Below, piece after piece: positions 1 to 56,061 of a DNA stretch of 56,061 nucleotides. How positions within the stretch are numbered: position 1 is the first letter of the stretch; the number at the start of each line of letters is the position of its first letter. The stretch is from Candidatus Margulisiibacteriota bacterium (lineage in GTDB: Bacteria > Margulisbacteria > Riflemargulisbacteria > GWF2-35-9 > DYQY01). The DNA is taken from the NCBI GenBank assembly GCA_028706105.1, contig JAQWCF010000002.1, forward strand, positions 1 through 56,061, in the 5' to 3' direction. Under the pieces are notes generated by a model. It ran no database searches, was not told the origin of the DNA, and saw only the letters and a program-made list of their open reading frames with translations. Position numbers and translations under genes: made by a program.

Positions 1-131
1 ATCAGTTCTAGGCTAAGGTCGGAGAAAGAAATTCCCAGCAGATGCTCTGCTATAACTAAGTGACCGGAGCTACTTATAGGTAGAAATTCAGTTAGTCCTT
101 GGATAATCCCTAGTAACGCGATTTTTAGCAT
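1..131 (-). CDS. uppP: undecaprenyl-diphosphate phosphatase (UppP/BacA), N-terminal fragment running off the window
   Basis: Not in the ORF track because it is truncated. The reverse complement of 1-131 reads [43 protein letters not shown]. The GxxQGxTEFLPxSSxGHL block is the UppP N-terminal signature. Confidence 0.8.
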
Positions 132-137
132 AGGATT

Positions 138-143
138 ATTATA
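138..143 (-). promoter_or_regulatory. -10 box TATAAT 6 nt upstream of the uppP ATG (leaderless-type geometry)
   Basis: The minus strand reads TATAAT-aatcct-ATG. There is no SD between the box and the start. Confidence 0.45.
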
Positions 144-233
144 CTGTTTATTTGTTTATTTGCCAGCCCTTCGAACTCACTTTGAGCGAAGTGGGGTTTA
201 GTTGTTTCTTTGTTTAGGGCTTATTTTTTTAAT

Positions 234-278
234 CCTTCCCTTTTTAAGGGAAGGTGGACTAATATCTTTTGATATTAG
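234..278. repeat. two adjacent short hairpins (ccttccctt/aagggaagg and ctaatatc/gatattag)
   Basis: Perfect 9-bp and 8-bp stems are read directly. The first belongs to the dispersed CCCTT..AAGGG hairpin family seen in several intergenic regions. No U-tract follows on either strand. Confidence 0.6.
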
Positions 279-303
279 GACGTAAGTGTCATTTCTCGGA
301 TTA

Positions 304-633
304 TTATGTCTTAAATAAGTAAGTCTCTGGGGAAATGTCTAACAATGTTCTGTACATTTTTTGACAGATATCAATGTCTGCTCTGGCAAACATCCAAACC
401 CAGGCTAAATATTCTTTTAAATAGAGTAGTTCTTTTAATTTTTTTTGCCATTTTATATCACCAGATGTTAACTCTAGCAATTCCAATGCTCGAAGATAAG
501 AGTTACTAGTTTCTTTGTCATCATTTATCTTAATAGCATTTTTTGCTCTTCCGAACTCTGCGCCGATAGAGAGTATTTGTTGCATATTTGAGTATTTATC
601 CCATTTATCTTGAGTAAGAGTTGTATGGAGCAT
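304..633 (-). CDS. hypothetical protein (109 aa)
   Basis: ORF track. Its start lies 1 nt after the stop of the upstream 116-aa gene, which suggests an operon. I recognise no family. Confidence 0.55.
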   Translation of the reverse strand: MLHTTLTQDKWDKYSNMQQILSIGAEFGRAKNAIKINDDKETSNSYLRALELLELTSGDIKWQKKLKELLYLKEYLAWVWMFARADIDICQKMYRTLLDISPETYLFKT

Positions 634-634
634 A

Positions 635-985
635 TTATTTGATGATTTTATTAATTATTAAAGCTATTGTGTTTTGTAAGTCTACCGAAAGTATTTCCAT
701 ACTTAGGTTGTCTTGGGTAGGACGGATATTAATAAGCGAGGTATATTCTAGCCAGATTGAACGTTCTCTTTCAGGATAAAGGTTAGCTCCCCAGATGTTT
801 TTTTGAAGAGAACCATTCTTCAGTAAGATTAGTTCTGAATCAGCATGCATCTCTCCACCGAAAACAGCTTTTTCTAATTCAACATCAATTGTAAATTTAA
901 TCATGGAGTTATAAGGGTCACCAAGTAGTTCACTAAGTTCATTTAATTCTAGCGGGTTTCGTTCATCAGCTGTTTTGAAATTCAT
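635..985 (-). CDS. hypothetical protein, DUF5674-like (116 aa)
   Basis: ORF track. The segment ...EMHADSELILLKNGSLQKNIWGANLYPE... resembles my recollection of the small DUF5674 family. This is from memory and has not been verified. Confidence 0.5.
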   Translation of the reverse strand: MNFKTADERNPLELNELSELLGDPYNSMIKFTIDVELEKAVFGGEMHADSELILLKNGSLQKNIWGANLYPERERSIWLEYTSLINIRPTQDNLSMEILSVDLQNTIALIINKIIK

Positions 986-991
986 AAAATA

Positions 992-997
992 ATTATA
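992..997 (-). promoter_or_regulatory. -10 box TATAAT 6 nt upstream of the ATG at 985 (leaderless-type)
   Basis: The minus strand reads ggTATAAT-tatttt-ATG. Confidence 0.45.
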
Positions 998-1006
998 CCT
1001 TTAAAG

Positions 1007-1040
1007 CCCCCTTTATCAAAGGGGGTGCCGAACATAGCGA
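1007..1040. repeat. dispersed hairpin-plus-tail element (cccccttt-atc-aaaggggg + tgccgaacatagcgagg)
   Basis: Perfect 8-bp stem. The tail resembles those following the hairpins at 10405, 10514, 10665 and 40172. Confidence 0.55.
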
Positions 1041-1049
1041 GGTGGAGGA

Positions 1050-1967
1050 TTATTGATTCAACATCTTAAATCTATATAGCAACGGACTCGCTATAAAAAT
1101 AGAAGAATACGTACCAAAGCTAATTCCAATTAATAGTACTAGTGCGAAATCTTTGATAGATGCGCCACCAAACAAGAAGATGGAAAGTAACACTGCTAAG
1201 GTAGTAAAGGAAGTATTTATTGATCTTGTAATGCTTTGATCTACACTTGAGTTGATAATATCAACTAATTCGTCTTTGTTTTCTTTTAAGTTTTCTCTAA
1301 TTCTATCAAAGATAACAATAGTATCGTTGATGGAATAACCAAGGACAGTTAGCAGTGCCGCTACATAAGCGGTATTGATTTCAATATGGAGTAGAGCGGT
1401 TAGTCCAAGAACTATCAGAACATCATGAATGAGCGCAAGGATAGCAGCAATAGCAGCCCAAAATTCAAACCTAAGGGTGATGTAAATAAGTAATAGTAAA
1501 ATAGCGACGCCAAGGATGGTTAGAGACTGTGTTTGGAGTTCGTGACCTACTGAAGGTCCAATGAAGTCTGTCCCAAGTATTGTTGTTCCCTCTATTGTGG
1601 AAGTAAGCTTTTTAGCCAGTTCGTCTACACTGATGTTCTCTATTTGTTGGAATTTCAAAGAGAAAAGATATTTATCCATTGTTGTAAGTTGTAAACTAGA
1701 GACACCTGCCTCATTCATGGTTTTTCTGATTAAGGAAGTTATCTCACCACGTGTTTGTTCAGATAATTTGCCGTCTGTATTAAATTCAGTGGTTGCCTTT
1801 TCAACATTAATGGTAAAGTTAACACCACCAGTAAAATCTATTCCTAAATTAAAGGGTGAACCAGTAGTTATGAAATTGCTAGTCATATAATAGAGACCAA
1901 AGCATATCAAAATAGTTGAGAAGCTGAACCAATATTTTGCTTTATTTAAAAAATAGATTTTTCCCAT
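1050..1967 (-). CDS. secF: protein translocase subunit SecF
   Basis: 305 aa with the GIDFTGG motif and a multi-TM C-terminal half. It lies directly downstream of secD. An AAGGAG SD precedes the ATG. Confidence 0.9.
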   Translation of the reverse strand: MGKIYFLNKAKYWFSFSTILICFGLYYMTSNFITTGSPFNLGIDFTGGVNFTINVEKATTEFNTDGKLSEQTRGEITSLIRKTMNEAGVSSLQLTTMDKYLFSLKFQQIENISVDELAKKLTSTIEGTTILGTDFIGPSVGHELQTQSLTILGVAILLLLIYITLRFEFWAAIAAILALIHDVLIVLGLTALLHIEINTAYVAALLTVLGYSINDTIVIFDRIRENLKENKDELVDIINSSVDQSITRSINTSFTTLAVLLSIFLFGGASIKDFALVLLIGISFGTYSSIFIASPLLYRFKMLNQ

Positions 1968-1977
1968 TATTAACTCC

Positions 1978-3306
1978 TTATTTAAACCTAATTAGGTTGC
2001 TTTCTCTTATTTTTGTAATGTTCAGACTACTGAACAAAAAGAATTTAGTTAAAGAAAGTGCAGTGAAAAGACTCATTACAATACCTACAGATAATGTAAC
2101 GGCAAACCCTTTGATTGTCCCAGTACCAAGCCAGAAAAGAACGCCAGCCGTAATTAGTGTCGTAATATTTGAATCCATAATAGTAATCATCGCTCTTTGG
2201 AATCCAGCCTCTAGTGCGTTTTTGAGCGTTTTACCATTACGAAGTTCTTCTTTGTACCTTTCAAAGATAAGAACATTTGCATCGACTGCCATACCTAAAG
2301 AAAGTACGATGCCAGCAAGTCCGGGTAAAGTCAGTGTTACATGTAATAGTCGGAATGCTGTCATTGAAAGGAAGAAGTAAAAGATTAAAGAAAGTATAGA
2401 GATAAACCCTAGAAACTTATAGAACAATAACATAAAGATAGCAACTAAAACAAATCCAATAATTCCTGCTTTGATACTTTGATCAATGGAGGTTTTTCCT
2501 AAAGATGGGCCGATTTCTTTTTTTTCAATTATTTTCACTGGTACAGGAAGCGAGCCAGCTTTTAGTTTGATAACCATATCTTGGACTTCTTTTATTGAGA
2601 AAGAGCCAGATATTTGTGCTTTTCCGCCAGGGATTGGTCCATTAATTCTTGGTGCTGATAAAACAACTCCATCTAGCAGAATTGCTAAGGGTTTTCCTAC
2701 ATTCATTCTGGTAACATTTGCAAATTTCTTGGTTCCTTCAGGTGTGAATTCTATATTAATCATTGGTTTGCCAAATTGGTCAACGCTAGGTCCAGCAAAG
2801 CTGAGGTCGTTGCCAGTAAGTTGAGTTTTGCCAAGGAAGATAGGAGTTTCTTGGACAATATTGCCAGCGTTATCCTTGATGTTCATTCTGGCTAGTCGCA
2901 TGCCTTCGCCCGCAATAATTTTGATTTCTTCAGTGGATAATGTTTCTGCATCCATTGGGGCAAATTCAGCTTCCACAAATTCTAGTAGGGCGGTGTCTCC
3001 AATGAGGTTTTCTGCTCTTTCAGGATCAGAAATCCCAGGAAGTTCGACTACAATCTGTCTTTGACCCTTTCTTTGAATAACAGGCTCAGAAACACCTAAT
3101 CCGTCTATTCTGCTTTGTATAATAGCTAAGGCTCCAAGCACTGCGTCGTCATTTACTTTGACTTGTTCAGTGTCTTGAGCTTCGAGAACTAGCAGCATCC
3201 CGCCTTGCAAATCAAGACCTAAGTTGATAGGTACTTTATTTGCGACTAAGACCATTAAGGCAATACCAATAACTAGGTAAAAGAATTTTAGTTTATCTGT
3301 GAACAT
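1978..3306 (-). CDS. secD: protein translocase subunit SecD
   Basis: 442 aa with the N-terminal TM followed by LGLDLQGG, a periplasmic domain and a C-terminal TM bundle. A GGAGG SD precedes the ATG. Confidence 0.9.
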   Translation of the reverse strand: MFTDKLKFFYLVIGIALMVLVANKVPINLGLDLQGGMLLVLEAQDTEQVKVNDDAVLGALAIIQSRIDGLGVSEPVIQRKGQRQIVVELPGISDPERAENLIGDTALLEFVEAEFAPMDAETLSTEEIKIIAGEGMRLARMNIKDNAGNIVQETPIFLGKTQLTGNDLSFAGPSVDQFGKPMINIEFTPEGTKKFANVTRMNVGKPLAILLDGVVLSAPRINGPIPGGKAQISGSFSIKEVQDMVIKLKAGSLPVPVKIIEKKEIGPSLGKTSIDQSIKAGIIGFVLVAIFMLLFYKFLGFISILSLIFYFFLSMTAFRLLHVTLTLPGLAGIVLSLGMAVDANVLIFERYKEELRNGKTLKNALEAGFQRAMITIMDSNITTLITAGVLFWLGTGTIKGFAVTLSVGIVMSLFTALSLTKFFLFSSLNITKIRESNLIRFK

Positions 3307-3312
3307 TTCAGT

Positions 3313-4407
<1,095 letters not shown>

Positions 4408-4616
4408 TTAGCTCGCTTCGACAATAAATAATCCCCCAATCGCTTCACTTCGACTGGCTCAGTGTAAATGCGACTTTCCCCCTTTGATGCTTCGATAAAC
4501 TCAGTACAAGTTTCGTGGGTCTTAAAAGTATATACGTTTATTTATTATTTATACCTCAAGGTCTATGTGTTAGTCACTTAGCATTTTAATTAGTTATTCA
4601 TAAACATTTTGTTTCT

Positions 4617-4725
4617 GTTATTCCTGTGTATTATTTAGTCATTCCAGCAACTTCTATCTTCATTCCTGAGCATTTATTTAGTAATTCCTGTTTTTTCCTA
4701 TGTTATTCCCGCGAAGGCGGGAATC
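4617..4725 (+). repeat. five phased GTyATTCC(N)G motifs ending in the palindromic element
   Basis: Motif copies start at 4617, 4638, 4659, 4681 and 4702, spaced 21, 21, 22 and 21 nt. The last copy is the 5' arm of the hairpin gttattcccgcgaaggcgggaatc (4702-4725). Confidence 0.7.
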
Positions 4726-4728
4726 TAT

Positions 4729-4734
4729 TACAAT
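4729..4734 (+). promoter_or_regulatory. -10-like TACAAT 6 nt upstream of the GIY-YIG ATG (leaderless-type)
   Basis: The plus strand reads TACAAT-aataga-ATG. Confidence 0.4.
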
Positions 4735-4740
4735 AATAGA

Positions 4741-5022
4741 ATGTATTACATTTATATAATTACAAATAAACCATTTGGCGCGTTATATATTGGCATGACA
4801 AATAATTTGGTTCGTAGAATTTATGAACATAAAGAAAAATTAATTGATGGTTTTTCAAAAAAATATGATCTTGATAAATTAGTTTACTATGAGTCATATA
4901 AAACTGCTAAAGAAGCGATTATAAGAGAAAAAAGAATGAAAAAATGGAATAGAGATTGGAAAATATGTAAAATAATAGAAAATAATTCAGAATGGGATGA
5001 TTTATATGAAACTATTGTTTAG
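4741..5022 (+). CDS. GIY-YIG nuclease family protein (small, YhbQ/COG2827-like)
   Basis: 93 aa. The N-terminus YYIYIITNKPFGALYIGMTNNLVRRIYEH matches the GIY..YIG..R..EH signature. Confidence 0.85.
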   Translation: MYYIYIITNKPFGALYIGMTNNLVRRIYEHKEKLIDGFSKKYDLDKLVYYESYKTAKEAIIREKRMKKWNRDWKICKIIENNSEWDDLYETIV

Positions 5023-5075
5023 GTTTTAGATTCCCGCCTGCGCGGGAATGACAGAACGTGACGGGGGATTACTAG

Positions 5076-7448
5076 TTATACCAAAATATTCATCATTAGT
5101 GCTAGTTCTTTTAATAGCGTATTGTTTTGGTCTGCTTTGTGAAGAAGAAAAGCTTTTGTTTCAGCAGAAGATCTGTTGAATTTAATTTCCAATTTTTCAT
5201 AGATGCCAAGGAAAGATATTGCAATATTGATATCTTTAGGGTCTTTGCCTTTTTCTATTTTGCTTATTAATGAATTTAGGTATTTTTCTAAATAAGCACG
5301 AGTTTCATTAACATTTAGATTTAGATGTAGGCTATGACTAAGTTTAATTATTCTTAGTGCTGGCTTTATGTTTTTGTTATTCCAGCTAGTTATTTCTTGG
5401 ATTTCACTTAATAGTTTTGCTGACATGATTATCTCAATTGCTGATTTTATTTCAGTAGGAAGATTTCCGCCCATTCTAACAGTTTCTTCTATTAAATCTC
5501 TAAAGCCAGTATATAATTTATTGAGGTCTTTGTTCAGTCTATTGGTTTTCTTAGACCAGAGTATTTTCATGATGTCAGAGCTTTCTTCAAAGTTAAGGTC
5601 TATCATGCTTAGTGTCTTCTGATAATTATTTTTAATTATTTCTGTTGAGTTATTTGGATCATCCAGTAGTTCTTTTTTGATGGAATTTAGGTCAAGAATC
5701 GTTTTACTGATAGATGTTTTGACTTGCCCATTTTTTTCTGAGAGTAAGGCTGAGTGTTCTGTTGTTTTCCCAGTATAGATATTCATTATTGAACAGTTAA
5801 GTGCTCTAAAGGTGGTATCTTCGTTTTTAAAAGTAAGATCATTAATAGGACTGACGGTATATAGATACACTTCTTGTTCTTTAATTTTATTGGTTAGATG
5901 TGCTTTGACTATAAACTGGTTAATAGCCTTTTCTCTAGTTAATTCGTAGGGTTTTATCCATTTTTTGTAAATCGCATCTCCGTCATGCGCAGAATTAATG
6001 TTGCTTTTAGCTTCTTTCAAGTAAGCAATAAGAACCTTTTCTAAATCTACTTTAGTATGTTGTTGTCCATAGTAAATAGCAGCATTGGCATATTTAATGA
6101 TTTGAACAGTTTCTATTCCAGATATCTCAGAGAAAAACCATCCACAACTAGTAAACATTAGTTGACTAAATCTCTGACTTTCTAATAATTCTAATATTTT
6201 TACTTTTTGTTCATCGGTAAGAGATCCTTTGGCGTTTTTTTCAAAAAACTTTTCACTAGACCAGCTACCGTGAAAGACGAAGTAATAATCATTTCTTGCT
6301 TTTTCGATGTTAGCTAGCAGAGGTGTCGCTTCTTTTTCGTAAGTTTCCCATAATAAATCTCGAAGCGCATTAAGTCCTTCTCTCAGTGGCTTTCTCCATT
6401 CTTGATTCCACCCAGCGCCACCACCAGTGCTACAGCCACAATTTTCTTTCCATCTTCCAACGCCATGGACACAGCTCCATGCAGTGCCTTCATGTTTAGT
6501 TCCTTCTTTAAGTACTGCTTCAGAGATAGGGGCAAATCTTTCCAGAAAAGCACCATAATTAATTTGTTTCATGTTGTACTCTTTGGCAAGATGTTTAAAA
6601 AAGTAGGAAAGGCACATGTCCCCAAACGGTTCATGGTGTCCGTAGCTTTCGCCGTCAGTAGAGGCTGTTACTAGCGTAGGTCTGCCTTGGTTGGGTTTAG
6701 CTGCTGCATCTAGCCTCTCTGCAAAAGTGTGAGCGTCTTTTAGGAGATGCTCAAAGCTGATAGCTGTTGAGATTGGGGCATCATAAAAAAAGACATCTAA
6801 GTATTTTTCTTTGGTTTCATCAACAAAAACTCGGTAGGGTTGAGTTGGGTCAACAGTTCCATTAGAAACATTTATCCATTCATTAGAGAAATATGTTTTT
6901 ACCTTTTCTGCTTGGAAGGGAGATAGCACTGTGAACTTAATTCCATTAGCTATTAAAGCTTTTACTGTCTCCATATTGATAGCAGTTTCTGCAAGCCACA
7001 TACCCTCTGGGTCACGTCCGAAGTGTCTTTTAAAATCAGCTATTCCCCATTTGATTTGTGTTTGTTTGTCTCTTTCGTTGGCTAAAGGCATGATTATATG
7101 GTTATAAACCTGGGCAATAGCATTACCGTGTCCGTTGTTGTTTTCTTTGCTAATTTCATCTGCTTCAACTATTTTTTCATATGTACTTTTGTCGTTATCG
7201 TAAATCCAGTTCATTAGAGTGGGCCCGACATTGAAGCTTAAGTATTGAAAATTATTAATAATATCAACTATTTTTCCATGAGGTGAAAGAATTCTTGATG
7301 AGGTGTTTGGTCGATAACATTCATCGTTAATTTTTTCATTCCAATCGTGATAAGGGAACGCGCTGTCTTGTCTTTCTATTTTATTAAGAAAGGGGTTCTC
7401 TCTCGGTGGTTGATAAAAGTGTCCGTGAATGCAAATATACTTGTTCAT
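5076..7448 (-). CDS. glycoside hydrolase family 57 protein (alpha-glucan-active, long DUF3536-type C-terminus)
   Basis: 790 aa. The N-terminus YICIHGHFYQPPRENPF is typical of this GH57 subgroup. A GGGGGG SD precedes the ATG. Confidence 0.8.
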   Translation of the reverse strand: MNKYICIHGHFYQPPRENPFLNKIERQDSAFPYHDWNEKINDECYRPNTSSRILSPHGKIVDIINNFQYLSFNVGPTLMNWIYDNDKSTYEKIVEADEISKENNNGHGNAIAQVYNHIIMPLANERDKQTQIKWGIADFKRHFGRDPEGMWLAETAINMETVKALIANGIKFTVLSPFQAEKVKTYFSNEWINVSNGTVDPTQPYRVFVDETKEKYLDVFFYDAPISTAISFEHLLKDAHTFAERLDAAAKPNQGRPTLVTASTDGESYGHHEPFGDMCLSYFFKHLAKEYNMKQINYGAFLERFAPISEAVLKEGTKHEGTAWSCVHGVGRWKENCGCSTGGGAGWNQEWRKPLREGLNALRDLLWETYEKEATPLLANIEKARNDYYFVFHGSWSSEKFFEKNAKGSLTDEQKVKILELLESQRFSQLMFTSCGWFFSEISGIETVQIIKYANAAIYYGQQHTKVDLEKVLIAYLKEAKSNINSAHDGDAIYKKWIKPYELTREKAINQFIVKAHLTNKIKEQEVYLYTVSPINDLTFKNEDTTFRALNCSIMNIYTGKTTEHSALLSEKNGQVKTSISKTILDLNSIKKELLDDPNNSTEIIKNNYQKTLSMIDLNFEESSDIMKILWSKKTNRLNKDLNKLYTGFRDLIEETVRMGGNLPTEIKSAIEIIMSAKLLSEIQEITSWNNKNIKPALRIIKLSHSLHLNLNVNETRAYLEKYLNSLISKIEKGKDPKDINIAISFLGIYEKLEIKFNRSSAETKAFLLHKADQNNTLLKELALMMNILV

Positions 7449-7547
7449 TATCCCCCCAGATAAAATTAATTTCTTAGCTTATTAGAATATTAGCCTTTTT
7501 TTTGAATATATTAAAGATTTTGTTTAACTATTTGCGATAATCACCCT

Positions 7548-7587
7548 CCTTTGCTATGGCAAAGGTTTCCCCCTTATTAAGGGGGAA
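7548..7587. repeat. two adjacent hairpins (cctttgc/gcaaagg and ttccccctt/aagggggaa)
   Basis: Stems read directly. Members of the dispersed hairpin family. Confidence 0.55.
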
Positions 7588-7640
7588 TAAATGTAAGCTA
7601 TACTGTATATGAATATGTTAGTCATTCCTGGTTTACTATC

Positions 7641-7741
7641 GTCATTCCCGCGTAGGCGGGAATCCATTCATTAGAATTTATTTTTAGTAAGTAAGTTTAA
7701 ATAGGAAATAAATACTAGATTCCCGCCTACGCGGGAATGAC
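7641..7741. mobile_element. MITE-like unit: perfect 24-nt terminal inverted repeats around a 53-nt AT-rich spacer
   Basis: 7641-7664 (gtcattcccgcgtaggcgggaatc) is the exact reverse complement of 7718-7741 (gattcccgcctacgcgggaatgac). An extra GTCATTCCTG half-site lies at 7621-7630, 20 nt upstream. Confidence 0.6.
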
Positions 7742-7750
7742 AGAGGGGGA

Positions 7751-9001
7751 TTAAATCCCTACACGAATAATGCTTGCAACGTCTTTGATGCAAGACAAGT
7801 CTTTGATCTGTTCGATTGCTTTGTTTTTATTGCCTTCTTTGATGGTGTGTGTGACTATAACTAATTCAGCATCTTCTCCCGCACCTCTTTGGATTGCTTC
7901 TTTGATACTGATTTTCATTTTAGCAAAAATACCACTTATTTCCGCAAGTACGCCTGGTTTGTCTTCTACAAGTAGTCTGATGTAATACTTAGAGACAATT
8001 TCATCTTTAGGTAGAATGGTTATCGTTTTCTTTTTCTCTGTGCCATAAGCTGTTCCGTTGATAATATTTAGTAGGTCTGCCCAAACAGAACCTGCAGTTG
8101 GGATGCTTCCTGCGCCTCGTCCATAGAACATACTTTCTCCAGTAGCATCACCTTCTACGTAGACAGCATTGAAAACATCGTTAACCGCAGCAAGTGGGTG
8201 AGTGTTGTTAAGTATAACTGGATGTACTCTTAGCTCTAAGCCCTTGTCAGTATTTCTAGCAATTGCTAGGAGTTTAATGCTGGCATCAAGGTTTTTGGCA
8301 TAGTTTATATCTTTTGCAGATATTTTGGTTATGCCTTCCATTAAAATTTGTTCAATATTTATGTCAGATTGAAAGGCAATAGACGCTAAAATAGAGAGTT
8401 TGTAGCAACTGTCCATTCCTTCTACATCAGAGGAAGGATCAGCTTCTGCATAACCAAGTTTTTGAGCCTCTTTTAGCACCACGGCATAGTCAGCGTTTTC
8501 TTTTTGCATCTTAGTTAGAATAAAGTTGGTTGTTCCGTTAAGGATACCAACTATTTCTTTAAAGTTGTTTGGCGAAAGTGAATCTTTTAGATTGTTAATA
8601 ATAGGAATAGCTCCGCCAACAGATGCTTCATAGAGTAATGAAACGTTGTTCTCCTCAGCTAGCTTAAGTAGTCCCTTGCCATATTTTGCTAAAACAAGCT
8701 TATTAGCTGTTACTACATGCTTTTTAGCTTTAAGTGCAGATTCGATAATTGTTCTGGCAGGTTCATCTCCACCGATAAGCTCAATAATAATGTTTATTTC
8801 TGGGTCAGCAATAAGTTCTTTAAAGCTGTTTGTTTTCTGAAAGGAAGACAAATCATAAGGACAGCGACTAAAGTCTAAGTCACAGATGGTCTTTAGCTTA
8901 AAGTGTTTTTTGGCGTGAGAGTTAAGCTTATCAAAGTTGTTTTGATAAAGAGCGATAACGCCTGAGCCGATTGTTCCTGTTCCGATAAGTCCGATATTCA
9001 T
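7751..9001 (-). CDS. hom: homoserine dehydrogenase
   Basis: 416 aa with the GxGxxG N-terminus, the NGTTNFILTKM and LGYAEADPSSDVEG motifs, and a C-terminal ACT-like domain. Confidence 0.92.
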   Translation of the reverse strand: MNIGLIGTGTIGSGVIALYQNNFDKLNSHAKKHFKLKTICDLDFSRCPYDLSSFQKTNSFKELIADPEINIIIELIGGDEPARTIIESALKAKKHVVTANKLVLAKYGKGLLKLAEENNVSLLYEASVGGAIPIINNLKDSLSPNNFKEIVGILNGTTNFILTKMQKENADYAVVLKEAQKLGYAEADPSSDVEGMDSCYKLSILASIAFQSDINIEQILMEGITKISAKDINYAKNLDASIKLLAIARNTDKGLELRVHPVILNNTHPLAAVNDVFNAVYVEGDATGESMFYGRGAGSIPTAGSVWADLLNIINGTAYGTEKKKTITILPKDEIVSKYYIRLLVEDKPGVLAEISGIFAKMKISIKEAIQRGAGEDAELVIVTHTIKEGNKNKAIEQIKDLSCIKDVASIIRVGI

Positions 9002-9007
9002 ATATTT

Positions 9008-9013
9008 ATTATA
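9008..9013 (-). promoter_or_regulatory. -10 box TATAAT 6 nt upstream of the hom ATG (leaderless-type)
   Basis: The minus strand reads TATAAT-aaatat-ATG. Confidence 0.45.
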
Positions 9014-9047
9014 AAGCTAAAAGCTAAAAGCTGAAAGCCTAAAGCTT
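9013..9047. repeat. heptamer microsatellite (AAAGCTN) x5
   Basis: The sequence reads aaagcta aaagcta aaagctg aaagcct aaagctt. It lies directly upstream (on the minus strand) of the hom -10 box. Confidence 0.8.
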
Positions 9048-9068
9048 AATGTTTATTTGTTTAGTTGG

Positions 9069-9635
9069 TTATTTGGTTTGTTCTAAAGTAGTTATTCTCT
9101 TACTGTTATGCAATATCTTGAGTGAATTAAGGTCTGTTTGAGCTCTTTGTTCTTCTAATTTTTTTCTGAAAGCCACAAAATGTTCGTCTTGGAAGAATAG
9201 TTTATCTCTGACTGCTTGAAATTCACCCATATATTTTTCCATTACCAAGTTTACAGCATTATGAACAATAGTATTAGCGTCATCTTTTGTTAACATGTTA
9301 TCCATTATAAATTGGATATTGTCATTGGTGTCATCAAAATTGTAGTCCATTTTATCCAGTCTTTTTTTAACGTGAGACATGTCTTCCTTTAGGATAGAAA
9401 CATCTTCTTTGATCACAGCGACATCTGTTTTAAGTACAGCGACATCTGTTTTAAGTACAGCGACATCTGTTTTAAGTATAGCAACATCTGTTTTAAGTAT
9501 AGCAACATCTGTTTTAAGAGTAGAATTATCATTTTCAAGATAAGACACACTTGTTTTAAGACATGAAAAGTCTTTAGAAGTTTCTTCTTTTACAATGGTT
9601 CTTATCGTTGCTATGTCGTTGGTAGTTAATGTCAT
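9069..9635 (-). CDS. coiled-coil protein with tandem heptad repeats (LKTDVAx)n
   Basis: 188 aa. The repeat block reads TLKTDVAILKTDVAILKTDVAVLKTDVAVLKTDVAVIKEDVSILKEDMSHVKK. I recognise no family. Confidence 0.7.
   Translation of the reverse strand: MTLTTNDIATIRTIVKEETSKDFSCLKTSVSYLENDNSTLKTDVAILKTDVAILKTDVAVLKTDVAVLKTDVAVIKEDVSILKEDMSHVKKRLDKMDYNFDDTNDNIQFIMDNMLTKDDANTIVHNAVNLVMEKYMGEFQAVRDKLFFQDEHFVAFRKKLEEQRAQTDLNSLKILHNSKRITTLEQTK
9377..9525. repeat. in-frame 21-bp tandem repeat, about 7 units (5 near-identical at 9421-9525)
   Basis: The unit is acatctgttttaagtacagcg, with copies at 9421, 9442, 9463, 9484 and 9505. Degenerate copies lie at 9377-9420. Confidence 0.9.
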
Positions 9636-9747
9636 TGTAGAGGGAATATAACATTGTTTTTTATTTGTGTCAAATAACTATTCGTCAATTATTGTTAATC
9701 TTAAAAAGATTACGTCTGTTACCTATTAAAGTAAAAGGGAAAAGGGG

Positions 9748-10008
9748 GAAAGTTGTGAGAGTGGCTTTAGGAATCCATCCGCTCAAATGAGTAGTGAGAC
9801 CCCCTCAGTCAGACTAAGGCTGACAGCTCCCCACTAAGGGGGAGCGAATAGTTCAGTGCATTTCAGAAGACAGAAACTTGTGAGAGTAACTTTAGGAATC
9901 CATCCGCTCAAATGAGTAGATTGTTTCAGAATGGGGAAAGTTGTGAGCACCTTCCTTTGACAAGGAAGGATTAGGTGTTAAGGGGCGTTGAGAGTAACTT
10001 TAAATACA
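9748..10008 (+). repeat. dispersed direct repeats of a ~47-nt unit (gaaaSttgtgagagtRRctttaggaatccatccgctcaaatgagtag)
   Basis: Near-identical full copies lie at 9748-9794 and 9873-9919. Partial copies lie at 9935-9951 and 9985-10008. Confidence 0.75.
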
Positions 10009-10021
10009 TTACATTGTTTAG

Positions 10022-10027
10022 TAGAAT
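10022..10027 (+). promoter_or_regulatory. -10-like TAGAAT 6 nt upstream of the DUF559 gene ATG (leaderless-type)
   Basis: The plus strand reads TAGAAT-tgagct-ATG. Confidence 0.4.
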
Positions 10028-10033
10028 TGAGCT

Positions 10034-10414
10034 ATGCGCGATAAGTTTACGTTTATTACTTATGAAAAAAGATTATTAGCTTTTTCTAGGATTAATAGAA
10101 TAAACCCGACTCTAGCAGAGGCTAGAATGTGGGATATATTGAAAAAAGATTGTTTTAAGGAATACAGATTTCTAAGACAGAAACCATTATATAAATTTAT
10201 TGCTGATTTTTATTGTAGTGCACATTTGCTTGTTATAGAGGTTGATGGAGATTATCATGATGACAATAAAGAATACGATAAACTAAGGGAAGATATCCTT
10301 AGAGAAAGTTTTGCAATTGAAATAATTCGCTTCACCAATGAAGAAATCTTGAAATACCCCGATCTTGTCATTAAAAAGTTGCTAAAAAAATTACAGCAAA
10401 TAAACCCTTCTTGA
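10034..10414 (+). CDS. DUF559 / Vsr-like endonuclease domain protein
   Basis: 126 aa. The segments ...NPTLAEARMWDILK...YRFLRQKPLYKFIADFYC...LVIEVDG..H match the DUF559 pattern. Confidence 0.8.
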   Translation: MRDKFTFITYEKRLLAFSRINRINPTLAEARMWDILKKDCFKEYRFLRQKPLYKFIADFYCSAHLLVIEVDGDYHDDNKEYDKLREDILRESFAIEIIRFTNEEILKYPDLVIKKLLKKLQQINPS

Positions 10415-10587
10415 TAAAGAAGGGTGGCGACATTGTAGTGTTTCAGCAGTTGTTGCTGTGTTACGCCGGGAAGATTTGATTAAAAAGTTACTAAAAAAAT
10501 TACAGCAAATAAACCCTTCTTGATAAAGAAGGGTGGCGACATCGTAGTGTTTCAGCAGTTGTAGCTGTGTTACGCCGGGAAGATTTG
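10370..10587 (+). repeat. 109-bp tandem duplication (2 copies, 3 mismatches) that includes the last 15 codons and the stop of the DUF559 gene
   Basis: Copy 1 is 10370-10478 and copy 2 is 10479-10587. Each copy holds the hairpin cccttctt-gata-aagaaggg plus a ggcg...cgcc-closed second hairpin. A diverged third copy lies at 10665-10738. Confidence 0.9.
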
Positions 10588-10754
10588 ATTTTAAAAATAG
10601 TATGTTTAAGATAGAAAATATTGGGCAGAATATAGATAGTAGATAGCAAATAGTAAATAGTGAACCCTCTCTGTCAGGAGAGGGTGGCGATATTGTAGTG
10701 GTTAAAAAGTTCTCGGTGTCTTACGCCGGGTGAGGTTAGCGAAAGGATAAAGAT

Positions 10755-13700
10755 ATGACATCAGTTGAAGGAGCACCGAAGTTTTATTTTAAACAAGTGG
10801 CTAAAGGCTTTGATGCAACAACTAGTGGAGCATTAAGAGCTGTTCCAATTTCTGCTGCTAAAATATCAGCCTTGCTTAACGATACATTTAATCCTTCAGT
10901 CCAATTAAATGAAAATTTAGTTGGGCAATTAGAAGGTATTAGCGTGATTTCTGCTAGTTCTTTAGTAGGACCAAGTGAATCAGTTTTAGATAGATTATTG
11001 GATGGTGTTTCTCAAATCCAAGGAGATAGTCATTTTACGAAGGACGGACTTGAAGCTGTTAAGGAAGCATTAAATATATGGCTTACTGCTAGTGATGATA
11101 CATCAAAGGCAACTGCATTGGAAACACTTCAGGGTTTTTTAAAAGATGGAGGTAAAGTAGGGGCTAAAGATGTTTGGGTTATAGATGCAGTTAGTTCGGA
11201 TGCATTGCCATCAGGAATTATATCGTATGCAGAATTGATTATGTTTCAGAAAGAACTGAAGATGGATGTCTCAACACCACCAGCAGTCAAGCCAGATGCA
11301 CCAGCAGCAGTCAAGCCTGAAGCATCACCAGAAATATCACCTGACGATGAAAAAGTTTTAATATCAGTTTTGTCACTTCAAGATTTTGTTATGCGAGCAA
11401 AAAATCCGAGTGACGCAAAAGCGCTTGATAAGTTGCCATTAGATAAGTTGCCATCACAAATCAGGCAGTTATTCACTGGTAATGAAGACATTAGTGATAC
11501 AGCTAAAGTAGCAATGTTAAGGATGCTTGCTCTTGCTGGGTATTTTGGTGAAAGTACAGATTATGAGGGTGAGTCAAAGGGTGTTTTTAAGGAGGGCGGA
11601 CAAGATGTGTCTATTTCTTGGGCAGGCGGTACAGCCTTTAGAACAGAATTTTTTAAACCTATTGAAGGTCACGAGTTGCCACACGTTGACAGAAACTCGT
11701 TAATAAAAGCAATAACTGCTATGTGTCGTTCTTTTGAATCAGTGAAGATGAGAGGTAGTACTGTTAATTTTGAAAAATTTTCTAAAGATTTTATTTCAGC
11801 CTCTGCTTATTCTATTACAAGAAGGAGCACTAACTCCGCTGCTGCTGCTGACCATTTAGCCCGACAATTTAGTTCTGGTGGCCACGCAGTAACTGCAGAC
11901 CAGATGACAAGTTTGGCAAATAATTTTGCTATGGTAACATTACCATTGTCACCAACGGCTCCATTCCGACTTTTTGGTCCAGGGGTTCAATTAGTGCTGA
12001 AGGGCGAGGAGTTAAAGATTTCAGTTCAAGGTGATAACAATGTTTTTTATGAAGTTGTAAGTTTTAAGAAAGCTGACTGGGATAAATTTTTGACATTTAT
12101 GACTCAGAAGAATCCTCCACCAAATGAAAAAGAGAAGGAACTCTTGTTCCTTAATATACTTGAAATGTTGGCACAAGGCGACTTAAATGAAATGACTATT
12201 TATAGAGATGAGGATGTTAAGGAAACAGAGGATATAAACTTAGTAGAAACTCAGGCGAAAGCAACAGCTTTGAAAGCTGCGTTAGCGTCAGTAAAGGGAG
12301 TGGCGACGTCACAGGAACTTTATGACGGATTGAATCGTGAAGGCGTAAATCCTGCATCGCTAATGTATTGGGATGCAGGTAATCCTGCTGTAGCAGCTAA
12401 TGATAAAGCGAACCCTCCTGTCTTAGCTAAAGCGGCTATTCCTCCTTCATGGAAATCAGTATTTACGGGTAACGCAATTGCTGGATATGCTTTGGCTACA
12501 AGCTTTAATGCTGGCACAAATTATCAGTTCAGTATTGAAGGATATACTCCAACGGGAGAAAAGACTACTAAAACTGAGTCATACAAGTTTGAACTTCCCC
12601 AAACGTTTACCAATGCTATTAATGCGTCAACAGCACCACCACTAGCAGCGAGACAAGCAGGAGCAACGGGTGGAGCAGCAGGAACAACTGGAGACACTAA
12701 AGAACCGCCAGCAGATGCAAGTGGAAGACTAACGCTCAGAGAGAGTAATGCTCCCTTATTCCCTGGTATGAAGGTGAAGATTGCTGATTTGGTAGGTGGA
12801 GAGGTTGGTGCTTATAATTTTGATGGGAGTACGTCTTATTCTATATTAAACGGTGAGACAGAATTGACTATTCCTGCAAATGCTACTAAGTTAACTTTTG
12901 CAAAAACAAAAAAGGACGAAACTGATTCCAGTATAACAACGATAGATGATTCATCACCGATTGTTTCGATAGAAGTCAAGAGTGCTGATGCTATAGCCCC
13001 AAAAAGTATGCTTAGTTCAGCCCTTGGTACACCAGAGAATGTGGCAATATACTTGAATGGTCAAATCAAACAGATAACTCCAATTAACATTGCAGAAATT
13101 ATACCTGCCGCAATGCGTAAACTTTATAATGCTGGAAAACTTGTTAAAGAGACGCCAGCGGTATTGGCTTTGGTTTTAGGTAAAATAGATTATGCTAACA
13201 CTGATGTAGCTACTAGTTTTGTGAACGCACTAAATGGATTATCTCCGGATGACTTAGTAAAAGTTTTTATAGCGTTGGATTATGCAAATGGCGTGGAAGC
13301 CTTAAAAACCTTGGTGGCTAATTTCATTGCAAATATGGATTCCGGTAAAAGGAATGAGTTAATTAAGAAAATTAGTGATACTTGGAGTGTAGACGATTTT
13401 TATGATATAGGAAAAAGACTGATAGATATTGTAGATAAAGCTGTTTTTGTTGAAGGCCTTTTGACGGATAACCATGATTTCTCAAAGGTAGCATATTTAA
13501 TGAAAGGGATTTGTGGAGAAGAGTATAATAATATGGTAATTGCTAAGTTGAATGAAAATATAGAGGCAAAGGGGTTGTTGGCTTTAATTAGGGTTGGGGG
13601 ACTGGGTGATAATTTACAGCCAAACATACTTAAGAATAAACAGTTGTATAACCCTGAATTTCTTGGGTCTGCTTCAGGGCGGCTAGTTTTGAAGAAACTG

Positions 13701-14018
13701 ATTACAGAATTACCACAAGAATTTGCTAGTTTCTTAAATGCTTCTGCTTCTGTTGTATTCCATACAGCGGTTGGGTTGCTTTCTAGCAAATGGTTTATGG
13801 CTTTATTAACAGAGACAGCAACTTCAAGTGTAGAGGATAAAGCAAAGGTCATTAAATTTTTAGATGGGTTAACTCAACCAAACGGTCCTAATTTTATTAA
13901 TATTTCAGGTATTAAAGACAAAATTTCAGCTATTCAGGAGATAAGTAAGGATGCAAATATAGGTGATTCAGATGGGGGAAATAACAATCCCAGTCCGAGC
14001 CTACTAGTAACAAGCTAG
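10755..14018 (+). CDS. large hypothetical protein (1087 aa), Ala/Pro-rich linkers, no signal peptide
   Basis: ORF track. It is the only long ORF in this region. It has low-complexity tracts (PPAVKPDAPAAVKPEASPEISP; ARQAGATGGAAGTTGDTKEPPADA). I recognise no family. Confidence 0.75.
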   Translation: MTSVEGAPKFYFKQVAKGFDATTSGALRAVPISAAKISALLNDTFNPSVQLNENLVGQLEGISVISASSLVGPSESVLDRLLDGVSQIQGDSHFTKDGLEAVKEALNIWLTASDDTSKATALETLQGFLKDGGKVGAKDVWVIDAVSSDALPSGIISYAELIMFQKELKMDVSTPPAVKPDAPAAVKPEASPEISPDDEKVLISVLSLQDFVMRAKNPSDAKALDKLPLDKLPSQIRQLFTGNEDISDTAKVAMLRMLALAGYFGESTDYEGESKGVFKEGGQDVSISWAGGTAFRTEFFKPIEGHELPHVDRNSLIKAITAMCRSFESVKMRGSTVNFEKFSKDFISASAYSITRRSTNSAAAADHLARQFSSGGHAVTADQMTSLANNFAMVTLPLSPTAPFRLFGPGVQLVLKGEELKISVQGDNNVFYEVVSFKKADWDKFLTFMTQKNPPPNEKEKELLFLNILEMLAQGDLNEMTIYRDEDVKETEDINLVETQAKATALKAALASVKGVATSQELYDGLNREGVNPASLMYWDAGNPAVAANDKANPPVLAKAAIPPSWKSVFTGNAIAGYALATSFNAGTNYQFSIEGYTPTGEKTTKTESYKFELPQTFTNAINASTAPPLAARQAGATGGAAGTTGDTKEPPADASGRLTLRESNAPLFPGMKVKIADLVGGEVGAYNFDGSTSYSILNGETELTIPANATKLTFAKTKKDETDSSITTIDDSSPIVSIEVKSADAIAPKSMLSSALGTPENVAIYLNGQIKQITPINIAEIIPAAMRKLYNAGKLVKETPAVLALVLGKIDYANTDVATSFVNALNGLSPDDLVKVFIALDYANGVEALKTLVANFIANMDSGKRNELIKKISDTWSVDDFYDIGKRLIDIVDKAVFVEGLLTDNHDFSKVAYLMKGICGEEYNNMVIAKLNENIEAKGLLALIRVGGLGDNLQPNILKNKQLYNPEFLGSASGRLVLKKLITELPQEFASFLNASASVVFHTAVGLLSSKWFMALLTETATSSVEDKAKVIKFLDGLTQPNGPNFINISGIKDKISAIQEISKDANIGDSDGGNNNPSPSLLVTS

Positions 14019-14095
14019 ATTGACTTTCATATAATCAATTTTTATTAGAAAAAAATGTTTATAAATCCACTTTTATGGGAATACTATATTATAGG

Positions 14096-14101
14096 TATAA
14101 T
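14096..14101 (+). promoter_or_regulatory. possible -10 box TATAAT about 35 nt upstream of the giant ORF
   Basis: The plus strand reads ataggTATAATat. A weak -35 (ttatgg) lies 17 nt upstream, and an AAGGA SD follows before the ATG at 14137. Confidence 0.3.
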
Positions 14102-14136
14102 ATAGTATAGAAGATTTAACAGAAGGATGGGTTTAT

Positions 14137-17100
14137 ATGGGATTTGGTGATGGTAACATTGGCGCTTTTGGAGGTTATGGTTCTTCAAGAACTAGCATTC
14201 CTGCTGTATCTTCTATTCCAGAAGTTAAGAAAGTAAAAGTTAATCAAGAACAAGAACTTTCTGCGTTATCCGCTAATGTTGTTTTTCCAATAGATAAGAG
14301 AGGGAACTTGGTTGTTCCTCAAGAATTAAAACAGTTAATTGCTCAAGGCAGAGATTTAGCTGTGATGGTTACCTTTAATGATGATAGTCAACAAAGATTA
14401 GTGATTGGTGAAAGTAACAAAGATTTACTATTTCAGCTAGACTCAAAGGATATATTTGCAATTCAAGTTGGAATTGTGTCAGGTAAAGGGGATACAACTT
14501 CCCCTAGTATAGAGTTTGGATATATGCCAGAAGACCTTATCAGGTTAAGAGAAAATATTGTTATAACAATCAATGAAAAGAATGAAATTAAGTGGCCAAC
14601 ACTCAAGAGTGTCGAAGATAAGGATTATTCTTTTAAGGTTGGAAATGTAGAAGTAGATAAGTCAAAAGTTTTTAACTATGATACGAATAATCCAATATAT
14701 TTAATTGTAAAAAGACAAGGGTTAGTTTTTTCATTTAAACTTAAGTTAGAAAGAAAGATTGCAGAAACTGCTGCTACTAAAAAAATACAATCAGCTGACA
14801 CAATATTTACTGAAGCAGTAAGTCCTATTTCAGAACAAGTAACAATCAAAGGTGTAACTATTAATGAGAACAAAGCTGTAATGCCTACCTTAGATGCTGC
14901 TGATAGTAAGGTTAAGGCACTTGAGGAGAATGGATACAATCTGTATTGGAAATATTCAAACGAAAACGGGACAAAGTATTTGCCTTTTTCAGAAGGAAGC
15001 ATCGCCTTAGCTGATGGGTATTATGATCAAGGAAATATTTCTTTATACATAGGAAAGAGTTCTATTAAAAAATCAGAAATTAACAATGAGTTGTTAGTCT
15101 ATAGTGAAACGAGGTTAGATGTACAAGCTGTTGTTGCTTTGAAAAGTAAAGTTGATGAGATATGGAGCTTTTTAATTGACCAAGGGATTCTTGAGAAGAC
15201 TGATAGCCCCGAAGGTTCTGCAAATATTCTAGTTTCAACAGATGAGATAGAACAAATTCTTATTAATTCTAGTTTTGATTACAACACAAAGGTAATTCTT
15301 TTTCAATTATTAACAAAGAGTATTAACATTGATTTAAAAGTTGACTTGGATATGTATGTTTCAAAAGATGTTGATTTTAGTACACCGATACCAACGCTAG
15401 ATGTGGCAAAAATTGAAATTAATAGAGAAGGTAACGCAAGTTTTGGACTTCTTGTTAAGGAAGGCAAGGTATCAGTTTCTTTATCTTTCCAACAAAAAGA
15501 TCTTGCAATTAAACTTGGGTGCAAAGAAAGTGATTTGCAAAAGTTATTTATGAAGGCTCAAGAAAATGGGTATGTCGATGCTTTAACAGGTGGATTAGTA
15601 ATTACAAGTGATAATTTAATGCAAATAAAAGAATTAATAGAAGATGTTAATTTAAAAGAGAATTGGGATATTTTATTTTCAAGCGTTGAGTTACCAATGG
15701 ACATACAAATTAGTTCTAAATCATCTGCATATGAACGGAAGAGTGTTCAGTTTTTTATTGGAAATCAATTAAATCTTAAAAAGGGAGAGATTTTAGTTTC
15801 TTGGACAAATGGTGTCGATAGCTTGACTTTAGCTCCTGAAGTTTCGAATCAACTTATTGAGGTGGAGCGTGTAGTTGGAGTTAATGAAAACAGAGTTCTC
15901 GCTCCAGAGATAGAAGGTTTATTAGGAGAAGTTGATATGTTTTATGCAGTAGAAGGAAACGGTATTTCCAGTTTCAGTAGGATAAACCAATATGGTCAAT
16001 CCTTGAATGAATTGGCTATTGATTATTTATTAGAAAATGAAGCAACAGTAAACAGGATAAGACAAGCAATTATTGACAACAAACCAATTGAAAATAAAGA
16101 TAAAGTTTTTATTTATGATTTGTTGTTTTTTGGCTTTAATAAAAGCAGATTAATTAATGATTCTATGTTTAGTTTTGAAGATAGTAAAAGTGTTGACCAA
16201 ATGTCAATTTCAGGAATGTTTTTAAGGGTTGAAGTTTTAAACGTTTTGTTTGGTAAGCAATTCGCGTATTTAAAAGATTTTTCTGATGTTTTTAAGATGG
16301 TTTTTAATCAGCAGGAATATAAAGCAATAGCCTATCAAAGAACAAATATAGATACAAGTTCCCTTGAAGTTTTGAAGCAACCAACGGATGTTCAATCTAG
16401 CGGTGACAGTAGGGCAGTTCAGCAATCTAATGAAGATAATTATGTTTATTTTGTTGAAAAAATTGAAAATTTTGAGAATCTTTTCGAGGCATATGTGGCA
16501 CCAAGAAATCAACAAATGGAAGAGATACAACAAATGCTGCATATGTATAATCCAGCATTTGCTGATATTAATGGACAAAAAGGTATAAGAAGCGATGAGA
16601 TGAGATATTTGGCAAATTTGTTTAGCGAGGAAACTGCCTCAGCTCAGGAGATGGTTGGTTTGTTTCAAAATAATCAGCAAATGATTATTCAATTGTATAA
16701 CCAATATCCAGAAGTTAGGAAAATTATAGATGATGCAAAATTACAAGCATTTGTTGATCCATTAACTATATCATTGTTGATTAAAGGGCAAGGCGAGTCT
16801 TTAAATACTAGCGGTATAAAAAATGAACAGTTTATAAAACAGGCATCTGCTATAAATCTTGGTATTACAAAGGCAGATGGTACTCCACTAACGCTTTATG
16901 ACTTATTGGTTGTTGGTAATCAGTTATTAACTGGAATATCTGGAACGCTTATTAAAGAATCTTTTAAATATGAAAATAATAGTCAGTTAAAGGCCTATAG
17001 CATTCTAAATAGTAGGGCTGTTTTTGGTTATTCAATAAGCCAGGTGTATCAGTCTTTAGAACAAAAGTTGCTAAGCAAACTAAGAGGTTCAAATGAGTCT

Positions 17101-20100
17101 TTAATTGAAATATTCTCAGGCACAAAGTTGTATCAATTTTTAGTGGATGAGTTTAATAAAGATAGTCAGGGAATAGCAACAGTTGAAGAGTATTGTTTGA
17201 GTTATATTCAGAAGAAATTTGAGGCTAAATATTCAGAGATTGAAAGTTATTTAAAAGACGGAAAAGGAGATGGTTCTGCTATACAGATGTTAATTGAACA
17301 TTTTGCTGGTAGTGCTATAGATAGAAAGGTTTTAGGTCAAATTAAAGATGTTAAAATTGTTCCTAATCAATTATCAAAAAGTAATTATAGTGTTAACCCT
17401 GATAAATTAAATGAGCCTAAATATAGAGCTGCAATTCTGAATTTGGTATATCAAACACAAGTAAATAAAACTCAGGGTCATGGGTTTAGGCAAACAACAA
17501 ATGTTTTTAATCAGATCAATATTTATCAACTTAAAGAGATAATAAATATTATTTCTTCAGATGAAGATTTTTCTGAACTTATAAAGCCATTAAAAGAATT
17601 AGTTGCTACTTTAGAGAATACTGGTTGTGTTCTGATAAAGAGTGTAGCTAGTGGGTTTGAATATTATAAAGCTGATGGTTCTTTTGTTACAGTTGCGGCA
17701 ACACCGTTAATTGAATTAGTTAAAGGATTGGTTGATAGAAATATTTTGCAGGGCGTAGTGGAAACATCCAAGACTTTTACAGCTAAATTACAAAAATCAT
17801 TAGCAGCTGATAGAGATATTAAGGTGCAAACAAAGGTTATTAGTTTTGATAAGCAGTTTAATATTGATAGTTGGACAAGGATAAGGTTGCTGTATTTAAA
17901 GCAAACAAATATAGAAGCATATAATAATATAGTAGCTGCTTTAGCCAAAGTAGAAGATAACGATTTAAGTGATCCTAATGTTTTACGTTATTTGAGTTCC
18001 GTTTATATGAATCCTACTTTCTTGTTGTCTCAGAATAAGCCTGTACCAAGCGAAAATTTATTTATGCTTGATGCTGATTTTGCTCTTTGGCTAATAGATG
18101 TAATTCAAAGTGATAGTTCTGCTTTTTTGGGAGCAGATTTAATAGTTGACTTAGTTTTTGGGAGGAGGCAGACATTTACTCCTGATAAGAAAACTGTGTT
18201 GAATTATTCGCAGGGAGATATAGGGGAAGCCTTAACTGAAATCAGAAACAAGATTTTGGAAGGAAAAATTACTTTTAAAAATAACGAAACGATGCTTCTT
18301 GATGGTGACAGTCCTGAAATGAAAAAATTGAAAACATTAATGGCTGTATGGATTCATGGTGTAGATAATAACGCTATTCAGAAACTAGTTGATTTGAAAG
18401 ATTCTACTGCTGAACCACAAGTGGCTGATTTGCAGGATGCAAATAATTTATTTGGCTCATCAGCTGTGTCCTTTATTAATCAATACTTTGGACCAGTTCC
18501 AAGTTTGGGTAGTTGGTTAACATCAGGAGCATCAAAGGTTGCTGGTTTGCCAGAAGTGGGGATACTTACTTCAAATATTAAAGATGCATTTTCTGGTCTT
18601 ATTACAAATTCTGCATATAATAGCGACCGCTTAAAGAGCGAGGTGATTTATCATAATTTAATTTTATCAAATAATGAAATGAGTGATGAGTATGTTGATG
18701 TTTTTATTAATGGACTAAGAAGTTATATTAATCAAACATACTTTCATCCTTCAAGTGAGCTATCAAAAAAGGAAATAGAGGAATTACTGCAAGGGTGGGA
18801 ATCTCTGAAAGATGTTGAGCCTAAAGGAAACTATGTTATCACTCAGGAAAACTGCAAAAGTAATTTAAAGTATTTATATATTTTAAAATTAGCTGCGGTG
18901 GCATCATTTTTAACAATGAATGATGGACTTGGTCGTTCTCAGGAATTAGTTTTAGTTGATGGATACATGACAGGAGCGGAAAAGAAAGAGCCAGTTAGTG
19001 ATGGTGGCGGGTCTGCACTAGGTGGTTTAGCTTGGGATTTATTGAAAGGAAATAACCCAGCGTTTGTTTTTAGTGAAGGATATCAGTATGTAAGCGCAGT
19101 ATCTGAAGAGAAAAAAAAGGAAGGTCATGTAGCTTTAGGGGTAGGTGTTGGTGATGCTACTTTAAATTATGTTAGAACCCCTCTTGAGTTTATGAAGTTG
19201 AGTTGGTATTTTAAGTTTTCAAGACCTTTAGATATTTGGAAAAGTGTTATTTCTCAGGTGTCAGGAGAAAATAATGTTTTACATCAAAAAGAAATAGCAT
19301 CTCAAGTTGCATTGGTTACTGCACAGATAGATATAATACGGGATTTGCAGAAATATGGTGAATCGTATGGGTTAAGTGTTGCAGTAATAGGTGATGTAAC
19401 TAAATCTATTGTTGGTATGGAGAATGTTATTAAAACTATTAGAAATCTAACTTCTTTAAAAGATATTGAAAAGAAAAAGTTAGAAATTTTTGTTTTACTT
19501 TCTATGTATATTAATGAAGCAGGTGTTGCAAATAAAGATAGTTTGAAAACAGAATTGTTTGAGCAATTTAAAGGCATAAAAGAAATAACTGTATTGGATA
19601 GATATATAAAAGTAGTTAGCAAATTAATAATTATGAAAAAAGATGGACTTAGTTTAGATGATAGTAGTTATCTTTCAATGCTTAAAAATAGCGATGGGTT
19701 GTTGGTTTTAGAAGAAAAAATAAAAGAAAAATACCAAAAAAGTAGATGGGATTATTTAGAAGGAGCTTCGTTTGGAGGATATGAGGCTGATCATAGTCTT
19801 GGTGCTTTTCAATCTTTGGATGAAGACATTGATGACTTGATGGGGACTGTTTGGAAAAGGGTTGCTGACACTGCAGTTGAAGTAGCTACCATTCAGTTAG
19901 ATATTTATAATTTCACACATAGCTTCTATCAATTCTATCAGTACTTAGGCATATGGGAAGACATGTCAAACGCAGCTACCCCTAGTGATTGGGCTGCAGT
20001 TTGGATAAAGATTAATTTGGCTAATATGTATGTTTTGCCAAAGTCAGGACAAAAATTTAGTGATAGCTGGATGGGCAGGACAGTTGGCAGAGATGTAATT

Positions 20101-23100
20101 TTATGGAAGCCTGTTGGTTGGGTTGCTGATTCTGCAAAATTCCTTGGAGCCGATAGGATGAAAGGATTGCAATGGTTGTTTAAAGGCATTGATATGCTTA
20201 ACGAACAGGGTGCGTTATTAACATTAATGGAAGCAACCGGAGTTTCTGGCAAAGCGTCAGATAAGTGGGAGAATCTAACAAAAAAAGATGGTCAATATAA
20301 GTCAGGATATTTAGCACTGAGAGCCTTAGTCGATGTGGTAGGAACAATGAGTATTGTGGGAAATCGTGATTATGAAAAAGCACAGGTAACTGACCTGACA
20401 GACATGAGTAAATTCAGAGCAGCTAGATTAATATTTAATGGTAGTGTATTAAGAAGTTTGGGTGATACGGTTTTTAGTAAAGGAATAGATAGGCTTAATG
20501 CAAATGTCGTTTTGTATGCCCTAGATAAGTGGAAGCAAGAATTTATTGGCAATTACCCAAATGGCAAATTTAGGGACTATGTGAAGCAAATTTTTCATGA
20601 GTGTGCTGGGGATCCTGCTGTTGCAAGATATTTTGAAAGAATGAGTTATGATAGTTTTCAGGCAGAAACAGAGAAGTCTGTCACCGAAGTAACCATCAAA
20701 GCTGATGGTTCATTATCTTTTTATTGTGTATCTCCAGATGCTAAAAGAAATATTGATTTATCTAAATTGCAGGAAACATTAAAATTTAATGGTGTTTTGG
20801 ATGGAATTTCTGTTAAGAGTGTTTCTGAGGATGGAACAAGTATCAATCCAAAAGAAGTTAATATAGGTAAAATTATTATTGGGTCATCAATGGCAAATGA
20901 AAATAATGCTGTTTTTGTTTTAAGAAGCGATAATCCTTCGTTTAGTAAAGATAATTTAGAATTACATCTTTCAGTTGACTTGGCACGTGGATTAACATCA
21001 GGGGCTTCTTCATCTATGGCCTTTGAAAGATGTTTGAATGAGATAAAGTCTCGACCACTTCAGTTGGATGCAGGATTTAAAAGAAGTATTGCTAATTTTG
21101 GGACTGATGGAAATAGTGTTTCTAAAATGCAAGACTTTTATACGCTTGTAACAAACGATACTCTTATTGTAATAAATGAGGATGTTTTTAAGGCACTTAA
21201 CGGAAAGTTCTCTTTTCAAGAACTTTCAGTGTTTTTTAGGCTTATTAAAGAGCAACCAAATAATTGGAAAATGAATATTGATTCGGTCAATAATTATTTA
21301 GAGCAAGTTAGGTTTAGAGATGTTGTGCCTCCTGATTTTAGAAAGGCAGCTGATATAATTTTTGGTAAAGCAGAACAATTAGCAAGAGTTTTTTTAGAAC
21401 ATTCTGGAGGAATAAGAGGTTCTGTTTTTGATGAAAAATTTAATGAATTTTGGAAAAACAATGCTGAAGTTAAGTCAGCATTGGCATCGATTGGTAGTGA
21501 TTTAGATTCCTATCACGTTGATGGCGAAAAAAGAGAACGGCTAGAATCTTTCATCTCCGAAAAATCAAGAGACTATGCTAAAGGTGTTGTTCTTGCGAGA
21601 CAGTCACATGAAGACTTATGGTCTTTTATTGAGGGACAGAAAGCTTCCCTGAAGGAGAATGGAAATAGTGTTCTAAATCAGTTATTAGATAGTTGTAGAA
21701 ATATAGATGACTTTTATAAAGCTTGTAGTATTGGTGTAGAAGGGAAAGATTCGCGTAATAATCCTGACGCATATAAGGCAGCTCTTCAAATAATAATTGA
21801 TGCCCAAAGGGAAGATTGTGAAACAGCTTTTAATGCAGTAAAAGGAGCGAATGATGAAGAGGCAAAGAAGGCAGCAAAAGGGCAACCTCACAATAAAAGA
21901 GCAAGTATTGATGAATTCCAAAAAGCAAATGCTGATGGGAAACTAACTAGTAAGGTTTTGGGTATGTGGACTCTTTCTGTATTGAAGTCAGAAGGGTTTC
22001 GACCTATTGAAGGATCATTAGCAACATTAGCAATGCAAGCAAACAGTAAAGATATGTTTTTTAATATGAATGCTGGCGGAGGCAAGACTATTTTGATAAC
22101 AGGACTGGTCTTATTCCGTTATATGATGGGGTATCATGTGGTTGTAGGCGTTTCTAATGATGCAGATAAATCAGCTGGTGTTAAATCAACAACGAGAGTT
22201 TATGAAACTATGTTTGGTAAGCCTCCAGCTGTATATGAACGACCAATAGGAGCATATAATCCTGAGACGTTACGGGCTATGTTTGCAAAAAGTAGAGTGG
22301 TTTATGTGAACCATTCAGATTTTCTTTCTAGAGCATTGCAAGACATTATTAATCCAACAGAGAGAATTTTGCCAACCGATTCAAGCGATTCGATGGTGTA
22401 TATATTAGATGAAGCAGACAAAAATTTGTTAATAGATGGAACGAATCCTACCATTATGAGTACTTCAAATAATGAGATATTAAAAGGTATTGATAAGGAC
22501 CAGTATGTTGTGGCGGTAAGGGTAATGGATGCTTTTATTAAAAACAATGCTAAGAAAGAAGGCGAATTAGTTTTTAGAGTAGGAGACCAATTTTTTCTAA
22601 CAGAAAAGGGCACATTAGAATTTAAAAGAATGTTAGCTATTGATATTTTAAAAGTAAGTATGTCAAAAATCGTATTCTCTGATAATTTACCATCAGTTAG
22701 AGAAATTCAATCTAGAATAGATAAAATAAAGCTAGCAAGTAATGCCAGAGAAATAAGTTTACAGCTTAATTCTAGTGAAAACTTAATGTATGAGCGAGTG
22801 GCATTTATGGCAAACGATGTTTTAGACGTAACTAAAACTTTTATTTGTGGTGAACAGTATGATGTTGTTAAAGGGAAGGTGAAATTGTTAGACCAAGGAA
22901 TGAGAAGGTTTAATTGGAGTAGTGTACAACAGAAATATCATCAAATAGTAGAAGCATATCATTTGAGTGGATCTGGTCCGAGACGTAATGATGGTTCTAT
23001 TTCTCATATTTCAAGACCATCCTTTAGTAGTATAAGTTTAACCACACAGAAATTTCAGAAAGATGTTATTAATGCAATATTGGGTTTGTCAGGAACCAAT

Positions 23101-26100
23101 TTGGAGATGCATAGAGAGATAGAACGATTAATGATAGAACATATCCCTGCAAAGGACATTGCACCACAGACGCTTAAGTTCGCTCCGCAGATTTCGGTAA
23201 ATGGATTAGAAGCACAAAAACAGAATGTACTTTTTTTAGCTGCTAGCAAGATGGCAGAAGGAGCTCCTATTTTACTCCATATACCAAAGAAAAAGTCAGG
23301 AAAGTCAGGATTGGAGGCGGAACTAACCATACAAGTGTTTGAAGAGTATACTAAAGATTTTTTTGATTTTTTAGATAAGAAAATTAAGGATAATAATTAT
23401 TCGGACAAACAATTTGATGCTATTTATCAAAGATTAGGAGGTGGTGAGTATTTAGTTAAATATCAAGCCATTTTAGATTTTAATGCTTTAGTTGGTCGTT
23501 TTTTCGGATCCACTAAGTCAAGTTCAGGAATAGGCATTGATCATGTTTTTGAAGGAACAGCAGATGATCTTGAAAAACAAAGAATAGATTATTTTGGGGA
23601 TGGAACAATTAGGGTATTAATGAGTACAAATAGTAACAGGGCTGTTGATATCCAACCTACCTCTGAGTTTTTTAAAGAATCTTGGAAGAAAATGATTAGT
23701 GATAAAGCAAAGCCAGAAGCCAAAAAGAGACTTGAGGCATTGGCTAAGTATCTAAACATTGGGGTAGACGAATTAAAAGGATATAAGGCACATGATGCTC
23801 TTATACTATTGCGACGCAAATCTGGATATTCCAATATTGGCATGGTTGGTGTAATGACACAACTGAAAAGAGACAGTGTTGAATGGATACAAGAGATTTT
23901 TCGTTTAGGCCGAACACTAGGTTTAGGTAGGTCAGAAGGAGCAGTTTATGGCGTTACTAATATTTGGGATAATAATCTTTCAAAAAGACCTGAATTACAA
24001 GCATTAGTTCGAGATAATTGTTTTACTGAGGAGGGCATTTCAGCCTTAATGGATGTTCCTTTTTATCCTCTTAATTCTATGTTGCAGATAGATAATATAG
24101 GCAAGTATCTTGTGGCTATTCCAGAGGATAAAGAGGCGATAGATGCTATTACTAAATTTGCGTATGGTATATTAAAAGAATTTCATGATTTAAGTTTAAA
24201 ATCAGACTTGTCGGCGGTTGAAAAGAAACGGTTAAGCCAAATAAAGTCAAATTATCGCGGGCTTGTGTCTTTAACTAAGAATATACCTGAGTTGTTTGCA
24301 AAAAGAGAATACAGTTTACCTGGAAATTTAGCGGATATTACAGATGAAGGTTTAAGAATAGCAATTTCTGTTGGTATTTTCCGCGACATGACGGGTAACG
24401 AAGTAGGTTCGATTTGTTCTGAACTAGCAAAGAGCCATAACCCATCTAAGGGCAAGGAGTCTATAGATTGGAAAGCAGCAGAAGGCAGAATCTATAATTA
24501 TCGAGTAGCTACTGACCTAGTGTTAGTCGGGATTATTAAACAAAACGACGTTTCAGATTTTATTAAGGATGGCTTTGAGAATAATAAGTTTATTCATCTA
24601 AAACAAAGTGTTTCTATGTTTAATAAAGTTAGAGGTTCTTTAGAAAAAACTAATCGTGATAACATGGAGTCTTCAAAAGCTTCTCAAGGTAAAACATTAG
24701 AAAGGCAATCACCACTAAGATTGCTACAAGATCTTCTTGGTAAGTCTCAAGGTGATGGTAAACGTAGTTTTCGTTTGGGTTATAGGGCAACTGATATTGA
24801 ATATATTTCACGAGATTTTTCACAATTAAATCAAGTTAAGGATATCCCAACAATGTTGACAATGTTTTTTGAAAGAGCATTAGAAGTAAATTCAAAACAG
24901 TTTTGTGTATCACAGGGGATTAGCTCGTTAGATGAATTAATGGTTAAGATGATTACTAACAAATCAGTAAGAAGAAAGTATGAAAGTTATATTAATAGCA
25001 AAATGGGATTTAATGTTGAATATGTTAGTGGTGTTAGAGAGTGGGATATTTTTAAGTCAGGAGTATCAAAGAGTTTTTATGGTTTAGCATCAGACCCTAA
25101 AATGCCAAAAGATAGACAAGCAGCAGCAGCAACTCTTATTTCCCAACGTTTAGCATTAGTTAACGTTTATCTTTCTGAGGCAGAAAAGTATATTGAGCAT
25201 TTGACAGCTACTACGATGGTTATTGGCTCTGATGTCAATTATGAAAGTTTGTGGCAGAGCATGCAAGAAGGATTAATAGACAAAATGGCGATTGATATGT
25301 TTTCTGATGGTAGTAGGCCAAAAACCATCCTTAAAAAAACAGTAAAAAACGTAGCTGATTTCTTTTATTTTAAGTTTATTTATGATGTAGATTTAAAGGT
25401 GGAAAAACATAGGGCTGAACACCAGGAAGCGATAAATGAGGTTAATTATAAAAGCTGGAATAGACTTTCTGATACATTATTTGGATGGAAAGCATCTCGC
25501 GCATTAAAGGGGAATGATAATTATAAAAATAATCCAGAAGAAAAAGTACAATATCAGTTAAAAAATTTAATTCTTAGATGTAATAGGGAAAATAGAGACC
25601 CTTCTGATGATGAATTAAAACTTATTTTTGGTGAAAAGTTTAGTATAAGTGCTAATTATCTTCAGGCAAATGATTTTGGTGCAATAATGCCGCAAGACGT
25701 GTTAGCCAAGTTTGGTTTAAATCGAATAGTCAACTCTCAAGCAATAGCATTGTTTTTTGAACAATTTACGATAACATCTCAGGGATATTATTGGATAGAT
25801 GCTGAAAAGGTTAATGATTTTATTGCTTGGTTGGATAATTCAAAAACCGTTAAAGATGCAGAAACTATAAAGAAGTTTGAAACATTAGCTAATCTTCTTC
25901 TCCAAAAGAAACCAGTTAAGAGTAAAGGAGTGCCAGAAGGTACTTATATAGAATTAAGCGCAACTGACAAAAAATCATTACAAATTAAATTGGGAGAAAT
26001 AAGAGATAATCAACCAGATGCTTTAAAAGTCGAATATGAATATTTAAGACAAGAGGGGTACATCGATGCTCAGGGAAGAATCCTAAAGGGAACTGAGGTT

Positions 26101-29100
26101 ATAAGTAAAGATGAAAACATTACAGCAGCAACAAGGAACAAATTAACTACTGCTGTTGAAAAAATTACATCTACAATAAATCAAATAAATCAAAAGCTTA
26201 TTTCAGATGGTAATCCATCCGGAAAAAGTATTTTAATATATGATGGGTCTTATAAGTTTGCAGAAGTTATATCAGTAGATGAACAGAAAGATCATAGGGT
26301 TATTAGAATTGGTAGAGTTTGGGGTGGAGGGCAAACAGATTATTTGGGGTTAATTTATCATAAGCAAGGTAATAGATTTGCCTTTGGAAGCGAAACAAGC
26401 TCAAAGTACGAGATTATTGTTGCAGAGAGTAAGCTACAGGAAAGTTTTATGGACCTTTTTGAAAAGGCGATTTCTCAGAAAAGTGACAATAACGGTGATC
26501 ATGCAAGGATGTTTTTGCAGTCTATTGATATATCAATAGAAAAAATGAAAGGCTTAACGGGGTTTCCTTCTTTTTTTAATTATAAGGTTCTTGGTCAGAG
26601 GTTAGGGATAAAAAGTGAAGATGAACAAATAAAAAAATATCAGGACTGGAGAAGGTTGGGGTATGTCGATAGTAATGGGAAGTTAACAGAGAAGTTTATG
26701 TATTTGACAAAAGAAGATCTCTCTACGGAACAAGAGAGAGAGTTTCAGTCTAAGGCATTAACATTGTTTGATTTGTCAGGGAAAGCATTACAAATGCTTT
26801 CTGAATTTGTAAGAATACATGAAACCAGCCATATGCGTGACTTTAAAGATAATATGCTTGCAGACATGCCAGAAGGTATAAGGAAAGATCCTTTTGTTGA
26901 TATGTTGTTAGAATTTAGTGCTGATTTTGGTAAAGATGGAATCATTGAAAAAATAATAGCTATGGATGGAAATAGAGCTCAATCAAAAGCTATTTTTCAG
27001 TATTTGCTTTTTAGATTATCAGCTTCCCAAGACCCTACTGATAAAGAAATGTATCAAGTATTAAAGAGTTGTGTGGGAAGTAAAGGAGAGCTTGATATCC
27101 CTAAATTAAATACATTATCAAAGAGAATAACCAAGCACGTTAACAGTACTTTTGAAGCGTTAAAACAAAATAGTAGTGAGTATAACCTGGCTAATTCTGT
27201 TAGAGATCAACAATCTCGTTTTAGTGTTTTTCTAGGGGAAATATCATTTGTCAAAAAATCTGAAGTATCTGGTGCTGACAGTAAATCTCCTGAAGGCGTA
27301 TCCTACATGAAAGCAACAGCTTTGCCAGAAAAGGGTACACCTGCGCAAAGAAACCAATCTGACACTCAGCCAGATGCTACTAAATATAAAGATGTGGAGT
27401 ATATATCAACGCCTCATACTGAAGGCGATTACAAGCGAGCTGTTCTTGCAATTTCAGATTTGGGCCAAGAGAATCCAAATCAGGTTTTTGAGGTTAAGAG
27501 CTCAACAAAAGTTCAGATAATATTTACTGCTGAAGATGCAAAAACAGTGCAAACAGAAAGATTAGTTATCGAAGGTTTTGGTGATGAGCTTGGTAAGGCT
27601 ATTGCAACAGGAAGACAAGATTTAAGCAAAAAGCAACAAATGAATCTATATTCGTATATTTTACAACAAATTAGAAACACAACTGAACTTTCAGATGAGT
27701 CTGCTAAACAACAAGCAAATTCTATGTTGAAAAGTTCTTTAGATAGTATTCAGCCGGGATTAGGTGACAAGTTTGAGAAAGCATATCCTTCTTTTAAAAA
27801 TTGTTTTGATGCTTATTCAAGGATTATTAGTGCAACCCAACAGCAGCTGGACAACGGGAGTGATAAACAAAAGGTTAATCTTAGGAAATCTCCAAGTGGT
27901 GTTGTGATTTCTATGGTTGATAGGGCTATCAATGACAGCAACGCAACAAAAGATGGTGGCAGTTTAACTAGCGAACAACCTTTTTATGTTATTAGAGGGT
28001 CATCCGCAGAAGTTATAGTTAGGATGGGTTTAATGCCTATGTTTTTTGGTGGAGAAAAGTATGCTGGTAAAGTAGGTAGTGTTGAGTTCCAGCATCAGTC
28101 TTGGGGTGCGAATGCTACTTATCAGGACGAACAGCTGTTAATGAGAATGGAAGATGAAGATGCTTTATCCTTAAAGGGTAAGGGGTTTGGTCTAATGATG
28201 TTTGCAGCTGACGCAGTTGATGAGGGGCAGTTGGCAGGTAAGCCAATGGGCTTTTCTGCTGTTATACAAAAAGATAATAATGGGAAAATGCACTTTTTAG
28301 ATGGACAGATAGTCTCTAAATTACAAGATGATATTTATTCAAAAGTACGTGGTGGATCTGCCACATCGATTACAGATGAGTTAATAGAGAAAGCTGTTAA
28401 AGATACTAATATCCCTAAAGAGCAAAAGAGTGCCTATTATGAGTTTATGAAGACAACATTAGATAGAGATGTTGTTTTTGTTAGACGTGCTTTTGATGAG
28501 CTTGGATGGGTTATGACTGAGGACATGATGAAAAATTATTTTAGTTCAAGAGGTGACAGTTTAGGTGATATTTTTAGAAATGACGGGACAATGGATCCTC
28601 AGAAGTTAAAAGAACATGCAGAAGGTTTAAAAAACACTTTGCTTGCTGGGATGACAGAAAGTCAAAAAAGCAAATTAAAGGGTCAAGGATTAACTATTAA
28701 TCAACAGCTTGAAAGAATGCTTTATCCTGGTGAACGTTCAAGTAGAATAGCAACAGATGTTTTAGAGAATAGTACTCAATTTCTAATGGTACTGGCTGTA
28801 GCCGCAGTAATACAATTTACTAATGCAAAAATGAAAAATGAAAAATTTGATATAGAGTCTGTAGTAAATTTGGCTTTTAATGAATTAACAGTTACTGCTG
28901 CTTTAATGAAAAGAATGATGATAGAACGAGGTCTTGGAGTTTTGTACCATGGAGAAGGTGTGACTTCCATGACGATATCTGTAATGGTTTCTAGACTTGA
29001 TACTTATTGTAGGGCCAGGACAGAAGCAATTCATCAAATGGCAGAGTTTAATTTTGTAAGACAAACAGAAAGAGAACAACAGAACAGCTTTAATGATTTG

Positions 29101-32100
29101 TTGAACACTAATGTTGAACAAGAAGTAGCTTCTGTGCAAGTCGTAGGCAGTGATGTGCAGAGTAACTTAGGTATTTCTTTTACCTACAAAGATAATGTGC
29201 TATCAGGGGAAGGCGTAAATCAGTTATTACAAAACTTACAGTATCCTGGTGATTATTTTATAACCGATAGCACTTTCGATGTGTTAAATAACTTATCTTT
29301 TAAGGCACTAGCTGTAGAGTATTTTAAAAATACTGGATGCTTGGTTTTGGGCCCAATGAGTGGTGGTTCTGACGTTAAATATTTTGTTTCAGAAAAATTT
29401 ATAAATATGATGAATTATCACCCTGATGAAATTATGTCTGGGTTGGTGAAATTAATGAAAGATTTTGTAGTAGGTATGGATAAAGAAAAAACTATTATAA
29501 AAATTAAAGAGTTGGGCGTGGATGTTGAAGCTATGGGTTTGCAAGATAAGAACGAAACAGAGTTGCGTCAACTATTAGTACAAATCTTGGTTTCATCTAT
29601 AGTTCGTAAAATGAAAGGATCCTTTGATGTAAGATATGCCTTAAAAGAACAACTAAAGAGAGTTTGGGTGGAGAGTATTATTCGTGATGGGTACATTAAA
29701 GAATATAAGTTAGCTGATAGCGACATTACGGAAAAAGGTCAATATAAACCGTCTTTTCTTCAGGAGATGCATTCTGTTTTAGAGAGCAAGGGTCAAGATC
29801 TTTTGAGTAGCATGCTTAGTGACGTCAAGAAAGAGTATCCAGATTTTGACTCGATACAGTCTCATTATTTTAGTAGTTTAGTTCTTTTATATGATGAAAG
29901 GGATATGCAAATATTTAATGAGTTTCTTCTTCAGAATAAGATTGAATTAACCTCGGAACAATTGGATAAGTTGAAAATCATTAAAGATTCTTATTCAGAC
30001 TTAATGTCTAAATTAGGGACTATTTTGAAAAGTTATAAAAACAAGAACTGGGATAATCGGGAAATGGATATGTTGTTGTTTGAAATTGACCAAGCATTAG
30101 TGTCAACATTTCCAAAACTTAGTGAGTTTATAAAGTTTGCTGATTTGGTGGAGTTAACTAGGGCTGAATTATTGAGAGATAGAATGGTAAGTGTTGATTT
30201 TAATAAAGCGTTCCCTTATTTGTCAGTTAATAGTAACGAGTTTTCTGCGTTAACAGTTAAATATGTTAATGATGCTTTAAATAAATCTATAACAGAAAAC
30301 AGAGTTGGTGTTTCTGATGTTTATAGCTTTATGTTTTCTGATAATGATAAATTAAAACCTAATTATTCTGTTATTTTTGAAGCTATTGAAGTAGACGGGA
30401 AAATGTGTTTTAAGCTGAAGGACGGAGTAGATGAAAAGAAACTTAATAAGTTTTTGCAGGAACAACAAAACAATTTTTTTGACTCAAGACAGTTTGTTTT
30501 ATTACGAGATTTAGCCATCACTTCTTTATCTGTAAGTAATTTAGAAAAAGTACAAACAATTCTTCAAGGAACAGAAAAGGATTACGAGTCTTATTCTAAA
30601 GTTCTATATAATAATAAAGATTTATTGGGAGATGTTTTTGGGTTTTATTCAACGGAAGATCTTTTTGTTAGTCAGTTTAAGTTTGAAGTTGCAGGGGATA
30701 AGGCTTCAAAGGGATTGATGGAAAACACTAAAGCTAAGGATGGGATGCCAGCCCCAAAAAGACATTTGATTGTTTTTAGAGAACAAGTTTCTGATTATGC
30801 AAATGACAATAAAATTCCTTTACTAGAACAAGCAGAGGCTGGAAATCCAGGTCTTGGTACTGCGAAGGGAACAGCCGGAGGCATTATAGGTCTTGCAACA
30901 TTTAAATATGCTCATGGATTCCTTGAAGGACGTGCGATTAGAAAATGGGGTCAATATGATAAAGCAAATTATAATAATAAGTTTACTAGGATTTTCAATA
31001 AAGAAGGTCTTAGAATGCCAAAAATATGTGGGCATACGGCTAAAACACATTTTGCTCCAATGGGACTTGCTTCTTTGGCATATATTATGGTGAGTCAACA
31101 TTTTTTTAACATAGCCTATGAAAAAAGTGGTGCTGTTAGATTTGTTGTTGATAACTCTATCGATCCATTTTATGAATCTCTCGCTCCACTAAAATTTTTG
31201 ACGCCAAGTATTTGGCTTAGGTATCTTAATGATGCTCAACGTAATTGGTCAGGTTTTGACCCTATTGGGTTTTCAGGTTTAAAGAGTTCAGATTCCTCAT
31301 TTAATAGGACGGTTGGCACTGTTGGTAGTTTGGCTGTGGATGTTGGGTTAATGAAATTGGATGTGGAAATGGCGAAACTTGTTCACAGAAGAGCTGTGAA
31401 AGCTGGATGGGCTCAGGCGCCTCTTGACGCGGATAATTTACTGACACCTTATCAACGAGCAATAAATGAAGGAGCTGAAGATTTAATTAGTCGTAGAGGA
31501 GTTATGATTAATAATTCCGACCTTAGTAAGGTTAAGTTAGCTAGAGTTCCAAGGGGAGTGAAGTCAGTAGTAGATTCTTTAAGTCCGCATTGTCAAAGCA
31601 TAAGTTCTATCGAAGGTTCAGATGACCTATTAGTAAAACTTAAGGACGGTAAAATGCAAAGGCTTACCTATAAACAAGCGGAGAAGTTATCAGCGGATTT
31701 ATCAAGAAGAGCAACAGGTCTTTCAGTGACAATGAATGCAAGGGATATTGTCAGAGAAGCTTCTTCAGGGATTTTTCTTGATTTTAAACCTTTAGCTGGG
31801 GATATGGTTGAATTTACTACTGTAGGTGGTAAGAAGTTAGTTGTTGGTAAGGCATCTATGGACCAAGCACTTAAAGACGGAAAGGGTGATTTGTATAAGT
31901 TTTTGTTTACTGATGATGCAACTGGGCAATTTAAAATAAGAGGTAATAGGCTAATGCAGATTTATGCTGCATTATCTGTAGTAAATATTCTTATTAATGG
32001 CGCGCGTGATGGTATCAGTATGGATGATGTTGCTCAGGCGTTAGTGACTGCTGGCAAACAGACAGGTTCCGTTGCGGCAATTGGTTTACTTGAGGGTGTA

Positions 32101-35100
32101 GCAACTAACGCCGGAGTGATTAATTTAACTATTAGAGGGGCTGTTGTTAAGATTCCACTAGCTGGACCTTACGCAGCTGCCGCTTATGAGTGTTTGAGTG
32201 TGTTAATTGAAAATTGGGATGAAGTTAAATCAGGAGGAATTTCTTCCAGTATAGCTATTGAGGAGGCGGTTGAAAAGGCTCTTGTGGTTGGTGGAGCGGT
32301 GTTCGTTGGAACAGTTACTGCTAAGGCAGTTTCTGTTGTGATTGCTTCAATGTTAGCAGAAACGAGTGCTGGTGCTGCCGTGTCGGGCGCACTACCGGTT
32401 GCTCTTTTGACAGTTGCAACAGCTGCTCTTGTATATTATGCACCAAAAGCTTATGACTGGGGAATTGAAACAACAGGTATAAGAGAAGACAGGGACGAGG
32501 TTAGAATGTTAGCCAATTTCTCAAAGGAGGCAGGTGTTACATTGGAAATAACTAATTCTAATGTTCATTCGTGGGGACCTTTTTATTGGAGTAATTTTTT
32601 TCAGGACACAAAAAATGGATATTATGATAATGAAAACCTACAAGAGTTAATGGAGAATATATATCCTGGGTATTCTTCATTAAAAGCTTCCCTTGGGCGC
32701 GATAATCCTGCTTTTGTTATAGAGAATGGCTCTGGGCCTACAAGAAGGGCTCCTAGTATTTTTGGTAAATTACATGAGTATAGCAACTTAGCTTATGAAT
32801 TAAATATTAGTGTTAATAGTCTTTACGATATGAATCCGAATTTATTTATTCATATTTGTCAAACTTTAGAACAGAATAAAGATAAGATTAAAGGGAAGAT
32901 GGTTAATGTTTCCATTGAGAGGGTGGGTTATCAAGATCAACCTGATTTTATGGTTAATTATGTAGTTAAGTTAACGATAGATTATCCTAAGGATGAAATT
33001 AGATTAACAATGGGGGCTCAGGAAAAACCGACAGAGATTATTTCTCCATGTTCAATAAGATTACATGGTAAAGGTATTAGTTTATCTGAAGGGATTAATG
33101 TTTTTTCCGCAGTAAACACTGGCAAGCTAGTTGTTGATGGACAGGTTGTGGATTCATTGAAGGTTGTGTCAACAGATAGAACTTGGAAGGATACTCTTAT
33201 TGATGAAGGATTGGGTCGATTTTTACTGGAAACATTTATTGTGAAAGGTGATATTAATTATGAAGGATTAAAATATAATTCTGAATCACAAGGTTATGAG
33301 GAGTGGTCAAATCAAATTCTTAAAGATAATAAAGCATTAATTGCTGGTATGGTACAAAAATATCTTGTAACAGGCGAATTGCCTATAAATGATCCAAAAT
33401 ATAAAAACATTATAATTGCAATAGCTACAGAAATTCTAGAAGAGGATATAAAAAGAAATCAAAACAAAGCAGATTCAGCTTTGTTGAGGTTAACTCAAGC
33501 CCAAAGGAATAAAGCTTTGTATGAATGGAGAACGTTAGATTCTGAAGGCAAGAGGATTTCCTCTCTTAGTGATTTGAGTGGCAAAGAACGGACTGGTTAT
33601 TTAGATTTTTTAAAAGCATATAGATATTTGAGTTTAGGGTTTATTAATCCAGAAGCAATAGCAACAATTGTTGGTTGTGATATTCAAGAAGCAAAGTTGA
33701 TTGTTAGTGTGCTTAAGCAGTCCGAGGTTCTTAAAGGTATTGATAATAATCAAAATGATCTCTATAGAATTGATTATAAAAAAATAACCTTAGGTGAAGA
33801 TGAGCTAAAAGAATTTATTGATGTTTTGAAGAATAGTATTACAGACGAAACATTTATTGGTTTTGGTGTAGATGTAAAAAATGAGAATATTTTAAGGATA
33901 GCTGCAGGTATCGAAACAGTAATAAATTCAGCACTTAGTTTGTCAGAATATGTTTATTTTACTAGACAGCCTCGTGATCGTATTCGTAAAAAAGAATTTG
34001 CTTTAAGTGGTGATGATTTTAGAAATATTTATATGCTTTATAAGAATGGGGCTTTTAATAAAAGAGATTCTGGTTTTCTTCAGTTTCATCCTGGCGAATA
34101 TACCATTGTTAATAAGCCAACCCACTTAAGGCAAGTTTTCCCTTTTGATTTATTGTCCACTAATTTTTTTGCCGATAATCTTAGTGTAAGCGAAAGGCTA
34201 ATGCGTCATTCGAAGAGTTTTAATCAATCCAAGTTTTATAAATATGTGTATGATAATTATGGGAGTTTGCAGGCTAATGACTATGATAAGTATATGAGGG
34301 CTAGAGGGTTTATTAGTATTAGTAATGACTCCGAAGTTCGTAGTGCAACATTAGACTATTTAATGGTTGCAAATTATATTACCAATGAATCTTCACATTT
34401 TTTTGAATCACAGGCTAGATTGGATTATAAGAAAACTTATGCCTTTAGGTGCTTGCCTGATGAACAAATCGCTGAGTCAATAAAAGAATTAGATATTACT
34501 GCTAGGGAGGATATTGAAGATGCTTTTAGGCTTTGGCAATACGATAGTTTTTTTCAAGAACATAAAGACAGTGTGCTTTTTAAAGTAGATATGAGTCCAT
34601 CTGCTTTGTTTATAAGGAATGATTATCAGAGCAAGAAGCAATTAAATATTAGTTTGTTTATTTTCAGAGTGATAAGAGGTGATTTTTCGCAGTCACAACT
34701 GAGTAGGATTGTTGCAAGCAGAGGGAAATTTGATCAAATTTTAAAGCAAATATCTATGAGTGACATCAAAAAATTAAACCTAATCTTTACAAAGCTTAGT
34801 GACCCAAACCTTGCATCTATTGATAGGATGAATGCTTTAGATTATATAATGGAGAATAGTAAGGCTATTAAAGAGTTATACGATTTTATGTTTGACAATG
34901 GTTCTTTGTATTATGGCTGGGAGAATGTAGCATTGGTTGAGAATACTGGTTATGATTCAATAGAGAAGTCAGCAGGGGATGATGTTAAAGATTTCCAGAA
35001 TTTTATTAAGACGATAGCTTTGTTTAAAGGAGTAGCTGGCATTCCTTCTTTGTATTCTAGGAGTAAATTTAGAACATATAATTTTAACTGGATGAATAAT

Positions 35101-35694
35101 GAAAATTTTATTGAATCTTACGTTTCGTTAAAGAGCCAAAGAGAAAGAGATTCTAAATATTTTGGTTCAATGGAGTATGAAAGATTAGCTAGTAATGAAA
35201 GAAATGAGCTGAACAATTTTTTGATTAACAATGGCAGAAGTGAGGTTGATGGTACGGAACAACCATCTTTATATGCTAGCGATTTCAGACGATTAGATAA
35301 AAATAGACAGAAATTAGTTGAGCTATATAGAACGTTAGCTTATGCAAATAAGAATAATGACATAAAGTCAGCTGATCATTCCATATATGATATTGCAATG
35401 ATTACTGGTCGTCCCCAGTTAAGCGAATTAAGAGGTCTTGATTCTTTTGTTGCAGAGATTAAGGCAACTAACCACTTAAAAGGTGAAGATTTGCTTAAGC
35501 AGAGACAGTTGCTTGCAAGTAAGATTATAAGAAATGGCTCAACAGAGTTTTTGATTGCTATGAGGTCCAAATATCCTGAAGGGAATATTATGGAACATAT
35601 TCTTAGTTTATTTGATGAAATATCTCAGGGAAAGGATAACGTAGAGGATAAATCCAAGATATTGTTATTGTATAGGTACTATGATGTCGCTTAA
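14137..35694 (+). CDS. giant multidomain protein (7185 aa) with an embedded SecA-like motor, one HExxH module and C-terminal hydrophobic helices
   Basis: A single uninterrupted 21,558-nt ORF. All alternative-frame ORFs inside it are 108 aa or shorter. SecA-like motifs lie at about aa 2619-3270, HETSH at aa 4228-4232, and a Gly/Ala-rich hydrophobic block at about aa 5939-6100. There is no N-terminal signal peptide. Confidence 0.85.
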   Translation: MGFGDGNIGAFGGYGSSRTSIPAVSSIPEVKKVKVNQEQELSALSANVVFPIDKRGNLVVPQELKQLIAQGRDLAVMVTFNDDSQQRLVIGESNKDLLFQLDSKDIFAIQVGIVSGKGDTTSPSIEFGYMPEDLIRLRENIVITINEKNEIKWPTLKSVEDKDYSFKVGNVEVDKSKVFNYDTNNPIYLIVKRQGLVFSFKLKLERKIAETAATKKIQSADTIFTEAVSPISEQVTIKGVTINENKAVMPTLDAADSKVKALEENGYNLYWKYSNENGTKYLPFSEGSIALADGYYDQGNISLYIGKSSIKKSEINNELLVYSETRLDVQAVVALKSKVDEIWSFLIDQGILEKTDSPEGSANILVSTDEIEQILINSSFDYNTKVILFQLLTKSINIDLKVDLDMYVSKDVDFSTPIPTLDVAKIEINREGNASFGLLVKEGKVSVSLSFQQKDLAIKLGCKESDLQKLFMKAQENGYVDALTGGLVITSDNLMQIKELIEDVNLKENWDILFSSVELPMDIQISSKSSAYERKSVQFFIGNQLNLKKGEILVSWTNGVDSLTLAPEVSNQLIEVERVVGVNENRVLAPEIEGLLGEVDMFYAVEGNGISSFSRINQYGQSLNELAIDYLLENEATVNRIRQAIIDNKPIENKDKVFIYDLLFFGFNKSRLINDSMFSFEDSKSVDQMSISGMFLRVEVLNVLFGKQFAYLKDFSDVFKMVFNQQEYKAIAYQRTNIDTSSLEVLKQPTDVQSSGDSRAVQQSNEDNYVYFVEKIENFENLFEAYVAPRNQQMEEIQQMLHMYNPAFADINGQKGIRSDEMRYLANLFSEETASAQEMVGLFQNNQQMIIQLYNQYPEVRKIIDDAKLQAFVDPLTISLLIKGQGESLNTSGIKNEQFIKQASAINLGITKADGTPLTLYDLLVVGNQLLTGISGTLIKESFKYENNSQLKAYSILNSRAVFGYSISQVYQSLEQKLLSKLRGSNESLIEIFSGTKLYQFLVDEFNKDSQGIATVEEYCLSYIQKKFEAKYSEIESYLKDGKGDGSAIQMLIEHFAGSAIDRKVLGQIKDVKIVPNQLSKSNYSVNPDKLNEPKYRAAILNLVYQTQVNKTQGHGFRQTTNVFNQINIYQLKEIINIISSDEDFSELIKPLKELVATLENTGCVLIKSVASGFEYYKADGSFVTVAATPLIELVKGLVDRNILQGVVETSKTFTAKLQKSLAADRDIKVQTKVISFDKQFNIDSWTRIRLLYLKQTNIEAYNNIVAALAKVEDNDLSDPNVLRYLSSVYMNPTFLLSQNKPVPSENLFMLDADFALWLIDVIQSDSSAFLGADLIVDLVFGRRQTFTPDKKTVLNYSQGDIGEALTEIRNKILEGKITFKNNETMLLDGDSPEMKKLKTLMAVWIHGVDNNAIQKLVDLKDSTAEPQVADLQDANNLFGSSAVSFINQYFGPVPSLGSWLTSGASKVAGLPEVGILTSNIKDAFSGLITNSAYNSDRLKSEVIYHNLILSNNEMSDEYVDVFINGLRSYINQTYFHPSSELSKKEIEELLQGWESLKDVEPKGNYVITQENCKSNLKYLYILKLAAVASFLTMNDGLGRSQELVLVDGYMTGAEKKEPVSDGGGSALGGLAWDLLKGNNPAFVFSEGYQYVSAVSEEKKKEGHVALGVGVGDATLNYVRTPLEFMKLSWYFKFSRPLDIWKSVISQVSGENNVLHQKEIASQVALVTAQIDIIRDLQKYGESYGLSVAVIGDVTKSIVGMENVIKTIRNLTSLKDIEKKKLEIFVLLSMYINEAGVANKDSLKTELFEQFKGIKEITVLDRYIKVVSKLIIMKKDGLSLDDSSYLSMLKNSDGLLVLEEKIKEKYQKSRWDYLEGASFGGYEADHSLGAFQSLDEDIDDLMGTVWKRVADTAVEVATIQLDIYNFTHSFYQFYQYLGIWEDMSNAATPSDWAAVWIKINLANMYVLPKSGQKFSDSWMGRTVGRDVILWKPVGWVADSAKFLGADRMKGLQWLFKGIDMLNEQGALLTLMEATGVSGKASDKWENLTKKDGQYKSGYLALRALVDVVGTMSIVGNRDYEKAQVTDLTDMSKFRAARLIFNGSVLRSLGDTVFSKGIDRLNANVVLYALDKWKQEFIGNYPNGKFRDYVKQIFHECAGDPAVARYFERMSYDSFQAETEKSVTEVTIKADGSLSFYCVSPDAKRNIDLSKLQETLKFNGVLDGISVKSVSEDGTSINPKEVNIGKIIIGSSMANENNAVFVLRSDNPSFSKDNLELHLSVDLARGLTSGASSSMAFERCLNEIKSRPLQLDAGFKRSIANFGTDGNSVSKMQDFYTLVTNDTLIVINEDVFKALNGKFSFQELSVFFRLIKEQPNNWKMNIDSVNNYLEQVRFRDVVPPDFRKAADIIFGKAEQLARVFLEHSGGIRGSVFDEKFNEFWKNNAEVKSALASIGSDLDSYHVDGEKRERLESFISEKSRDYAKGVVLARQSHEDLWSFIEGQKASLKENGNSVLNQLLDSCRNIDDFYKACSIGVEGKDSRNNPDAYKAALQIIIDAQREDCETAFNAVKGANDEEAKKAAKGQPHNKRASIDEFQKANADGKLTSKVLGMWTLSVLKSEGFRPIEGSLATLAMQANSKDMFFNMNAGGGKTILITGLVLFRYMMGYHVVVGVSNDADKSAGVKSTTRVYETMFGKPPAVYERPIGAYNPETLRAMFAKSRVVYVNHSDFLSRALQDIINPTERILPTDSSDSMVYILDEADKNLLIDGTNPTIMSTSNNEILKGIDKDQYVVAVRVMDAFIKNNAKKEGELVFRVGDQFFLTEKGTLEFKRMLAIDILKVSMSKIVFSDNLPSVREIQSRIDKIKLASNAREISLQLNSSENLMYERVAFMANDVLDVTKTFICGEQYDVVKGKVKLLDQGMRRFNWSSVQQKYHQIVEAYHLSGSGPRRNDGSISHISRPSFSSISLTTQKFQKDVINAILGLSGTNLEMHREIERLMIEHIPAKDIAPQTLKFAPQISVNGLEAQKQNVLFLAASKMAEGAPILLHIPKKKSGKSGLEAELTIQVFEEYTKDFFDFLDKKIKDNNYSDKQFDAIYQRLGGGEYLVKYQAILDFNALVGRFFGSTKSSSGIGIDHVFEGTADDLEKQRIDYFGDGTIRVLMSTNSNRAVDIQPTSEFFKESWKKMISDKAKPEAKKRLEALAKYLNIGVDELKGYKAHDALILLRRKSGYSNIGMVGVMTQLKRDSVEWIQEIFRLGRTLGLGRSEGAVYGVTNIWDNNLSKRPELQALVRDNCFTEEGISALMDVPFYPLNSMLQIDNIGKYLVAIPEDKEAIDAITKFAYGILKEFHDLSLKSDLSAVEKKRLSQIKSNYRGLVSLTKNIPELFAKREYSLPGNLADITDEGLRIAISVGIFRDMTGNEVGSICSELAKSHNPSKGKESIDWKAAEGRIYNYRVATDLVLVGIIKQNDVSDFIKDGFENNKFIHLKQSVSMFNKVRGSLEKTNRDNMESSKASQGKTLERQSPLRLLQDLLGKSQGDGKRSFRLGYRATDIEYISRDFSQLNQVKDIPTMLTMFFERALEVNSKQFCVSQGISSLDELMVKMITNKSVRRKYESYINSKMGFNVEYVSGVREWDIFKSGVSKSFYGLASDPKMPKDRQAAAATLISQRLALVNVYLSEAEKYIEHLTATTMVIGSDVNYESLWQSMQEGLIDKMAIDMFSDGSRPKTILKKTVKNVADFFYFKFIYDVDLKVEKHRAEHQEAINEVNYKSWNRLSDTLFGWKASRALKGNDNYKNNPEEKVQYQLKNLILRCNRENRDPSDDELKLIFGEKFSISANYLQANDFGAIMPQDVLAKFGLNRIVNSQAIALFFEQFTITSQGYYWIDAEKVNDFIAWLDNSKTVKDAETIKKFETLANLLLQKKPVKSKGVPEGTYIELSATDKKSLQIKLGEIRDNQPDALKVEYEYLRQEGYIDAQGRILKGTEVISKDENITAATRNKLTTAVEKITSTINQINQKLISDGNPSGKSILIYDGSYKFAEVISVDEQKDHRVIRIGRVWGGGQTDYLGLIYHKQGNRFAFGSETSSKYEIIVAESKLQESFMDLFEKAISQKSDNNGDHARMFLQSIDISIEKMKGLTGFPSFFNYKVLGQRLGIKSEDEQIKKYQDWRRLGYVDSNGKLTEKFMYLTKEDLSTEQEREFQSKALTLFDLSGKALQMLSEFVRIHETSHMRDFKDNMLADMPEGIRKDPFVDMLLEFSADFGKDGIIEKIIAMDGNRAQSKAIFQYLLFRLSASQDPTDKEMYQVLKSCVGSKGELDIPKLNTLSKRITKHVNSTFEALKQNSSEYNLANSVRDQQSRFSVFLGEISFVKKSEVSGADSKSPEGVSYMKATALPEKGTPAQRNQSDTQPDATKYKDVEYISTPHTEGDYKRAVLAISDLGQENPNQVFEVKSSTKVQIIFTAEDAKTVQTERLVIEGFGDELGKAIATGRQDLSKKQQMNLYSYILQQIRNTTELSDESAKQQANSMLKSSLDSIQPGLGDKFEKAYPSFKNCFDAYSRIISATQQQLDNGSDKQKVNLRKSPSGVVISMVDRAINDSNATKDGGSLTSEQPFYVIRGSSAEVIVRMGLMPMFFGGEKYAGKVGSVEFQHQSWGANATYQDEQLLMRMEDEDALSLKGKGFGLMMFAADAVDEGQLAGKPMGFSAVIQKDNNGKMHFLDGQIVSKLQDDIYSKVRGGSATSITDELIEKAVKDTNIPKEQKSAYYEFMKTTLDRDVVFVRRAFDELGWVMTEDMMKNYFSSRGDSLGDIFRNDGTMDPQKLKEHAEGLKNTLLAGMTESQKSKLKGQGLTINQQLERMLYPGERSSRIATDVLENSTQFLMVLAVAAVIQFTNAKMKNEKFDIESVVNLAFNELTVTAALMKRMMIERGLGVLYHGEGVTSMTISVMVSRLDTYCRARTEAIHQMAEFNFVRQTEREQQNSFNDLLNTNVEQEVASVQVVGSDVQSNLGISFTYKDNVLSGEGVNQLLQNLQYPGDYFITDSTFDVLNNLSFKALAVEYFKNTGCLVLGPMSGGSDVKYFVSEKFINMMNYHPDEIMSGLVKLMKDFVVGMDKEKTIIKIKELGVDVEAMGLQDKNETELRQLLVQILVSSIVRKMKGSFDVRYALKEQLKRVWVESIIRDGYIKEYKLADSDITEKGQYKPSFLQEMHSVLESKGQDLLSSMLSDVKKEYPDFDSIQSHYFSSLVLLYDERDMQIFNEFLLQNKIELTSEQLDKLKIIKDSYSDLMSKLGTILKSYKNKNWDNREMDMLLFEIDQALVSTFPKLSEFIKFADLVELTRAELLRDRMVSVDFNKAFPYLSVNSNEFSALTVKYVNDALNKSITENRVGVSDVYSFMFSDNDKLKPNYSVIFEAIEVDGKMCFKLKDGVDEKKLNKFLQEQQNNFFDSRQFVLLRDLAITSLSVSNLEKVQTILQGTEKDYESYSKVLYNNKDLLGDVFGFYSTEDLFVSQFKFEVAGDKASKGLMENTKAKDGMPAPKRHLIVFREQVSDYANDNKIPLLEQAEAGNPGLGTAKGTAGGIIGLATFKYAHGFLEGRAIRKWGQYDKANYNNKFTRIFNKEGLRMPKICGHTAKTHFAPMGLASLAYIMVSQHFFNIAYEKSGAVRFVVDNSIDPFYESLAPLKFLTPSIWLRYLNDAQRNWSGFDPIGFSGLKSSDSSFNRTVGTVGSLAVDVGLMKLDVEMAKLVHRRAVKAGWAQAPLDADNLLTPYQRAINEGAEDLISRRGVMINNSDLSKVKLARVPRGVKSVVDSLSPHCQSISSIEGSDDLLVKLKDGKMQRLTYKQAEKLSADLSRRATGLSVTMNARDIVREASSGIFLDFKPLAGDMVEFTTVGGKKLVVGKASMDQALKDGKGDLYKFLFTDDATGQFKIRGNRLMQIYAALSVVNILINGARDGISMDDVAQALVTAGKQTGSVAAIGLLEGVATNAGVINLTIRGAVVKIPLAGPYAAAAYECLSVLIENWDEVKSGGISSSIAIEEAVEKALVVGGAVFVGTVTAKAVSVVIASMLAETSAGAAVSGALPVALLTVATAALVYYAPKAYDWGIETTGIREDRDEVRMLANFSKEAGVTLEITNSNVHSWGPFYWSNFFQDTKNGYYDNENLQELMENIYPGYSSLKASLGRDNPAFVIENGSGPTRRAPSIFGKLHEYSNLAYELNISVNSLYDMNPNLFIHICQTLEQNKDKIKGKMVNVSIERVGYQDQPDFMVNYVVKLTIDYPKDEIRLTMGAQEKPTEIISPCSIRLHGKGISLSEGINVFSAVNTGKLVVDGQVVDSLKVVSTDRTWKDTLIDEGLGRFLLETFIVKGDINYEGLKYNSESQGYEEWSNQILKDNKALIAGMVQKYLVTGELPINDPKYKNIIIAIATEILEEDIKRNQNKADSALLRLTQAQRNKALYEWRTLDSEGKRISSLSDLSGKERTGYLDFLKAYRYLSLGFINPEAIATIVGCDIQEAKLIVSVLKQSEVLKGIDNNQNDLYRIDYKKITLGEDELKEFIDVLKNSITDETFIGFGVDVKNENILRIAAGIETVINSALSLSEYVYFTRQPRDRIRKKEFALSGDDFRNIYMLYKNGAFNKRDSGFLQFHPGEYTIVNKPTHLRQVFPFDLLSTNFFADNLSVSERLMRHSKSFNQSKFYKYVYDNYGSLQANDYDKYMRARGFISISNDSEVRSATLDYLMVANYITNESSHFFESQARLDYKKTYAFRCLPDEQIAESIKELDITAREDIEDAFRLWQYDSFFQEHKDSVLFKVDMSPSALFIRNDYQSKKQLNISLFIFRVIRGDFSQSQLSRIVASRGKFDQILKQISMSDIKKLNLIFTKLSDPNLASIDRMNALDYIMENSKAIKELYDFMFDNGSLYYGWENVALVENTGYDSIEKSAGDDVKDFQNFIKTIALFKGVAGIPSLYSRSKFRTYNFNWMNNENFIESYVSLKSQRERDSKYFGSMEYERLASNERNELNNFLINNGRSEVDGTEQPSLYASDFRRLDKNRQKLVELYRTLAYANKNNDIKSADHSIYDIAMITGRPQLSELRGLDSFVAEIKATNHLKGEDLLKQRQLLASKIIRNGSTEFLIAMRSKYPEGNIMEHILSLFDEISQGKDNVEDKSKILLLYRYYDVA

Positions 35695-35867
35695 TATATT
35701 GTTTTTTTTTGATATGTGGTTTTGTTTGCAATAATCTAAGGGTTGCAACGATATATTAATATAAATAAAACATCTGAAAGGGGTGTGGTCATTATAGCAC
35801 TTGTGAATACGGTTAAGATTAGTAAATAGTAAAAAGAAAAATTTAAAAAATAATAGGAGGAAATAAA

Positions 35868-36245
35868 ATGCCAGTAGAAAATAATATGAAAGTAACAACC
35901 CCAGCGAAGTTTGATAGTACAAAAATGGAAAAGGTAGCCCCTTCTCCAGCTCAATTAGAGAATCTTACTGCACAAAAGGTAGGACTTGGTAACAGCCTTA
36001 AAAGTATGGCGACAGTTGGTCCACAGCTAGGCGAAGATGGCGTAGAACTTGCGGCAATTGTTAATGGTGGGGCAGTAAAAGTAGCATCTACAGCTGTTAA
36101 AAAAGAAGCAGGACAAACAATCGTTTTTGATAAAGCAGCGGCTCCAGCAGAAATTGCGGCAACTGATCCAGCAGATAAAGCAGCAGATGCATCAAAATTA
36201 GATTCAAAAGCTGTTAAGCCAGGAGAAGTAGAACAAGCAGATTAA
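35868..36245 (+). CDS. small Ala/Lys/Pro-rich, probably disordered protein (125 aa)
   Basis: ORF track. A canonical SD (ataGGAGGaaataaaATG) precedes it and a strong hairpin follows it. I recognise no family. Confidence 0.65.
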   Translation: MPVENNMKVTTPAKFDSTKMEKVAPSPAQLENLTAQKVGLGNSLKSMATVGPQLGEDGVELAAIVNGGAVKVASTAVKKEAGQTIVFDKAAAPAEIAATDPADKAADASKLDSKAVKPGEVEQAD

Positions 36246-36266
36246 TTAAAATTATTTTGCTATAAT

Positions 36267-36296
36267 AATAAGAAGTGCCAAAAGGCACTTCTTATT
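36267..36296 (+). terminator. strong stem-loop after the 125-aa gene (aataagaagtgcc-aaaa-ggcacttcttatt)
   Basis: Perfect 13-bp stem with a 4-nt loop. There is no clear U-tract, so it may be an attenuator or a processing/stability element rather than a full terminator. Confidence 0.5.
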
Positions 36297-36314
36297 AAGA
36301 AAAGAAATAAGGGG

Positions 36315-38000
36315 ATGGACATTATGGGGGAAAGTAGTCTTGGTGTTTTAGAAATAGAGAAAAAATATTCAGAAAAATTTTCAAGTGTACTAAATCAACT
36401 AATATCAGCGGAATCAGTTATTTTGCTTTCTGATTTTTTGAAAGCAAAAACTTCAATTAAAAATACAGATAAAATAGTTGGAGATATCGTAGGCTTGATT
36501 GAATCAACTATTTATGGGTATATAGAATATTATGCTGTGATGCAGTATTTATATATGGATAAAACAGGAGAGTGGACTGAAGCTGGAGAAGATCGTGTTA
36601 AAAGTTCATTTTTTGCTGTTTTAAATAGTTTTCCAGCAGATAAAGATTTGAATTATTCGGACTATTCTTTTTCTCAAGATAAAATAAATCAATTAGCAGT
36701 TTTATATAAAGTAGATAGTTTAAATAAGGAAGAACTTTCTAATAGAATAAAATCACCAACGTTCGATATTTTGGGGTTGTCTTTTAGCTTTACTGAGACT
36801 GCAAAACTGAACAAATTGTTAGCTATTGTAAGCAGTCAAAGACGAGTTATTATGGGGTTGAGTGGAAGTTACATTTCAATGATTTTTGCATTAGCCACAA
36901 CAGTTAAGTATCATGAATATGAGATACATATTTTGTATAAAGAAGAAATCCGTACCCCTAATGCAGTAAATTATATAGTTGCTGTTATTGATCAAAATCA
37001 GATTGCAATTCGAAGAGAGGTTTGTGAATATATATTTTACAAAAAATGGCTTCCAGTTGTAGAAGATGAACCATTTTTTTTGAGTTTCATGAACGGCAAT
37101 CTTGAGAATCAAGTAGCTGAAGCAATTAAAAAACAAGTAATGCAGGCTTATTCTGTTAATAATAAAGAAGAATTATTAGAAGTTAAGGATGATTTTATAA
37201 ATAAAATGATGGAGAATTTTTCCTATCATGAGGTGTCTCATGATATTTTAGATGATTTTAATTTAACTAAAGAGGAATCATCTATGGTAACGGCTATTTC
37301 AGTTCAAGAAGAAAATATCTTGACTGTTATGACTGAGGTGTTAACTGAATGGATGCCTGGTTCGCTTCATTTGAAGGGACCAATGAAAAATATAGTTGAT
37401 ACAGCAGTTAAAAATGGTAATAATTCAAAAGCACGGCAACTTTTGTTAACGTATATGAGTGATGGTTGGTTTTTAGATACAGACACGGAATTTATGCATT
37501 CCTATACATATCTTATGTTTGCTCCTTTATTGAAGTGTTTGAAGTTAGATTCCGAGATAGATTTTATTGAATTATATGGTGAATTAAATAGTATTTTTGA
37601 TTTTTTTCTTACTTGGTATAGAAATACAATTGCGGATGTGTTGGTAAAGTTGAAAAAAATGGAATATGTTGATACAGATAAAGAAATCCTTGATTATGAC
37701 TCTTTCAATAAAAGAGTTGAAAAATGCATGAGAATATATAATGAACTTATTAATAAAAATCTTTCTGATGATATTATAATAAGCCAGAATTGGATTAATT
37801 TTTTCAGTCAAATGAAGTCGCTGTCTCCACATAATTTTGAAAGTATTAGTTCGTTGATTTCTGATAAAGAGCAACAATTGTATAAAGATTTAATTTTAAA
37901 GTTTGGTGGTGAAGAGTCTGCCTTAAAGTATGGAGATGATATTCGTTCATTTGTTTTAGATGGAATGATTAGTCGCGGATTTAGTATTCCTTTGGAGTAG
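36315..38000 (+). CDS. hypothetical protein with HExxH (HEVSH) zincin-like motif; paralogue of a module in the giant ORF
   Basis: 561 aa. HEVSH lies at aa 305-309, VLTEW at about aa 342-346 and NGNNSKARQLLL at aa 367-378. These mirror HETSH / MLLEF / DGNRAQSKAIFQYLL in the giant protein. Confidence 0.7.
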   Translation: MDIMGESSLGVLEIEKKYSEKFSSVLNQLISAESVILLSDFLKAKTSIKNTDKIVGDIVGLIESTIYGYIEYYAVMQYLYMDKTGEWTEAGEDRVKSSFFAVLNSFPADKDLNYSDYSFSQDKINQLAVLYKVDSLNKEELSNRIKSPTFDILGLSFSFTETAKLNKLLAIVSSQRRVIMGLSGSYISMIFALATTVKYHEYEIHILYKEEIRTPNAVNYIVAVIDQNQIAIRREVCEYIFYKKWLPVVEDEPFFLSFMNGNLENQVAEAIKKQVMQAYSVNNKEELLEVKDDFINKMMENFSYHEVSHDILDDFNLTKEESSMVTAISVQEENILTVMTEVLTEWMPGSLHLKGPMKNIVDTAVKNGNNSKARQLLLTYMSDGWFLDTDTEFMHSYTYLMFAPLLKCLKLDSEIDFIELYGELNSIFDFFLTWYRNTIADVLVKLKKMEYVDTDKEILDYDSFNKRVEKCMRIYNELINKNLSDDIIISQNWINFFSQMKSLSPHNFESISSLISDKEQQLYKDLILKFGGEESALKYGDDIRSFVLDGMISRGFSIPLE

Positions 38001-38003
38001 GAA

Positions 38004-39473
38004 ATGAATGCTAAAATTATTTCTTTAGCATATCCTTCTGGAATTGGTTCGCTTTTGGATCAAGAACTTAAGCCAATAATCAATTTTTTCCAAGAACAAA
38101 TATCTATAGGTAATAGTGTATTTCAGCAAAGAATTGATGAATTGCAAAAAATGCTTAAAGGTTTAAGAAGATGCGATAATCTTATATTTCGCGACTTTTT
38201 ATCTACAGTAGATATGTTTGATGATAGACAGGAAATTTCCTTGCTTAGTATTAAAAGAGGATTGAGTATAGTTGAGTTCAGACAATACATATCAGATTTT
38301 GCTAATTTGTCTTCGATAGATATTGATTCTTGGGTTAATGATTTTTGTATAACTCAAGATATTGTAAATTCTGATGGTAATGTCTACAAAGCATGTACTT
38401 TAAGAAGTGATTTAAGTGAGGATGATTTAAGTAGAGCAGATACTCTGATACCAGAGTTATATAATTACTTATTAAACATAATAGAAGAGACCGAGGATTA
38501 TTTGTATTATAGGGAAGATATTAATGAATCTAAGATAAACATCGACACAGATGTGTTTAAAGCTTTAATATTATCAGAACCGGTTAAGCCCGTTTTCGGT
38601 CAGAAAGCTATATTTTCTTGGAATCATACTCATCCTACTAGGAGTCAAGAAGTTCAAAGTAGATATTCCAAAAGAAGTGGTTATTTTTTTTCTGTTGCTG
38701 ATTTGAAAGTTGTTAATGAAGTTGAAAGAAATGCAGAAGTGTTTTCTGCTTATGGAGCTTCTTTTGTTGAGAGGGATAACTATTACGAAGATATCAATGG
38801 TAACAAAGCAAAGCTTACAGTTAGTCCGCAATATATTAGCTATGTCGCTCGTCGTTTAGCATTTTTGGATGCATACAGATATATTTCTAAAGTAAGTAAA
38901 TTATCATCAAATGTGTTGATTAGTGTTGCTTTAGAGATAGCAAATTATTATGTTGGAAATAGAAAACAAGAGGATGTACAGGGTTTATTAGAAAAGTATA
39001 ATTTAGAGCCAGAACTTATTGAAAAATTTAAGAAGAAAGTTTTTGATAGTGGCGAAACCTCAGAGTTGAATGATTTTTTTGGTATGCATGCTAATTATCC
39101 TGAAGTAGCGGCATTAAAGGAAGGCCATGTTTCTTATTTTGTTAATAGGTCAATGATTAATAGAATGATGGACCCAAAACGAACAGAACTTGGCGATATG
39201 AAGTATCATGAAGCGATAGAGTTTATTAAGCTTCGTTCATCAAAAACACTAAGACTTATCCTTTGTGCGAAATATGATTTGTCAGACCTTTTCATTAGAG
39301 ACAGAAAGTTCCTCGGAAATAGAATAGTTAGTGTTTCAGCTAAGCAAACGTATATGCCTTTGCTTAAGGAACTATGGAACTCAAAGAATCTTACTGAAGC
39401 GAGAGAAGCTAGGGATAAGATTTTGAAGGCCTTTTATGAGCTTGATAAATCAGGCGAGTTGTACGAAGACTAA
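38004..39473 (+). CDS. hypothetical protein (489 aa) with a weak JAMM-like HTHP...SVAD motif
   Basis: ORF track. It starts 3 nt after the stop of the 561-aa gene. WNHTHP lies at aa 206-211 and SVAD at aa 230-233. The spacing is longer than in canonical JAMM proteins. Confidence 0.65.
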   Translation: MNAKIISLAYPSGIGSLLDQELKPIINFFQEQISIGNSVFQQRIDELQKMLKGLRRCDNLIFRDFLSTVDMFDDRQEISLLSIKRGLSIVEFRQYISDFANLSSIDIDSWVNDFCITQDIVNSDGNVYKACTLRSDLSEDDLSRADTLIPELYNYLLNIIEETEDYLYYREDINESKINIDTDVFKALILSEPVKPVFGQKAIFSWNHTHPTRSQEVQSRYSKRSGYFFSVADLKVVNEVERNAEVFSAYGASFVERDNYYEDINGNKAKLTVSPQYISYVARRLAFLDAYRYISKVSKLSSNVLISVALEIANYYVGNRKQEDVQGLLEKYNLEPELIEKFKKKVFDSGETSELNDFFGMHANYPEVAALKEGHVSYFVNRSMINRMMDPKRTELGDMKYHEAIEFIKLRSSKTLRLILCAKYDLSDLFIRDRKFLGNRIVSVSAKQTYMPLLKELWNSKNLTEAREARDKILKAFYELDKSGELYED

Positions 39474-39484
39474 ATTCCCTCACA

Positions 39485-39493
39485 TGTTATAAT
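39485..39493 (+). promoter_or_regulatory. extended -10 (TGtTATAAT) ending 6 nt before the queC ATG (leaderless-type)
   Basis: The plus strand reads caTGtTATAAT-atcccc-ATG. There is no SD. Confidence 0.5.
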
Positions 39494-39499
39494 ATCCCC

Positions 39500-40165
39500 A
39501 TGACTACAGCATTAATGATACTTTCTGGTGGACAAGACTCAACTACTACTTTGTTTTGGGCTAAGAAGAAGTTTGGCTCAGTAGAGGCCATTACCTTTGA
39601 TTATGGACAGCGACACAAAGTAGAACTTGAATCAGCCAAGAAAGTTGCTGAAATAGCTGGAGTCCCTCATAAGTTAGTAAGAGTAACAGCACTTGAGCAG
39701 TTAGCTGATAATGCCATGATTAAAGACGAAGAAATTGTTATTAATAAGACAACAGGGCTTCCTACAACCTTTGTTCCTGGAAGAAACCTAATTTTTGTAA
39801 CACTTGCTGCTGGGTATGCTTACACTAAAGGGATTAAGGATTTAATATTAGGAGTCTCTCAGGTTGATTACAGTGGCTATCCAGATTGTCGCAGAGAAAC
39901 GATGAGGTCATTAGAAAAGACGATTTCTTTGGGTATGGATTTTGATTTTACTATTCATACACCTCTTGTAGATAAAGACAAAAAAGATACAGTCCTTATG
40001 GCAAAAGAGCTTGGCGTATTAGATGTTATGAAATACACCCACACTTGTTATAAAGGTCAACGACCTCCATGTGGAGAGTGCCCTGCATGTAAGCTTAGGG
40101 CAAAGGGATTCGCTGAAGCAGGGATTATAGACCCTCTTTTTATCTTAGTCACAAAGATTATTTAG
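39500..40165 (+). CDS. queC: 7-cyano-7-deazaguanine synthase
   Basis: 221 aa with the SGGQDS PP-loop and the C-terminal CGECPACKLRAKGF zinc cluster. The atypical tail ...DPLFILVTKII is consistent with a replaced 3' end. Confidence 0.92.
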   Translation: MTTALMILSGGQDSTTTLFWAKKKFGSVEAITFDYGQRHKVELESAKKVAEIAGVPHKLVRVTALEQLADNAMIKDEEIVINKTTGLPTTFVPGRNLIFVTLAAGYAYTKGIKDLILGVSQVDYSGYPDCRRETMRSLEKTISLGMDFDFTIHTPLVDKDKKDTVLMAKELGVLDVMKYTHTCYKGQRPPCGECPACKLRAKGFAEAGIIDPLFILVTKII

Positions 40166-40171
40166 TGGCTC

Positions 40172-40215
40172 CCTTATCAAGGAAGATGGCCTTCGTTAGT
40201 GCGACTTAGGGTTAT
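40172..40215. repeat. dispersed hairpin-plus-tail element copy (ctccctt-atc-aaggaag + atggccttcgttagtgcgac)
   Basis: Imperfect member of the family seen at 1007, 10405, 10514 and 10665. It lies at the left edge of the TA cassette. Confidence 0.4.
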
Positions 40216-40239
40216 ATCCTCCATTCTTCCAGTTATCCA

Positions 40240-40269
40240 TTGAACTAGTGAGCAAATGAAAGTTATAAT
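40240..40269 (+). promoter_or_regulatory. TTGAAC-18 nt-TATAAT promoter ending 6 nt before the MNT ATG (leaderless-type)
   Basis: The -35 is at 40240-40245 and the -10 at 40264-40269, followed by attgta-ATG. Confidence 0.5.
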
Positions 40270-40275
40270 ATTGTA

Positions 40276-40578
40276 ATGATACAAGTTATTCCTTTAACAG
40301 ATGCAGAGATTATTAGTAACGTGAAAGAAATTATTATCTCTGAGTTGCCTGAAGCAAAAGCTTATTTGTTTGGTTCTCGTATTAATGGAAAAGCAAAGAT
40401 AGTGTCGGATTTTGATATATGTATTAAAATAGATAAAGAGATTCCTGCAGTTAAGTTGTTTTCAATAGAACAAAAAATTGATAATTTGGATACTTTAAGG
40501 ACTATAGATATCTCTGATTATCATCGTTTGAATGATTTTTTTAAAAGTAACATTGATCAAACTGGAGTATTAATATGA
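40276..40578 (+). CDS. minimal nucleotidyltransferase (MNT) antitoxin, HI0073-like
   Basis: 100 aa. FGSRINGKAKIVSDFDICI matches GSxxxGxxxxxSDxD. It overlaps the HEPN gene by 4 nt (ATGA). Confidence 0.85.
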   Translation: MIQVIPLTDAEIISNVKEIIISELPEAKAYLFGSRINGKAKIVSDFDICIKIDKEIPAVKLFSIEQKIDNLDTLRTIDISDYHRLNDFFKSNIDQTGVLI

Positions 40579-40964
40579 ATCAAGAAATAAATAATCAATT
40601 AGGTAATTTTACAGATTCTCTTCAACGACTTAAGGAAGTAATGCAAAGAGATATTAATGAAGATAGCATAGTTTTAGATGCTGCAATTCAACGTTTTGAA
40701 TTTACTTTTGAAAATGCTTGGAAGTCTATAAGAATGGTTATAAAAGATTATGGAGAAGATGCAAATTCACCTAGAGAAGCAATTAAAAAAGCATATAGAA
40801 TGGGTTATATAGAAGATGAAGCAGTTTTTCTGGAACTTCTTATGGCAAGAAACCTAACTAGTCACACTTATAATTATCCGATAGCTATTAGTGTTTATAA
40901 TAATGTTAAGAAGAATATGTCGGTTTTTGATAAACTTTACGATAAACTAAAATCGCTGATTTGA
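40575..40964 (+). CDS. HEPN-domain toxin, HI0074 nucleotidyltransferase substrate-binding family
   Basis: 129 aa with QRFEFTFENAWKSIR and the Rx4H motif RNLTSH. Confidence 0.85.
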   Translation: MNQEINNQLGNFTDSLQRLKEVMQRDINEDSIVLDAAIQRFEFTFENAWKSIRMVIKDYGEDANSPREAIKKAYRMGYIEDEAVFLELLMARNLTSHTYNYPIAISVYNNVKKNMSVFDKLYDKLKSLI

Positions 40965-40966
40965 TT

Positions 40967-41023
40967 AAACTTAGAGCTAAAGGTTTTGCAGAAGCAGGAA
41001 TTACGGATCCATTAATAGAATGA
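40967..41023 (+). pseudogene. queC: displaced queC 3'-end remnant (KLRAKGFAEAGITDPLIE*)
   Basis: It translates to a peptide matching queC aa 198-213 at 15 of 16 positions, although 11 of the 16 codons differ at the third position. It ends in TGA at 41021-41023. Confidence 0.75.
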
Positions 41024-41164
41024 CAAATGTCAAAACTCAAATGTCAAATAAATCAGATAATGACAAATAATTAAATAAATAGTTGAAATTGAATTTTTCT
41101 TGATTTGAGATTTAAGTATTTATTTGGATTTTGTCATTTGTCATTTGGGTTTATTATAGAATTT

Positions 41165-41201
41165 TCCTTTCACTTTCCACTTTTCACTTTTTACCTTTCA
41201 C
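41165..41201. repeat. tandem TTTCAC-type 7-8-nt repeats upstream of aspS
   Basis: The sequence reads cctttcac tttccac ttttcac tttttacc tttcac. Confidence 0.7.
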
Positions 41202-41203
41202 TA

Positions 41204-41209
41204 TATACT
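41204..41209 (+). promoter_or_regulatory. -10-like TATACT 7 nt upstream of the aspS ATG (leaderless-type)
   Basis: The plus strand reads TATACT-atagcct-ATG. There is no SD. Confidence 0.4.
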
Positions 41210-41216
41210 ATAGCCT

Positions 41217-43004
41217 ATGCTTAAAAGAACCATAAATTGCGGAGAACTTAGACGGTCAGACATTGGTAAGGAAGTTATTCTTAACGGATGGGTTAATCGT
41301 CGTAGGGACCATGGTGGAGTAATTTTCCTAGACCTTAGAGACAGAAGTGGTATTGTCCAGATAACTTTCGATTCTTCCAAGGCAGGTATGTCCCATCAAC
41401 TTGCTGAAAGCATCCGAAGTGAGTATGTTCTAGCTGTTAAAGGTCAAGTTATTACGCGTTCAGACGCAACTGTTAATCCTAATATGCCTACTGGTGAAGT
41501 AGAAGTTGAGTGTACAATAGTAGATATATTAAATACTAGTAAAACACCAGTTTTCAGTGTTGCTGATGATGATCAGGTGGATGAAACATTAAAACTAAAA
41601 TATAGATATCTGGATTTAAGGAAAGAAACCTCGTTAAATAAATTCAAAATACGACATAATGTTACAGCTGCAATAAGAAATCATTTAAACAAAGAGGGGT
41701 TCTATGAAGTAGAAACTCCAATACTTAATAAGAGTACCCCAGAAGGTGCTAGAGATTACTTAGTCCCAAGTAGGGTTAATGTTGGTAAGTTTTTTGCTCT
41801 TCCTCAATCACCTCAGCTATTCAAGCAATTATTAATGGTTAGTGGTTTTGAAAAGTATTATCAAGTAGCTAAATGTTTTAGAGATGAAGATCTTCGCGCA
41901 GACCGTCAGCCAGAGTTTACACAGATAGACTTAGAGATGAGTTTTGTTGAACAAGATGATGTTATTGCTTTAACCGAAGGAGTCATCAAAGAAGCTTTTA
42001 GAGTTATTGGTGAAGAAGTTGCTCTTCCTATAAACAGAATTACCTATGATGATGCCATGAATTTTTATGGTAGTGATAAACCTGATATGCGTTATGATTT
42101 AAAATTAGTGGATATTACAGATATTTGTAAGAATATTGAATTGAAGGTTTTTAACCAGATTGCTAATGGTGGAGGTATGGTTAAAGGCTTAAATGTTAAA
42201 AATGGTCATTCTCTAAGTAGAAAGAATATGGATGATTTAATCACTTTTTCTCAAAAACATGGAGCCAAAGGAATGGCGTATATAACAGTTAGACCAGAAT
42301 CGCCAGATGATATAAGTAAATATGAATACACCTCACCAATTACTAAGTTCTTTAATGCTGATCAACTTAAGCAAACCATGGAACAATTTGATGCCAAACC
42401 GGGCGATGTTTTAGTTTTTATCGCGGACAGTGTAGTTGTTGCAAATGATGTATTAGGTAGGCTAAGGTTGGAAATTGCAGAATTGTTGAAGATTGTACCA
42501 AAACAGAAATATTCATTTGTTTGGGTGACTAATTTCCCTATGTTTGAGAAGTCAGAGGGAAAGCTAAAAGCATTACATCATCCTTTTACTAAGCCAGACA
42601 TTAAGGATTTATCAGAGTTAGATGCTGACCCTTTATCTTTATATTCAATAGGTTATGATATCGTTCTTAATGGTTGCGAGCTAGGTGGTGGGTCAATTCG
42701 TATTCATCAGGCAGAGATGCAATCGAAAATTCTTGAATTACTCGGCATTGGACCAAAAGAAGCAGAAGAGAAGTTTGGTTTCTTATTAAGTGCCTTAGAG
42801 TATGGCGCTCCTCCACATGGTGGCTTAGCTATAGGCTTAGACAGAATGATAATGTTAATGACTGGCTCTGCTTCAATCAGAGATGTTATTGCTTTTCCTA
42901 AAACACAAAGTGCTGGTTGTCCGCTTTCTGACGCTCCGAGTGAAGTTTCTGCTGAACAGCTCAAAGAGCTAGGCATTAGACTACGCCAAGCTTCTAAAGA
43001 ATAA
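41217..43004 (+). CDS. aspS: aspartate--tRNA ligase
   Basis: 595 aa with class II aaRS motifs (FRDEDLRADRQPEFTQID; GGGSIRIH; GLDR), an N-terminal OB fold and the bacterial insertion domain. Confidence 0.95.
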   Translation: MLKRTINCGELRRSDIGKEVILNGWVNRRRDHGGVIFLDLRDRSGIVQITFDSSKAGMSHQLAESIRSEYVLAVKGQVITRSDATVNPNMPTGEVEVECTIVDILNTSKTPVFSVADDDQVDETLKLKYRYLDLRKETSLNKFKIRHNVTAAIRNHLNKEGFYEVETPILNKSTPEGARDYLVPSRVNVGKFFALPQSPQLFKQLLMVSGFEKYYQVAKCFRDEDLRADRQPEFTQIDLEMSFVEQDDVIALTEGVIKEAFRVIGEEVALPINRITYDDAMNFYGSDKPDMRYDLKLVDITDICKNIELKVFNQIANGGGMVKGLNVKNGHSLSRKNMDDLITFSQKHGAKGMAYITVRPESPDDISKYEYTSPITKFFNADQLKQTMEQFDAKPGDVLVFIADSVVVANDVLGRLRLEIAELLKIVPKQKYSFVWVTNFPMFEKSEGKLKALHHPFTKPDIKDLSELDADPLSLYSIGYDIVLNGCELGGGSIRIHQAEMQSKILELLGIGPKEAEEKFGFLLSALEYGAPPHGGLAIGLDRMIMLMTGSASIRDVIAFPKTQSAGCPLSDAPSEVSAEQLKELGIRLRQASKE

Positions 43005-43092
43005 AAACAGTCCGCCGAGTGAGGCTCGGACGTAAAATGGACACAAAACAGCAAAAATGCATATATAATGGACTCGAATAAGCCAATTTTTA

Positions 43093-43121
43093 TTGTATAG
43101 CCTATTGTTGAGATGTATAAT
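43093..43121 (+). promoter_or_regulatory. TTGTAT-17 nt-TATAAT promoter for the glycogen cluster
   Basis: The -35 is at 43093-43098 and the -10 at 43116-43121. An AGGTAGGTGA SD follows before the ATG at 43146. Confidence 0.45.
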
Positions 43122-43145
43122 CTGTATACAAGGTAGGTGAGTAAC

Positions 43146-43439
43146 ATGAAAAAAGTAGTAAAAAAGGTACAAAAAAAAGAAGTGAAAAGAAAAATTCAGT
43201 TTAAATTTTATGCACCTCAGGCTCAAGATGTTTCTCTTGTTGGTACCTTTAATAAATGGAATCCAATTAAAAAGAAAATGAAAATGAACGAAAAGGGCGA
43301 GTGGTTGACTAGAGTAATTTTGTCAGAAGGCGAGCATCAATACAAATTCATCGTCGATGGTGAATGGATAAACGATCCAGGAGCAGAAAGATTTTTAGAA
43401 AATGGGGTTGGCGGCATTAATAGCGTCAAGGTCGTATAG
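43146..43439 (+). CDS. glycogen-binding CBM48 / AMPK-beta-like (E-set) domain protein
   Basis: The segment FKFYAPQAQDVSLVGTFNKWNP...EGEHQYKFIVDGEWINDP is read directly. I moved the start to the ATG at 43146 (SD upstream) instead of the GTG at 43137 in the track. Confidence 0.8.
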   Translation: MKKVVKKVQKKEVKRKIQFKFYAPQAQDVSLVGTFNKWNPIKKKMKMNEKGEWLTRVILSEGEHQYKFIVDGEWINDPGAERFLENGVGGINSVKVV

Positions 43440-43456
43440 ACCGAAAGGGGTTCAAA

Positions 43457-44674
43457 ATGATATATGAAGAGGAACAGCTAAATAAATTAACTAAATTCGA
43501 GTTGCTGGATATTGCAACAGAGTTGGATGTTAAATATAGAACAAGAATGGCAAAACCAAAGTTGGTTGCCTCTATACTTGAGGAAATTGCTAAAAAGAAA
43601 AAAGACTTTGACCCCAAGACTGAAAATATTTTGGATGAACAAGAGAAGAGTCGTCAGCTTGACGCGGATTCCGCTAAAGATAGAGAGGCTGTTCATGCCT
43701 CCAAGTATAATAAGGCAGAGCCTAAGACTAAGGCGGCTATTAAAGTTGAAGACAAAAAAGAAGAAACTGTTGTTGAACAACCACAAGAAAATACTTATAA
43801 CAAATATGATACGATGAATGACTCTTATCATGTACCTCATGCATATGGTGACGATAAAGTAATTGCTATGGTGGTGGATCCTACTCATATACATATTTAC
43901 TGGGAAACAACACAAAAAACGCAACAAAGATTACTTCAAGAAGCTGGTTTAGCTGGAAGTGGCTTTGATTTATTGTTGAAGTTGTATGATGTAACGGATA
44001 TTGACTTTAATGGCGCTAATGCTTGGAGTGAGCAGGAACTTAACGTTGGTTATTCTAGAAATTGGTATTTCTCTGTCACGGCAAATAGGAGCTATTGTGC
44101 TGAAATCGGCATGAAGATACATGCTAGTGGTAAGTTTATCCGTATTGCTAGGTCTAACATTATTGAAACACCTAGAGATTCTGTAAGTGATTTTTATGAT
44201 GAAGAATGGATGATGATTGATTTTAATAATAATAAGAATATTTATAGTGAGTTATATCGACTTTCTGGTGGATATGATATGAAGAGATATCAATTAAATT
44301 CAGCTACTGTTACAGAAAGAGTTGATAGACCTTATGATTTTAAGCTTCCAACAGTTAGCTTAAGCTCAGAGTCTTTGTCTTCTCATTCCTTGTCTTCACA
44401 CTCGTTAGTGAAGAATCAGAAGGATTTTTGGTTATGGGTAGATACGGAACTTATTGTTTATGGTCAAACCAAGGTAGACGCTAAAGAGTTAACTATTAAT
44501 GGTGAGGCTATAAAACTTGATAAAGAAGGAAGATTTCGATTGCATATGGCTCTTCCTAATGGGGAATATCCGTTCCAAGTGCGTGCTGTCTCGAAATGTG
44601 GTGAGATGGTAGAAGAGGTCACTCCAAAAGTGATTCGATTTATGGAACAGGAAAAAGTCAGGACGAAAGGATAA
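43457..44674 (+). CDS. DUF4912 domain protein with Rho-N/SAP-like N-terminus
   Basis: 405 aa. LTKFELLDIATELDV is the Rho_N-like part, and VIAMVVDPTHIHIYWE is typical of DUF4912. It neighbours a GH57 gene, as is common for this family. Confidence 0.75.
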   Translation: MIYEEEQLNKLTKFELLDIATELDVKYRTRMAKPKLVASILEEIAKKKKDFDPKTENILDEQEKSRQLDADSAKDREAVHASKYNKAEPKTKAAIKVEDKKEETVVEQPQENTYNKYDTMNDSYHVPHAYGDDKVIAMVVDPTHIHIYWETTQKTQQRLLQEAGLAGSGFDLLLKLYDVTDIDFNGANAWSEQELNVGYSRNWYFSVTANRSYCAEIGMKIHASGKFIRIARSNIIETPRDSVSDFYDEEWMMIDFNNNKNIYSELYRLSGGYDMKRYQLNSATVTERVDRPYDFKLPTVSLSSESLSSHSLSSHSLVKNQKDFWLWVDTELIVYGQTKVDAKELTINGEAIKLDKEGRFRLHMALPNGEYPFQVRAVSKCGEMVEEVTPKVIRFMEQEKVRTKG

Positions 44675-44681
44675 TTTAATT

Positions 44682-46283
44682 ATGGAAAAAGGATATTTAG
44701 CACTAGTACTGCATGCTCATTTGCCATACGTACGGCACCCAGAGTATGCCTCTTTTTTAGAGGAAGATTGGTTTTTTGAGGCAATTACAGAAACGTATAT
44801 ACCGCTACTTAATATGATGGATAGGCTTGTTAATGATGGGGTAGACTTTAGACTTACTATGTCTATAACTCCTCCTCTTGCTGGGATGTTTTCTGATATG
44901 GTGTTACAGGATAAATATATTCACCATATTGAACAATTGATAGAGCTTAGTGATAAAGAAATTGATCGCACTAAGTATCTTCCTCAGTTTCATGAAACAG
45001 CCAAAATGTATAAAGGTGTTTTTATGAATAGCCGCTATGTTTTTGTGGAAAAATATAAAAAAAATCTCATAAATGGTTTTAAATATTTTCAGGACATAGG
45101 CAAGTTAGAAATTATAACTTGTACTGCTACTCATGGGTTTTTGCCTTTGATGGAAAGTAATCGTGAAGCAGTTCATGCTCAGGTCAAAGTAGCAACGGAA
45201 GATTATAAGAGACATTTCGGAAGAGGACCAAAAGGAATTTGGTTAGCTGAATGTGGTTATAATCCAGGCGATGAAGAAGAGTTAAAGAAGGCAGGAATTA
45301 GTTTCTTTTTTGTGGATACTCACGGAATTTTGCATGGTAATCCAAGACCAAAATATGGAGTTTTTGCCCCTGTTTACACTAAAAATGGAGTAGCTGCTTT
45401 TGGTCGTGATATGGAGTCCTCTAAGTCAGTATGGAGTGCTGAAGAAGGTTATCCAGGAGATCAAAGATATAGAGATTTCTATCGAGATGTTGGTTTTGAT
45501 TTAGATATGGAATATATCAAAGATTATATTCACCCAGATGGGATTAGAAAACATACGGGCATTAAGTATTATAAGATTACTGGTAAAACAGATACTAAAC
45601 AGCCTTACAATCATTTCCAAGCAGAAGCTGCAGCAGCAGAACATGCCAGTAACTTTCTTTTTAATAGAGAGAAGCAAGTAGAGTATTTGTATGATGTAAT
45701 GGGTGGTAAAAAGCCTATAATTATCTCTCCTTATGATGCTGAATTGTATGGTCATTGGTGGTTTGAAGGTCCTAAGTTTTTAGAGAATCTTATTCGTAAG
45801 GCCTATTATGATCAAGATACAGTAAAACTGATAAGCCCTTATGAGTACTTACAAGATAATCCTACAAATCAGGTTGTTACACCATCTATGTCTAGTTGGG
45901 GAAATAAAGGTTATAACGAAGTTTGGCTAGAAGGAAGCAATGATTGGGTATATCCTCATTTGCATAAAATAGCTGACAGAATGGTTGAGCTAGCCAATAA
46001 GTTTACCTATGCTGACGATGTGTTAAGAAGAGCGTTAAATCAGGCGGCTAGAGAAGTGTTGCTTGCACAGAGCTCTGACTGGGCATTTATAATGAAAACA
46101 GGAACTATGGTGGAGTATGCTAATAGAAGAACAAAGAGTCATGTCACAAGATTTAACAATCTGTACGATATGATATTGGGGAATGGCATCGATACTAATT
46201 ATTTAGCTGATCTGGAATCTAAGGATAATATATTTCCAAACATTGATTACACAGTGTATCAAACAGCAGATCTTAAGAGATAA
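44682..46283 (+). CDS. GH57-type 1,4-alpha-glucan branching enzyme
   Basis: 533 aa. The N-terminus GYLALVLHAHLPYVRHPE and the overall length match GH57 branching enzymes. Confidence 0.85.
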   Translation: MEKGYLALVLHAHLPYVRHPEYASFLEEDWFFEAITETYIPLLNMMDRLVNDGVDFRLTMSITPPLAGMFSDMVLQDKYIHHIEQLIELSDKEIDRTKYLPQFHETAKMYKGVFMNSRYVFVEKYKKNLINGFKYFQDIGKLEIITCTATHGFLPLMESNREAVHAQVKVATEDYKRHFGRGPKGIWLAECGYNPGDEEELKKAGISFFFVDTHGILHGNPRPKYGVFAPVYTKNGVAAFGRDMESSKSVWSAEEGYPGDQRYRDFYRDVGFDLDMEYIKDYIHPDGIRKHTGIKYYKITGKTDTKQPYNHFQAEAAAAEHASNFLFNREKQVEYLYDVMGGKKPIIISPYDAELYGHWWFEGPKFLENLIRKAYYDQDTVKLISPYEYLQDNPTNQVVTPSMSSWGNKGYNEVWLEGSNDWVYPHLHKIADRMVELANKFTYADDVLRRALNQAAREVLLAQSSDWAFIMKTGTMVEYANRRTKSHVTRFNNLYDMILGNGIDTNYLADLESKDNIFPNIDYTVYQTADLKR

Positions 46284-46325
46284 AAGATAAAAGATGATTA
46301 GATGATTAGAAACTCAGTTGACATA

Positions 46326-46349
46326 GTCATTCCCGCGTAGGCGGGAATC
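46326..46349 (+). repeat. solo copy of the 24-nt palindromic element (gtcattcccgcgtaggcgggaatc)
   Basis: Identical to 7641-7664. Confidence 0.9.
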
Positions 46350-46399
46350 TATGGGTTCAAATGGGAAAAGATAAAAGACTAAAGATAGGGGGAGTTGTT

Positions 46400-47866
46400 A
46401 TGAAAATTTTATTTGTAGCTTCAGAAGTTGTACCTTTTGCGAAAACTGGTGGACTAGCTGATGTAGCTGGAGCTTTGCCAAAGGAATTAACCAAGCTTGG
46501 GCATGAAGTTATTGTGGTAATGCCTAGATATAGAATTATAAATAAAGCAGATTATGATGCCGAGCTAGAAGTTTCCAATTTAGAAGTTCATATAGGCAAA
46601 GCTTCTATTAATGGCGCTGCTTATAAAGCTATGATTCCTGGCTCTAAAACACCTATCTATTTTTTAGAAAATGATCAGCTTTATGATAGAGCTGGCCTGT
46701 ATGGAGAAGCGGATAAAGACTATCCAGATAACGCTGAAAGATTTATTTATTTTTCCAGAGCTGCTCTTCTTTTAGCGAAACGTTTAAATTGGAAGCCAGA
46801 TGTTGTCCATTGTCATGACTGGCAAACAGGTCTAATCCCTGTATATTTAAAAGAATATTCTAAGATAGATCCATTTTTTCAGGGAGTTAAGTCCTTGTAC
46901 ACTATCCATAATTTGGCTTATCAAGGAGTTTTTGATAAACAAATCATGGATAAAACAGGCTTAAGTTGGGATTATTTTTCAGTAGATAAATTAGAGTTTT
47001 GGGGAAAAGTAAATTTTATGAAAGCAGCACTTTGTTACGCTGATAAGATTAATACTGTTAGTGAGAGATATAGTAAAGAAATTCAGTCTGAAGAATATGG
47101 ATGTGGACTTCAGGGCGTGTTGATTAATCGAAAAGATGATTTGTCTGGAATCTTAAATGGTATCGATTATTCGGTTTTTTCTCCAGATAAAGATAAATTA
47201 ATCCCTGTTAAATATTCATGGGAGACAATTCAGAGTAAAGACGATAATAAAAAAGCGCTTCTTGAAGAAGTTGGGCTTAAGTATAAGAAAAACACTCCTG
47301 TTTATGGGATAGTTTCTCGCCTTGCTGAACAAAAAGGGTTTGATATTTTAAGCAAGATTTTTGAGCAATTTTTGCAGCAAAACATTCAGATAGTAATTCT
47401 TGGAACAGGTGATCCTCTCTATCATGTATCTTTGAAAGAATTAGAAGCGAAGTATCCTAACAAGTTTAAAGTAGTTTTGAAATATGATGCTAAGTTAGCA
47501 CAACTTATTTATGCAGGTTCGGACTTCTTTATAATGCCATCGAGGTTTGAGCCTTGTGGCCTTGGTCAGTTAATTAGTTTGAAGTATGGAACTATCCCTA
47601 TAGTGAGAGAGACGGGTGGTCTAGCCGATACTATTATTGATTTTGATCTTGCTAAAGACTTTGAACACGACAGAGGGAATGGCTTTGTTTTTTCTGGATA
47701 CAACAGTGAAGAGTTGTTACAGTCACTCAGAAACTCTTTAATGGTTTATCATGATGAGATGGCCTGGCAGAAGATTAGGCATAATGCGATGAATGGTGAT
47801 TTTTCTTGGAAAGCATCAGCTAAGAAATATGTGGAACTGTACGAAACAATAACCTCTCCCGTTTAA
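46400..47866 (+). CDS. glgA: glycogen synthase
   Basis: MKILFVASEVVPFAKTGGLADV is the canonical GlgA N-terminus. A GGGGGAG SD lies at 46388-46394. The track start at 46361 adds 13 unlikely residues. Confidence 0.93.
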   Translation: MKILFVASEVVPFAKTGGLADVAGALPKELTKLGHEVIVVMPRYRIINKADYDAELEVSNLEVHIGKASINGAAYKAMIPGSKTPIYFLENDQLYDRAGLYGEADKDYPDNAERFIYFSRAALLLAKRLNWKPDVVHCHDWQTGLIPVYLKEYSKIDPFFQGVKSLYTIHNLAYQGVFDKQIMDKTGLSWDYFSVDKLEFWGKVNFMKAALCYADKINTVSERYSKEIQSEEYGCGLQGVLINRKDDLSGILNGIDYSVFSPDKDKLIPVKYSWETIQSKDDNKKALLEEVGLKYKKNTPVYGIVSRLAEQKGFDILSKIFEQFLQQNIQIVILGTGDPLYHVSLKELEAKYPNKFKVVLKYDAKLAQLIYAGSDFFIMPSRFEPCGLGQLISLKYGTIPIVRETGGLADTIIDFDLAKDFEHDRGNGFVFSGYNSEELLQSLRNSLMVYHDEMAWQKIRHNAMNGDFSWKASAKKYVELYETITSPV

Positions 47867-47896
47867 GATAAATTTAAGAATATTAGCATTAATAAA

Positions 47897-47925
47897 AAAG
47901 ACCTGCTTTAAGCAGGTCTTTTTTA
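47897..47925 (+). terminator. rho-independent terminator after glgA
   Basis: The stem agacctgct/agcaggtct is followed by TTTTTT. Confidence 0.85.
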
Positions 47926-47928
47926 TTT

Positions 47929-48174
47929 GAAGGGATGTCCTGGGGGAGACATCCCTTCTTAGACTACGCTATCTAAACGTTGTTGGGGGGAAGAGGGTTG
48001 TTTAGATAACGTAATATATCTAATATATCGATTAATTGCTTTGCTTATTGCAGACAAGATATATTGATAAATTTTGGTGTTTCAGAGCATTAAAAAGGAG
48101 CGTTGGGGGGAACGCTCCTTTGAAGTATCAATATCTAAACGCTTCGAGGGGGGTCGAGGGGGGTGCGTTTAGAT
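47929..48174. ncRNA. array of four hairpins with homopolymer-G (C on the minus strand) loops; possible structured RNA or 3' UTR
   Basis: Hairpins lie at 47929-47958 (loop ctggggga), 47971-48007 (loop contains gggggg), 48094-48121 (loop gggggg) and 48133-48174 (loop tcgagggggg x2). Hairpins 2 and 4 share the stem atctaaac/gtttagat. Confidence 0.35.
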
Positions 48175-48390
48175 TATTGTATGCTTGATTTGTTTGGCCT
48201 GTCGTATAGCTATTTTCGGGACAACATCTCTATTGTGCACATAGCTAATGGTATAAAACTTTTTATTTCCTTCTTTATGACTATAAGCGGTGTCATAGGA
48301 GAATATTTTTTTTGTTTCGTCTCCTGTAGCTGGTGCTGTTTGTAGGAAAAGAAAGTTTCTTACTTTTAAAGCTAGTTCTATTATTTTCAT
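48169..48390 (-). CDS. small hypothetical protein (73 aa)
   Basis: I moved the start to the ATG at 48390, which is preceded by AGGAGGTGA. The track ORF begins 30 nt further upstream. I recognise no family. Confidence 0.5.
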   Translation of the reverse strand: MKIIELALKVRNFLFLQTAPATGDETKKIFSYDTAYSHKEGNKKFYTISYVHNRDVVPKIAIRQAKQIKHTII

Positions 48391-48569
48391 CCTACTCACC
48401 TCCTGTTTGTTTGCTTTCATATTAAGTTATCGAGCAGAAGTTTTAATATTCCCAATTATTTTTATATATTTTTGAAGTATATAGTTACATCGTGTGCAGT
48501 GACTATATTAAATTATCGATAACTACTAGGCAATATTGCAATAATTTGGTCCTATTATTCCTTAACCTT

Positions 48570-48599
48570 TTGACCTTTCAATCTTGAGAACGCTATAAT
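48570..48599 (+). promoter_or_regulatory. TTGACC-18 nt-TATAAT promoter upstream of yebC
   Basis: The -35 is at 48570-48575 and the -10 at 48594-48599. An AAGGAG SD lies before the ATG at 48646. Confidence 0.5.
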
Positions 48600-48645
48600 T
48601 ACTAATATCACGATAATTATTACAATTATTAATAAAGGAGTAGAT

Positions 48646-49413
48646 ATGTCAGGACATAGTAAGTGGGCGAACATTAAGAACCGTAAAGGTGCTCAGGATG
48701 CAAAAAGAGGTAAGATTTTTACGAGATTAGCTAAAGAAATAATTATTTCTGCGAAGATTGGTGGTGCAGAGGTAGAGAATAACCCAAGATTAAGGATGGC
48801 TATTCAAAAAGCGAAAGCAGAAAACATGCCAAATGATAACATTAATAGAGCTATTCAACGCGCAGTTGGTGGCGGAGCTGGTAATGAAATCGAGGAAGTT
48901 ATGTATGAAGCATATGCTCAAGATGGCGTAGCGGTTATTATTAAATGTGCCACAGATAATAAAAACAGAACAATGCCAGAGATACGGACTATTGTTTCTA
49001 AGTCAGGTGGGAATATGGCTGAAAAGGGTGCTGTGTCTTATATGTTTACACAGAAAGGTTTGTTTGTTTTTGAGAAAGGCAAAGCCACTGAAGACCAAAT
49101 TTTAGAATGTACCTTTGATTATAATTTAGAAGATATCGTTACCAATGAGGATGGTTCAATTGAGGTGATTTGTGATTTTGAAAGTTTTGTAGATGTTAAG
49201 TCTGCATTAGATGAGCATGGACTAGAAGCGGAGACTTCTGAATTAACCATGATTTCTTCTTTAGCTGTTCCTATTAAAAAGAAAGAGACAGCAGAAAAAT
49301 TCTTGAATTTGATCAACAGAGTTGATGATCATGAGGATGTGCAGAATATTTATCACAATGCTGACATTAGTGATGAAATTATGGAACAGCTAGACGCTGA
49401 AGGGCTTCTTTGA
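48646..49413 (+). CDS. yebC: YebC/PmpR family transcriptional regulator
   Basis: 255 aa beginning MSGHSKWANIKNRKGAQDAKRGKIFT. Confidence 0.93.
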   Translation: MSGHSKWANIKNRKGAQDAKRGKIFTRLAKEIIISAKIGGAEVENNPRLRMAIQKAKAENMPNDNINRAIQRAVGGGAGNEIEEVMYEAYAQDGVAVIIKCATDNKNRTMPEIRTIVSKSGGNMAEKGAVSYMFTQKGLFVFEKGKATEDQILECTFDYNLEDIVTNEDGSIEVICDFESFVDVKSALDEHGLEAETSELTMISSLAVPIKKKETAEKFLNLINRVDDHEDVQNIYHNADISDEIMEQLDAEGLL

Positions 49414-49721
49414 TGGATGTAGATGACAGTATAGAAAGAGAGAAAACTCTTTTCGAGTCATTAGTTTATACTTTAAACATGACTGCCATGCAACAACTTG
49501 GAAAAGCAGGAGATTTGTTGCAAAAGAAAAAGGTTGATTTCCAAGGAGCGATTGATTCTCTTGACCTTCTAAAAGCACTTAAGTCTAAAACTTTAGGCAA
49601 TTTGTCTGACGAAGAGAGTAGGTTTTTGGATAAAATCATAGAAAATGTTTCAAAGTATTTAGCAGAAATTTCCTCTCAACAGGATATTGGTTTCTCTGAA
49701 GTAGAAGTAGAGGAAGCATAG
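49413..49721 (+). CDS. DUF1844 domain protein
   Basis: The segment ...SLVYTLNMTAMQQLG...AIDSLDLLKALKSKTLGNLSDEE is read directly. The ATG overlaps the yebC TGA (TGATG). Confidence 0.7.
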   Translation: MDVDDSIEREKTLFESLVYTLNMTAMQQLGKAGDLLQKKKVDFQGAIDSLDLLKALKSKTLGNLSDEESRFLDKIIENVSKYLAEISSQQDIGFSEVEVEEA

Positions 49722-50648
49722 ATGCGCTTTTTGTATGGTGAAGAAACGTTATTATTAACTCAAAGAGCTATGGAGCTAAAAGAAGAATTTGTAACAAAGA
49801 ATGGTGATTACTCTTATGAGGAATTTTCAGAAAGTGATCAGATCGAGAAGTTTATCGATGCTTTTTCCTCGATGTCGTTATTCTCAGCAAAGAAAATGAT
49901 TGTTTATAAAGGTCTTCCTAAGGTTAGAGAAGATTATGAAGAGTATTTTCAGAAATTGTTATATGAACAGCAAACGGCTCATGATATTGTCTTTATTTAT
50001 AGGGGAAAACCTGATAAAAGAAAAAAGTTTGTTAAATTCTTGTTAAAAAATTCTGAAAGCGAATCTTTTGAGCCCTTTAGCATTTGGAAGAAAGGCGAAG
50101 TAGTTGATTGGATTTTAAGTAGAGAAAAAATAAGAGGATTTAGTATTAATAGAGCCTCAGCGGAGCTGTTAATTGAGTTGGTAGGTACTGACTTGTGGTC
50201 TATCGAATCGAATTTGTTGAGAATGGAGACCTATGTGCTTCCCGATAAGGCTATAAGTGAAAAAGATGTAAGGGAATTATCAACATTAGGAGAAAAAGGT
50301 ATTCTTGATATTTTTGAGGCTTTAAGAAAGAAAGATAAAATCTTATATAAATATGTTTTTGAAACCAATAAGCCAGAGGACATTATCGCTTTAATTGGTG
50401 GAATATCTTCACATTTAAGGCTTATATTATTACTTAAAAGTACTAATTATTCTTTTTTAGATGATTTAGCTACACGAATAAATAAGAAAAGATTTTATTT
50501 AGAGAATTTAACAAAAGATATTAAAGGTTGGAGTTTCTCTGAAGCTAAATCTTTCTTGTCTGAACTACATCAATTAGATTTCGACATTAAGGCTGGAAAA
50601 GTTAAGCCATTGGTTGGGCTAGAATTAGCTCTTTCCCGGCATGTTTGA
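49722..50648 (+). CDS. holA: DNA polymerase III subunit delta
   Basis: 308 aa. The call rests on the YGEE N-terminal pattern, the length and the genomic context. Similarity is weak by eye. Confidence 0.65.
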   Translation: MRFLYGEETLLLTQRAMELKEEFVTKNGDYSYEEFSESDQIEKFIDAFSSMSLFSAKKMIVYKGLPKVREDYEEYFQKLLYEQQTAHDIVFIYRGKPDKRKKFVKFLLKNSESESFEPFSIWKKGEVVDWILSREKIRGFSINRASAELLIELVGTDLWSIESNLLRMETYVLPDKAISEKDVRELSTLGEKGILDIFEALRKKDKILYKYVFETNKPEDIIALIGGISSHLRLILLLKSTNYSFLDDLATRINKKRFYLENLTKDIKGWSFSEAKSFLSELHQLDFDIKAGKVKPLVGLELALSRHV

Positions 50649-50679
50649 TTTAATAAGAGAAAAGGAAAAAAATTAAGTT

Positions 50680-51072
50680 ATGAGTAGAAGAGAGATTGAT
50701 TTGCATGGATTATATTGCGAACAAGCGGAGTTGATTCTTGAGAGAGAATTGCTAACCTCTTCTGGTGTAACGGAGCTGGTGATAATTCATGGTAAAGGAA
50801 CGGGAGCATTAAGGGAATCTGTTATGAAAACTTTATATGCGCACAAAGATAAGTGGGTCGATATTATTAAGGGTGAGAATACAATGGAAATTGGAGACTC
50901 AGGTTTTTTAAAGGTAAGGCTTAAATATAAGGAAATTATTATTAATAAATACTCACCAAGAAAGAATAAAAAAAGTGAAGAAAGTTTAATCGAAAATACT
51001 TACCTAGATGGAGTTAATGAAAAAAAAGAAAAAGGAAAACAACGTTATCTGAAGAGGATGAAAAGGAGCTAG
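50680..51072 (+). CDS. Smr domain protein
   Basis: IDLHGL...VIIHGKGTGALR is the Smr signature. Confidence 0.8.
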   Translation: MSRREIDLHGLYCEQAELILERELLTSSGVTELVIIHGKGTGALRESVMKTLYAHKDKWVDIIKGENTMEIGDSGFLKVRLKYKEIIINKYSPRKNKKSEESLIENTYLDGVNEKKEKGKQRYLKRMKRS

Positions 51073-51074
51073 AA

Positions 51075-51923
51075 ATGAGAATTGCAATTATTGGTGCAGA
51101 TGGGATGTTGGGGAGTGAATTTGTTTCTTTATGTAAGATAAGAAAGAAAGAATACTCTGAATTCACTATAAAAGATGTAGATATAACTAATAAACAGACA
51201 TTAGCTGTCGTAGAACAATATGCTCCAACAGTTATCATAAATTGTGCAGCTTATACAGCTGTAGACAAAGCAGAAGATGATAAGTTGACTGCCTTTGCAG
51301 TAAATAGTGAAGGTGTTAAAAATTTAGCTGAATTGGCGTTAAGTCTTAATGCTAAATTTATTCATTTTTCGACTGATTATGTTTTTCCTGGTGATGGAAT
51401 AATCCCTTATGTAGAGAATGATAAAACTGGACCCAAAAGTGTTTATGGTGAAAGTAAGCTGCAAGGCGAAGAGCATTTGAGAAGAGTCCTTGTAGATAAA
51501 CAGTATTTGTTGTTAAGGACGGCTTGGCTTTATGGTGAATATGGTAATAATTTTGTTAAAACGATGATAAGATTGGCTCGTGAGGGTAAAGATATAAAAG
51601 TTGTAAATGATCAATTTGGAAGCCCCACTTTTGCTAAGGATTTGGCTGTTTGGACGATGGAGCTGATTGATAAAAACATCAGCGGAGTTTTTCATGCAAC
51701 TAATAATGGTGCTTGTAGTTGGTATGATTTTGCTAAGAAGATTTTTGAATTACAAAAGATGTCTGTTAATTTAACTAAGTCTAGCAGCGAGCAATACATT
51801 ACAAAGGCAGAACGACCGAAGTTTAGCATCATGGATAATTCTAAACTAAAAAAAGCTTTGGGGTATTCGATAAGAGAATGGCAAGAAGCATTGTCAGAGT
51901 ATCTTTTATTGACTAAAATATAA
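51075..51923 (+). CDS. rfbD: dTDP-4-dehydrorhamnose reductase
   Basis: 282 aa with IGADGMLG, INCAAYTAVDKAE, STDYVF, YGESKLQGE and GSPTFAKDLA. Confidence 0.88.
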   Translation: MRIAIIGADGMLGSEFVSLCKIRKKEYSEFTIKDVDITNKQTLAVVEQYAPTVIINCAAYTAVDKAEDDKLTAFAVNSEGVKNLAELALSLNAKFIHFSTDYVFPGDGIIPYVENDKTGPKSVYGESKLQGEEHLRRVLVDKQYLLLRTAWLYGEYGNNFVKTMIRLAREGKDIKVVNDQFGSPTFAKDLAVWTMELIDKNISGVFHATNNGACSWYDFAKKIFELQKMSVNLTKSSSEQYITKAERPKFSIMDNSKLKKALGYSIREWQEALSEYLLLTKI

Positions 51924-51966
51924 ATTATATAGACGAATACTTTTTGTCTTGTAGTGGGGGGAAGTT

Positions 51967-53976
51967 TTGAACATAAAAAAAGCATATAATAAAAGGGCTC
52001 TTTATTACCTTATTCCAATCTTTTTTGTACTAGCATCATTTTTTTTAACCCTTATTATTGTTTCTCATTTAAACTCTAGTAACAGTATCATCTTGGACGA
52101 GATAATTGTGGAAAAGTTGTTTGAGCAAACAAACTCTTTAGAAACTGCTTTAAATAAAATTGATAATATAGATGCTAAATTAAGCTTAATAAAAAACTTT
52201 AAAACCTCAAGTAAATATTTTTGGGCTATTGATAAGGATGAACGAGTTCTTTATCATCCCCTTAGCTATTACATTAGTAAATTATCTTTAGCTGAATTTA
52301 AGGATCAGAAAGGAAATCCCTTTTTATTAACGTTAATCAATGAAGCATTAATCGTAGGTAAAGCATCAATTATTTATTATTCATCAGCTGAGGATGGTGT
52401 AGTTGTTAGGAAGATTGCGGTAGCTAAACTTTTAGAAGGCAGCGATATTATAATTGGAACTGACTCAGTTGCAAAAGAAACAGTAGTAGACCAAAAAATA
52501 ATGTTATGGCTATTTGTTTTGTCTTTGTTTGGGTATGTTTTTGCTGTTACTTCTTATGTCATCATCAAGAAAAAACGAGTTTCGAATGATGTTAAAAGGT
52601 TTTCCAAAGAGATGACTGCCTTATGTGATAATGTTGTTAGGTATGAACCAAGTTTTGAAATTTGTAATACTTTTTTGCCATTACAAAAAGAGTATGTACG
52701 GTTAGTAAATTATTTTAAAGAGTTCGTGCATAAATCAAGTAGTTTGTCAGATGATTTGCATGCCAATCTTGATTCTTTAGAAAAAAATGTTTTAGAGATT
52801 TCTAGCAATTTTCATAAACTTACAACGGCTTTGTTTGAGGTAGCTAAAGGTGCGATGTCACAGACGGATAGATTATCAACAGTTACTGGGGCAATTGATC
52901 AGGTTGGTCAGAGCGTTAAAAATATTAATGATAACGTGAAAATTCAGAATCAAAGTGTTCAAAACAATACGATTGCGTTGCAGAATACTAGTCAGCTAAT
53001 ACAAGTTTTAAATGAGAACGCTCAAATACAAAGAGACAAGATAGAGTTAACCAGTGAGAACATGACAGGAACATTAGAAGCAGTTAATAAAATAAAAGAT
53101 AACACAAAGAATGTTTATAACAGTTCAATAGCTTCTTCTGAAGTTGCTGAAAAAGGTAAAATAAGCGTTGAAAATATTTATCAAGAAATGAGTGATATTA
53201 AAAAAATAGTTGCTGATTCTTCTAAAAAAATTAGTGATTTATCTCAATATTCTAGGAGGATTGAGGATATTATTGATATTATCGATGATATTGCTGACCA
53301 GACGAATTTATTGGCACTTAATGCTGCGATAGAGGCAGCTAGAGCTGGAGAAGCTGGTGTTGGATTTGTGGTTGTTGCAGACGAGGTTAGAAAATTAGCT
53401 GAGAAATCTGGCAAGGCAACAAAAGAAATAGCAGATTTGTTATATACAATACAAAATATCACTAAAGAAGCAGCACAATCAATGGATAAGAGTAATGAGC
53501 AAGTTGAGCACGGTGTCGCCCAGACAGAGAATGCTAAAATTGCTTTACTTAATATCATTGATGCCGTTGATAATACCGTTAGTATGGTTGAGAATATTTA
53601 TACCTCTTCGGAAAGTATGTCCAGTAGTTTTGACAGCGTTATGCGTATTACAGAACAACTTTTTGCTTCAGTAGATGAAAATTCTGTTTCGATTAAATCT
53701 TTGGCTGATTCTTCAAGAGCAATTGCTGAGAGTTCGACGGATGTTTCTGCCATTTTTTCCAAGAGTATAGAAGAACTAGATTTAATACAAAATAGTACAG
53801 AGCAAATGCTGTCTGAGACAAAGGAAATAAGTAATATCGCTACAGATAATAATTCCATTGCAGAAGAAGTTACCGCCTCTGCCTTTGATCTTACTCAAGC
53901 AACAGATATGAATGTTAAGTTAATTCATAACATTAGAGGTTTATCAACACGTTTAAAAGAGTTTTTAGATAGTTGA
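51967..53976 (+). CDS. methyl-accepting chemotaxis protein
   Basis: 669 aa with a TTG start and a GGGGGG SD, two TM segments flanking a sensor domain, and the signalling hairpin [38 protein letters not shown]. Confidence 0.9.
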
Positions 53977-53977
53977 T

Positions 53978-54553
53978 TTATAAGTTAGTATAGGAATCTA
54001 AATTAATCTCAGCTGTAGCTTTTTTGATATTTTTTAAGGGAATAAAAATTTTTATTTGCAATCCTTTTGCGTTTTCAGTCTGATAAGGTATTTTAATAGC
54101 AGAGATTAATTCATCGAGCATAATTTGATTGGGATTGTTATTAAGTCGTTGTTGAAAAGAATATGCTTCTTTTCTTTTTTTGCTTTGGATAGAGAGTGTT
54201 CCGTTACAAGAAATTATTATGATAATTAGAGAAAAAAGCCCTTTCCCTTTGCTGTTTTTATATGTGGAAAATTTTTCTTTAATGCTAACTAATATTGGAG
54301 CCTCGAATCCCGGTCCGCTATCATCAGCATCAATGTATAGGTAGTCATTGTCGGTAGAAATAGTTACGTCTATAGGATTATTGTTATTATGTTTACTGTT
54401 TTCGGCTAGGATGCCTATAAGGGCGGCAATCGTTTTGGTATGAAAAGTTTCTAATGGGAAGGTTTCAATAAGTGTTGGCAAATATTCCTTACCATAATGA
54501 ACTAAGGTTTTTGTTTTATTTTCAAAAGCAGGAACAGTAATGTGAGTAATCAT
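53978..54553 (-). CDS. GHKL (HATPase_c-like) ATP-binding protein, anti-sigma/kinase-like
   Basis: 191 aa with an N-box-like AENSKHN, the DxGxG-like DADDSGPGF, and GKGLFSL. Confidence 0.55.
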   Translation of the reverse strand: MITHITVPAFENKTKTLVHYGKEYLPTLIETFPLETFHTKTIAALIGILAENSKHNNNNPIDVTISTDNDYLYIDADDSGPGFEAPILVSIKEKFSTYKNSKGKGLFSLIIIIISCNGTLSIQSKKRKEAYSFQQRLNNNPNQIMLDELISAIKIPYQTENAKGLQIKIFIPLKNIKKATAEINLDSYTNL

Positions 54554-54560
54554 AGTTGCT

Positions 54561-54569
54561 ATTATACCA
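54561..54569 (-). promoter_or_regulatory. extended -10 (TGgTATAAT) 7 nt upstream of the ATG at 54553 (leaderless-type)
   Basis: The minus strand reads caaTGgTATAAT-agcaact-ATG. Confidence 0.45.
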
Positions 54570-54661
54570 TTGAAGATATTTTTAAATTATCTTCTTATTA
54601 GTTGCAGTCGGGTGTAAAATAATAAATTAGAAAATAGCATGATACAAAGGAGGTGAGTGAA

Positions 54662-54943
54662 ATGAAAAAGCAGATAGTAATTCTAAGTTTAAGTTTGTTT
54701 GTTTTGGTTTCTTTTGGATTTGCTGCAAAAAAAGCAGAAGTTGTTGAGGTTAAGGTTCCAGTGAAAGTCAGTGTTGATGTTCAAGTGACTGGTGATATAA
54801 AGGTAACCGAGGATGCTAAAGTAACTAAAGATGTTAAGGTTATTAAGGAAGTTAAGTCCCCTAAGTTAGTTGAAGAAAAGGTTAAAAAAGTAATCGAAAA
54901 ACCTGTGACAGTTGTTGTCCCAGAGGTAGATGCTACAAAATAA
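54662..54943 (+). CDS. small secreted Val/Lys-rich repeat protein
   Basis: I chose the ATG at 54662 after the AAGGAGGTGA SD. MKKQIVILSLSLFVLVSFGFA is a signal peptide, followed by VKV/VTxD-type short repeats. Confidence 0.7.
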   Translation: MKKQIVILSLSLFVLVSFGFAAKKAEVVEVKVPVKVSVDVQVTGDIKVTEDAKVTKDVKVIKEVKSPKLVEEKVKKVIEKPVTVVVPEVDATK

Positions 54944-54949
54944 CTAAAT

Positions 54950-54985
54950 TGTCTAAATAGGATACAGTTGTATCCTATTTAGACA
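54950..54985. terminator. 17-bp perfect hairpin between convergent genes (bidirectional terminator candidate)
   Basis: The hairpin reads tgtctaaataggataca-gt-tgtatcctatttagaca. Confidence 0.65.
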
Positions 54986-55020
54986 GAATAAATATTCCGC
55001 AAATTGTTAATAATTAAGTG

Positions 55021-55809
55021 CTAATATAAATTGCAAGAAGCTGATTGCTGAAGAGTAGAATCAATATCCATGTCAAATAGTGTTGAAATATTTTTTGCAG
55101 TATAGACTATACTGCGTGGCCCATCTGCAACAATTTTGCCGTTTTTTATAAGAATCACTCTGCTAAATTCCTGTAGAATATCGCTTAGTTGATGAGTTAC
55201 CATAATGAGCCCTTGTTTTTTGATTATTAAATTTTGAATGCTAGCCTTTACTATGGATTGCGCTTTGATATCAAGTGAATTAGTTGGCTCATCCAAGATA
55301 AGCATTTGTGGATTGTGTACAAGCGCTCTGGCGATCAGAAATCGTTTTGCTTCTCCCGAGGACATATTGTTAATTGTTTGTTCTAGAAGATGGCTAATTT
55401 CGAGAACTTTACTAATTTCTTTTGCTTTTTGTAGTTGTGTCTTACTAAAGTTATGATTGAAGACGCCAATACTTCCATCAAATCCAGACAAAATGATATT
55501 TAGCCCAGAGGCTTTACGTTGATAATTGGCTTGCAGTTCATTAGATACTAGTCCAATTTTATGACGTAATTCGGAAAGCACCCAATGGGTTTCTCCTAAT
55601 AATTTAATTGGGTTATTCGCGTGATAGAGTGGTCTGATGTCTCCTGTAATAAGTTTTATAAGTGTTGATTTCCCCGAACCATTGGGCCCCAGTATAGCAA
55701 TTTGTTCATTTATTGCTATTTTAAGGTTAATTCTGTTAAGGATGAGCTTGGAATCACGTTGGACTGAAGCGTTATTGAGTTCTAGTAAAATATCAGTAAT
55801 TTTTTTCAT
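55021..55809 (-). CDS. ABC transporter ATP-binding protein (stand-alone, ModF/YlmA-like)
   Basis: 262 aa with Walker A GPNGSGKST, the signature MSSGE and Walker B LILDEP. Confidence 0.88.
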   Translation of the reverse strand: MKKITDILLELNNASVQRDSKLILNRINLKIAINEQIAILGPNGSGKSTLIKLITGDIRPLYHANNPIKLLGETHWVLSELRHKIGLVSNELQANYQRKASGLNIILSGFDGSIGVFNHNFSKTQLQKAKEISKVLEISHLLEQTINNMSSGEAKRFLIARALVHNPQMLILDEPTNSLDIKAQSIVKASIQNLIIKKQGLIMVTHQLSDILQEFSRVILIKNGKIVADGPRSIVYTAKNISTLFDMDIDSTLQQSASCNLY

Positions 55810-55815
55810 ATGTAA

Positions 55816-55824
55816 AGTTTATCA
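55816..55824 (-). promoter_or_regulatory. extended -10-like TGaTAAACT 6 nt upstream of the ABC ATPase ATG (leaderless-type)
   Basis: The minus strand reads TGaTAAACT-ttacat-ATG. Confidence 0.35.
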
Positions 55825-56061
55825 TAGTAGAGGAGGGTGGAGAAACATGATTTTGGCTTTAAATGGTCGGGGTAGCAAGATACTCTTGTAAGCCTGAGGC
55901 TTACTGCGAGGACAACCGCTAAATTCGTACCTCATTAACAGACTGTGTCACAAACATGTTTCGAAATTTGTTCTTTCAATCTTTGAGCCGGAATTTAGGA
56001 TAAGATAAGTATTTTTGTACCCAAGTATTAGTCAGTAAGTTTGTATTATCTATGATTTAAG

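Follow-up and report, generated by a model that had tools for sequence, protein, structure and literature searches.

The window analysed here, 56,061 nt in length, is one contig (C9) of a draft genome of 1.93 Mb in 147 contigs with 34% G+C, and between its tgt and GH57 genes it carries a short nuclease gene enclosed by two hairpins in inverted orientation. A sequence-only reading of this DNA had placed a GIY-YIG open reading frame exactly between a 24-nt palindromic element and its inverted partner, and all of the positions that it gave for them proved correct (Table 1). The 93-aa product matches the Pfam GIY-YIG family PF01541 over residues 1–74 (E = 1.2e-16) and has no other domain. The two arms of the cassette are 93% complementary over 27 nt, and as single-stranded DNA the left arm folds at −9.2 kcal/mol (z = −4.1) and the right arm at −8.9 kcal/mol (z = −3.5); each of the copies in the window forms the same 8-bp stem and 4-nt loop, at about −9 kcal/mol and with z from −3.5 to −5.3. 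The core ATTCCCGC-N4-GCGGGAAT occurs five times in the window (at 4705, 5030, 7644, 7719 and 46329), as against none in 100 shuffles. A consensus promoter scan found no confident promoter for the nuclease gene and left the hexamer TACAAT uncalled, which by its position before the ATG possibly marks a leaderless start.

Table 1. Positions of the nuclease cassette, its hairpins and the associated repeats within the window.
Feature	Position	Strand	Remarks
Four diverged half-sites (tag and 5′ arm): GTTATTCCTG, GTCATTCCAG, TTCATTCCTG, GTAATTCCTG	4617–4701	+	Spaced 21–22 nt; outside the left hairpin, on its 5′ side
Left NTS/SRM hairpin GTTATTCCCGCGAAGGCGGGAATC, CGTC-1 REP type	4702–4725	+	8-bp stem, 4-nt loop; tag mutated to GTT
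TACAAT, −10-like hexamer	4729–4734	+	6 nt 5′ of the ATG; read from sequence
ssnA-like gene, single-domain GIY-YIG nuclease	4741–5022	+	93 aa, stop codon included in the interval; Pfam match
Right NTS/SRM hairpin GATTCCCGCCTGCGCGGGAATGAC, inverted	5029–5052	−	GTC tag outward, head-to-head with the left arm
GGGGGATTA, end module of a different composite hairpin repeat	5063–5071	+	Context, not part of the cassette; inverted copy at 4429–4437
Single 5′ half-site GTCATTCC	7621–7628	+	20 nt upstream of the left arm of the dimer
Gene-less head-to-head NTS dimer	7641–7741		Arms at 7641–7664 (+) and 7718–7741 (−); 53-nt non-conserved spacer
Solitary NTS copy	46326–46349	+	Upstream of a glycogen-synthase-like gene; exact SRM match

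The nuclease and its family

A gene of this kind has been characterized in Neisseria meningitidis, where Chenal et al. (Nat Commun 2025, PMC11893778) described SsnA as a single-domain GIY-YIG protein of 94 aa belonging to CDD cd10448, and counted as homologues those sequences that either align with CAX49033.1 by tblastn at E < 1e-10 across more than 75% of its length or score above 100 against cd10448 by rpsblast. At least one flanking Ssn-related motif (SRM) accompanied 71% of the ssnA homologues, and motifs stood on both sides in 42%; the Neisseria element itself, NTS (Neisseria Transformation Sequence), reads CGTCATTCCCGCGMAVGCGGGAATCYRG and is a superset of dRS3 (PMC11893778). The hairpin is bound by SsnA in single-stranded form only, and the cut falls upstream of it at a distance of a few nucleotides; cutting depends most on the GTC that precedes the palindrome, and binding on the C that follows it; the substitutions Y6A, Y17A and E64A abolish cutting, and three further homologues, found in N. 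elongata, N. wadsworthii and Wolbachia pipientis, behave alike (PMC11893778).

The element found here agrees with the published NTS in its tag, its stem and the C that follows, and the copies in the window depart from the strict 28-mer by two to three mismatches (first base, loop and last base). Exact matches to the published SRM pattern lie at 7640–7667, 7715–7742 and 46325–46352, and the genome as a whole contains 23, compared with 0–5 in ten shuffles. Six residues of the protein, Y5, Y16, R26, H30, E63 and N82, are invariant in an alignment of seven orthologues, and Y5, Y16 and E63 each lie one residue off Y6, Y17 and E64 of SsnA, an equivalence that is drawn from position in a protein one residue shorter and not from direct alignment. 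By layout, by repeat identity and by the positions of these residues, the gene and its flanks are very probably (at roughly 90%) an NTS-ssnA-NTS cassette of the Ssn family. The resemblance to the known systems extends from the single-domain GIY-YIG protein of 93–94 aa, with catalytic residues at equivalent positions, to the framing of the gene by inverted, GTC-tagged hairpins of which dozens more copies exist, here all intergenic. There are also differences from the systems of Chenal 2025: the copies number about 30 and not hundreds, the arms that flank the gene are each one base off the search pattern (GTT for GTC on the left, the last base on the right), and the host is an uncultured bacterium.

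If the protein acts as the Neisseria and Wolbachia enzymes do, it would ignore duplex DNA and bind the hairpin when the DNA is single-stranded, as in replication, repair or DNA uptake, and would then nick the tag-bearing strand 5′ of GTC, at a distance of a few nucleotides. Its presumed genomic target sites would be the remaining copies, about 30 in the form of singletons and head-to-head dimers. The tag at 4702–4704 is GTT and not GTC. Because the GTC tag was the most important element for cleavage in the published mutagenesis, the upstream hairpin of the nuclease gene itself may be a poor substrate.

Searches with the 93-aa protein returned no relative among PDB sequences, no exact copy in the assembly index, and from NCBIfam only a sub-threshold match to the group I intron endonuclease model TIGR01453 (23 bits against a cut-off of 56). 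Homing endonucleases of the I-TevI type combine a nuclease with a separate DNA-binding domain, and their genes lie in introns or stand free in phage; such an identity was ruled out by the single domain of 93 aa, the chromosomal intergenic setting and the TIGR01453 score below cut-off.

The pairing of gene and hairpin recurs well beyond this genome. Five related genomes hold seven orthologues, six of them full-length at 42–51% identity and the seventh truncated with 57% over its matched part. All seven are flanked by tagged hairpins, and in five of the seven these form a clean inverted pair (GTCAT.../...ATGAC); of the others, one locus (L010) shows no inversion of its downstream hairpins, and at another (L034) the downstream arm was judged by eye only. 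The stems at the orthologues differ from the stem found here, as in GTCATCCCAGACTTGATCTGGGATCC or GTCATTGCGAGG...CCTCGCAATGAC. Among GTDB species genomes, the 80 closest homologues show 48–68% identity, the best being in Flavobacteriaceae, and their other hosts include Micavibrio, Chloroflexota, Acidobacteriota, Planctomycetota and candidate-phyla bacteria. A GTCAT-tagged hairpin lies upstream on the gene strand in 55 of these 80, downstream on the other strand in 59 and on both sides in 50. The closest proteins are found outside the host phylum, the best match in 40 sampled genomes of the same phylum reaching only about 57% identity; because the nearest relatives of the protein lie in other phyla, horizontal acquisition is suggested, on a same-phylum sample that is small at 40 genomes.

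Dispersed hairpins and their turnover

With up to two mismatches to the NTS core allowed, the genome gives 34 oriented hits, which amount to about 30 distinct elements when symmetric ones are counted once, and a reversed control gives none. No copy falls inside a stop-to-stop frame of at least 150 aa, and all are intergenic. The five pairs in the genome are, without exception, arranged head-to-head with their GTC tags outward; a variant hairpin sometimes serves as the right arm, and the dimer spacers are not conserved. The gene-less pair that the sequence-only reading had pointed out near the cassette is real, both of its arms being exact SRM matches. The base before GTC may be A, T, G or C in this genome, and the left arm of the cassette has TGTT.

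These properties are largely those of the CGTC-1 REP, which Di Nocera, De Gregorio & Rocco (BMC Genomics 2013, PMC3733652) identified with Neisseria dRS3 and Rickettsia RPE-6 and described as an 8-bp stem with a 4-nt loop that occurs mostly as head-to-head dimers, no dedicated enzyme being known at that time. The element found here shares with it an 8-bp stem that starts with AT, a 4-nt loop, an unpaired (C/T)GTC tag at one end, an intergenic location and a predominance of head-to-head dimers with spacers of 20–100 nt. It differs in the variability of the base before GTC, and in that one of the dimers encloses a GIY-YIG gene, an arrangement that is the one seen in Chenal 2025. The sequence-only reading had supposed a link between a small GIY-YIG nuclease and a family of REP-like palindromes; it was right, and the link had already been published as the Ssn/NTS(SRM) system (PMC11893778). 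The nuclease-repeat pairing at this locus is therefore not new, having been published in 2025, and it is the half-site array described below that goes beyond the main texts of the two papers. What the cassette itself adds is one lineage, Margulisbacteria, to the host range of Ssn/NTS.

Hairpins and gene do not always travel together, as counts of pattern hits on both strands indicate (symmetric elements being counted twice in these genomes). One genome (G016) has 25 NTS hits and no nuclease homologue at E ≤ 1e-5; another (G003) also has 25, and the hairpins beside its two homologues are of another kind; a third (G001) has three hits and no close homologue. From the counts in G016 and G003, hairpin populations can occur where no cognate gene lies close by, or where there is none.

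A comparison with relatives, which had been proposed along with the original observation, shows that the locus is not invariant: three genomes of the same genus (G001–G003) and one of the same family (G004) are without the cassette at tgt/GH57. The two genes are neighbours in all of these genomes, and the spacer between them measures about 15–130 nt in the four relatives versus 686 nt here. The spacer between hom and GH57 is likewise short in G001 and G002, at 50–65 nt and without the gene-less dimer, and in G003 and G004 an unrelated small gene occupies it instead of the dimer. The product of that small gene (loci L121 and L124) starts MGTHKDLDIWKES..., at the place where the dimer sits in the window. 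The hom/GH57 intergenic spot thus seems to take up varied insertions. Cassette and dimer have been either gained in this lineage or lost elsewhere, and together the two sites provide clean between-species evidence that both kinds of unit, Ssn cassette and gene-less dimer, come and go.

The extra DNA at tgt/GH57 is a mosaic of about 640 nt, made up of an inverted composite repeat ended by GGGGGATTA, an AT-rich stretch, the half-site array and the cassette, and on this ground a single clean insertion of 351 bp was rejected. No target-site duplication was found either at the cassette, whose flanks read ...ttcctat/GTT and GAC/agaacgt, or at the dimer, whose flanks read ...actatc/GTC and GAC/agagggg, and this lack at both loci ruled out a classical IS or MITE.

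The same observations bear on the possibility, raised in the sequence-only reading, that the nuclease mobilises or maintains the hairpins, with the gene-bearing unit as an autonomous element and the gene-less dimers as non-autonomous ones, a proposal that is compatible with membership in the Ssn family. It would resemble the REPIN/RAYT systems of REP-associated tyrosine transposases, reportedly described by Nunvar in 2010 and by Bertels and Rainey in 2011. As in those systems, a single-copy nuclease gene stands between inverted hairpin repeats that are also scattered as inverted doublets; unlike them, with their HUH/Y1 transposase of the IS200/IS605 type and their GTAG tag, the enclosed gene encodes a GIY-YIG hydrolase and the tag is GTC, so that the enzyme that defines REPIN/RAYT is not the one present. 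The layout, with head-to-head arms around a single gene and gene-less head-to-head dimers elsewhere, is that of an insertion sequence, the presence of cassette and dimer varies among congeners, and the closest homologues are in other phyla, all of which fit a replicator. Against it stand the lack of target-site duplication at either locus, dimer spacers that are not kept between copies, the ~640-nt mosaic where a clean 351-bp insertion would be looked for, and the persistence of a hairpin population in a genome in which no homologue was found (G016). There is also a chemical objection, since GIY-YIG nucleases hydrolyse DNA and are not known to carry out strand transfer. Chenal et al. themselves likened NTS-ssnA-NTS to an insertion sequence and drew the analogy with RAYT/REP, with mobility offered as a hypothesis only (PMC11893778). 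On balance we regard a replicator of this sort as a genuine possibility, if a doubtful one.

Half-site arrays on the presumed cut side

The sequence-only reading had also noted that the 5′ half of the motif recurs at regular intervals upstream of the left arm, and the five half-motifs, including the one at 4702, are positioned as it described, two of them being imperfect (TTCATTCC at 4659 and GTAATTCC at 4681). With at most one mismatch to GTCATTCC, half-sites lie 21, 43, 64 and 85 nt upstream of 4702. Positions 1–10 of the units are 82% identical in pairwise comparison and the spacers 38%, where 29% is expected at random. Tandem Repeats Finder called no array at 4617–4701, because the spacers are too diverged.

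The arrangement is not peculiar to the cassette. For the 34 oriented hits in this genome, a half-site is found 18–24 nt upstream of the tag (with a mode of 20–21) in 11 cases, against 0.07 expected, and none is found downstream of the tag within 120 nt. At the Ssn loci of other genomes, 286 tagged hairpins have 21 half-sites 16–24 nt upstream and essentially none downstream at that range, and the hosts include Acidobacteriota, Rifleibacterium, Planctomycetota, a gammaproteobacterium and candidate-phyla bacteria. Half-sites also accompany many gene-less copies in many phyla, their unit number varies from one to four without pattern, and the arrays always lie on the side of the hairpin that SsnA cuts in vitro. 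Three young arrays (C91, L033 and L106) are tandem duplications of about 10 nt of 5′ flank together with the tag and the 5′ arm, and in another (L101) the unit comprises tag, arm and loop; in older arrays, such as that at 4617–4701, the core alone survives. Half-site arrays go unmentioned in the main texts of Chenal 2025 (PMC11893778) and Di Nocera 2013 (PMC3733652), and phased 5′ arrays are thus a further point in which the present system differs from the main-text account of Ssn/NTS. The word “tandem” is absent from the main text of Chenal 2025, and in Di Nocera 2013 it refers only to head-tail dimers and to clusters in which units recur along with flanking DNA (PMC3733652).

Tentatively, and with rather little confidence, we suggest that the phased arrays were left behind by, or take part in, the action of Ssn in vivo. 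Two routes can be envisioned within this suggestion, and our low confidence applies to it as a whole. In the first, repeated nicking 5′ of the tag would be followed by template-switch or fill-in repair that duplicates the segment from the cut to the loop. In the second, each unit could stand in for the 5′ arm and pair with the one 3′ arm; SsnA accepts split hairpins, made of two half-molecules, and loop extensions in vitro (PMC11893778). As single-stranded DNA, the segment 4610–4732 folds into the canonical hairpin only, and pairing of an upstream half-site with the 3′ arm is not favoured when the proximal arm is present. Were the suggestion true, the positions and frequency of cutting by Ssn enzymes would for the first time be traceable in genomes, through the arrays, which would also be a clue to the origin of the repeats. 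Since they lie on the cut side, are strongly enriched and recur across phyla, they could help in testing Ssn nucleases for activity on the host's own chromosome and for a part in generating repeats.

The phasing had at first been compared with stacked protein-binding sites, such as those of a transposon end, or with iterons, and in that case the array would be a platform on duplex DNA for loading of the nuclease or some other protein. The regular spacing of 21–22 nt, the retention of a 10-nt core while the spacers decayed, and the one-sided enrichment given above speak for a platform of this kind. However, SsnA does not bind duplex DNA (PMC11893778), the number of units follows no pattern, and the arrays at C91, L033, L106 and L101 are recent tandem duplications with identical spacers, which speaks for a process of duplication and not for selected sites. 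The comparison found no support in what the half-sites are, namely copies of the tag and 5′ arm, situated on the cut side and present at gene-less copies in many phyla, and we consider a binding platform unlikely.

Neighbouring repeats and other GIY-YIG genes

In searches of Rfam, the regions 7641–7741, 4674–4764 and 5007–5096 gave sub-threshold matches to the Wolbachia sRNA WsnRNA46 (37.5 bits, with a gathering score of 65.3) and to Francisella FtrB, the match of the gene-less dimer at 7641–7741 being to WsnRNA46. To judge from these matches, the suggestion is that both sRNA families were built on the same kind of hairpin repeat. The hairpins might on this account act mainly as RNA, as 3′-end stabilisers, terminators or small RNAs, among which the GIY-YIG gene merely happens to lie; this would suit their uniformly intergenic location, several just after stop codons, the inclusion of such hairpins in the Rfam families just named, and the argument of Di Nocera et al. 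that many REPs are transcribed (PMC3733652), but it leaves unexplained a linkage of gene and hairpin in 50 of 80 homologues across phyla that chance does not account for, it is at odds with the lack of RNA binding by SsnA (PMC11893778), and the stems are followed by no T-run, so that we hold it to be very unlikely. A role of the hairpins as terminators was rejected on the last of these grounds.

A second family of repeats is interspersed with the first. The module GGGGGATTA has 24 copies in the genome where about 6.6 are expected, and it typically ends a composite repeat of the form CCCCCTTxATAAGGGGG, a variable hairpin, and then AGA-GGGGGATTA. Composite repeats lie in the window at 4429–4480 (−), 5053–5071, 7568–7590 and 7742–7753, and also on contigs C40, C54, C102, C113 and C141, and their clustering with NTS copies makes for mosaic intergenic regions, much like the mosaic elements of Neisseria. 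The sequence-only reading had noticed that the cassette and the gene-less dimer are both followed by “...gacag(a)...gggggatta” and had taken this for a shared insertion context. The common sequence is real, and its interpretation is better replaced by mosaic clustering, because this second family clusters with NTS and is present at tgt/GH57 in G002 without any NTS; the module GGGGGATTA is present there, again without NTS, in both G002 and G004. As a target site, “gggggatta” was rejected, since it is a module of another repeat family.

The genome has four small GIY-YIG genes besides that of the cassette, and a 533-residue open frame on contig C47 that we take to be UvrC. With regard to the proposed association of the element with GIY-YIG genes, none of the four small ones carries it, which leaves the link intact because they belong to other clades: one is 33% identical to the cassette protein and the rest are undetectable by tblastn. 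Most NTS copies lie far from any GIY-YIG gene, as would be expected of a dispersed family of the REP type.

Three of these small genes are found beside tRNA sequences. One (C140:8503–8715, at about 1372–2140 of locus L003, G000:C140:7003–10215) is directly upstream of tRNA-Ser(TGA) and is preceded by a duplicate of about 33 nt of the 5′ end of that tRNA, split by a palindrome of about 91 nt (TCCCGAA...TTCGGGA); a gene-less counterpart consists of a 5′ fragment of tRNA-Gln with the same palindrome inside it, just before tRNA-Gln(TTG). Another (C109:3897–4112, locus L006, G000:C109:2397–5391) comes just after tRNA-His(GTG) and has on either side a direct repeat of about 55 nt (near C109:3820 and 4195) in which the 3′ end of tRNA-His and the sequence following it are duplicated. 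The third (C12:2950–3159 on the minus strand, locus L002, G000:C12:1450–3507) adjoins an apparent tRNA 3′ end at the end of its contig, where ARAGORN called no tRNA, and upstream of it are two direct repeats of about 115 nt in tandem.

What the first reader, a model, noticed from the sequence alone, without database searches (positions are those of the whole stretch)
10755..39473. Five-gene, ~28.7 kb same-strand locus built around a 21.6 kb ORF: candidate undescribed giant-protein system
Five plus-strand genes (1087, 7185, 125, 561 and 489 aa) fill half the window. They interrupt an otherwise housekeeping context, with hom upstream and queC/aspS downstream. I recognise no whole-protein family for any of them, and none has an N-terminal Sec or lipoprotein signal. 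What can be read directly: the giant ORF carries a complete SecA-type motor, a HExxH module and a C-terminal block of Gly/Ala-rich hydrophobic helices. The 561-aa gene looks like a free-standing paralogue of the HExxH module. The 561- and 489-aa genes are 3 nt apart. The 125-aa gene has a canonical AGGAGG SD and its own hairpin. The left border is a repeat-dense junction (9748-10738). The right border is a queC gene with its own promoter. By eye, the giant ORF has the same AT-rich composition as the flanking genes, so it does not look like a recent import. Working hypothesis (inference only): a self-contained apparatus in which a giant protein brings its own translocation ATPase and membrane-insertion segment, with protease-like accessory or maturation factors, for example a surface, contact-dependent or effector-delivery system.
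Basis: partly seen in the sequence, partly recalled or inferred. Interest (0 to 1): 0.88.

Follow-up and report, generated by a model that had tools for sequence, protein, structure and literature searches.

The report
Hypervariable giant SecA-motor protein locus
A real 7,185-residue gene in a Candidatus Margulisbacteria genome carries a stripped-down copy of the SecA protein-export motor and sits with three partner genes at the same chromosomal spot across the phylum, yet its sequence is swapped and diverges far faster than its neighbours, which suggests a self-exporting interaction or conflict protein of a kind only recently noticed in other phyla.

Summary
All five ORFs are at the stated coordinates. 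The window is a complete contig of a Candidatus Margulisbacteria MAG.

The giant protein holds three conserved modules:
- a divergent SecA-type motor (NBD1-PPXD-NBD2), without SecA's scaffold/wing part;
- an invariant HExxH...ExxADF module;
- a Gly/Ala-rich hydrophobic module with two predicted membrane helices.

The remaining ~4,500 residues match nothing and contain no repeats.

Four genes (giant, small low-complexity ORF, 558-aa HExxH protein, ~490-aa protein with an HxH...SxxD motif) recur in this order, usually right next to queC, in about 15 independent Margulisbacteria assemblies. I could not show that the 1087-aa gene belongs to the unit.

The locus is a replacement-type hypervariable site. 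Two genomes whose flanks are 95% identical in DNA have giants only 21-32% identical in protein, and giant relatedness disagrees with flank relatedness.

Giant proteins with embedded SecA-like ATPases are already described in Omnitrophota and Actinobacteria, with self-export proposed. I therefore rate this a new, lineage-specific variant of a known but functionally untested kind. The accessory trio, the new 558-aa fold and the allele exchange are new observations. The mechanism is inferred.

The parts
14137..35694 (+). Giant ORF, 7185 aa (MDD4526477.1). The core gene of the module.
   Evidence: ORF; exact NCBI match. Collinear homologues of 5313-7119 aa lie at the same position in other Margulisbacteria contigs. 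No internal repeats by self-BLAST.
14137..18186 (+). Variable N-terminal region of the giant (aa 1-1350). No detectable similarity even to other full-length giants.
   Evidence: Tile map against 12 giants or giant fragments: 0 hits. No Pfam, NCBIfam or PDB hit.
21934..24126 (+). SecA-type motor (aa ~2600-3330): NBD1 with an inserted PPXD, then NBD2 carrying a large insertion. Motifs: AGGGKT at aa 2646-2651 (nt 22072-22089), DEAD at aa 2758-2761 (nt 22408-22419), LSGT at 2984, NRAVDIQ at 3167, RLGRTLGLGRSEG at 3256.
   Evidence: Pfam SecA_DEAD gives 19.7 bits, below the cut-off, for the window protein. Family profile A2 against the PDB: all 23 hits are SecA, best E 2.6e-18, covering SecA residues 82-450. 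AF2 model plus Foldseek: the top 35 hits are SecA or SecA2, E 8e-15. In homologues, SecA_PP_bind scores 41.8 bits, SecA_DEAD 35.9 bits and P-loop_SecA 35.8 bits, all above the cut-offs. Motif residues are invariant in A2.
24484..25386 (+). Conserved block downstream of the motor (aa ~3450-3750), of unknown fold. It is not recognisable as a SecA scaffold/wing.
   Evidence: Conserved with P0025, P0024 and P0026. Profile A3 has no PDB sequence hit. No SecA_SW Pfam hit in any giant scanned.
26194..27036 (+). HExxH module of the giant (aa ~4020-4300). HETSH lies at aa 4228-4232 (nt 26818-26832), followed by E-F-S-A-D-F.
   Evidence: HE.[GSA]H...E..A[DL][FLY] is present in all 9 giants where the region is available; H, E, H, E and A are invariant in A6. 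No PDB or Pfam hit.
31774..32526 (+). Gly/Ala-rich hydrophobic module (aa 5880-6130). The two strongest predicted membrane helices are at aa 6055-6073 and 6081-6099 (nt 32299-32433).
   Evidence: Kyte-Doolittle scan. The module is conserved in the giants of L009, P0027 and P0025. No PDB hit.
32584..35691 (+). Variable C-terminal region of the giant (aa ~6150-7185).
   Evidence: No similarity to any other giant. Other genomes carry an unrelated type of C-terminal 3,000 aa.
35868..36245 (+). Small low-complexity ORF (125 aa) with its own SD (35855-35860) and a downstream hairpin (36270-36293). A small ORF of 74-279 aa occupies this position in every locus.
   Evidence: Only the C-terminal third is conserved with close relatives. 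Nucleotide similarity to L007 begins at about 36097, inside this ORF.
36315..38000 (+). 561-aa ORF (probably 558 aa, starting at 36324): a Margulisbacteria-specific HExxH protein. HEVSH lies at nt 37227-37241.
   Evidence: Ten homologues at 38-81% identity, with H, E, H and the downstream E/TEW invariant. The AF2 model is confident (pLDDT 85.5) but has no PDB or BFVD structural match. Weak profile similarity to the giant's HExxH module.
38004..39473 (+). 489-aa ORF. The family has invariant E77, H208-x-H210, (F229)-S-x-x-D233, G251, E367 and G374. The HxH codons are at nt 38625-38633 and SxxD at 38691-38702.
   Evidence: Alignment A4 of 11 members, 17-62% identical. No Pfam or PDB sequence hit.
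10755..14018 (+). 1087-aa ORF upstream of the giant. Its membership of the module is unproven.
   Evidence: One partial homologue, P0023 (69% identity over aa 190-503 only). No similarity to the giants. Two metagenome scans found nothing. It is separated from the giant by a 118-nt AT-rich spacer with promoter-like hexamers.
9748..10738 (.). Left junction: direct repeats, a 109-nt tandem duplication, three copies of a ~50-80-nt REP-like element, and a DUF559 endonuclease-like ORF (10034-10414).
   Evidence: The REP-like element also occurs downstream of aspS in L007 and L009.
39500..40165 (+). queC, the conserved right-hand anchor of the locus.
   Evidence: Pfam QueC, 250 bits. queC lies directly downstream or within about 5 kb in all loci where the contig continues.

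Best explanation
Shown:
- This is a Margulisbacteria-specific four-gene module: giant protein, small low-complexity protein, 558-aa HExxH protein and ~490-aa HxH...SxxD protein. It is fixed beside queC throughout the phylum.
- The giant contains a SecA-derived ATPase (NBD1-PPXD-NBD2) with all nucleotide-binding and arginine-finger motifs intact, but without SecA's scaffold, wing and two-helix finger.
- It also contains a gluzincin-like HExxH...ExxADF module and a Gly/Ala-rich hydrophobic module with two membrane-helix candidates.
- These three islands sit in ~4,500 residues of non-repetitive sequence that is hypervariable and is replaced by recombination between lineages.

Inferred:
- The protein is tethered to, or inserted in, the cytoplasmic membrane by the hydrophobic module.
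- The cis SecA-like clamp/motor threads parts of the giant itself, or of its small partner, into or across the membrane. This is the role proposed for the analogous giants of Omnitrophota and Actinobacteria.
- The metallopeptidase-like modules (the internal HExxH, the 558-aa protein and the 489-aa protein) process or release the product.
- The replacement-type hypervariability argues that the exposed product meets an external, fast-evolving partner such as phage, prey, a competitor or a host surface. That would make it an envelope interaction or conflict factor, not a housekeeping enzyme.
For: Gene reality and conservation:
- ORFs and NCBI identity.
- The same gene order occurs in L001-L004, L006-L009, L011-L016 and L018, which come from Marinamargulis-, Riflemargulis-, Termititenax- and GWF2_35_9-type MAGs.

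SecA motor:
- Profile against the PDB finds SecA only, E 2.6e-18.
- Foldseek's top 35 hits are SecA or SecA2.
- Pfam SecA_DEAD, SecA_PP_bind and P-loop_SecA score above their cut-offs in homologues.
- The motifs are invariant.

Other modules:
- HExxH module invariants.
- Hydrophobic module.
- HExxH is invariant in the 558-aa family; E...HxH...SxxD is invariant in the 489-aa family.

Hypervariability and exchange:
- L007 and L009 share 94.9% nucleotide identity over 5 kb of flank and 98% AspS identity. Their 561-type proteins are 59% identical, their 489-type proteins 52%, and their giants 21-32% identical in patches with no nucleotide similarity.
- Window against L007: flanks 81-82% nucleotide identity, accessory genes 78%, giant none.
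- The L007 giant is closest to the L011 giant (50% over 3,138 aa), although their AspS is 80% and their 561-type proteins 38% identical.

Precedent for cis SecA-like export domains in giant proteins.
Against: - There is no signal peptide and only one strong hydrophobic hairpin, so the default topology keeps both long arms in the cytoplasm.
- The motor lacks the scaffold and two-helix finger that canonical SecA uses on SecY.
- No secretion-system genes lie in the 56-kb window apart from an unrelated secDF operon.
- None of the variable regions has an adhesin, toxin or glycan-active domain.
- The peptidase assignments rest on motifs alone. The confident model of the 558-aa protein matches no known peptidase fold. 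Its relative fused to a TIR-STAND protein has lost HExxH.
- There are no expression or localisation data.
Confidence: 0.4

Rival explanations
1. It is a membrane-tethered cytoplasmic machine. The giant stays in the cytoplasm, anchored by its hairpin. Its SecA-like clamp works as a polypeptide unfoldase or feeder for the HExxH sites, following FtsH-like logic (anchor + ATPase + zinc protease), or the protein acts as a huge scaffold. The variable arms are fast-drifting spacers.
For: - No signal peptide and one hairpin only.
- An ATPase, an HExxH and a membrane anchor in one chain.
- Phylum-wide vertical retention at a fixed housekeeping site.
- The SecY-engaging parts of SecA are absent.
Against: - Allele replacement between lineages, and 21-32% identity between genomes with 95% identical flanks, are not expected of a housekeeping machine.
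- About 4,500 variable residues are costly spacers.
- The accessory genes are also hypervariable.
Confidence: 0.2
2. It is an anti-phage or other counter-invader defence system. The giant and its partners sense or abort infection, and the hypervariability reflects an arms race with phages.
For: - Hypervariable, recombining locus.
- The 561-type domain forms the C-terminus of a TIR-NACHT/NPHP3_N-TPR (STAND) protein. That protein sits beside kinase-TPR, RelA/SpoT-TPR-RyR and NUDIX genes in L017.
- A DUF559 endonuclease-like ORF and an MNT/HEPN-type toxin-antitoxin pair border the window locus.
- An AAA_14/DUF4143 gene is inserted in L001.
Against: - No significant PADLOC hit for any accessory gene. 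There is one weak 58-residue hit in the giant.
- No nuclease, TIR or other known effector in the Margulisbacteria module.
- Defence systems are usually patchy and mobile, not fixed at one site across a phylum.
Confidence: 0.15
3. It is a polymorphic-toxin-like system. The variable C-terminal ~1,000 aa is a toxin or effector and the small downstream ORF is its cognate immunity or chaperone protein. The internal HExxH releases the toxin, and the SecA-like and hydrophobic modules export it.
For: - The C-terminal region and the N-terminal two-thirds of the small ORF vary together; the similarity breakpoint with L007 lies inside the small ORF at about 36097.
- Two unrelated C-terminal types exist among close relatives.
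- Giant actinobacterial toxins with a SecA-like ATPase, a transporter domain and a metallopeptidase are a described precedent.
Against: - The whole giant is variable, not only the tip.
- There are no RHS, filamentous-haemagglutinin or other repeats and no known toxin domain.
- The small ORF is low-complexity and Ala/Lys/Val-rich, unlike typical immunity proteins.
- No orphan toxin cassettes lie downstream.
Confidence: 0.15
4. It is an artefact: a chimeric assembly, a decaying pseudogene or a chance ORF.
For: The sequence comes from a single MAG contig. Each giant is a singleton 90% cluster. One relative (L012) appears truncated at the N-terminus.
Against: - An open frame of 21.6 kb in 34% GC DNA cannot arise by chance.
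- Equally long collinear ORFs occur in more than 10 independent assemblies from NCBI, JGI, ENA and Logan.
- The catalytic motifs are invariant.
Confidence: 0.03

Closest known systems
Giant SecA_DEAD-bearing proteins of Omnitrophota and Actinobacteria (West-Roberts et al. 2023, bioRxiv 10.1101/2023.11.21.568195; PF07517 architecture cluster in bioRxiv 10.64898/2026.06.07.730766)
   Same: - A very long single ORF.
- Divergent, fast-evolving SecA DEAD and preprotein-binding domains without scaffold or wing.
- Membrane helices near the motor.
- Peptidase modules.
- Large stretches without recognisable domains.
- A proposed role of the SecA-like part in exporting the giant itself.
   Different: - It is much shorter (7.2 k aa against 10-147 k aa).
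- It has only about two strong membrane helices instead of many.
- It has no glycosyl hydrolase or transferase, dockerin, beta-helix or C39 domains, and no T2SS neighbourhood.
- An exhaustive phmmer search with the motor region found only Margulisbacteria-type relatives, so it is a separate sequence family.
- It has a fixed trio of accessory genes and documented allele exchange, which those papers do not report.
Giant actinobacterial secreted toxins with a SecA-like ATPase, an MFS transporter domain and a metallopeptidase (Kaur, Iyer, Burroughs, Aravind 2021, PMC8195603)
   Same: One giant chain combines a SecA-like ATPase, a membrane segment and a metallopeptidase. The ATPase and the membrane domain are predicted to secrete the protein.
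   Different: No GT4, ART, HTH-array or MFS domain is detectable here. The membrane part is a two-helix Gly/Ala-rich module, not a 12-helix transporter. The phylum and the gene neighbourhood also differ.
Canonical SecA / SecA2 preprotein translocase ATPase
   Same: NBD1 with an inserted PPXD, then NBD2. The SecA-specific motifs match (GxGKT; DExD followed by 'L/IDG.NP.I' against SecA's 'LIDEARTPLI'; SGT against TGTA; motifs V and VI). The profile and the structural model hit SecA first.
   Different: - It is embedded at residues ~2600-3330 of a 7,185-aa chain.
- It has a large insertion in NBD2.
- No helical scaffold, wing, two-helix finger or C-terminal tail was detected.
- phmmer does not reach SecA at all.
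Polymorphic toxin loci and replacement-type hypervariable genomic islands (my own knowledge of CDI/Rhs systems and of O-antigen or giant-protein islands in marine bacteria)
   Same: The chromosomal site and flanks are conserved while the content is highly divergent or non-homologous between close relatives. Allele relatedness disagrees with flank relatedness. A small downstream ORF co-varies with the giant's C-terminus.
   Different: There is no known trafficking domain, repeat scaffold, toxin domain or immunity family. Variation covers the whole giant and also the accessory genes.
FtsH (membrane-anchored AAA+ ATPase with an HExxH protease; my own knowledge)
   Same: The logic is the same: a membrane anchor, a polypeptide-handling ATPase and an HExxH site in one chain.
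   Different: The ATPase is SF2/SecA-type, not AAA+. The order and spacing of the modules differ. There is no sequence similarity. FtsH is highly conserved, whereas this protein is hypervariable.

Membership tests
SecA (preprotein translocase ATPase) | NBD1 DEAD-type motor with Walker A and B | tested here: met
   AGGGKT at aa 2646-2651 and DEAD at 2758. Profile A2 against the PDB hits SecA at E 2.6e-18. Pfam SecA_DEAD is above its cut-off in the L016 giant (35.9 bits) and precomputed for the L001, L004 and L006 giants. The window protein alone scores 19.7 bits against a cut-off of 24.6.
SecA (preprotein translocase ATPase) | Preprotein cross-linking domain (PPXD) inserted in NBD1 | tested here: met
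   The HMM alignment runs continuously over E. coli SecA residues 82-450, which includes the PPXD. Pfam SecA_PP_bind scores 41.8 bits in the L016 giant and 23.0 bits in L015.
SecA (preprotein translocase ATPase) | NBD2 with motifs V and VI (arginine finger) | tested here: met
   Pfam P-loop_SecA scores 35.8 bits against a cut-off of 27 in the L015 giant. NRAVD and R..R/GRT.G..R..G are invariant in A2. Foldseek aligns about 720-860 columns to SecA and SecA-N68. Caveat: the AF2 model has a pLDDT of only 62.7, and profile A3 alone has no PDB hit.
SecA (preprotein translocase ATPase) | Helical scaffold, wing domain and two-helix finger (SecA_SW) | tested here: not met
   No SecA_SW hit in the window giant or in six other giants. 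The profile of the downstream block (A3) has no PDB hit. No structure prediction of this block could be run.
SecA (preprotein translocase ATPase) | Works on SecYEG to export signal-peptide proteins | not testable with these tools
   This needs biochemistry or genetics. The rest of the genome is not in the window.
Giant SecA_DEAD-bearing proteins (Omnitrophota/Actinobacteria class) | Very long ORF with divergent SecA DEAD and preprotein-binding domains that lack scaffold and wing | tested here: met
   compared with the description read.
Giant SecA_DEAD-bearing proteins (Omnitrophota/Actinobacteria class) | Numerous transmembrane regions | tested here: inconclusive
   Only two segments reach a mean Kyte-Doolittle value of 1.6 (plus a buried strand after Walker A). 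Other giants have 0-4 such segments. No dedicated topology predictor was available.
Giant SecA_DEAD-bearing proteins (Omnitrophota/Actinobacteria class) | Carbohydrate-active, adhesion or C39 peptidase domains, and T2SS or carbohydrate-import neighbours | tested here: not met
   No such Pfam hits in any giant scanned. The flanks are housekeeping genes.
Zincin (HExxH) metallopeptidases: giant module and 558-aa protein | HExxH plus a downstream third ligand (Glu), conserved across the family | tested here: met
   Giants: H, E, H, E and A are invariant in 9 sequences. 558-aa family: H302, E303, H306, E338 and E342 are invariant in 10 sequences. This is motif level only.
Zincin (HExxH) metallopeptidases: giant module and 558-aa protein | Recognisable zincin fold or family profile | tested here: not met
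   No Pfam, NCBIfam or PDB sequence hit. The confident AF2 model of the 558-aa protein has no Foldseek hit in the PDB (best E 0.07) or in BFVD. The L017 relative lacks HExxH.
JAMM/MPN+ metalloproteases: 489-aa protein | E...HxH-x7-S-x2-D metal site in an MPN fold | tested here: inconclusive
   E77, H208, H210, S230-x-x-D233 are invariant or nearly so. The HxH-to-S spacing is 19, not 7, and no Pfam or PDB profile hit was obtained. The resemblance is recalled from memory and is a lead, not a test.
Polymorphic toxin systems | N-terminal trafficking domain, repeat scaffold, variable C-terminal toxin and adjacent immunity gene | tested here: not met
   No signal or trafficking domain and no repeats or toxin domain. 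The only matching feature is co-variation of the C-terminus with the small ORF.

The most novel reading that the evidence does not exclude
A phylum-wide, chromosomally fixed 'replacement' locus encodes a self-exporting giant effector or surface protein. In this reading, very old allelic lineages of the giant are maintained by frequency-dependent selection and shuffled between species. It is serviced by two new metalloprotease-like families. One of these (the 558-aa fold) has also been recruited, in catalytically dead form, as the C-terminal sensor or decoy domain of a TIR-STAND immune protein in another bacterium. That would link giant-protein biology with NLR-like immunity.
Probability: 0.2. 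Interest if true: 0.85.

Novelty: new variant of a known kind. Interest (0 to 1): 0.62.

Why it matters
Margulisbacteria are repeatedly flagged as enriched in huge proteins, with no functional assignment. This locus gives that observation a concrete anatomy:
- a compact architecture (7 k aa rather than 30-150 k aa) with three conserved modules;
- a defined set of three partner genes;
- a fixed genomic address, which makes cross-genome comparison easy.

It is therefore a tractable model for a question left open by the Omnitrophota and Actinobacteria work: what does a SecA motor do inside a giant protein?

The sharp contrast between near-identical flanks and unrelated giant alleles points to strong biotic selection. 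The locus could serve as a marker for strain-level ecology in these uncultured bacteria.

The 558-aa protein has a confidently predicted fold with no structural relative. It reappears fused to a TIR-STAND-TPR protein, which is a lead for new sensor or effector domains in bacterial immunity.

Tried and rejected
Searches that found nothing useful:
- Whole-giant and 5,000-aa homologue searches failed on length or time limits.
- A 1,000-aa word-indexed search returned nothing, not even the query itself, so I used the exhaustive representative search instead.
- Single-sequence PDB searches of both halves of the giant: no hits.
- NCBIfam, PADLOC and PHROGs on all five proteins: only noise-level hits.
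- Rfam on 9000-41500: nothing.
- Profiles of the block after the motor (A3), the HExxH module (A6), the hydrophobic module (A7) and the 489-aa family (A4) against the PDB: no meaningful hits.
- Foldseek of the 558-aa model against the PDB and BFVD: nothing.

Upstream gene:
- Two metagenome scans with the conserved core of the 1087-aa protein found nothing.
- The contig of its only homologue is not on record.
- So I could not examine what lies upstream of the other giants.

Ideas rejected:
- Prophage or mobile island: no phage families, no integrase, same composition as the flanks, same site across the phylum.
- Classical repeat adhesin: no internal repeats, no Ig/cadherin/beta-helix hits, no signal peptide.
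- An HExxH in the 1087-aa protein (HELPH at 306): it is not conserved in P0023.
- The weak MraZ (489-aa) and DUF3135/IraP hits are noise.

Full report
**What the window is.** The 56,061-bp window is a complete contig of a Candidatus Margulisbacteria MAG. Four of the five ORFs match NCBI proteins MDD4526476-78 and MDD4526480 exactly. The 561-aa ORF matches PHF25_00405 from its second in-frame ATG (558 aa).

The flanks are ordinary housekeeping genes:
- upstream, on the other strand: secF, secD, tgt, a GH57 enzyme and hom;
- downstream: queC, a nucleotidyltransferase/HEPN-type toxin-antitoxin pair, aspS, glycogen genes, yebC, holA, rmlD, an MCP and an ABC ATPase.

GC content is 0.31-0.36 inside the giant and 0.32-0.38 outside it. 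I also confirmed these smaller claims:
- the 3-nt gap between the 561- and 489-aa genes;
- the AGGAGG 7 nt before the 125-aa gene, and its 10-bp hairpin at 36270-36293;
- the repeat-dense left junction.

**The giant protein, module by module.** Single-sequence searches see almost nothing. Pfam gives one sub-threshold SecA_DEAD hit (19.7 bits, cut-off 24.6). The PDB, NCBIfam, PADLOC and PHROGs give nothing useful.

An exhaustive phmmer search of aa 2450-3649 against 1.84 billion representative proteins found only seven real relatives. All are giants or giant fragments of the same type; where a source name or locus is on record, it is Margulisbacteria. No canonical SecA was found.

A six-sequence profile of this region (A2) then hit only SecA chains in the PDB. 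The best E-value was 2.6e-18, aligned over E. coli SecA residues 82-450, that is NBD1, the preprotein cross-linking domain and the start of NBD2. An AlphaFold model built from that alignment is mediocre (pLDDT 62.7). Even so, it returned SecA or SecA2 as its top 35 Foldseek hits (E down to 8e-15), ahead of the DinG and XPD helicases at 1e-7.

In other family members, Pfam itself passes its thresholds for all three parts of the motor:

| Pfam family | SecA part | Score | Locus |
|---|---|---|---|
| SecA_DEAD | NBD1 | 35.9 bits | L016 |
| SecA_PP_bind | PPXD | 41.8 bits | L016 |
| P-loop_SecA | NBD2 | 35.8 bits | L015 |

The nucleotide-binding and arginine-finger motifs are invariant in the family. 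Nothing resembling SecA's scaffold, wing or two-helix finger was detected, either by Pfam in seven giants or by a profile of the downstream conserved block. So the motor is SecA-derived and probably active, but it is an 'N68-like' core and not a complete SecA.

The single HExxH (aa 4228; 0.04 expected by chance) lies in a ~280-aa module. This module is present in all nine giants where the region is available, and H, E, H, a downstream E and an A are invariant, giving HExxH...ExxADF.

The Gly/Ala-rich hydrophobic block (aa 5880-6130) is also a conserved module. It contains the only two strong membrane-helix candidates, at 6055-6073 and 6081-6099.

A tile-by-tile map shows that the first 1,350 and the last ~1,030 residues resemble no other giant, and that most of the sequence between the modules has few or no matches. 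There are no internal repeats.

**The partner genes.** The 561-aa protein has ten homologues at 38-81% identity, with HExxH and a downstream E/TEW motif invariant. Its AlphaFold model is confident (pLDDT 85.5, pTM 0.77) but has no structural neighbour in the PDB or BFVD.

It gets weak support from profile-profile comparison:
- the alignment is collinear over 222 columns and puts LN..L..GS, HExxH, the downstream E and a G.L..I motif in register;
- P = 0.012, and the score of 28.3 exceeds all 30 block-shuffled controls (maximum 26.0) and the reversed or unrelated controls (12.7-18.2).

The 489-aa family (11 members, down to 17% identity) keeps E77, H208-x-H210, S230-x-x-D233, G251, E367 and G374. 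From memory, this resembles the JAMM/MPN+ metal site with a longer spacer. No profile search supports it, so I treat it as a lead only.

The small ORF is low-complexity and barely alignable between loci.

**Is it a conserved unit?** Yes, for four genes. The order giant (5,313-7,119 aa where complete), small ORF (74-279 aa), ~560-aa protein and 434-622-aa protein recurs in contigs assigned to four groups: Marinamargulisbacteria, Riflemargulisbacteria, Termititenax and GWF2_35_9. They come from the NCBI, JGI, ENA and Logan assemblies. queC lies directly downstream or within about 5 kb.

The recurrence in more than ten independent assemblies also rules out a chance ORF or an assembly chimera.

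The 1087-aa gene is different. It has a single partial homologue, matching only aa 190-503 at 69% identity with unrelated flanks. Two metagenome scans found nothing, and I could not fetch the regions upstream of the other giants. Its membership is therefore untested.

**The key extra finding: hypervariability with allele exchange.**

| Pair | Flanks | 561-type protein | 489-type protein | Giant |
|---|---|---|---|---|
| L007 vs L009 | 94.9% nt over 5 kb; AspS 98%, QueC 95% | 59% aa (70% nt) | 52% aa | 21-32% aa in patches; no nt similarity |
| Window vs L007 | 81-82% nt | 81% aa (78% nt across the accessory genes) | 62% aa | no nt similarity |

In the window-L007 pair, similarity stops abruptly at about 36097, inside the small ORF.

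Conversely, the L007 giant is 50% identical over 3,138 aa to the L011 giant. Yet those genomes share only 80% AspS identity and 38% identity in the 561-type protein.

Close relatives can even carry unrelated types of C-terminal 3,000 aa: L001, L003, L006 and L018 form one type and the window group the other.

This is the signature of a replacement-type locus at a fixed site, with breakpoints that sometimes include the accessory genes. It misses the exchange within the phylum.

**Mechanism.** The anatomy and evolutionary behaviour above are shown. What follows is inferred.

The hydrophobic module probably anchors or inserts the protein in the membrane. The cis SecA-like clamp/motor probably moves polypeptide, either its own arms or a partner. 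The HExxH and HxH...SxxD proteins probably process it. The hypervariability suggests an external, fast-evolving partner.

This matches what has been proposed for giant SecA_DEAD proteins in Omnitrophota and Actinobacteria and for giant actinobacterial toxins with a SecA-like ATPase, a transporter domain and a metallopeptidase.

Several observations weigh against it:
- there is no signal peptide;
- there is a single hairpin, which by itself leaves both arms in the cytoplasm;
- the SecY-engaging parts of SecA are missing;
- no adhesin, toxin or glycan domain appears anywhere;
- the peptidase assignments rest on motifs only.

I put 0.4 on this reading. The rivals are:
- an FtsH-like cytoplasmic machine (0.2);
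- a defence system (0.15);
- a polymorphic-toxin-like system with the small ORF as cognate partner (0.15);
- an artefact (0.03).

**An unexpected relative.** In a 1.64-Mb contig of an unclassified bacterium (L017, GC ~44%), a full-length 561-type domain (26% identity, E 2e-57) forms the C-terminus of a 1,541-aa Zn-ribbon-TIR-NACHT/NPHP3_N-TPR protein. Its neighbours are kinase-TPR, RelA/SpoT-TPR-RyR, NUDIX and IS21 genes. There the HExxH reads YYELTD. The fold can therefore work without the metal site, probably as a binding or sensor domain in a conflict system. This weakens the 'protease' reading and strengthens a link to biological conflict.

**Novelty and score.** The kind, a giant protein with an embedded and truncated SecA motor, is already in the literature, including the self-export idea.

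What I found no description of, in three literature searches:
- this Margulisbacteria family;
- its compact three-module architecture;
- the conserved accessory trio, one member of which has a new fold;
- the fixed address beside queC;
- the evidence for allele replacement.

I rate it a new variant of a known kind, with interest 0.62.

Noticed in passing
L017:7040-11665 (contig CAXXMV010000008.1): A full-length 561-type domain is fused to the C-terminus of a Zn-ribbon-TIR-NACHT/NPHP3_N-TPR (STAND) protein, and its HExxH is replaced by YYELTD. The neighbours are a kinase-TPR protein, a RelA/SpoT-TPR-RyR protein, NUDIX, TrkA_N-RyR and IS21 genes, which looks like a conflict-system neighbourhood.
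   Followed up: partly
window 10396-10478, 10505-10587, 10663-10737: A ~50-85-nt REP/MITE-like element (core AGGGTGGCGA..GTAGTG....TTACGCCGGG preceded by a short hairpin) occurs three times at the left junction. It also occurs downstream of aspS in related genomes, at L007:15737-15820 and L009:15912-15995.
   Followed up: partly
window 10034-10414 and 10370-10587: A DUF559 (Vsr-like endonuclease fold) ORF of 126 aa lies at the left junction. Its 3' end and the following element are tandemly duplicated as two 109-nt copies, 97% identical.
   Followed up: partly
window 9748-9794 and 9873-9919: A second repeat family at the left junction: two 47-nt copies, 94% identical and 125 nt apart, with shorter related copies at 9930-9947 and 9989-10002. 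There is no Rfam match in this region.
   Followed up: no
window 40276-40964: A Polbeta-type nucleotidyltransferase plus an NTase-substrate-binding (HEPN-like) gene pair, the MNT/HEPN toxin-antitoxin type, is inserted between queC and aspS. In L007, L009 and L011 queC is followed directly by aspS.
   Followed up: partly
L001:13193-14470 and L003:14416-14787: Other insertions occur at the same neighbourhood. L001 and L002 have an AAA_14/DUF4143 ATPase gene between the 489-type gene and queC. L003 has a 23S_rRNA_IVP/bAvd-like gene just after queC; bAvd is the accessory protein of diversity-generating retroelements. No reverse transcriptase was seen within the locus.
   Followed up: no
window 37224-37245: The terminator-like palindrome TATCATGAGGTGTCTCATGATA reported by the scan is exactly the DNA that encodes Y-H-E-V-S-H-D of the 561-aa protein. 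It is most likely a coincidence of the HExxH codons and not a terminator.
   Followed up: no
L012:1-8949 (contig CAIUCY010000095.1): This relative's giant is called as only 2,315 aa, and similarity starts at the DEAD motif, so Walker A is missing. A 4,459-aa protein from another contig falls in the same 90% cluster. This locus is therefore probably truncated or frameshifted.
   Followed up: partly
window 1050-4389 (minus strand): A canonical tgt-secD-secF block lies about 6-10 kb upstream of the giant locus. I saw no evidence of a functional link with the SecA-like motor, and none of the fetched loci reaches upstream of its giant.
   Followed up: no

Follow-up and report, generated by a model that had tools for sequence, protein, structure and literature searches.

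A SecA-derived ATPase module inside a giant protein of Margulisbacteria

The giant gene and its neighbourhood

The window analysed here, a stretch of 56,061 nucleotides, contains a giant ORF on the forward strand together with a set of adjacent genes on the same strand. The features relevant to the locus are the following:

10755..14018, forward strand: upstream gene, 1087 aa, in which no known domains were found
14137..35694, forward strand: giant ORF, 7185 aa (MDD4526477.1), free of internal stops, host of the module
21994..24156, forward strand: SecA-derived ATPase module, aa 2620-3340 (profile search against PDB, hhalign, Foldseek)
24484..25386, forward strand: second conserved block, after the motor, aa ~3450-3750, with an invariant KDIP (aa 3568-3571)
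26779..27006, forward strand: HExxH...E..ADF block, with HETSH at aa 4228-4232 and EFSADF at aa 4259-4264, conserved in seven giants
32278..32445, forward strand: hydrophobic TM-like cluster, aa 6048-6103, candidate membrane anchor (Kyte-Doolittle scan)
35868..36245, forward strand: small ORF of 125 aa that separates the giant gene from the gene for the 561-aa partner
36315..38000, forward strand: conserved downstream partner, 561 aa, with an invariant YHEV[SA]HD (HExxH motif)
38004..39473, forward strand: conserved downstream partner, 489 aa

In NCBI, MDD4526477.1 is a hypothetical protein from a MAG of Candidatus Margulisbacteria. Homologous giants of 4459-6992 aa, collinear with it, are encoded in further MAGs of Margulisbacteria and Marinamargulisbacteria, to which the giant family with the SecA module is apparently restricted. 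The host protein evolves very fast: its identity to the syntenic orthologue is ~25%, whereas the nearby AspRS belongs to the same 90%-identity cluster. Domain searches recognise nothing over ~6000 of the 7185 residues, so that there is no independent sign of any extracytoplasmic part. The N-terminus of the giant protein bears no recognisable signal peptide. Hydrophobic clusters occupy the equivalent place in most giant homologues (P0013, P0014, L004 and the L001 orthologue) but in P0012 and L003 they are less pronounced or shifted. The HETSH/EFSADF block, whose residues H, E and H (first motif) and E, A, D and F (second motif) do not vary among the seven giant homologues, has no database match; its motif marks it as a candidate zincin-type metallopeptidase site. 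The block that follows the motor likewise matches nothing in Pfam or PDB, and its resemblance to the scaffold/wing region of SecA is non-significant (E 0.16).

The giant gene and its conserved downstream partners form an operon-like context. The gene for the 561-aa partner adjoins the giant gene in L001, L005, L006/L007 and L008 (38-81% identity), and its product has no Pfam, PDB or PADLOC matches. The 489-aa partner, which has no significant domain match either, possesses a nearly full-length homologue in L001 (44% identity) and a partial match in L002 (54%); in L006-L009, genes of 434-486 aa, matched by size and position, take its place. Small genes of 74-279 aa, matched by position, take the place of the 125-aa ORF in L001, L006, L007 and L008, and in L004 the giant gene is preceded by a weak homologue of the 1087-aa gene. 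No channel or secretion genes are recognisable among the conserved neighbours. Elsewhere in the window, secD and secF are present, so that the Sec pathway exists in this organism.

A SecA-type motor core in the middle of the giant protein

Within the module, the following parts are delineated:

21994..22470, forward strand: first part of NBD1, aa 2620-2778, equivalent to E. coli SecA ~83-230 (profile/hhalign alignment)
22072..22089, forward strand: Walker A, AGGGKT, aa 2646-2651, in the context NMNAGGGKT (EMRTGEGKT in SecA; SecA alignment)
22408..22419, forward strand: Walker B, DEAD, aa 2758-2761, followed by KNLLIDGTNPTIMS, aligned to DEVD 209-212 of SecA
22471..23022, forward strand: PPXD-like insert in NBD1, aa ~2779-2962, equivalent to SecA ~231-372 (profile/hhalign alignment)
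23023..23166, forward strand: second part of NBD1, with motif III LSGT (SGT at aa 2985-2987, nt 23089-23097)
23167..24066, forward strand: NBD2-like second RecA domain, aa ~3011-3310, with two helical insertions (fold and motifs)
23623..23649, forward strand: motif V-like STNSNRAVD, aa 3163-3171, with S, N, R, A and V invariant
23890..23931, forward strand: motif VI-like QEIFRLGRTLGLGR, aa 3252-3265, of the form QxxxRxGR (invariant residues)

A search of PDB with a family profile built from the window segment and six homologues (seven members) identifies SecA chains only, with E 2.4e-20 over E. coli SecA 82-451. Direct hhalign comparison of this profile with E. coli SecA (its sequence is that of PDB 6s0k_h except for one engineered residue) yields a probability of 99%, E 3e-18 and ~19% identity over SecA 83-456. 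The alignment extends from NBD1 through the preprotein-binding domain inserted in it and motif III to the first strand of NBD2. Taken by itself, the window sequence is a borderline match to Pfam SecA_DEAD (E 7.7e-5 to 2e-5; 22.5-24.4 bits, below the gathering threshold of 24.6 bits); four of the seven family members match this model, with a best E of 5.7e-13, and SecA_DEAD matches are precomputed on record for orthologous giant genes. The predicted structure of the module is of medium quality (pLDDT 60.9, pTM 0.47), with a poor PPXD-like part; in a Foldseek search its top 35 matches belong without exception to SecA or SecA2 (E 3.8e-15 to 5.5e-8), aligned over ~700-800 columns, and DinG and eIF4A-type helicases rank after them (E 1.4e-7 and weaker). 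The sequence similarity of the segment to SecA is thus far beyond chance, and nt 21994-24156 is a SecA-derived ATPase module that consists of NBD1, a preprotein-binding insert and a second RecA-like domain. The evidence supports a SecA-type motor rather than a generic SF2 ATPase; the profile, hhalign and Foldseek results agree with the preliminary description, which had read these parts in SecA order from the motifs.

All nine motif strings quoted in that description are present at their given positions in the 7185-aa ORF, except that the Walker A string NMNAGGGKTIL spans aa 2643-2653, one residue earlier than the start given (2644). The pairings with SecA motifs are reproduced one by one by hhalign through LSGT/GMTGT and IEHIPAKD/VVVPTN. 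In NBD1, GFRPIEGSLATLAM starts at aa 2620 (nt 21994), HVVVGVSNDADKSAG at aa 2667, and YILDEADKNLLIDGTNPTIMS, which contains the DEAD of Walker B, at aa 2755. The Pfam SecA_DEAD match spans aa ~2637-2805, and the first part of NBD1 is modelled with pLDDT ~80. In Walker A, the residues N, A, G, G, K and T are invariant across the giant homologues, as are the D and E of Walker B, where a DExDKN..G.NP motif is conserved. ILGLSGT... starts at aa 2981; motif III, with S and T invariant in the family, aligns with GMTGT 389-393 of SecA and the adjoining stretch with VVVPTN.

The PPXD-like insert carries FLTEKG and QYDVVKGKVKLLDQGMRR...HQIVEAYH; the quoted 13-letter motif string lies at aa 2813 and EQYDVV...EAYH at aa 2906. 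With the family profile, the PPXD-specific part separately matches the PPXD-only chimera 5k94 (E 7e-9), and three of the seven family members match Pfam SecA_PP_bind (best E 6e-6), which the window copy alone does not. The copy in the window contains a specific insertion of ~45-60 aa, and the PPXD-like insert is modelled with pLDDT ~30. The alignment to 5k94 suggests that the module would act on polypeptide rather than on nucleic acid.

In the NBD2-like part, hhalign aligns the first strand, GAPILLHI, to GQPVLVGT 449-456 of SecA, and the profile of the NBD2 half alone yields no SecA match. Beyond this strand, a medium-confidence fold model (alternating beta/alpha, pLDDT 80-90) and the motifs point to a probable RecA-like domain. 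RVLMSTNSNRAVDI is located at aa 3159 and QEIFRLGRTLGLGRSEG at aa 3252. The motif V-like stretch is placed by hhalign on ATNMAGRGTD of SecA, a placement that lacks significance, and R3168 is a candidate counterpart of R509 of E. coli SecA. The motif VI-like stretch, in which Q3252, E3253, R3256, L3257, R3259, T3260 and R3265 are invariant among the giants, is paired with QLRGRSGR by pattern and predicted helix only. The earlier pairings for motifs V (STNSNRAVDI/ATNMAGRGTDI) and VI (QEIFRLGR/QLRGRSGR) are supported by the predicted fold and by family invariance; sequence profiles give them no statistical support.

Against an overall identity of ~25-30%, Walker A GKT, Walker B DE, S.T of motif III, NRAV of motif V and Q/R/R/R of motif VI, including the arginines of the last two, are invariant, and all nucleotide-binding and hydrolysis motifs are intact. 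In the window copy, the PFxxQ motif of the family, which aligns with FDVQ of SecA, reads PIEGS, with loss of the glutamine. The module has a mean identity of 24-30% across the seven giants, compared with 5-19% elsewhere, and is the best-conserved stretch of a fast-evolving giant protein. The helical scaffold domain with its two-helix finger, the wing domain and the C-terminal zinc-finger tail are not detectable in Pfam and profile searches, and the module contains no region equivalent to SecA 1-80. Hence this is a SecA-derived motor but not a complete SecA, and the word "complete" in the preliminary description holds for the motor core alone. In canonical SecA, the scaffold domain and the two-helix finger dock on SecY and push the chain; with both undetectable here, a SecA-like translocation cycle cannot simply be assumed.

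Relationship to known SecA-like systems

The module shares with canonical SecA (E. coli; PDB 2fsf, 6gox, 6s0k) and SecA2 the succession of NBD1, PPXD insert, remainder of NBD1 and NBD2, as well as Walker A M-x-x-G-x-GKT, motif Ia V.V.N-D, Walker B DE.D....D....P.I.S, the PPXD signatures LTE.G and Y.V.DG.V..D...R, and motif III. It differs in not being free-standing and in the additional helical insertions in NBD2 and PPXD. Compared with a housekeeping SecA, the architecture is indeed as unusual as previously suggested, but it is not new: most full-length giant proteins of Omnitrophota and some actinobacterial ones contain divergent SecA_DEAD and preprotein-binding domains without scaffold/wing, and self-export has been proposed for them (bioRxiv 10.1101/2023.11.21.568195). 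The same study names Margulisbacteria only as rich in very large genes, and an architecture group of 20 PF07517 proteins is described in bioRxiv 10.64898/2026.06.07.730766.

Like the giants of Omnitrophota and Actinobacteriota, the Margulisbacteria protein is a mostly unannotatable host with an embedded, very divergent and fast-evolving module of this composition, hydrophobic membrane segments and candidate peptidase sites; the role proposed for the former is export of the giant or of accessory proteins. Apart from the phylum, the differences include size (~5000-7200 aa versus up to 85,804 aa) and the place of the motor, which is in mid-protein and precedes the hydrophobic cluster by ~2700 aa; in the Dockerin and Archaeovorin types, it comes near the C-terminus, after the TM anchors. 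Glycosyl hydrolase, dockerin, C39 and other domains of those giants are not detected in the Margulisbacteria protein, its conserved partners are different, and there is no type II secretion neighbourhood in the window.

Giant actinobacterial toxins (PMC8195603) similarly combine a SecA-like ATPase, predicted to drive secretion of the toxin itself, with membrane-spanning segments and metallopeptidase-type domains. However, their MFS, glycosyltransferase, ADP-ribosyltransferase and HTH domains are not detectable in the Margulisbacteria giant, for which the metallopeptidase reading comes from the conserved HExxH...E motif only. The secondary SecA_DEAD proteins without SecA_SW (PMC4452313) are also non-housekeeping, with SecA_SW absent or nearly so, are encoded in conserved loci and are suspected to be ATPases co-opted for a secretion-related process. 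These proteins (from Planctomycetes, Verrucomicrobia, Proteobacteria and other phyla) are separate and not described as domains of giant polypeptides, and the HlyD-type, Peptidase_M50 and GAF proteins of their loci are not detected beside the Margulisbacteria gene.

Possible role of the module

Taken together, these observations lead us to favour, by a modest degree, a membrane-held giant protein whose built-in SecA-derived ATPase moves polypeptide and does not replace the housekeeping SecA.

There is a smaller but appreciable chance that the motor was co-opted as an active cytoplasmic ATPase that remodels, unfolds or conformationally switches a protein, e.g., to fold, assemble or regulate the giant itself or its partners, with nothing crossing the membrane. 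The undetectable SecY-coupling parts (scaffold, two-helix finger, wing) are compatible with such a role, as are the absence of any recognisable signal peptide, channel or secretion gene from the giant protein and the genes conserved around it and the position of the ATPase ~2700 residues upstream of the hydrophobic cluster; SecA_DEAD proteins without SecA_SW have also been viewed as possibly co-opted (PMC4452313). However, most family members keep the hydrophobic cluster, the PPXD-like insert that the module retains is a substrate clamp with no known occurrence outside the translocase, and the authors who described analogous giant proteins prefer export (bioRxiv 10.1101/2023.11.21.568195, PMC8195603).

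It is improbable that the module is a catalytically dead relic that persists as a structural spacer, the giant being a surface or scaffold protein. The lost PFxxQ glutamine, the Pfam score of the window copy below threshold and the very fast evolution of the host (~25% identity to the syntenic orthologue) would fit decay, but the phosphate-binding and catalytic residues are all invariant in seven homologues and conservation along the protein peaks in the module, the opposite of the pattern of a decaying domain. Slighter still is the chance of a DEAD/DEAH-type nucleic-acid helicase or translocase with a superficial likeness to SecA: although Walker A, DEAD, the SAT-like SGT and QxxxRxGR are common to SF2 helicases, one family member weakly matches Pfam DEAD (E 0.0021) and helicases occur among the fold matches, the significant sequence matches are all to SecA, the alignment passes through the SecA-specific insert, SecA_PP_bind is found in family members, and the 35 best folds are SecA/SecA2 (best E 3.8e-15, versus 1.4e-7 and weaker for helicases).

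Bacterial SecA is an essential, strongly conserved protein. That the module is the organism's only SecA, a housekeeping translocase fused into the giant gene, is scarcely credible: no canonical secA lies within the 56-kb window, but the module lacks the scaffold domain, two-helix finger and wing domain, it is only ~19% identical to SecA, far less than housekeeping orthologues are, and Omnitrophota that encode giants with such modules have a normal SecA as well (bioRxiv 10.1101/2023.11.21.568195).

Under the favoured reading of a membrane-held, polypeptide-moving giant, the protein is probably anchored in the cytoplasmic membrane by the cluster at aa 6048-6103, as the hydropathy scan suggests. 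The internal motor would hydrolyse ATP, and its retained clamp-type domain would grip and move polypeptide, assisting membrane insertion or export alongside, and not in place of, the housekeeping SecA; the HExxH sites of the giant protein and of its 561-aa partner may process the product. Fusions of this kind are already known in other phyla, and what is new is the Margulisbacteria member, apparently restricted to this group, in which the likely role of the module is that of a built-in polypeptide-handling or export ATPase.

The SecA-like module of MDD4526477.1

The giant ORF (14137..35694 on the + strand, 7185 codons) corresponds by exact look-up to MDD4526477.1, a hypothetical protein with the locus tag PHF25_00395 that is the sole member of its 90%-identity cluster. 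SecA_DEAD is the sole domain detected in this protein by searches of Pfam, NCBIfam, PADLOC and PDB, and the match of the window copy to the Pfam model is borderline (aa ~2637-2805, E 7.7e-5 to 2e-5, 22.5-24.4 bits, with the cut-off at 24.6 bits). The module that contains this match (aa 2620-3340), when searched alone, has no other match in Pfam and none in NCBIfam or PADLOC. A single-sequence phmmer search with aa 2501-3400 against PDB retrieves no SecA; the insignificant hits to Lgt1, a Legionella glucosyltransferase (E 0.27), and to plantacyanin were dismissed as noise. When 1.84 billion representative proteins were searched exhaustively with phmmer, only six credible homologues of the module were identified, three of which are giants (5313, 6683 and 6304 aa) and the rest fragments; a seventh match, a spurious repeat protein, was discarded. 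Those homologues whose source is known come from Margulisbacteria or are encoded on contigs syntenic with the window.

A profile built from the seven modules (the window copy and its six homologues) matches 13 PDB sequences at E <=7e-6, every one of which is SecA or SecA2; the best match (E 2.4e-20) spans residues 82-451 of E. coli SecA. The profile also matches on its own the 5k94 chimera, in which the preprotein-binding domain is the only part of SecA (E 7e-9). An hhalign comparison with E. coli SecA, in a sequence checked to be identical to PDB 6s0k_h except for one engineered residue, yields a probability of 99% and an E-value of 3e-18 over SecA 83-456, and the alignment continues through SecA ~231-372, the segment that forms the preprotein cross-linking insert (PPXD). 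The motifs paired in this alignment (module/SecA) are PIEGSL/HFDVQL, NMNAGGGKT/EMRTGEGKT, HVVVGVSND/VHVVTVNDY, LDEADKNLLIDGTNPTIMS with its SecA counterpart, a further module string with NLTERG of SecA, the stretch from QYDVVKGKVKLLD to HQIVEAYH with the corresponding SecA stretch and, further downstream, LSGT/MTGT and GAPILLHI/GQPVLVGT. Up to this last pair, the alignment reproduces the motif pairings proposed in the preliminary description. All nine peptide strings that it quoted are also present at the positions assigned to them, with a shift of a single residue in the start of one, and the DEAD string is found at aa 2758-2761 (nt 22408-22419), as it had reported. At the level of the family, Pfam detects SecA_DEAD in four of the seven members (best E 5.7e-13) and SecA_PP_bind in three; the window copy alone has no Pfam match to SecA_PP_bind, and its predicted structure is poor in the PPXD-like part. 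Given the profile matches to PDB, the hhalign alignment, the hit to 5k94 and the Pfam matches of the family members, the presence of the first RecA-like motor domain (NBD1) with the SecA-specific insert can be considered established by sequence comparison.

When seven giant homologues are aligned, conservation peaks in the module, with a mean identity of 24-30% vs 5-19% elsewhere, and the module also forms the strongest collinear BLAST block. The giant gene evolves very fast. Its syntenic orthologue from GCA_964643725.1, a close relative (positions 1-5247 of the L001 locus, 6970 aa) is ~25% identical, in one alignable stretch of the C-terminal 1748 aa; the AspRS genes located a few kb downstream in the two loci belong to the same 90%-identity cluster. 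The GKT of Walker A and the DE of Walker B are invariant in the family, and the window copy deviates from it in having PIEGS in place of PFxxQ (FDVQ in SecA). The retention of every phosphate-binding and catalytic residue against this fast-evolving background argues for an active enzyme, so that the module is probably an active SecA-derived ATPase, in which a clamp-type insert is retained, and a dead relic is unlikely.

The probable second motor domain and the SecY-docking parts

Sequence methods reach the first strand of the second motor domain (NBD2) and no further: hhalign aligns the NBD2 part with SecA over this strand only, the comparison of the motif V-VI region with SecA is not significant (E 0.25), and no SecA or helicase is matched by a profile restricted to the C-terminal half. 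AlphaFold2 run on the seven-sequence alignment gives a model with a mean pLDDT of 60.9 (31.9 from the single sequence), in which NBD1 reaches ~80 and aa ~3020-3250 reach 80-90. In the latter segment of the model strands and helices alternate, a pattern that we read as a second RecA-like domain. A Foldseek search of PDB with this model returns SecA or SecA2 as the top 35 chains (E 3.8e-15 to 5.5e-8, ~700-800 columns); the TM-scores are low (0.27-0.42), likely because the domain arrangement is unreliable and the PPXD-like part is poorly modelled. DinG, eIF4A and similar helicases rank below all 35 of these chains, and a helicase role for the module is unlikely. Across the family, S, N, R, A and V are invariant in the motif V-like STNSNRAVD, and Q, E, R, L, R, T and R in the motif VI-like QEIFRLGRTLGLGR. 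In our assessment, the support for NBD2 is good but falls short of proof.

Canonical SecA, a free-standing protein of ~800-1000 aa, powers translocation via SecYEG; its scaffold/wing region comprises the parts that dock on SecY and bear the two-helix finger, and many but not all SecA proteins possess a C-terminal linker with a CxCx8C[HC] motif. The module, instead, is internal to a 7185-aa ORF. Neither the window nor the family members have a Pfam match to SecA_SW, the scaffold/wing model, and a pattern search of the entire 7185 aa does not find the zinc-binding CxCx8C[HC] motif. Directly after the motor, the giant protein contains another conserved block:

24484-25386, + strand: second conserved block (aa ~3450-3750) with an invariant KDIP (aa 3568-3571)

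A profile of this block has no PDB or Pfam match. It was considered as a hidden scaffold/wing domain and rejected: hhalign against SecA 580-836 gives a probability of 0.4% and places KDIPTL on WDIPGL of the SecA wing stretch EEMWDIPGLQ at a non-significant E-value of 0.16. With no SecA_SW, no match for the block after the motor and no zinc-finger tail, the module is therefore best described as a motor core without SecY-docking parts. The earlier claim of a complete SecA-type motor at about aa 2619-3270 stands for the motor core and does not extend to the scaffold/wing, the two-helix finger and the zinc-finger tail, which were not detected; that the module is a housekeeping SecA fused into a longer protein is unlikely.

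The remainder of the giant protein and its genomic context

Outside the motor, phmmer searches of PDB with the first 2600 aa and the last 3845 aa of the giant protein retrieve nothing; the protein lacks both a signal-like segment at its N-terminus and internal repeats. Two features stand out:

26779-27006, + strand: block with HETSH (aa 4228-4232) and EFSADF (aa 4259-4264), located within aa 4215-4290
32278-32445, + strand: hydrophobic cluster (aa 6048-6103) with two to three candidate membrane helices, from a hydropathy scan

Besides the SecA-like motifs, no motif cluster of the giant protein other than the first of these is invariant: H, E and H of HETSH, an HExxH motif, and E, A, D and F of EFSADF are invariant in seven giant homologues, with E..ADF standing ~27 residues after the HExxH. 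The block has no PDB match, and there is no Pfam match in the region. The pattern fits a zincin-type metallopeptidase, for which this block is a candidate. The second, ~1080 aa from the C-terminus, is a candidate membrane anchor; the protein has no other strongly hydrophobic cluster, and comparable clusters occupy an equivalent place in most homologues.

The giant gene is flanked on the same strand by four ORFs that are conserved in related loci:

10755-14018, + strand: 1087-aa ORF directly 5' of the giant gene, without domain matches
35868-36245, + strand: 125-aa ORF, downstream of the giant gene and adjoining the 561-aa gene
36315-38000, + strand: 561-aa gene with an invariant YHEV[SA]HD (HExxH) at aa 304-310
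38004-39473, + strand: 489-aa ORF on the other side of the 561-aa gene

None of the four products has a recognisable domain or a hydrophobic segment, and NCBIfam and PADLOC had no match for the neighbours; for the 561-aa protein, Pfam, PDB and PADLOC were all negative. The latter belongs to a ten-member family (38-81% identity) in which YHEV[SA]HD is invariant, and its members adjoin a giant SecA_DEAD gene wherever the context is readable (the related loci L001, L005, L006/L007 and L008). The 561-aa protein shows weak similarity to the HExxH block of the giant protein, short of significance (hhalign E 0.039, probability 1.3%). L001 contains a clear homologue of the 489-aa gene (44% identity), and at the corresponding positions of related loci there are genes similar in size to the 125- and 489-aa ORFs; a weak homologue of the 1087-aa ORF (E 1.5e-8) is located upstream of the giant gene in a Marinamargulisbacteria locus (L004). 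The giant gene and the 125-, 561- and 489-aa ORFs look like one same-strand unit. The giant-protein family was encountered only in records from Margulisbacteria and Marinamargulisbacteria.

The surrounding sequence is a contig of 56 kb from the chromosome of an uncultured Candidatus Margulisbacteria bacterium, with a G+C content of ~34% all along and no break at the giant gene or the module. The neighbours include the housekeeping genes secD, secF, tgt, queC, aspS, those for homoserine dehydrogenase and glycogen metabolism and, further, yebC, holA, rmlD and a chemoreceptor gene. There is no secA in the 56-kb contig, though secD and secF are present there; no tRNA or Rfam family was found in the window, and none of the flanking genes is paralogous to the giant protein in any of its parts. 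The intervals 5076-7448 (- strand) and 43457-47866 (+ strand) hold two genes of the GH57 family, of which one has DUF3536 and the other is a branching enzyme with BE_C, together with genes for a DUF4912 protein and glycogen synthase, so that a GH57-based glycogen gene set is divided around the giant-gene locus. A 188-aa ORF (9069-9635, - strand) contains about six tandem LKTDVA(I/V) heptads and shows weak, sub-threshold Pfam matches to the Lpp leucine zipper; given these heptads and matches, it is probably a coiled-coil protein.

Relation to known systems and possible role

The preliminary description considered the architecture unusual; it is so next to housekeeping SecA but is not new, in that SecA modules inside giant proteins have already been described in Omnitrophota and Actinobacteria. 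The modules of Omnitrophota giants, which combine SecA_DEAD and preprotein-binding domains without the scaffold/wing, group in a long-branch clade of their own. They occur alongside normal SecA, and their role may be the export of the giant protein that carries them (bioRxiv 10.1101/2023.11.21.568195). A group of 20 proteins with the PF07517 architecture has been delineated among long Omnitrophota proteins (2026 preprint), and giant actinobacterial toxins carry SecA-like ATPase, MFS and metallopeptidase domains (PMC8195603). Secondary SecA_DEAD proteins without SecA_SW are also encoded in type I secretion-related loci (PMC4452313). Margulisbacteria have been mentioned merely as rich in very large genes (bioRxiv 10.1101/2023.11.21.568195; PMC11573180). 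Thus, both the fusion and the idea of self-export are already published, and nothing is overturned here.

The Margulisbacteria giant resembles those of Omnitrophota in its very large size, in a sequence that is mostly unannotatable, and in the presence of SecA_DEAD and preprotein-binding domains with the scaffold/wing absent. Both have candidate membrane segments, although the hydropathy scan shows a single cluster here, in place of the 'numerous' helices described for Omnitrophota. Compared to the published giant-protein modules in general, the phylum is new, the motor is located mid-protein and upstream of the candidate anchor, the partners differ, and none of the enzymatic domains reported for those proteins is present. 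Unlike the type I secretion-related systems, the conserved neighbours have no Pfam matches to HlyD-type proteins, Peptidase_M50 or GAF.

With respect to function, the motor would handle polypeptide at the membrane, inserting or exporting parts of the giant protein or of its partners, and the HExxH sites would process the product. The main rival to this proposal is a co-opted ATPase that remodels proteins in the cytoplasm; the lack of detectable SecY-docking parts favours this rival, and the hydrophobic cluster at an equivalent place in most homologues speaks for the membrane-associated role. A bolder version of the membrane-associated role, to which we assign a low likelihood, is that the Margulisbacteria giants form, by independent evolution, a self-contained apparatus for export and processing, in which a SecA-derived motor without the SecY-docking scaffold, the giant protein's own membrane segment and internal HExxH site, and the dedicated 125-, 561- and 489-aa partners translocate and cut a polypeptide of several thousand residues without SecYEG. 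If true, it would amount to a novel way of exporting proteins rather than a modified Sec pathway.

Few gene products are as poorly understood as the giant proteins of bacteria, which are especially numerous in a few phyla, Margulisbacteria being one of these (bioRxiv 10.1101/2023.11.21.568195, PMC11573180). In several unrelated lineages of giant proteins, a SecA-like motor recurs as a built-in part and is the only element that can be recognised, as well as the best conserved one; it thus offers the most promising way to learn how polypeptides of 5,000-85,000 residues are made, placed or exported. The locus described here extends the series to a new phylum with a compact protein of ~7 kaa, with invariant catalytic residues, a conserved hydrophobic anchor candidate, two conserved HExxH sites and a conserved set of partner genes.

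What the first reader, a model, noticed from the sequence alone, without database searches (positions are those of the whole stretch)
26800..27030. HExxH zincin-like module in the giant protein has a free-standing paralogue in the 561-aa gene (37227-37450)
The giant protein reads ...FVRIHETSHMRDF...(26 aa)...DMLLEFSADFG...(about 18 aa)...DGNRAQSKAIFQYLLFRL. Here HETSH is aa 4228-4232 (nt 26818-26832) and the E of LLEF is aa 4259 (nt 26911-26913). The 561-aa protein reads ...FSYHEVSHDIL...(35 aa)...TEVLTEWMPGS...(about 22 aa)...NGNNSKARQLLLTYM, with HEVSH at aa 305-309 (nt 37227-37241) and E345. Both therefore show the same three-part order: HE[TV]SH, then a hydrophobic-L-x-E-[FW] helix, then a GNxxSKA..LL helix. 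HExxH followed by a downstream Glu is the gluzincin arrangement. A single HExxH in a 7185-aa protein could occur by chance. The shared triad in a neighbouring gene argues for a real homologous domain present twice in the locus, which would fit a processing protease plus its cis copy, or an effector plus an immunity or maturation pairing.
Basis: partly seen in the sequence, partly recalled or inferred. Interest (0 to 1): 0.7.

Follow-up and report, generated by a model that had tools for sequence, protein, structure and literature searches.

The report
Shared metal-site domain in giant protein and neighbour
A 7185-residue protein of a Margulisbacteria genome and the 561-residue protein two genes downstream share an ancient, previously uncurated metal-binding enzyme domain whose predicted fold resembles dipeptidyl peptidase III, which gives one of the few functional handles on these fast-evolving giant proteins.

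Summary
BLASTP, phmmer and a shallow profile comparison found no similarity between the two proteins. Deeper profiles did. Ten giant-protein modules compared with 125 members of the p561 family gave hhalign probability 97%, E 5.7e-11, while reversed and shuffled controls gave E 0.1-0.7. The strand-rich part, which carries no motif, also aligns on its own in the same register (E 2.3e-5). The shared signature is HExxH followed 27-32 residues later by E-x-x-A-D/E-[FW]. The giant's E4259 therefore pairs with p561 E341, not E345. The third motif, GNxxSKA, is not conserved and is out of register. An AlphaFold model of the p561 domain (pLDDT 86) matches only Caldithrix DPP III (family M49; HEISH and EECKAD) and PolE, an iron/pterin oxidase with a DPP III-like fold. 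No Pfam or NCBIfam model matches. The giant's module resembles "typical" family members more than its own neighbour, so the duplication is old. These typical members sit in a second Margulisbacteria locus, between pheST and mreB. I read it as a new, phylum-restricted DPP III-like metalloenzyme family, probably a zinc peptidase. Catalysis and substrate are untested.

The parts
14137..35694 (+). Giant ORF, 7185 aa
   Evidence: ORF list. A giant gene of 5313-7185 aa lies upstream of the p561 orthologue in the Margulisbacteria loci that reach upstream, except L013, whose upstream gene is about 2355 aa.
21955..25389 (+). SecA-like DEAD ATPase region of the giant (aa 2607-3751). Walker A AGGGKT is at nt 22072-22089 and LDEADK at nt 22405-22422.
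   Evidence: Weak Pfam SecA_DEAD hit. It is 25.7% identical to the L005 giant over 1206 aligned columns. Motifs read directly from the sequence. This class of giant protein is described in bioRxiv 10.1101/2023.11.21.568195.
26173..27126 (+). HExxH module of the giant (aa 4013-4330): a strand-rich part, a variable insert, the HExxH helix and the Glu helix
   Evidence: The four-sequence module HMM (A2) places it at aa 4013-4320. It is conserved in 10 giant orthologues. hhalign against the p561 family: probability 97.1%, E 5.7e-11.
26818..26832 (+). HETSH (H4228, E4229, H4232), the proposed metal ligands and catalytic Glu
   Evidence: HEx[GSA]H is present in 9 of 10 orthologues and HEKGGH in the tenth.
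26911..26928 (+). EFSADF (E4259...D4263, F4264), the proposed third metal ligand on the Glu helix
   Evidence: The Glu is invariant in 10 of 10 orthologues and AD[FY] occurs in 7 of 10. It aligns with p561 E341-W346.
32065..32448 (+). Hydrophobic cluster of the giant (aa 5977-6104), the likely membrane anchor
   Evidence: Kyte-Doolittle scan. This is a prediction only.
35868..36245 (+). Small low-complexity ORF (125 aa) between the giant and p561
   Evidence: A small ORF occupies this position in the annotated loci. Its sequence is conserved only among close relatives.
36315..38000 (+). p561, the free-standing family member
   Evidence: 10 close homologues. 309 clusters at 50% identity match the family profile.
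36744..37577 (+). Region of p561 homologous to the giant's module (aa 144-421)
   Evidence: hhalign mapping. AlphaFold model of aa 140-450: pLDDT 86, pTM 0.85. The top Foldseek hit is DPP III, 6eom.
37227..37241 (+). HEVSH (H305, E306, H309)
   Evidence: Conserved as H in 124, E in 124 and H in 123 of 125 family members.
37335..37352 (+). EVLTEW (E341...E345, W346). The family consensus is E-x-L-A-D-[FW].
   Evidence: E341 is conserved in 123 of 125 members, and position 345 is D or E in all 125.
38004..39473 (+). p489, a syntenic partner gene that is not related to the domain
   Evidence: Follows p561 in 12 of the other Margulisbacteria loci. hhalign against the p561 family gives E 0.45.

Best explanation
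The giant protein (aa about 4013-4330) and p561 (aa about 144-421) each carry one copy of the same ancient domain. The domain has a strand-rich half followed by a long helix bearing HExxH. A second helix, 27-32 residues later, bears E-x-x-A-D/E-[FW].

By analogy with dipeptidyl peptidase III (M49: HEISH/HEXXGH plus EEC(K/R)A(D/E)), the two His and the downstream Glu would bind a metal, most likely zinc. The Glu of HExxH would act as the general base for hydrolysis of a peptide bond.

p561 would be the soluble cytoplasmic form. The giant's copy lies between its SecA-like ATPase and its membrane anchor, and would act in cis on a polypeptide handled by, or forming part of, the giant.

Shown: the homology, the conservation of the motifs and the similarity of the predicted fold. 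Inferred: metal binding, peptidase chemistry, substrate and topology.
For: Homology between the two segments:
- hhalign of the giant-module alignment against the family gives E 1.3e-7 with 4 sequences and 5.7e-11 with 10.
- Reversed and shuffled controls give E 0.1-0.7.
- The motif-free strand-rich half alone aligns in the same register at E 2.3e-5.
- An HMM of the giant modules hits 61 of 125 family members at E<1e-3, best 2.7e-9. It hits three tandem paralogues in L020 at E 1e-10 to 1.5e-5.

Conservation:
- H, E, H and E are kept in 123-124 of 125 family members, and the next acidic position in 125 of 125.
- All 10 giant orthologues keep the site although the rest of the giant diverges beyond BLAST detection.

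Fold:
- The domain model has pLDDT 86.
- Its only Foldseek hits with probability above 0.2 are CaDPP III 6eom (E 5.4e-3, probability 1.00, TMq 0.46) and PolE 9j3g (E 0.024, probability 0.98).

Parallels with DPP III:
- CaDPP III is 558 aa, with HEISH and EECKAD in which the second Glu binds zinc (PMC5805324).
- One giant orthologue has HEKGGH, which fits the M49 hexapeptide form HEXXGH.
Against: - No sequence-level match to Peptidase_M49 or any other curated family.
- A profile search of PDB sequences finds only a weak fragilysin match at the HExxH helix (E 0.065).
- The Foldseek E-values do not reach 0.001, and the full-length model found nothing.
- The second-best structural match is an iron/pterin oxidase, not a peptidase.
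- The family's two invariant residues, E207 and R230 (P0001 numbering), are not conserved in the giants, so the two copies may not share a substrate.
- I could not inspect model coordinates, so the His-His-Glu geometry is unverified.
Confidence: 0.55

Rival explanations
1. The domain is an iron(II)-dependent oxidase or oxygenase built on the DPP III-like scaffold. Comparable enzymes are PolE (DUF6421, iron/pterin) and the alpha-ketoglutarate-HExxH peptide hydroxylases. It might modify the adjacent small ORF product or the giant itself.
For: PolE (9j3g) is the second Foldseek hit (E 0.024, probability 0.98). PolE uses an HE/DxxH...E triad to bind iron on a DPP III-like fold, and HExxH oxygenases that act on peptides exist (PMC12614342). 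A small ORF precedes the family genes in the annotated loci. Invariant R230 and near-invariant K241 could bind a co-substrate carboxylate; this last point is inference.
Against: The His-to-Glu spacing is 27-32 residues, against 21-23 in DUF6421. No DUF6421 match appears in any Pfam scan. ExxAD matches the M49 second motif. The small ORFs are long, low in complexity and poorly conserved, unlike typical precursor peptides.
Confidence: 0.2
2. The metal site is retained for binding or structure only. The domain would be a pseudo-enzyme that recognises a peptide or a partner protein, with the giant and p561 competing for or sharing that ligand.
For: An inactivated copy (YYELTD in place of HExxH) sits at the C-terminus of a TIR-NACHT-TPR protein, the usual position of a sensor domain. 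The giants do not keep the family's invariant E207 and R230.
Against: The general-base Glu of HExxH is kept in 124 of 125 family members and in 10 of 10 giants despite extreme divergence elsewhere. That pattern is the one expected for catalysis.
Confidence: 0.12
3. The resemblance is a chance recurrence of a short motif in two unrelated proteins.
For: BLASTP and phmmer find nothing. hhalign with only 10 close p561 sequences gives E 0.33. The window pair is only 13% identical.
Against: The profile comparison reaches E 5.7e-11 with clean controls. The motif-free half aligns independently, in the same order and register. The giant-module HMM finds 61 family members.
Confidence: 0.03
4. This is a recent in-locus duplication that created a matched pair, such as a protease with a cis copy or an effector with an immunity protein.
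For: The genes are adjacent, and the order giant, small ORF, p561, p489 is conserved across Margulisbacteria.
Against: The giant-module HMM scores the adjacent p561 clade lowest (E 0.085-46) and distant typical members highest. Typical members form their own tandem arrays at a different locus. The phylogenies of the giant and p561 are discordant.
Confidence: 0.08

Closest known systems
Dipeptidyl peptidase III, MEROPS family M49, especially the short pentapeptide-motif form from Caldithrix abyssi (PDB 6EOM)
   Same: It is the best structural match to the domain model. Both proteins are about 558 aa. Both have HE[IV]SH-type pentapeptide motifs, and one giant has the hexapeptide form. Both have a downstream E-x-x-A-D in which the Glu is the third zinc ligand. 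The His-to-Glu spacing is about 29 in CaDPP III, against 27 and 32 here.
   Different: There is no detectable sequence-profile match to Peptidase_M49. The first Glu of the EE pair is absent. TMq is only 0.46. The M49 catalytic His was not looked for. The family has its own invariant residues (E207, R230, Y377xSDxWF). One copy is embedded in a 7185-aa protein.
PolE / DUF6421, an iron- and pterin-dependent L-Ile desaturase (PDB 9J3G)
   Same: It is the second structural match. It has a DPP III-like fold with an HE/DxxH...E metal triad.
   Different: The spacing is 21-23 residues in DUF6421, against 27-32 here. DUF6421 is mainly actinobacterial and found in biosynthetic clusters. There is no Pfam DUF6421 hit.
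Giant SecA_DEAD-containing membrane proteins of Omnitrophota and other phyla (West-Roberts et al., bioRxiv 2023)
   Same: The host protein has a divergent SecA-like DEAD ATPase, a transmembrane cluster, extreme length and rapid divergence. Margulisbacteria are listed among the phyla enriched in such genes.
   Different: In the passages I retrieved by keyword search, that study reports C39-type peptidase and glycan-active domains in these proteins. It does not mention this HExxH module or its free-standing paralogue family.
Pfam DUF6866 (PF21739/PF21740), function unknown
   Same: 10 of 84 family members give weak hits to DUF6866_N, on the strand-rich region where I could see the hit (best E 0.0016).
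   Different: All hits are below the curated threshold. Nothing is known about DUF6866 in the searched literature.

Membership tests
M49 dipeptidyl peptidase III | First zinc motif, HEXXGH or HEXXH | tested here: met
   HExxH is present in 122 of 125 family members and 9 of 10 giants; the L008 giant has HEKGGH.
M49 dipeptidyl peptidase III | Second motif EEXR(K)AE(D), with the second Glu as the zinc ligand | tested here: inconclusive
   E-x-x-A-D/E is conserved, but the first Glu of the pair is absent. Its role as a ligand is untested.
M49 dipeptidyl peptidase III | Two-lobe DPP III fold | tested here: inconclusive
   6eom is the top Foldseek hit, but at E 5.4e-3 and TMq 0.46. The full-length model gave no hit.
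M49 dipeptidyl peptidase III | Match to the curated family profile (Pfam Peptidase_M49) | tested here: not met
   No hit in any Pfam scan of p561, the giant or more than 100 family members.
M49 dipeptidyl peptidase III | Zinc-dependent release of N-terminal dipeptides | not testable with these tools
   Needs biochemistry.
Gluzincins (clan MA(E), thermolysin-like) | HExxH on a helix, plus a Glu on a following helix | tested here: met
   In the model, HExxH lies in helix 288-313 and E338 in helix 332-342, P0001 numbering. Conservation is shown.
Gluzincins (clan MA(E), thermolysin-like) | Thermolysin-type catalytic domain fold | tested here: not met
   No clan MA structure appears among the Foldseek hits listed for either model, apart from one aminopeptidase N chain at E 3.7 and TM 0.09. 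The only sequence hints are sub-threshold: Peptidase_M48 at E 0.048 and fragilysin at E 0.065.
DUF6421 / PolE iron-pterin oxidases | HE/DxxH-x(21-23)-E motif and a match to the family profile | tested here: not met
   The spacing is 27 in the giant and 32 in 94 of 121 family members. There is no Pfam hit. Only the fold is similar.
Giant SecA_DEAD membrane proteins | SecA-like DEAD ATPase plus transmembrane segments in a protein longer than 5000 aa | tested here: met
   SecA_DEAD hit at E 4e-4, below the curated cut-off. Precomputed SecA_DEAD hits are on record for four orthologous giants, and a faint SecA_PP_bind hit for L008. Walker A and DEAD motifs are intact, and there is a hydrophobic cluster at aa 5977-6104.

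The most novel reading that the evidence does not exclude
The giant is a self-contained, membrane-anchored translocase-peptidase. Its SecA-like motor threads a polypeptide, either its own distal part or a client such as the adjacent small ORF product. The DPP III-like HExxH module downstream of the motor then cuts or trims that polypeptide. This logic parallels FtsH and the peptidase-containing ABC exporters, but is assembled from different parts. p561 would be the soluble paralogue acting on the released products.
Probability: 0.15. Interest if true: 0.75.

Novelty: new variant of a known kind. Interest (0 to 1): 0.55.

Why it matters
Giant bacterial proteins with SecA-like domains have no known function and evolve too fast for ordinary annotation. 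In this lineage, the SecA-like motor and this metal-site module were the only parts BLASTP still detected in the window's most divergent comparisons, and the module was the best hit against the closest genome. The module is therefore a concrete target for mutagenesis and biochemistry.

The work also defines a family of at least 309 sequence clusters that is absent from Pfam and NCBIfam. Every member whose genomic context I resolved comes from Margulisbacteria. This extends the DPP III-like fold to a new group, in which zinc peptidase and iron oxidase chemistry both remain open.

Tried and rejected
- BLASTP and phmmer of p561 against the giant found nothing.
- hhalign with only 4 giant and 10 close p561 sequences gave E 0.33. 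The signal appeared only with the 125-sequence family profile.
- The search for homologous proteins with three giant segments returned nothing, not even the query itself, and one attempt timed out. The giants seem to be missing from that index.
- Two alignments had no stretch conserved enough to search with.
- The search for related loci with the SecA-like region found no relatives in the genome or metagenome collections.
- Pfam and NCBIfam scans of p561, p489, p1087 and the giant gave no family for the module.
- Foldseek with the full-length p561 model found nothing below E 0.07. The viral structure library gave nothing.
- PDB sequence-profile searches gave only weak fragilysin matches at the HExxH helix.
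- p489 as a degenerate paralogue was rejected (E 0.45).
- p1087, which has a lone HELPH, was not supported as a third copy (E 0.18).
- Other 600-residue windows of the giant score no better than noise against the family profile.
- I could not obtain model coordinates to measure the His-His-Glu geometry.

Full report
**1. The observation**

The window is a 34% GC contig. A source names its p561 protein as coming from a Candidatus Margulisbacteria genome. The giant ORF (14137-35694, 7185 aa) reads FVRIHETSHMRDF, with HETSH at aa 4228-4232 (nt 26818-26832), and LLEFSADFG, with E4259 at nt 26911. The 561-aa ORF (36315-38000) reads YHEVSHD at aa 305-309 (nt 37227-37241) and TEVLTEWMP.

Histidine is rare in these proteins. 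Only 0.04 HExxH are expected in the giant and 0.007 in p561, and about 0.27 across all 21 long ORFs of the window. Three are observed, in three neighbouring genes: p1087, the giant and p561. Shuffled sequences rarely carry HExxH followed by an E..[AST][DE][FWY] motif: 2 of 3000 for the giant and 1 of 20000 for p561.

**2. The direct test fails**

BLASTP and phmmer between p561 and the giant find nothing; the HExxH regions are not even reported as a pair above noise. Pfam and NCBIfam have no model for p561, p489, p1087 or the module. The giant gives only a weak SecA_DEAD hit at aa 2637-2805.

**3. Each motif is conserved in its own family**

p561 has 10 close homologues, in which H305, E306, H309, E341, E345, W346 and P348 are invariant, while GNNSKA is not. 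A profile search of 1.84 billion representative proteins found 309 clusters, most about 560 aa long. In 125 of them the counts are:
- H 124, E 124 and H 123 of 125 for the HExxH motif.
- E341 in 123 of 125.
- Position 344 is A, T or S in 123 of 125, and position 345 is D (105) or E (20).
- Position 346 is mostly F or W.

The family signature is therefore HExGH...E-x-L-A-D-[FW]-x-P, most often with 32 residues between the second His and the Glu.

A giant gene of 5313-7185 aa lies upstream of the p561 orthologue in the Margulisbacteria loci that reach upstream, except L013, where the upstream gene is about 2355 aa. In the ten giants whose module lay within the fetched DNA, the only HExxH in about 3000 residues sits in the same module, followed by E..AD[FY]. 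One giant, L008, has HEKGGH instead.

The giants otherwise diverge extremely fast. In the genome whose p561 is 81% identical to the window's, the C-terminal 3142 aa of the giant match the window's only at this module (27%) and weakly around the membrane region.

**4. The two families are homologous**

With a shallow p561 profile, hhalign gives E 0.33. With the 125-sequence profile:
- The 4-sequence giant-module alignment gives probability 94.1%, E 1.3e-7.
- The 10-sequence alignment gives probability 97.1%, E 5.7e-11 over 251 columns.
- Reversed or column-shuffled controls score 14-21, E 0.1-0.7.

Split tests show two independent, collinear signals. The strand-rich N-terminal half, which has no motif, aligns to the same family columns at E 2.3e-5. 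The C-terminal half aligns at E 3.3e-6, and that signal disappears when the two motifs are masked.

A plain HMM of the ten giant modules hits 61 of 125 family members at E<1e-3, best 2.7e-9, against a best of 0.01 for reversed sequences. It also hits three tandem paralogues in locus L020 at E 1e-10 to 1.5e-5.

The residue map for the window pair is H4228-H305, E4229-E306, H4232-H309, E4259-E341, D4263-E345 and F4264-W346, with 29 of 218 aligned pairs identical. The GNxxSKA strings are 3-4 residues out of register.

**5. What the domain is**

The full-length AlphaFold model of p561 (pLDDT 85.5) found no PDB match below E 0.07. A domain-only model of aa 140-450, built with 22 sequences (pLDDT 86, pTM 0.85), gave two hits that stand clear of the noise:
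- Caldithrix abyssi DPP III (6eom): E 5.4e-3, probability 1.00, TMq 0.46.
- SmPolE (9j3g): E 0.024, probability 0.98, TMq 0.41.
- Every other hit has E of about 0.9 or more and probability below 0.2.

CaDPP III is a 558-aa M49 zinc exopeptidase. It has the unusual pentapeptide HEISH and the motif EECKAD, whose second Glu binds zinc (PMC5805324). That is the same HExxH...ExxAD logic, with similar spacing and overall length. The HEKGGH variant in one giant fits the M49 hexapeptide form.

PolE belongs to DUF6421. It is an iron- and pterin-dependent L-Ile desaturase with a DPP III-like fold and an HE/DxxH-x(21-23)-E triad (PMC12614342).

No sequence profile links the family to M49 or DUF6421. The only sub-threshold hints are:
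- DUF6866_N in 10 of 84 members, on the strand-rich region in the one match I could inspect.
- Peptidase_M48 across the HExxH-to-Glu region in one member.
- Fragilysin at the HExxH helix.

I therefore file it as a new family with a DPP III-like fold and metal site, not as a member of M49.

**6. Context and evolution**

Typical family members (HExGH...EFLADF) sit in a second conserved locus: mutS, pheT and pheS on one strand, then a small ORF and one to three tandem paralogues on the other, followed by mreB, maf and a SPOR-domain gene. One such contig is from a Marinamargulisbacteria single-cell genome.

The giant's module scores best against these typical members and worst against its own neighbour clade. 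The two copies in the window are therefore old paralogues, and p561 is the more derived one.

p489 always follows p561 but is unrelated to it. A small, low-complexity ORF precedes the family genes in the annotated loci, but it is poorly conserved.

In the giant, the module lies between the SecA-like ATPase (Walker A at aa 2646, the LDEADK motif containing DEAD at aa 2757) and the hydrophobic cluster at aa 5977-6104. p561 has no signal sequence. I infer that both copies are cytoplasmic.

**7. Mechanism**

The most likely reading (about 0.55) is a metal-dependent hydrolase, probably a zinc peptidase. H, H and the downstream E would be the ligands, and the Glu of HExxH the general base. The giant's copy would act in cis on a polypeptide handled by its SecA-like motor or on the giant itself.

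The rivals are:
- An iron-dependent oxidase on the same scaffold (about 0.2).
- A non-catalytic binding module (about 0.12). This is suggested by an inactivated copy at the C-terminus of a TIR-NACHT-TPR protein.
- Chance (about 0.03).

**8. Novelty**

The host protein belongs to the described class of giant SecA_DEAD membrane proteins, in which Margulisbacteria are known to be enriched. The module, its family and the link to the DPP III fold are absent from the curated libraries searched here. They are also not mentioned in the passages of those two papers that I retrieved by keyword.

Noticed in passing
window 10755-14018 (HELPH at nt 11670-11684, aa 306-310): The 1087-aa gene just upstream of the giant also has a single HExxH, where 0.003 are expected. 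All three HExxH motifs among the window's 21 long ORFs therefore lie in this gene cluster. hhalign against the p561 family is not significant (E 0.18), and I did not obtain orthologues.
   Followed up: partly
window 14137-35694 compared with L001 1-9430 and L012 1-9345: The giant and p561 have discordant histories. The p561 of L001 is 81% identical to the window's, yet the L001 giant is barely alignable to the window's. That same L001 giant is 50% identical over 3138 aligned columns to the L012 giant, whose p561 is only 38% identical to the window's. This suggests that giant-gene types are exchanged or replaced between lineages.
   Followed up: partly
L018 7013-11662 (protein P0016, 1541 aa): This protein has a TIR domain, a NACHT/NPHP3-type NTPase and TPR repeats, and ends in a p561-like domain whose HExxH is replaced by YYELTD. 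It looks like an NLR-type defence protein using an inactivated copy of the domain, perhaps as a sensor.
   Followed up: no
L020 7614-13434; L021 10001-13347; L023 10001-13365: Margulisbacteria have a second conserved locus with one to three tandem paralogues of the family. It lies between pheST-mutS and mreB-maf-SPOR, and a small ORF stands at the head of each array, with a second one inside the L020 array.
   Followed up: partly
L008, giant residues about 340-690 of the fetched C-terminal part: This giant orthologue has HEKGGH, which fits the hexapeptide HEXXGH typical of M49 peptidases, in place of HExxH. Its downstream motif is EQQGDF. It rests on a single sequence, and I did not check for sequencing error.
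   Followed up: no
window 35868-36245: A 125-aa ORF rich in Ala, Val, Lys and Gly lies between the giant and p561. A gene of this kind holds the same position in the annotated loci examined, but its sequence is conserved only among close relatives (47-57% identity over the C-terminal 44-58 residues).
   Followed up: partly
L020 (GCA_042576685.1, protein P0040): The source labels this record 'Thermoproteota archaeon'. Its gene order (mutS, pheST, family genes, mreB, maf, SPOR) is bacterial and matches that of the Marinamargulisbacteria single-cell genome in L023. The label is probably a binning or taxonomy error.
   Followed up: partly
window 21955-25389: The giant's ATPase has motifs very close to those of SecA: NMNAGGGKT, and YILDEADKNLLIDGTNPTIMS, which resembles the SecA motif DEVDSILIDEARTPLIIS as I recall it from memory. 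BLASTP detects this region against only one of the seven giant fragments compared with the window (L005, 25.7%), and there it is the strongest match.
   Followed up: partly

Follow-up and report, generated by a model that had tools for sequence, protein, structure and literature searches.

Two copies of the queC 3' end flank a toxin-antitoxin cassette (~40240-40965) at the queC-aspS junction. The cassette probably entered this junction with no dedicated recombinase, by one-sided homology-anchored illegitimate recombination, after which the allele spread homologously. The window analyzed was the whole 56,061 nt stretch (positions 1 to 56,061, forward strand) of contig JAQWCF010000002.1 from the Candidatus Margulisiibacteriota assembly GCA_028706105.1 (genome G000), and all positions refer to it. 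An insertion scar with no recombinase gene is a pattern already described; it is unusually well mapped here. The queC locus reveals no new molecular machine.

Organization of the queC-aspS locus

The queC gene (7-cyano-7-deazaguanine synthase; 39500..40165, + strand, as for all features of the locus) was intact and encoded 221 amino acids (Pfam QueC, E = 1.3e-74), with 92% amino acid identity to the conspecific protein P0002. Its last 24 codons consisted of copy A, the in-frame codons 198-213 (KLRAKGFAEAGIIDPL, 40091..40138), and an atypical tail, FILVTKII with a TAG stop (40139..40165), that had no counterpart in any relative. The tail had been remarked on in an initial annotation of this DNA and is real: 8 residues followed DPL here vs. 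1-4 in relatives, longer than in any of them. A spacer of unassigned origin followed (40166..40239); a BLAST search returned no second genomic copy, and a weak degenerate CCCTT...AAGG hairpin lay in it at 40171-40182. A copy of a dispersed hairpin element had been proposed at 40172-40215; it is at best degenerate (fold z = -0.6), with no significant similarity to the hairpin elements of relatives. When 40166-40215 was compared with the hairpin element located after queC in L053, L062 and L064, alignment scores were not above those of shuffles, and the idea that it is a copy of that element was rejected.

The cassette comprised a promoter (TTGAAC-18-TATAAT, 40240..40269), where homology to cassette relatives begins, a putative MntA-type minimal nucleotidyltransferase (MNT) antitoxin of 100 amino acids (40276..40578) and a putative HepT-type HEPN toxin of 129 amino acids (40575..40964), both identified by Pfam, PDB and motif. 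Copy B (KLRAKGFAEAGITDPLIE and a stop codon, 40967..41023) began 2 nt past the HEPN stop codon (40962-40964), with queC homology possibly from 40966, and had no upstream gene body. The insert between copies A and B was 828 nt, with MNT and HEPN as its sole genes. Copy B was followed by the 'GACAAATG' spacer (41024..41173), a long imperfect hairpin (fold z = -4.8) that was 92% identical to L061 and 84% to G003 and had a partial copy on contig C72, and then by aspS (41217..43004; Pfam, synteny), the right-hand queC neighbor conserved in all relatives. As the initial annotation had reported for integrases, no recombinase gene was found near the insert, either in the 35.8-56 kb interval or within 26 kb to the left and 15 kb to the right. 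A 21.6-kb giant gene lay to the left of the locus.

The toxin-antitoxin cargo

The MNT product matched Pfam Polbeta (E = 3.3e-13) and NTP_transf_2 (E = 5.5e-7), and HI0073 and the MNT 8xeh in the PDB; the antitoxin GSX10DXD motif was present (G33-S34-RINGKAKIVS-D45-F-D47). The HEPN product matched Pfam NTase_sub_bind (PF08780, E = 3.2e-28), with PDB matches to TTHA0048, the HEPN toxin 8xdj and HI0074, and carried the toxin RX4HXY motif (R92-NLTS-H97-T-Y99). The HEPN start overlapped the MNT stop (ATGA), and the promoter -10 box ended 6 nt upstream of the MNT ATG, a leaderless geometry typical of the host.

Class I HepT/MntA systems are defined by a PF08780 or PF01934 HEPN encoded beside a PF01909 MNT (PMC7641770), and a PF08780 HEPN adjoins the MNT here. 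By its predicted products the cargo is an ordinary class I HepT/MntA (type VII) toxin-antitoxin module. Shewanella SO_3166/SO_3165 (PMC7641770) and Haemophilus HI0074/HI0073 are alike in pairing a PF08780 HEPN with a PF01909/PF18765 MNT, and the MNT-first order, the overlapping genes and the RX4HXY and GSX10DXD motifs are common to the class and this cassette; membership here is by sequence alone, and the promoter differs in being leaderless in geometry. From family membership, HepT would be an RNase toxin, and MntA would neutralize it by AMPylating the RX4HXY tyrosine.

Two copies of the queC end from different lineages

Copies A and B were confirmed where the initial annotation had placed them. 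Over the 16 shared codons, 15/16 residues and 34/48 bases (71%) were identical. The 14 differences fell at third (12), first (1) and second (1) codon positions, giving 11 synonymous codon differences, as claimed before, and 1 non-synonymous difference (ATA Ile vs. ACG Thr), with pS ~0.99 and pN 0.07 (Nei-Gojobori). In 300,000 trials of 15 randomly placed substitutions, none gave ≤1 amino acid change. Differences were distributed along the entire repeat with no switch point; the longest common run was 8 nt (GAAGCAGG) and interior, and no identical core was present at the left edge of the copies. As copies A and B differ at nearly all synonymous sites and at one residue, each was until recently a functioning gene end in a lineage of its own. 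On this codon pattern, they diverged under protein-level selection in different lineages, which agrees with the earlier statement that this is not an ordinary target-site duplication.

The degenerate pattern LRAKGFxEAG matched 9/146 genomes of the phylum, with two matches only in this genome, and never matched in the reversed control. Six-frame scans of 28 related loci gave no second queC-end peptide.

Copy B is, from its sequence context, a stranded queC end and a dead relic. The interval 40967-41216 (copy B, spacer and aspS promoter) aligned end to end with the queC-end-to-aspS interval of L061 (85%), G003 (79%) and G002 (78%), and the stop codon/spacer joint (GAATGACAAATG) after queC was the same in these three. 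The foreign copy could not be chosen by similarity to relatives, as each of the two gave 30-39/48 identities against any known queC end; the orthologue comparison suggested in the initial annotation therefore did not tell the native copy apart. Both copies were also 77-79% identical to the conspecific target. Codon endings were rejected as a guide to the native copy: A/T-ending codons had been taken to mark copy B as host-like, but GC3 (0.38 for copy A, 0.06 for copy B) lay within the range of the genome for both (0.276 ± 0.114 in genome-wide 16-codon windows) and was uninformative.

Empty sites and relatives of the cassette

In nine related lineages, including the conspecific contig L053 (99% identical downstream), queC was followed directly by aspS. 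The queC stop and the aspS ATG lay 48-205 nt apart in these lineages and 1051 nt apart here, which bears out the proposed insertion; the empty sites are those that the initial annotation had suggested looking for. A tenth lineage carried a different cassette at the queC-aspS site, and four different cassettes were found downstream of queC within the order.

The same cassette with the same junctions, also looked for at the suggestion of the initial annotation, was not recovered at other loci. Cassette relatives were found at four (G004:C8, 77% amino acid identity; L058, 95%; L059, 81%; G012, 59%), and in the three with DNA read, homology covered no more than the stretch between approximately the -35 box and the HEPN stop; the flanks were unrelated and contained no part of queC. 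The phylum HEPN scan, a search of 5.8 billion proteins and the metagenome scan returned cassette relatives, but no cassette adjoining queC elsewhere and no donor lineage with queC, tail and cassette lacking copy B. The flanks of the L058 cassette match this genome solely in dispersed repeats.

Divergence block against the conspecific strain

Compared with L053, mismatch density rose within queC from 3.9% (nt 121-350) to 15.2% (nt 351-639), and fell on the other side from 14.3% (41174-41760) to 0.8% (42701-45140) (Fisher P = 1.5e-5 and 6.5e-44 for the two contrasts). No mismatches occurred from queC nt 282 to 370, and by this comparison the 3' part of queC is of foreign ancestry from nt 371. 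The left recombination boundary was resolved only by L053, as the same-genus genomes G001-G003 had just 77-80% DNA identity. The resulting block of ~1.9 kb (39870..41760) ran from the queC 3' part through the cassette, copy B and the spacer to the end of the first 545 nt of aspS, and was ~15% diverged against a background under 1-4%.

As both copies lie inside the ~15% diverged block, what homologous recombination exchanged was the completed allele, with A, cassette and B together. Spread by ordinary homologous recombination is shown by these ~1.9 kb of 15% diverged DNA in a genome otherwise 96-99% identical to the empty-site strain. The earlier reading of copy B as the displaced native end holds in that this copy is contiguous with an orthologous spacer; "native" is a relative term, however, since A and B both lie in the diverged block. 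The G000 and L053 alleles were equally distant from all other relatives, and these distances gave no answer on gain here vs. loss in L053 of the 1.9-kb block.

Further scars in the genome

Two further scars of like architecture were found in the same genome, with unrelated targets. Their repeats were 252 nt (contig C72, 95% identity) and 128 nt long. At the C72 scar, the cassette orientation relative to the relic was opposite to that at the queC locus, which favors a generic process over an element-specific one. The genome-wide scan for repeated C-termini gave 21 matches, mostly tandem paralogues or antisense frames of a repetitive giant gene.

Proposed origin and alternatives

The cassette would have arrived on DNA from a diverged lineage carrying the queC 3' part, tail, spacer, MNT and HEPN. 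On the gene side, homology would have let this DNA pair with the queC already present; its other side would have been joined illegitimately, 57 nt ahead of the resident stop codon. The incoming end (copy A and FILVTKII) would leave queC intact. The resident end (copy B), with the spacer and aspS that had always followed it, would remain downstream as a dead relic. Once finished, the A-cassette-B allele moves between close strains by ordinary homologous recombination, for which queC and aspS sequence on either side provides the homology. The joint lies 1-2 nt past the HEPN stop, tighter than is usual for a random illegitimate join, and this counts against the proposed origin.

A Campbell-type event is an unlikely source of the locus, although repeat-cargo-repeat with an intact gene is the product of a single crossover. 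A small circle with the last ~57 nt of queC and the cassette, formed for example by loop-out in a donor, would have integrated by one homologous crossover in the queC end; the gene-end fragment would be the working part of a RecA-dependent, integrase-free unit, a role that is just as doubtful. The repeats of the C72 scar would permit such a crossover and later excision, and a comparable cycle was put forward for restriction-modification (RM) units by Furuta et al. At queC, however, repeats of 48-57 nt with 71% identity and runs of ≤8 nt are far below what RecA-mediated exchange needs, no switch point separates the A and B differences, and a queC piece is absent from the three cassette relatives at other loci with DNA read. 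That small toxin-antitoxin and defense cassettes move, in this lineage and in other genomes with such a scar, as integrase-free units that rely for mobility on part of a conserved gene of the host is improbable to a similar degree. If it were true, the gene-end fragment from one insertion would be the homology anchor for the next, and a circle could loop out while the repeats were similar; once the copies had diverged strongly at synonymous sites, as they have at queC, the cassette would be locked in position. It would then be a general RecA-dependent route for the movement of addiction modules. Quite unlikely is site-specific integration into the queC 3' end by an element with a surrogate end in its attP, since decayed to the toxin-antitoxin pair or served by an integrase encoded elsewhere. 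The icd/icdC picture is exactly that of a gene kept functional by a foreign, synonymously recoded end while its native end lies stranded, and five tyrosine-recombinase matches were found, all on other contigs of this genome. Of the surrogate-end element inferred in the initial annotation, the gene ends from two lineages stand; the insert and its surroundings lack an integrase, though, the repeat edges lack an identical core, and the three related cassettes with DNA read carry no queC-like arm. Decay would also require precise deletion of everything else, as the cargo reaches within 2 nt of copy B, and the other two scars differ in target, repeat length and cargo orientation.

It is very improbable that the queC end was duplicated locally, during insertion or later, and that the initially identical copies then diverged where they stood. 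Published long target duplications do begin as near-identical repeats, and the C72 scar resembles this, but an untranslated relic cannot gain 11 synonymous changes with one replacement, as the random placements indicate; later replacement of copy A would again need a cassette-bearing donor or an illegitimate join. An assembly artefact, in which the contig merges two co-occurring strains, is also highly unlikely. The 147 contigs of the genome were assembled from a metagenome, and a conspecific strain with an empty site occurs in another sample. Assemblers join at shared words, however, and the cassette junctions share none with queC or the other copy; the cassette also forms a full operon, with its signature motifs and a promoter of the host type.

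Comparison with known systems

The proposed origin by one-sided homology-anchored recombination would resemble homology-facilitated illegitimate recombination (HFIR; de Vries and Wackernagel, 2002; Prudhomme et al., 2002; Meier and Wackernagel, 2003; reviewed in PMC3240628) in pairing homology at one edge with an illegitimate joint at the opposite edge, with incoming DNA giving a new 3' end and the old end left as an orphan downstream. The foreign ancestry of queC from nt 371 is compatible with such an anchor. It differs in being a natural footprint rather than an experiment. A role for HFIR was proposed in the displacement of Vibrio T6SS effector/immunity genes and in Rhs/CDI 'C-terminal displacement' (PMC5361080). 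Those cases involve a polymorphic toxin, whereas the target here is a housekeeping enzyme, and the orphan here is a 57-nt dead stub without an immunity gene. In E. coli, e14 and phage 21 integrate at the icd 3' end, and the pseudogene icdC is what remains of the original end (Hill et al., 1989; PMC13626634). Common to e14 and this locus are a functional host gene with a foreign, mostly synonymously different end and a native end beyond the insert. The queC insert measures 0.83 kb and has neither integrase nor core; e14, by contrast, is a prophage of 15 kb that encodes its own integrase, has an identical att core and excises on SOS induction.

Movement of toxin-antitoxin cassettes with no transposase or integrase is poorly documented, and the queC locus is a clean natural record of it, with a same-species empty site, a stranded gene end and synonymous-only divergence proving that two lineages contributed DNA. 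The divergence steps show in addition that the finished allele was handed on by ordinary homologous recombination. The two further scars in the genome and the four different cassettes downstream of queC in the order suggest that homology-anchored capture beside conserved genes is a routine entry for accessory modules in the small genomes of uncultivated bacteria.

The footprint that the proposed origin would leave is the one named insertion with long target duplication, described for RM gene complexes (Nobusato et al., 2000, Gene 259:99; Furuta, Abe and Kobayashi, 2010, PMC2853133). Shared features are a small addiction-type unit between direct repeats >30 bp (48-57 nt here), a repeat present once in the empty site (nine lineages here, including L053), an insert <20 kb without a mobility gene (828 nt here), and repeats often across a stop codon with the target gene kept intact. 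The cargo is an RM system there and a toxin-antitoxin pair here, and published repeats are 90-100% identical vs. 71% here, with differences almost only synonymous. On this divergence, one copy derives from a diverged donor and did not arise by duplication at the site. Long target duplications frequently extend across stop codons and are found for the most part in competent species (PMC2853133). Homologues of ComEC (E = 2.7e-40) and DprA (E = 2.2e-73) were present in this genome, and were also found in non-competent control genomes.

Organization of the queC-aspS locus

The genome holding the window (contig C9) is a metagenome assembly of 1.93 Mb in 147 contigs. The names that databases give to its nearest QueC proteins assign it to the Margulisbacteria, near Riflemargulisbacteria. 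In the left part of the window a giant gene (7185 aa, 21.6 kb) is followed by genes of 125, 561 and 489 aa, then by queC (39500-40165), the cassette and aspS (41217-43004), with a glycogen cluster beyond. The cassette consists of an MNT gene for a minimal nucleotidyltransferase (Polbeta / NTP_transf_2; 40276-40578, 100 aa) and a HEPN gene (family NTase_sub_bind; 40575-40964, 129 aa), which overlap by ATGA. The nearest solved structures were HI0073/HI0074, TTHA0048 and a recent HEPN-MNT toxin-antitoxin complex. RX4HXY was present in the HEPN toxin (R92 to Y99) and GSX10DXD in the MNT antitoxin (from G33), the defining motifs of class I HepT/MntA pairs (PMC7641770). In sequence the cassette is a typical representative of this very common family, and HEPN would accordingly be toxic and AMPylated by MNT.

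The cassette promoter (TTGAAC-18-TATAAT) ends 6 nt before the first ATG, a leaderless geometry also seen at queC and aspS. For queC (39489-39502), the MNT gene (40264-40278), aspS (41204-41219) and an MNT gene on contig C72 of the same genome (upstream of 5534), the -10 box ends 6-7 nt ahead of the ATG and a Shine-Dalgarno sequence is lacking, which suggests that this organism often makes leaderless transcripts. No recombinase or transposase gene was found within 35.8-56 kb, and the left side is filled by the giant gene; the initial annotation had already noted that the insert has no integrase. Five tyrosine-recombinase matches were obtained, all on other contigs of the genome.

Divergence of the two queC ends

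Copy A (40091-40138, queC codons 198-213) lies in the queC frame and encodes KLRAKGFAEAGIIDPL; copy B (40967-41023) starts 2 nt past the HEPN stop codon and encodes KLRAKGFAEAGITDPLIE-stop. They were identical at 34/48 bases, with 12 of 14 differences at third positions, 11 codons differing synonymously and 1 by replacement (pS ~0.99, pN 0.07), which confirmed the two synonymously diverged ends first described around the MNT/HEPN pair. When an equal number of substitutions was randomly placed, one amino-acid change or fewer resulted in 0/300,000 trials. A duplication diverging in place was excluded by this pattern, and the earlier rejection of a target-site duplication was upheld. Because the divergence is dominated by synonymous changes, copies A and B must have been the ends of working queC genes that stayed in separate lineages until nearly the time they were joined. 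The longest run common to both was an internal 8-mer, with no identical core.

Across 146 phylum genomes scanned with a degenerate DNA pattern for the queC-end motif, a double match was seen only in this genome, and the reversed control gave zero matches. A second queC-end peptide was absent from 28/28 related loci; a duplicated end lacking the TA pair, the case named against the initial reading, did not occur among them. Both copies were 30-39/48 identical to all known queC ends, so comparison with orthologous ends did not discriminate between them, and codon endings, previously taken as a sign of the native copy, were equally non-discriminating.

Copy A runs on into FILVTKII-stop and ~100 nt without counterpart in any relative, and the description of this tail as atypical holds. 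The interval 40967-41216 (copy B, 150-nt spacer and aspS promoter) could be aligned over its full length with the stretch from the queC end to aspS in metagenome lineage L061 (85% identity) and in the same-genus genomes G003 (79%) and G002 (78%), and the stop-codon/spacer joint GAATGACAAATG was identical in all four. The shared joint and the alignment indicate that copy B was once a queC end directly before the spacer; it is the stranded relic of that end. As a displaced native end it is native to the spacer-aspS arm, not necessarily to the genome background.

The spacer (GACAAATG, 41024-41173) forms a long imperfect hairpin (fold z = -4.8) and is 92% identical to that of L061, whereas the flanking queC and aspS are just 78-81% identical. 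Contig C72 (7386-7433) holds part of a further copy. The spacer is possibly a small element, either mobile or conserved for its function, with its first bases giving the queC stop codon. In three metagenome lineages (L053, L062, L064) queC ends in SLS or SPS plus stop, and these codons lie within a double-hairpin repeat element (z = -3.2; L053 2195-2250, L062, L064) that also occurs on contig C117 of the studied genome (12438-12487). Which repeat element adjoins queC seems to determine the variable QueC tail after DP[IL].

Empty sites and relatives of the cassette

Related queC loci provided the empty sites sought: aspS lies directly 3' of queC in nine lineages, namely the same-genus genomes G001-G003, the same-family genome G004 and five metagenome lineages (L053/L054, L056/L057, L061, L062/L063, L064). 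The gap from queC stop to aspS ATG was 48-205 nt in these relatives vs 1051 nt in the window; the extra DNA is an insertion. A tenth lineage, L055, carries a different two-gene cassette (DUF4160/DUF2442) in the gap (2241-2725). Downstream of queC, G006 (genus g4) has an antitoxin-ParE pair, and G010 has an antitoxin-ParE pair plus a class II HEPN(PF05168)-MNT pair (loci L011 2414-3451 and L010 874-1378 for these two genomes). No second queC end was found at the L055, G006 or G010 cassettes. The downstream side of queC is a landing pad within the order.

Four further loci carry relatives of the cassette: contig 8 of G004 (77% amino-acid identity), metagenome loci L058 (95%) and L059 (81%), and genome G012 (59%). 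L058, whose sample also yielded the empty-site contig L053, shares ~93% DNA identity with the cassette, and the L059 relative adjoins an IS transposase gene. At the three loci with DNA read (G004, L058, L059) homology spans from about the -35 box to the HEPN stop codon between unrelated flanks, and the cassette has no queC fragment beside it; the same cassette with the same junctions was not found there. The queC piece is thus probably not part of a defined element.

L058 (1-761 of a 761-nt contig) holds the closest relative of the cassette (HEPN 95% aa). Its MNT gene breaks off at ~codon 68 and continues in frame into a fragment resembling, by eye, an iron-containing alcohol dehydrogenase; the rearrangement is either genuine or the product of a chimeric assembly. 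A second HEPN-MNT pair in the studied genome (contig C79, 5720-6431, within 4976-6431) follows directly on tandem ~110-nt units, which are interrupted by N bases and include some tRNA T-arm-like repeated stretches.

Comparison with a conspecific empty site

Positions 42701-45140 of the window were 99.2% identical to L053, the conspecific contig with an empty site. Mismatch density rose from 0.8% there to 5.2% in 41761-42700 and 14.3% in 41174-41760; within queC it was 15.2% over nt 351-639 (first mismatch nt 371) and 3.9% over nt 121-350. The steps were highly significant (Fisher p = 1.5e-5 and 6.5e-44), and no matching change in constraint was seen in other relatives. They delimit a divergent block of ~1.9 kb (39870-41760) in an otherwise same-species background, containing copy A, the cassette, copy B, the spacer and the aspS start. 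The simplest reading is a single homologous-recombination event with crossovers in queC and aspS, which could equally have introduced the finished allele here or deleted it from the L053 strain, both alleles being equally distant from all other lineages.

Upstream of queC, divergence from L053 climbs again in hypervariable genes. The 489-aa gene (38004-39473 vs L053 1-1528) shares ~50-80% DNA identity, in contrast to 99-100% from 42.7 kb on; even strains of one species are hypervariable beside the giant gene.

Origin of the insertion

The footprint (a gene intact with a foreign end, the old end downstream, no recombinase and no core) points to homology-facilitated illegitimate recombination, in which a homologous anchor on one side accompanies a non-homologous join on the other (PMC3240628; PMC5361080, which cites de Vries & Wackernagel 2002, Prudhomme et al. 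2002 and Meier & Wackernagel 2003). Incoming DNA would have been anchored through homology in queC and its far end joined without homology; an illegitimate joint upstream of the resident stop codon would leave a partial duplication. Homologous recombination probably carried the finished allele between strains afterwards. This route leaves unaccounted for a joint just 1-2 nt past the HEPN stop codon. The initial annotation was borne out in its observation and just in part in its interpretation: the ends from separate lineages fit an element supplying a surrogate gene end, but a core, and a queC piece at G004, L058 and L059, were lacking.

Descriptively, the locus also fits 'insertion with long target duplication' of restriction-modification units, with repeats >30 bp, often across stop codons, and no mobility genes, mostly in naturally competent species (PMC2853133). 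The queC repeats, however, are 71% identical, below the 90-100% of published cases, and they flank a TA pair rather than a restriction-modification unit. Entry by single crossover of a small circle carrying a gene end is less likely, as a 48-57-nt fragment at 71% identity offers too little homology for it. Site-specific integration of the e14/icd type (PMC13626634) is likewise less likely, since integrase, core and conserved arm are all missing, and misassembly is disfavored by junctions with no shared words. We infer that an ordinary HepT/MntA cassette was captured at queC through a homologous anchor and without a recombinase, and that the locus is the natural scar of this event.

Other scars in the same genome

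All ORFs of at least 100 aa were scanned for a C-terminal peptide recurring downstream on the same strand. Besides queC and tandem paralogues, two more scars and one small duplication were obtained. On contig C72 (5250-7314; locus L084 1751-3815) a 421-nt insert lies downstream of a PMT_2 glycosyltransferase gene (5923-7314, minus strand). It holds an MNT gene (5534-5848) and a HEPN gene cut short after ~17 codons, and beyond it comes a 252-nt copy of the PMT_2 end (5250-5501, 95% identical) that overlaps the stop codon of a convergent DUF2079 gene. G003 has an intact MNT-HEPN pair at the same PMT_2 gene end and no relic; MNT DNA is 88% identical between the two, the PMT_2 ends just ~72%. With respect to the relic, the cassettes at queC and on C72 are oriented differently, as would be expected of a generic recombination process more than of an element whose ends are defined.

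Contig C7 (7104-11683; locus L083 1605-6184) carries an SbcC-like ATPase gene (8585-11683, minus strand) and, downstream of it, a zinc-ribbon gene (51 aa), a DUF4062 gene (380 aa) and a 128-nt copy of the SbcC-like end. This copy is 87% identical, with many of the differences synonymous, and precedes an OLD/AAA_15-type ATPase gene. The region probably represents a defence island; since the relatives' downstream genes differ, they provided no clean empty site. In the window, the last 45 nt of a 126-aa gene (10034-10414) and the hairpin CCCTTCTTGATAAAGAAGGG, which includes its TGA stop, recur 64 nt downstream (10369-10414 and 10478-10523) with a single mismatch.
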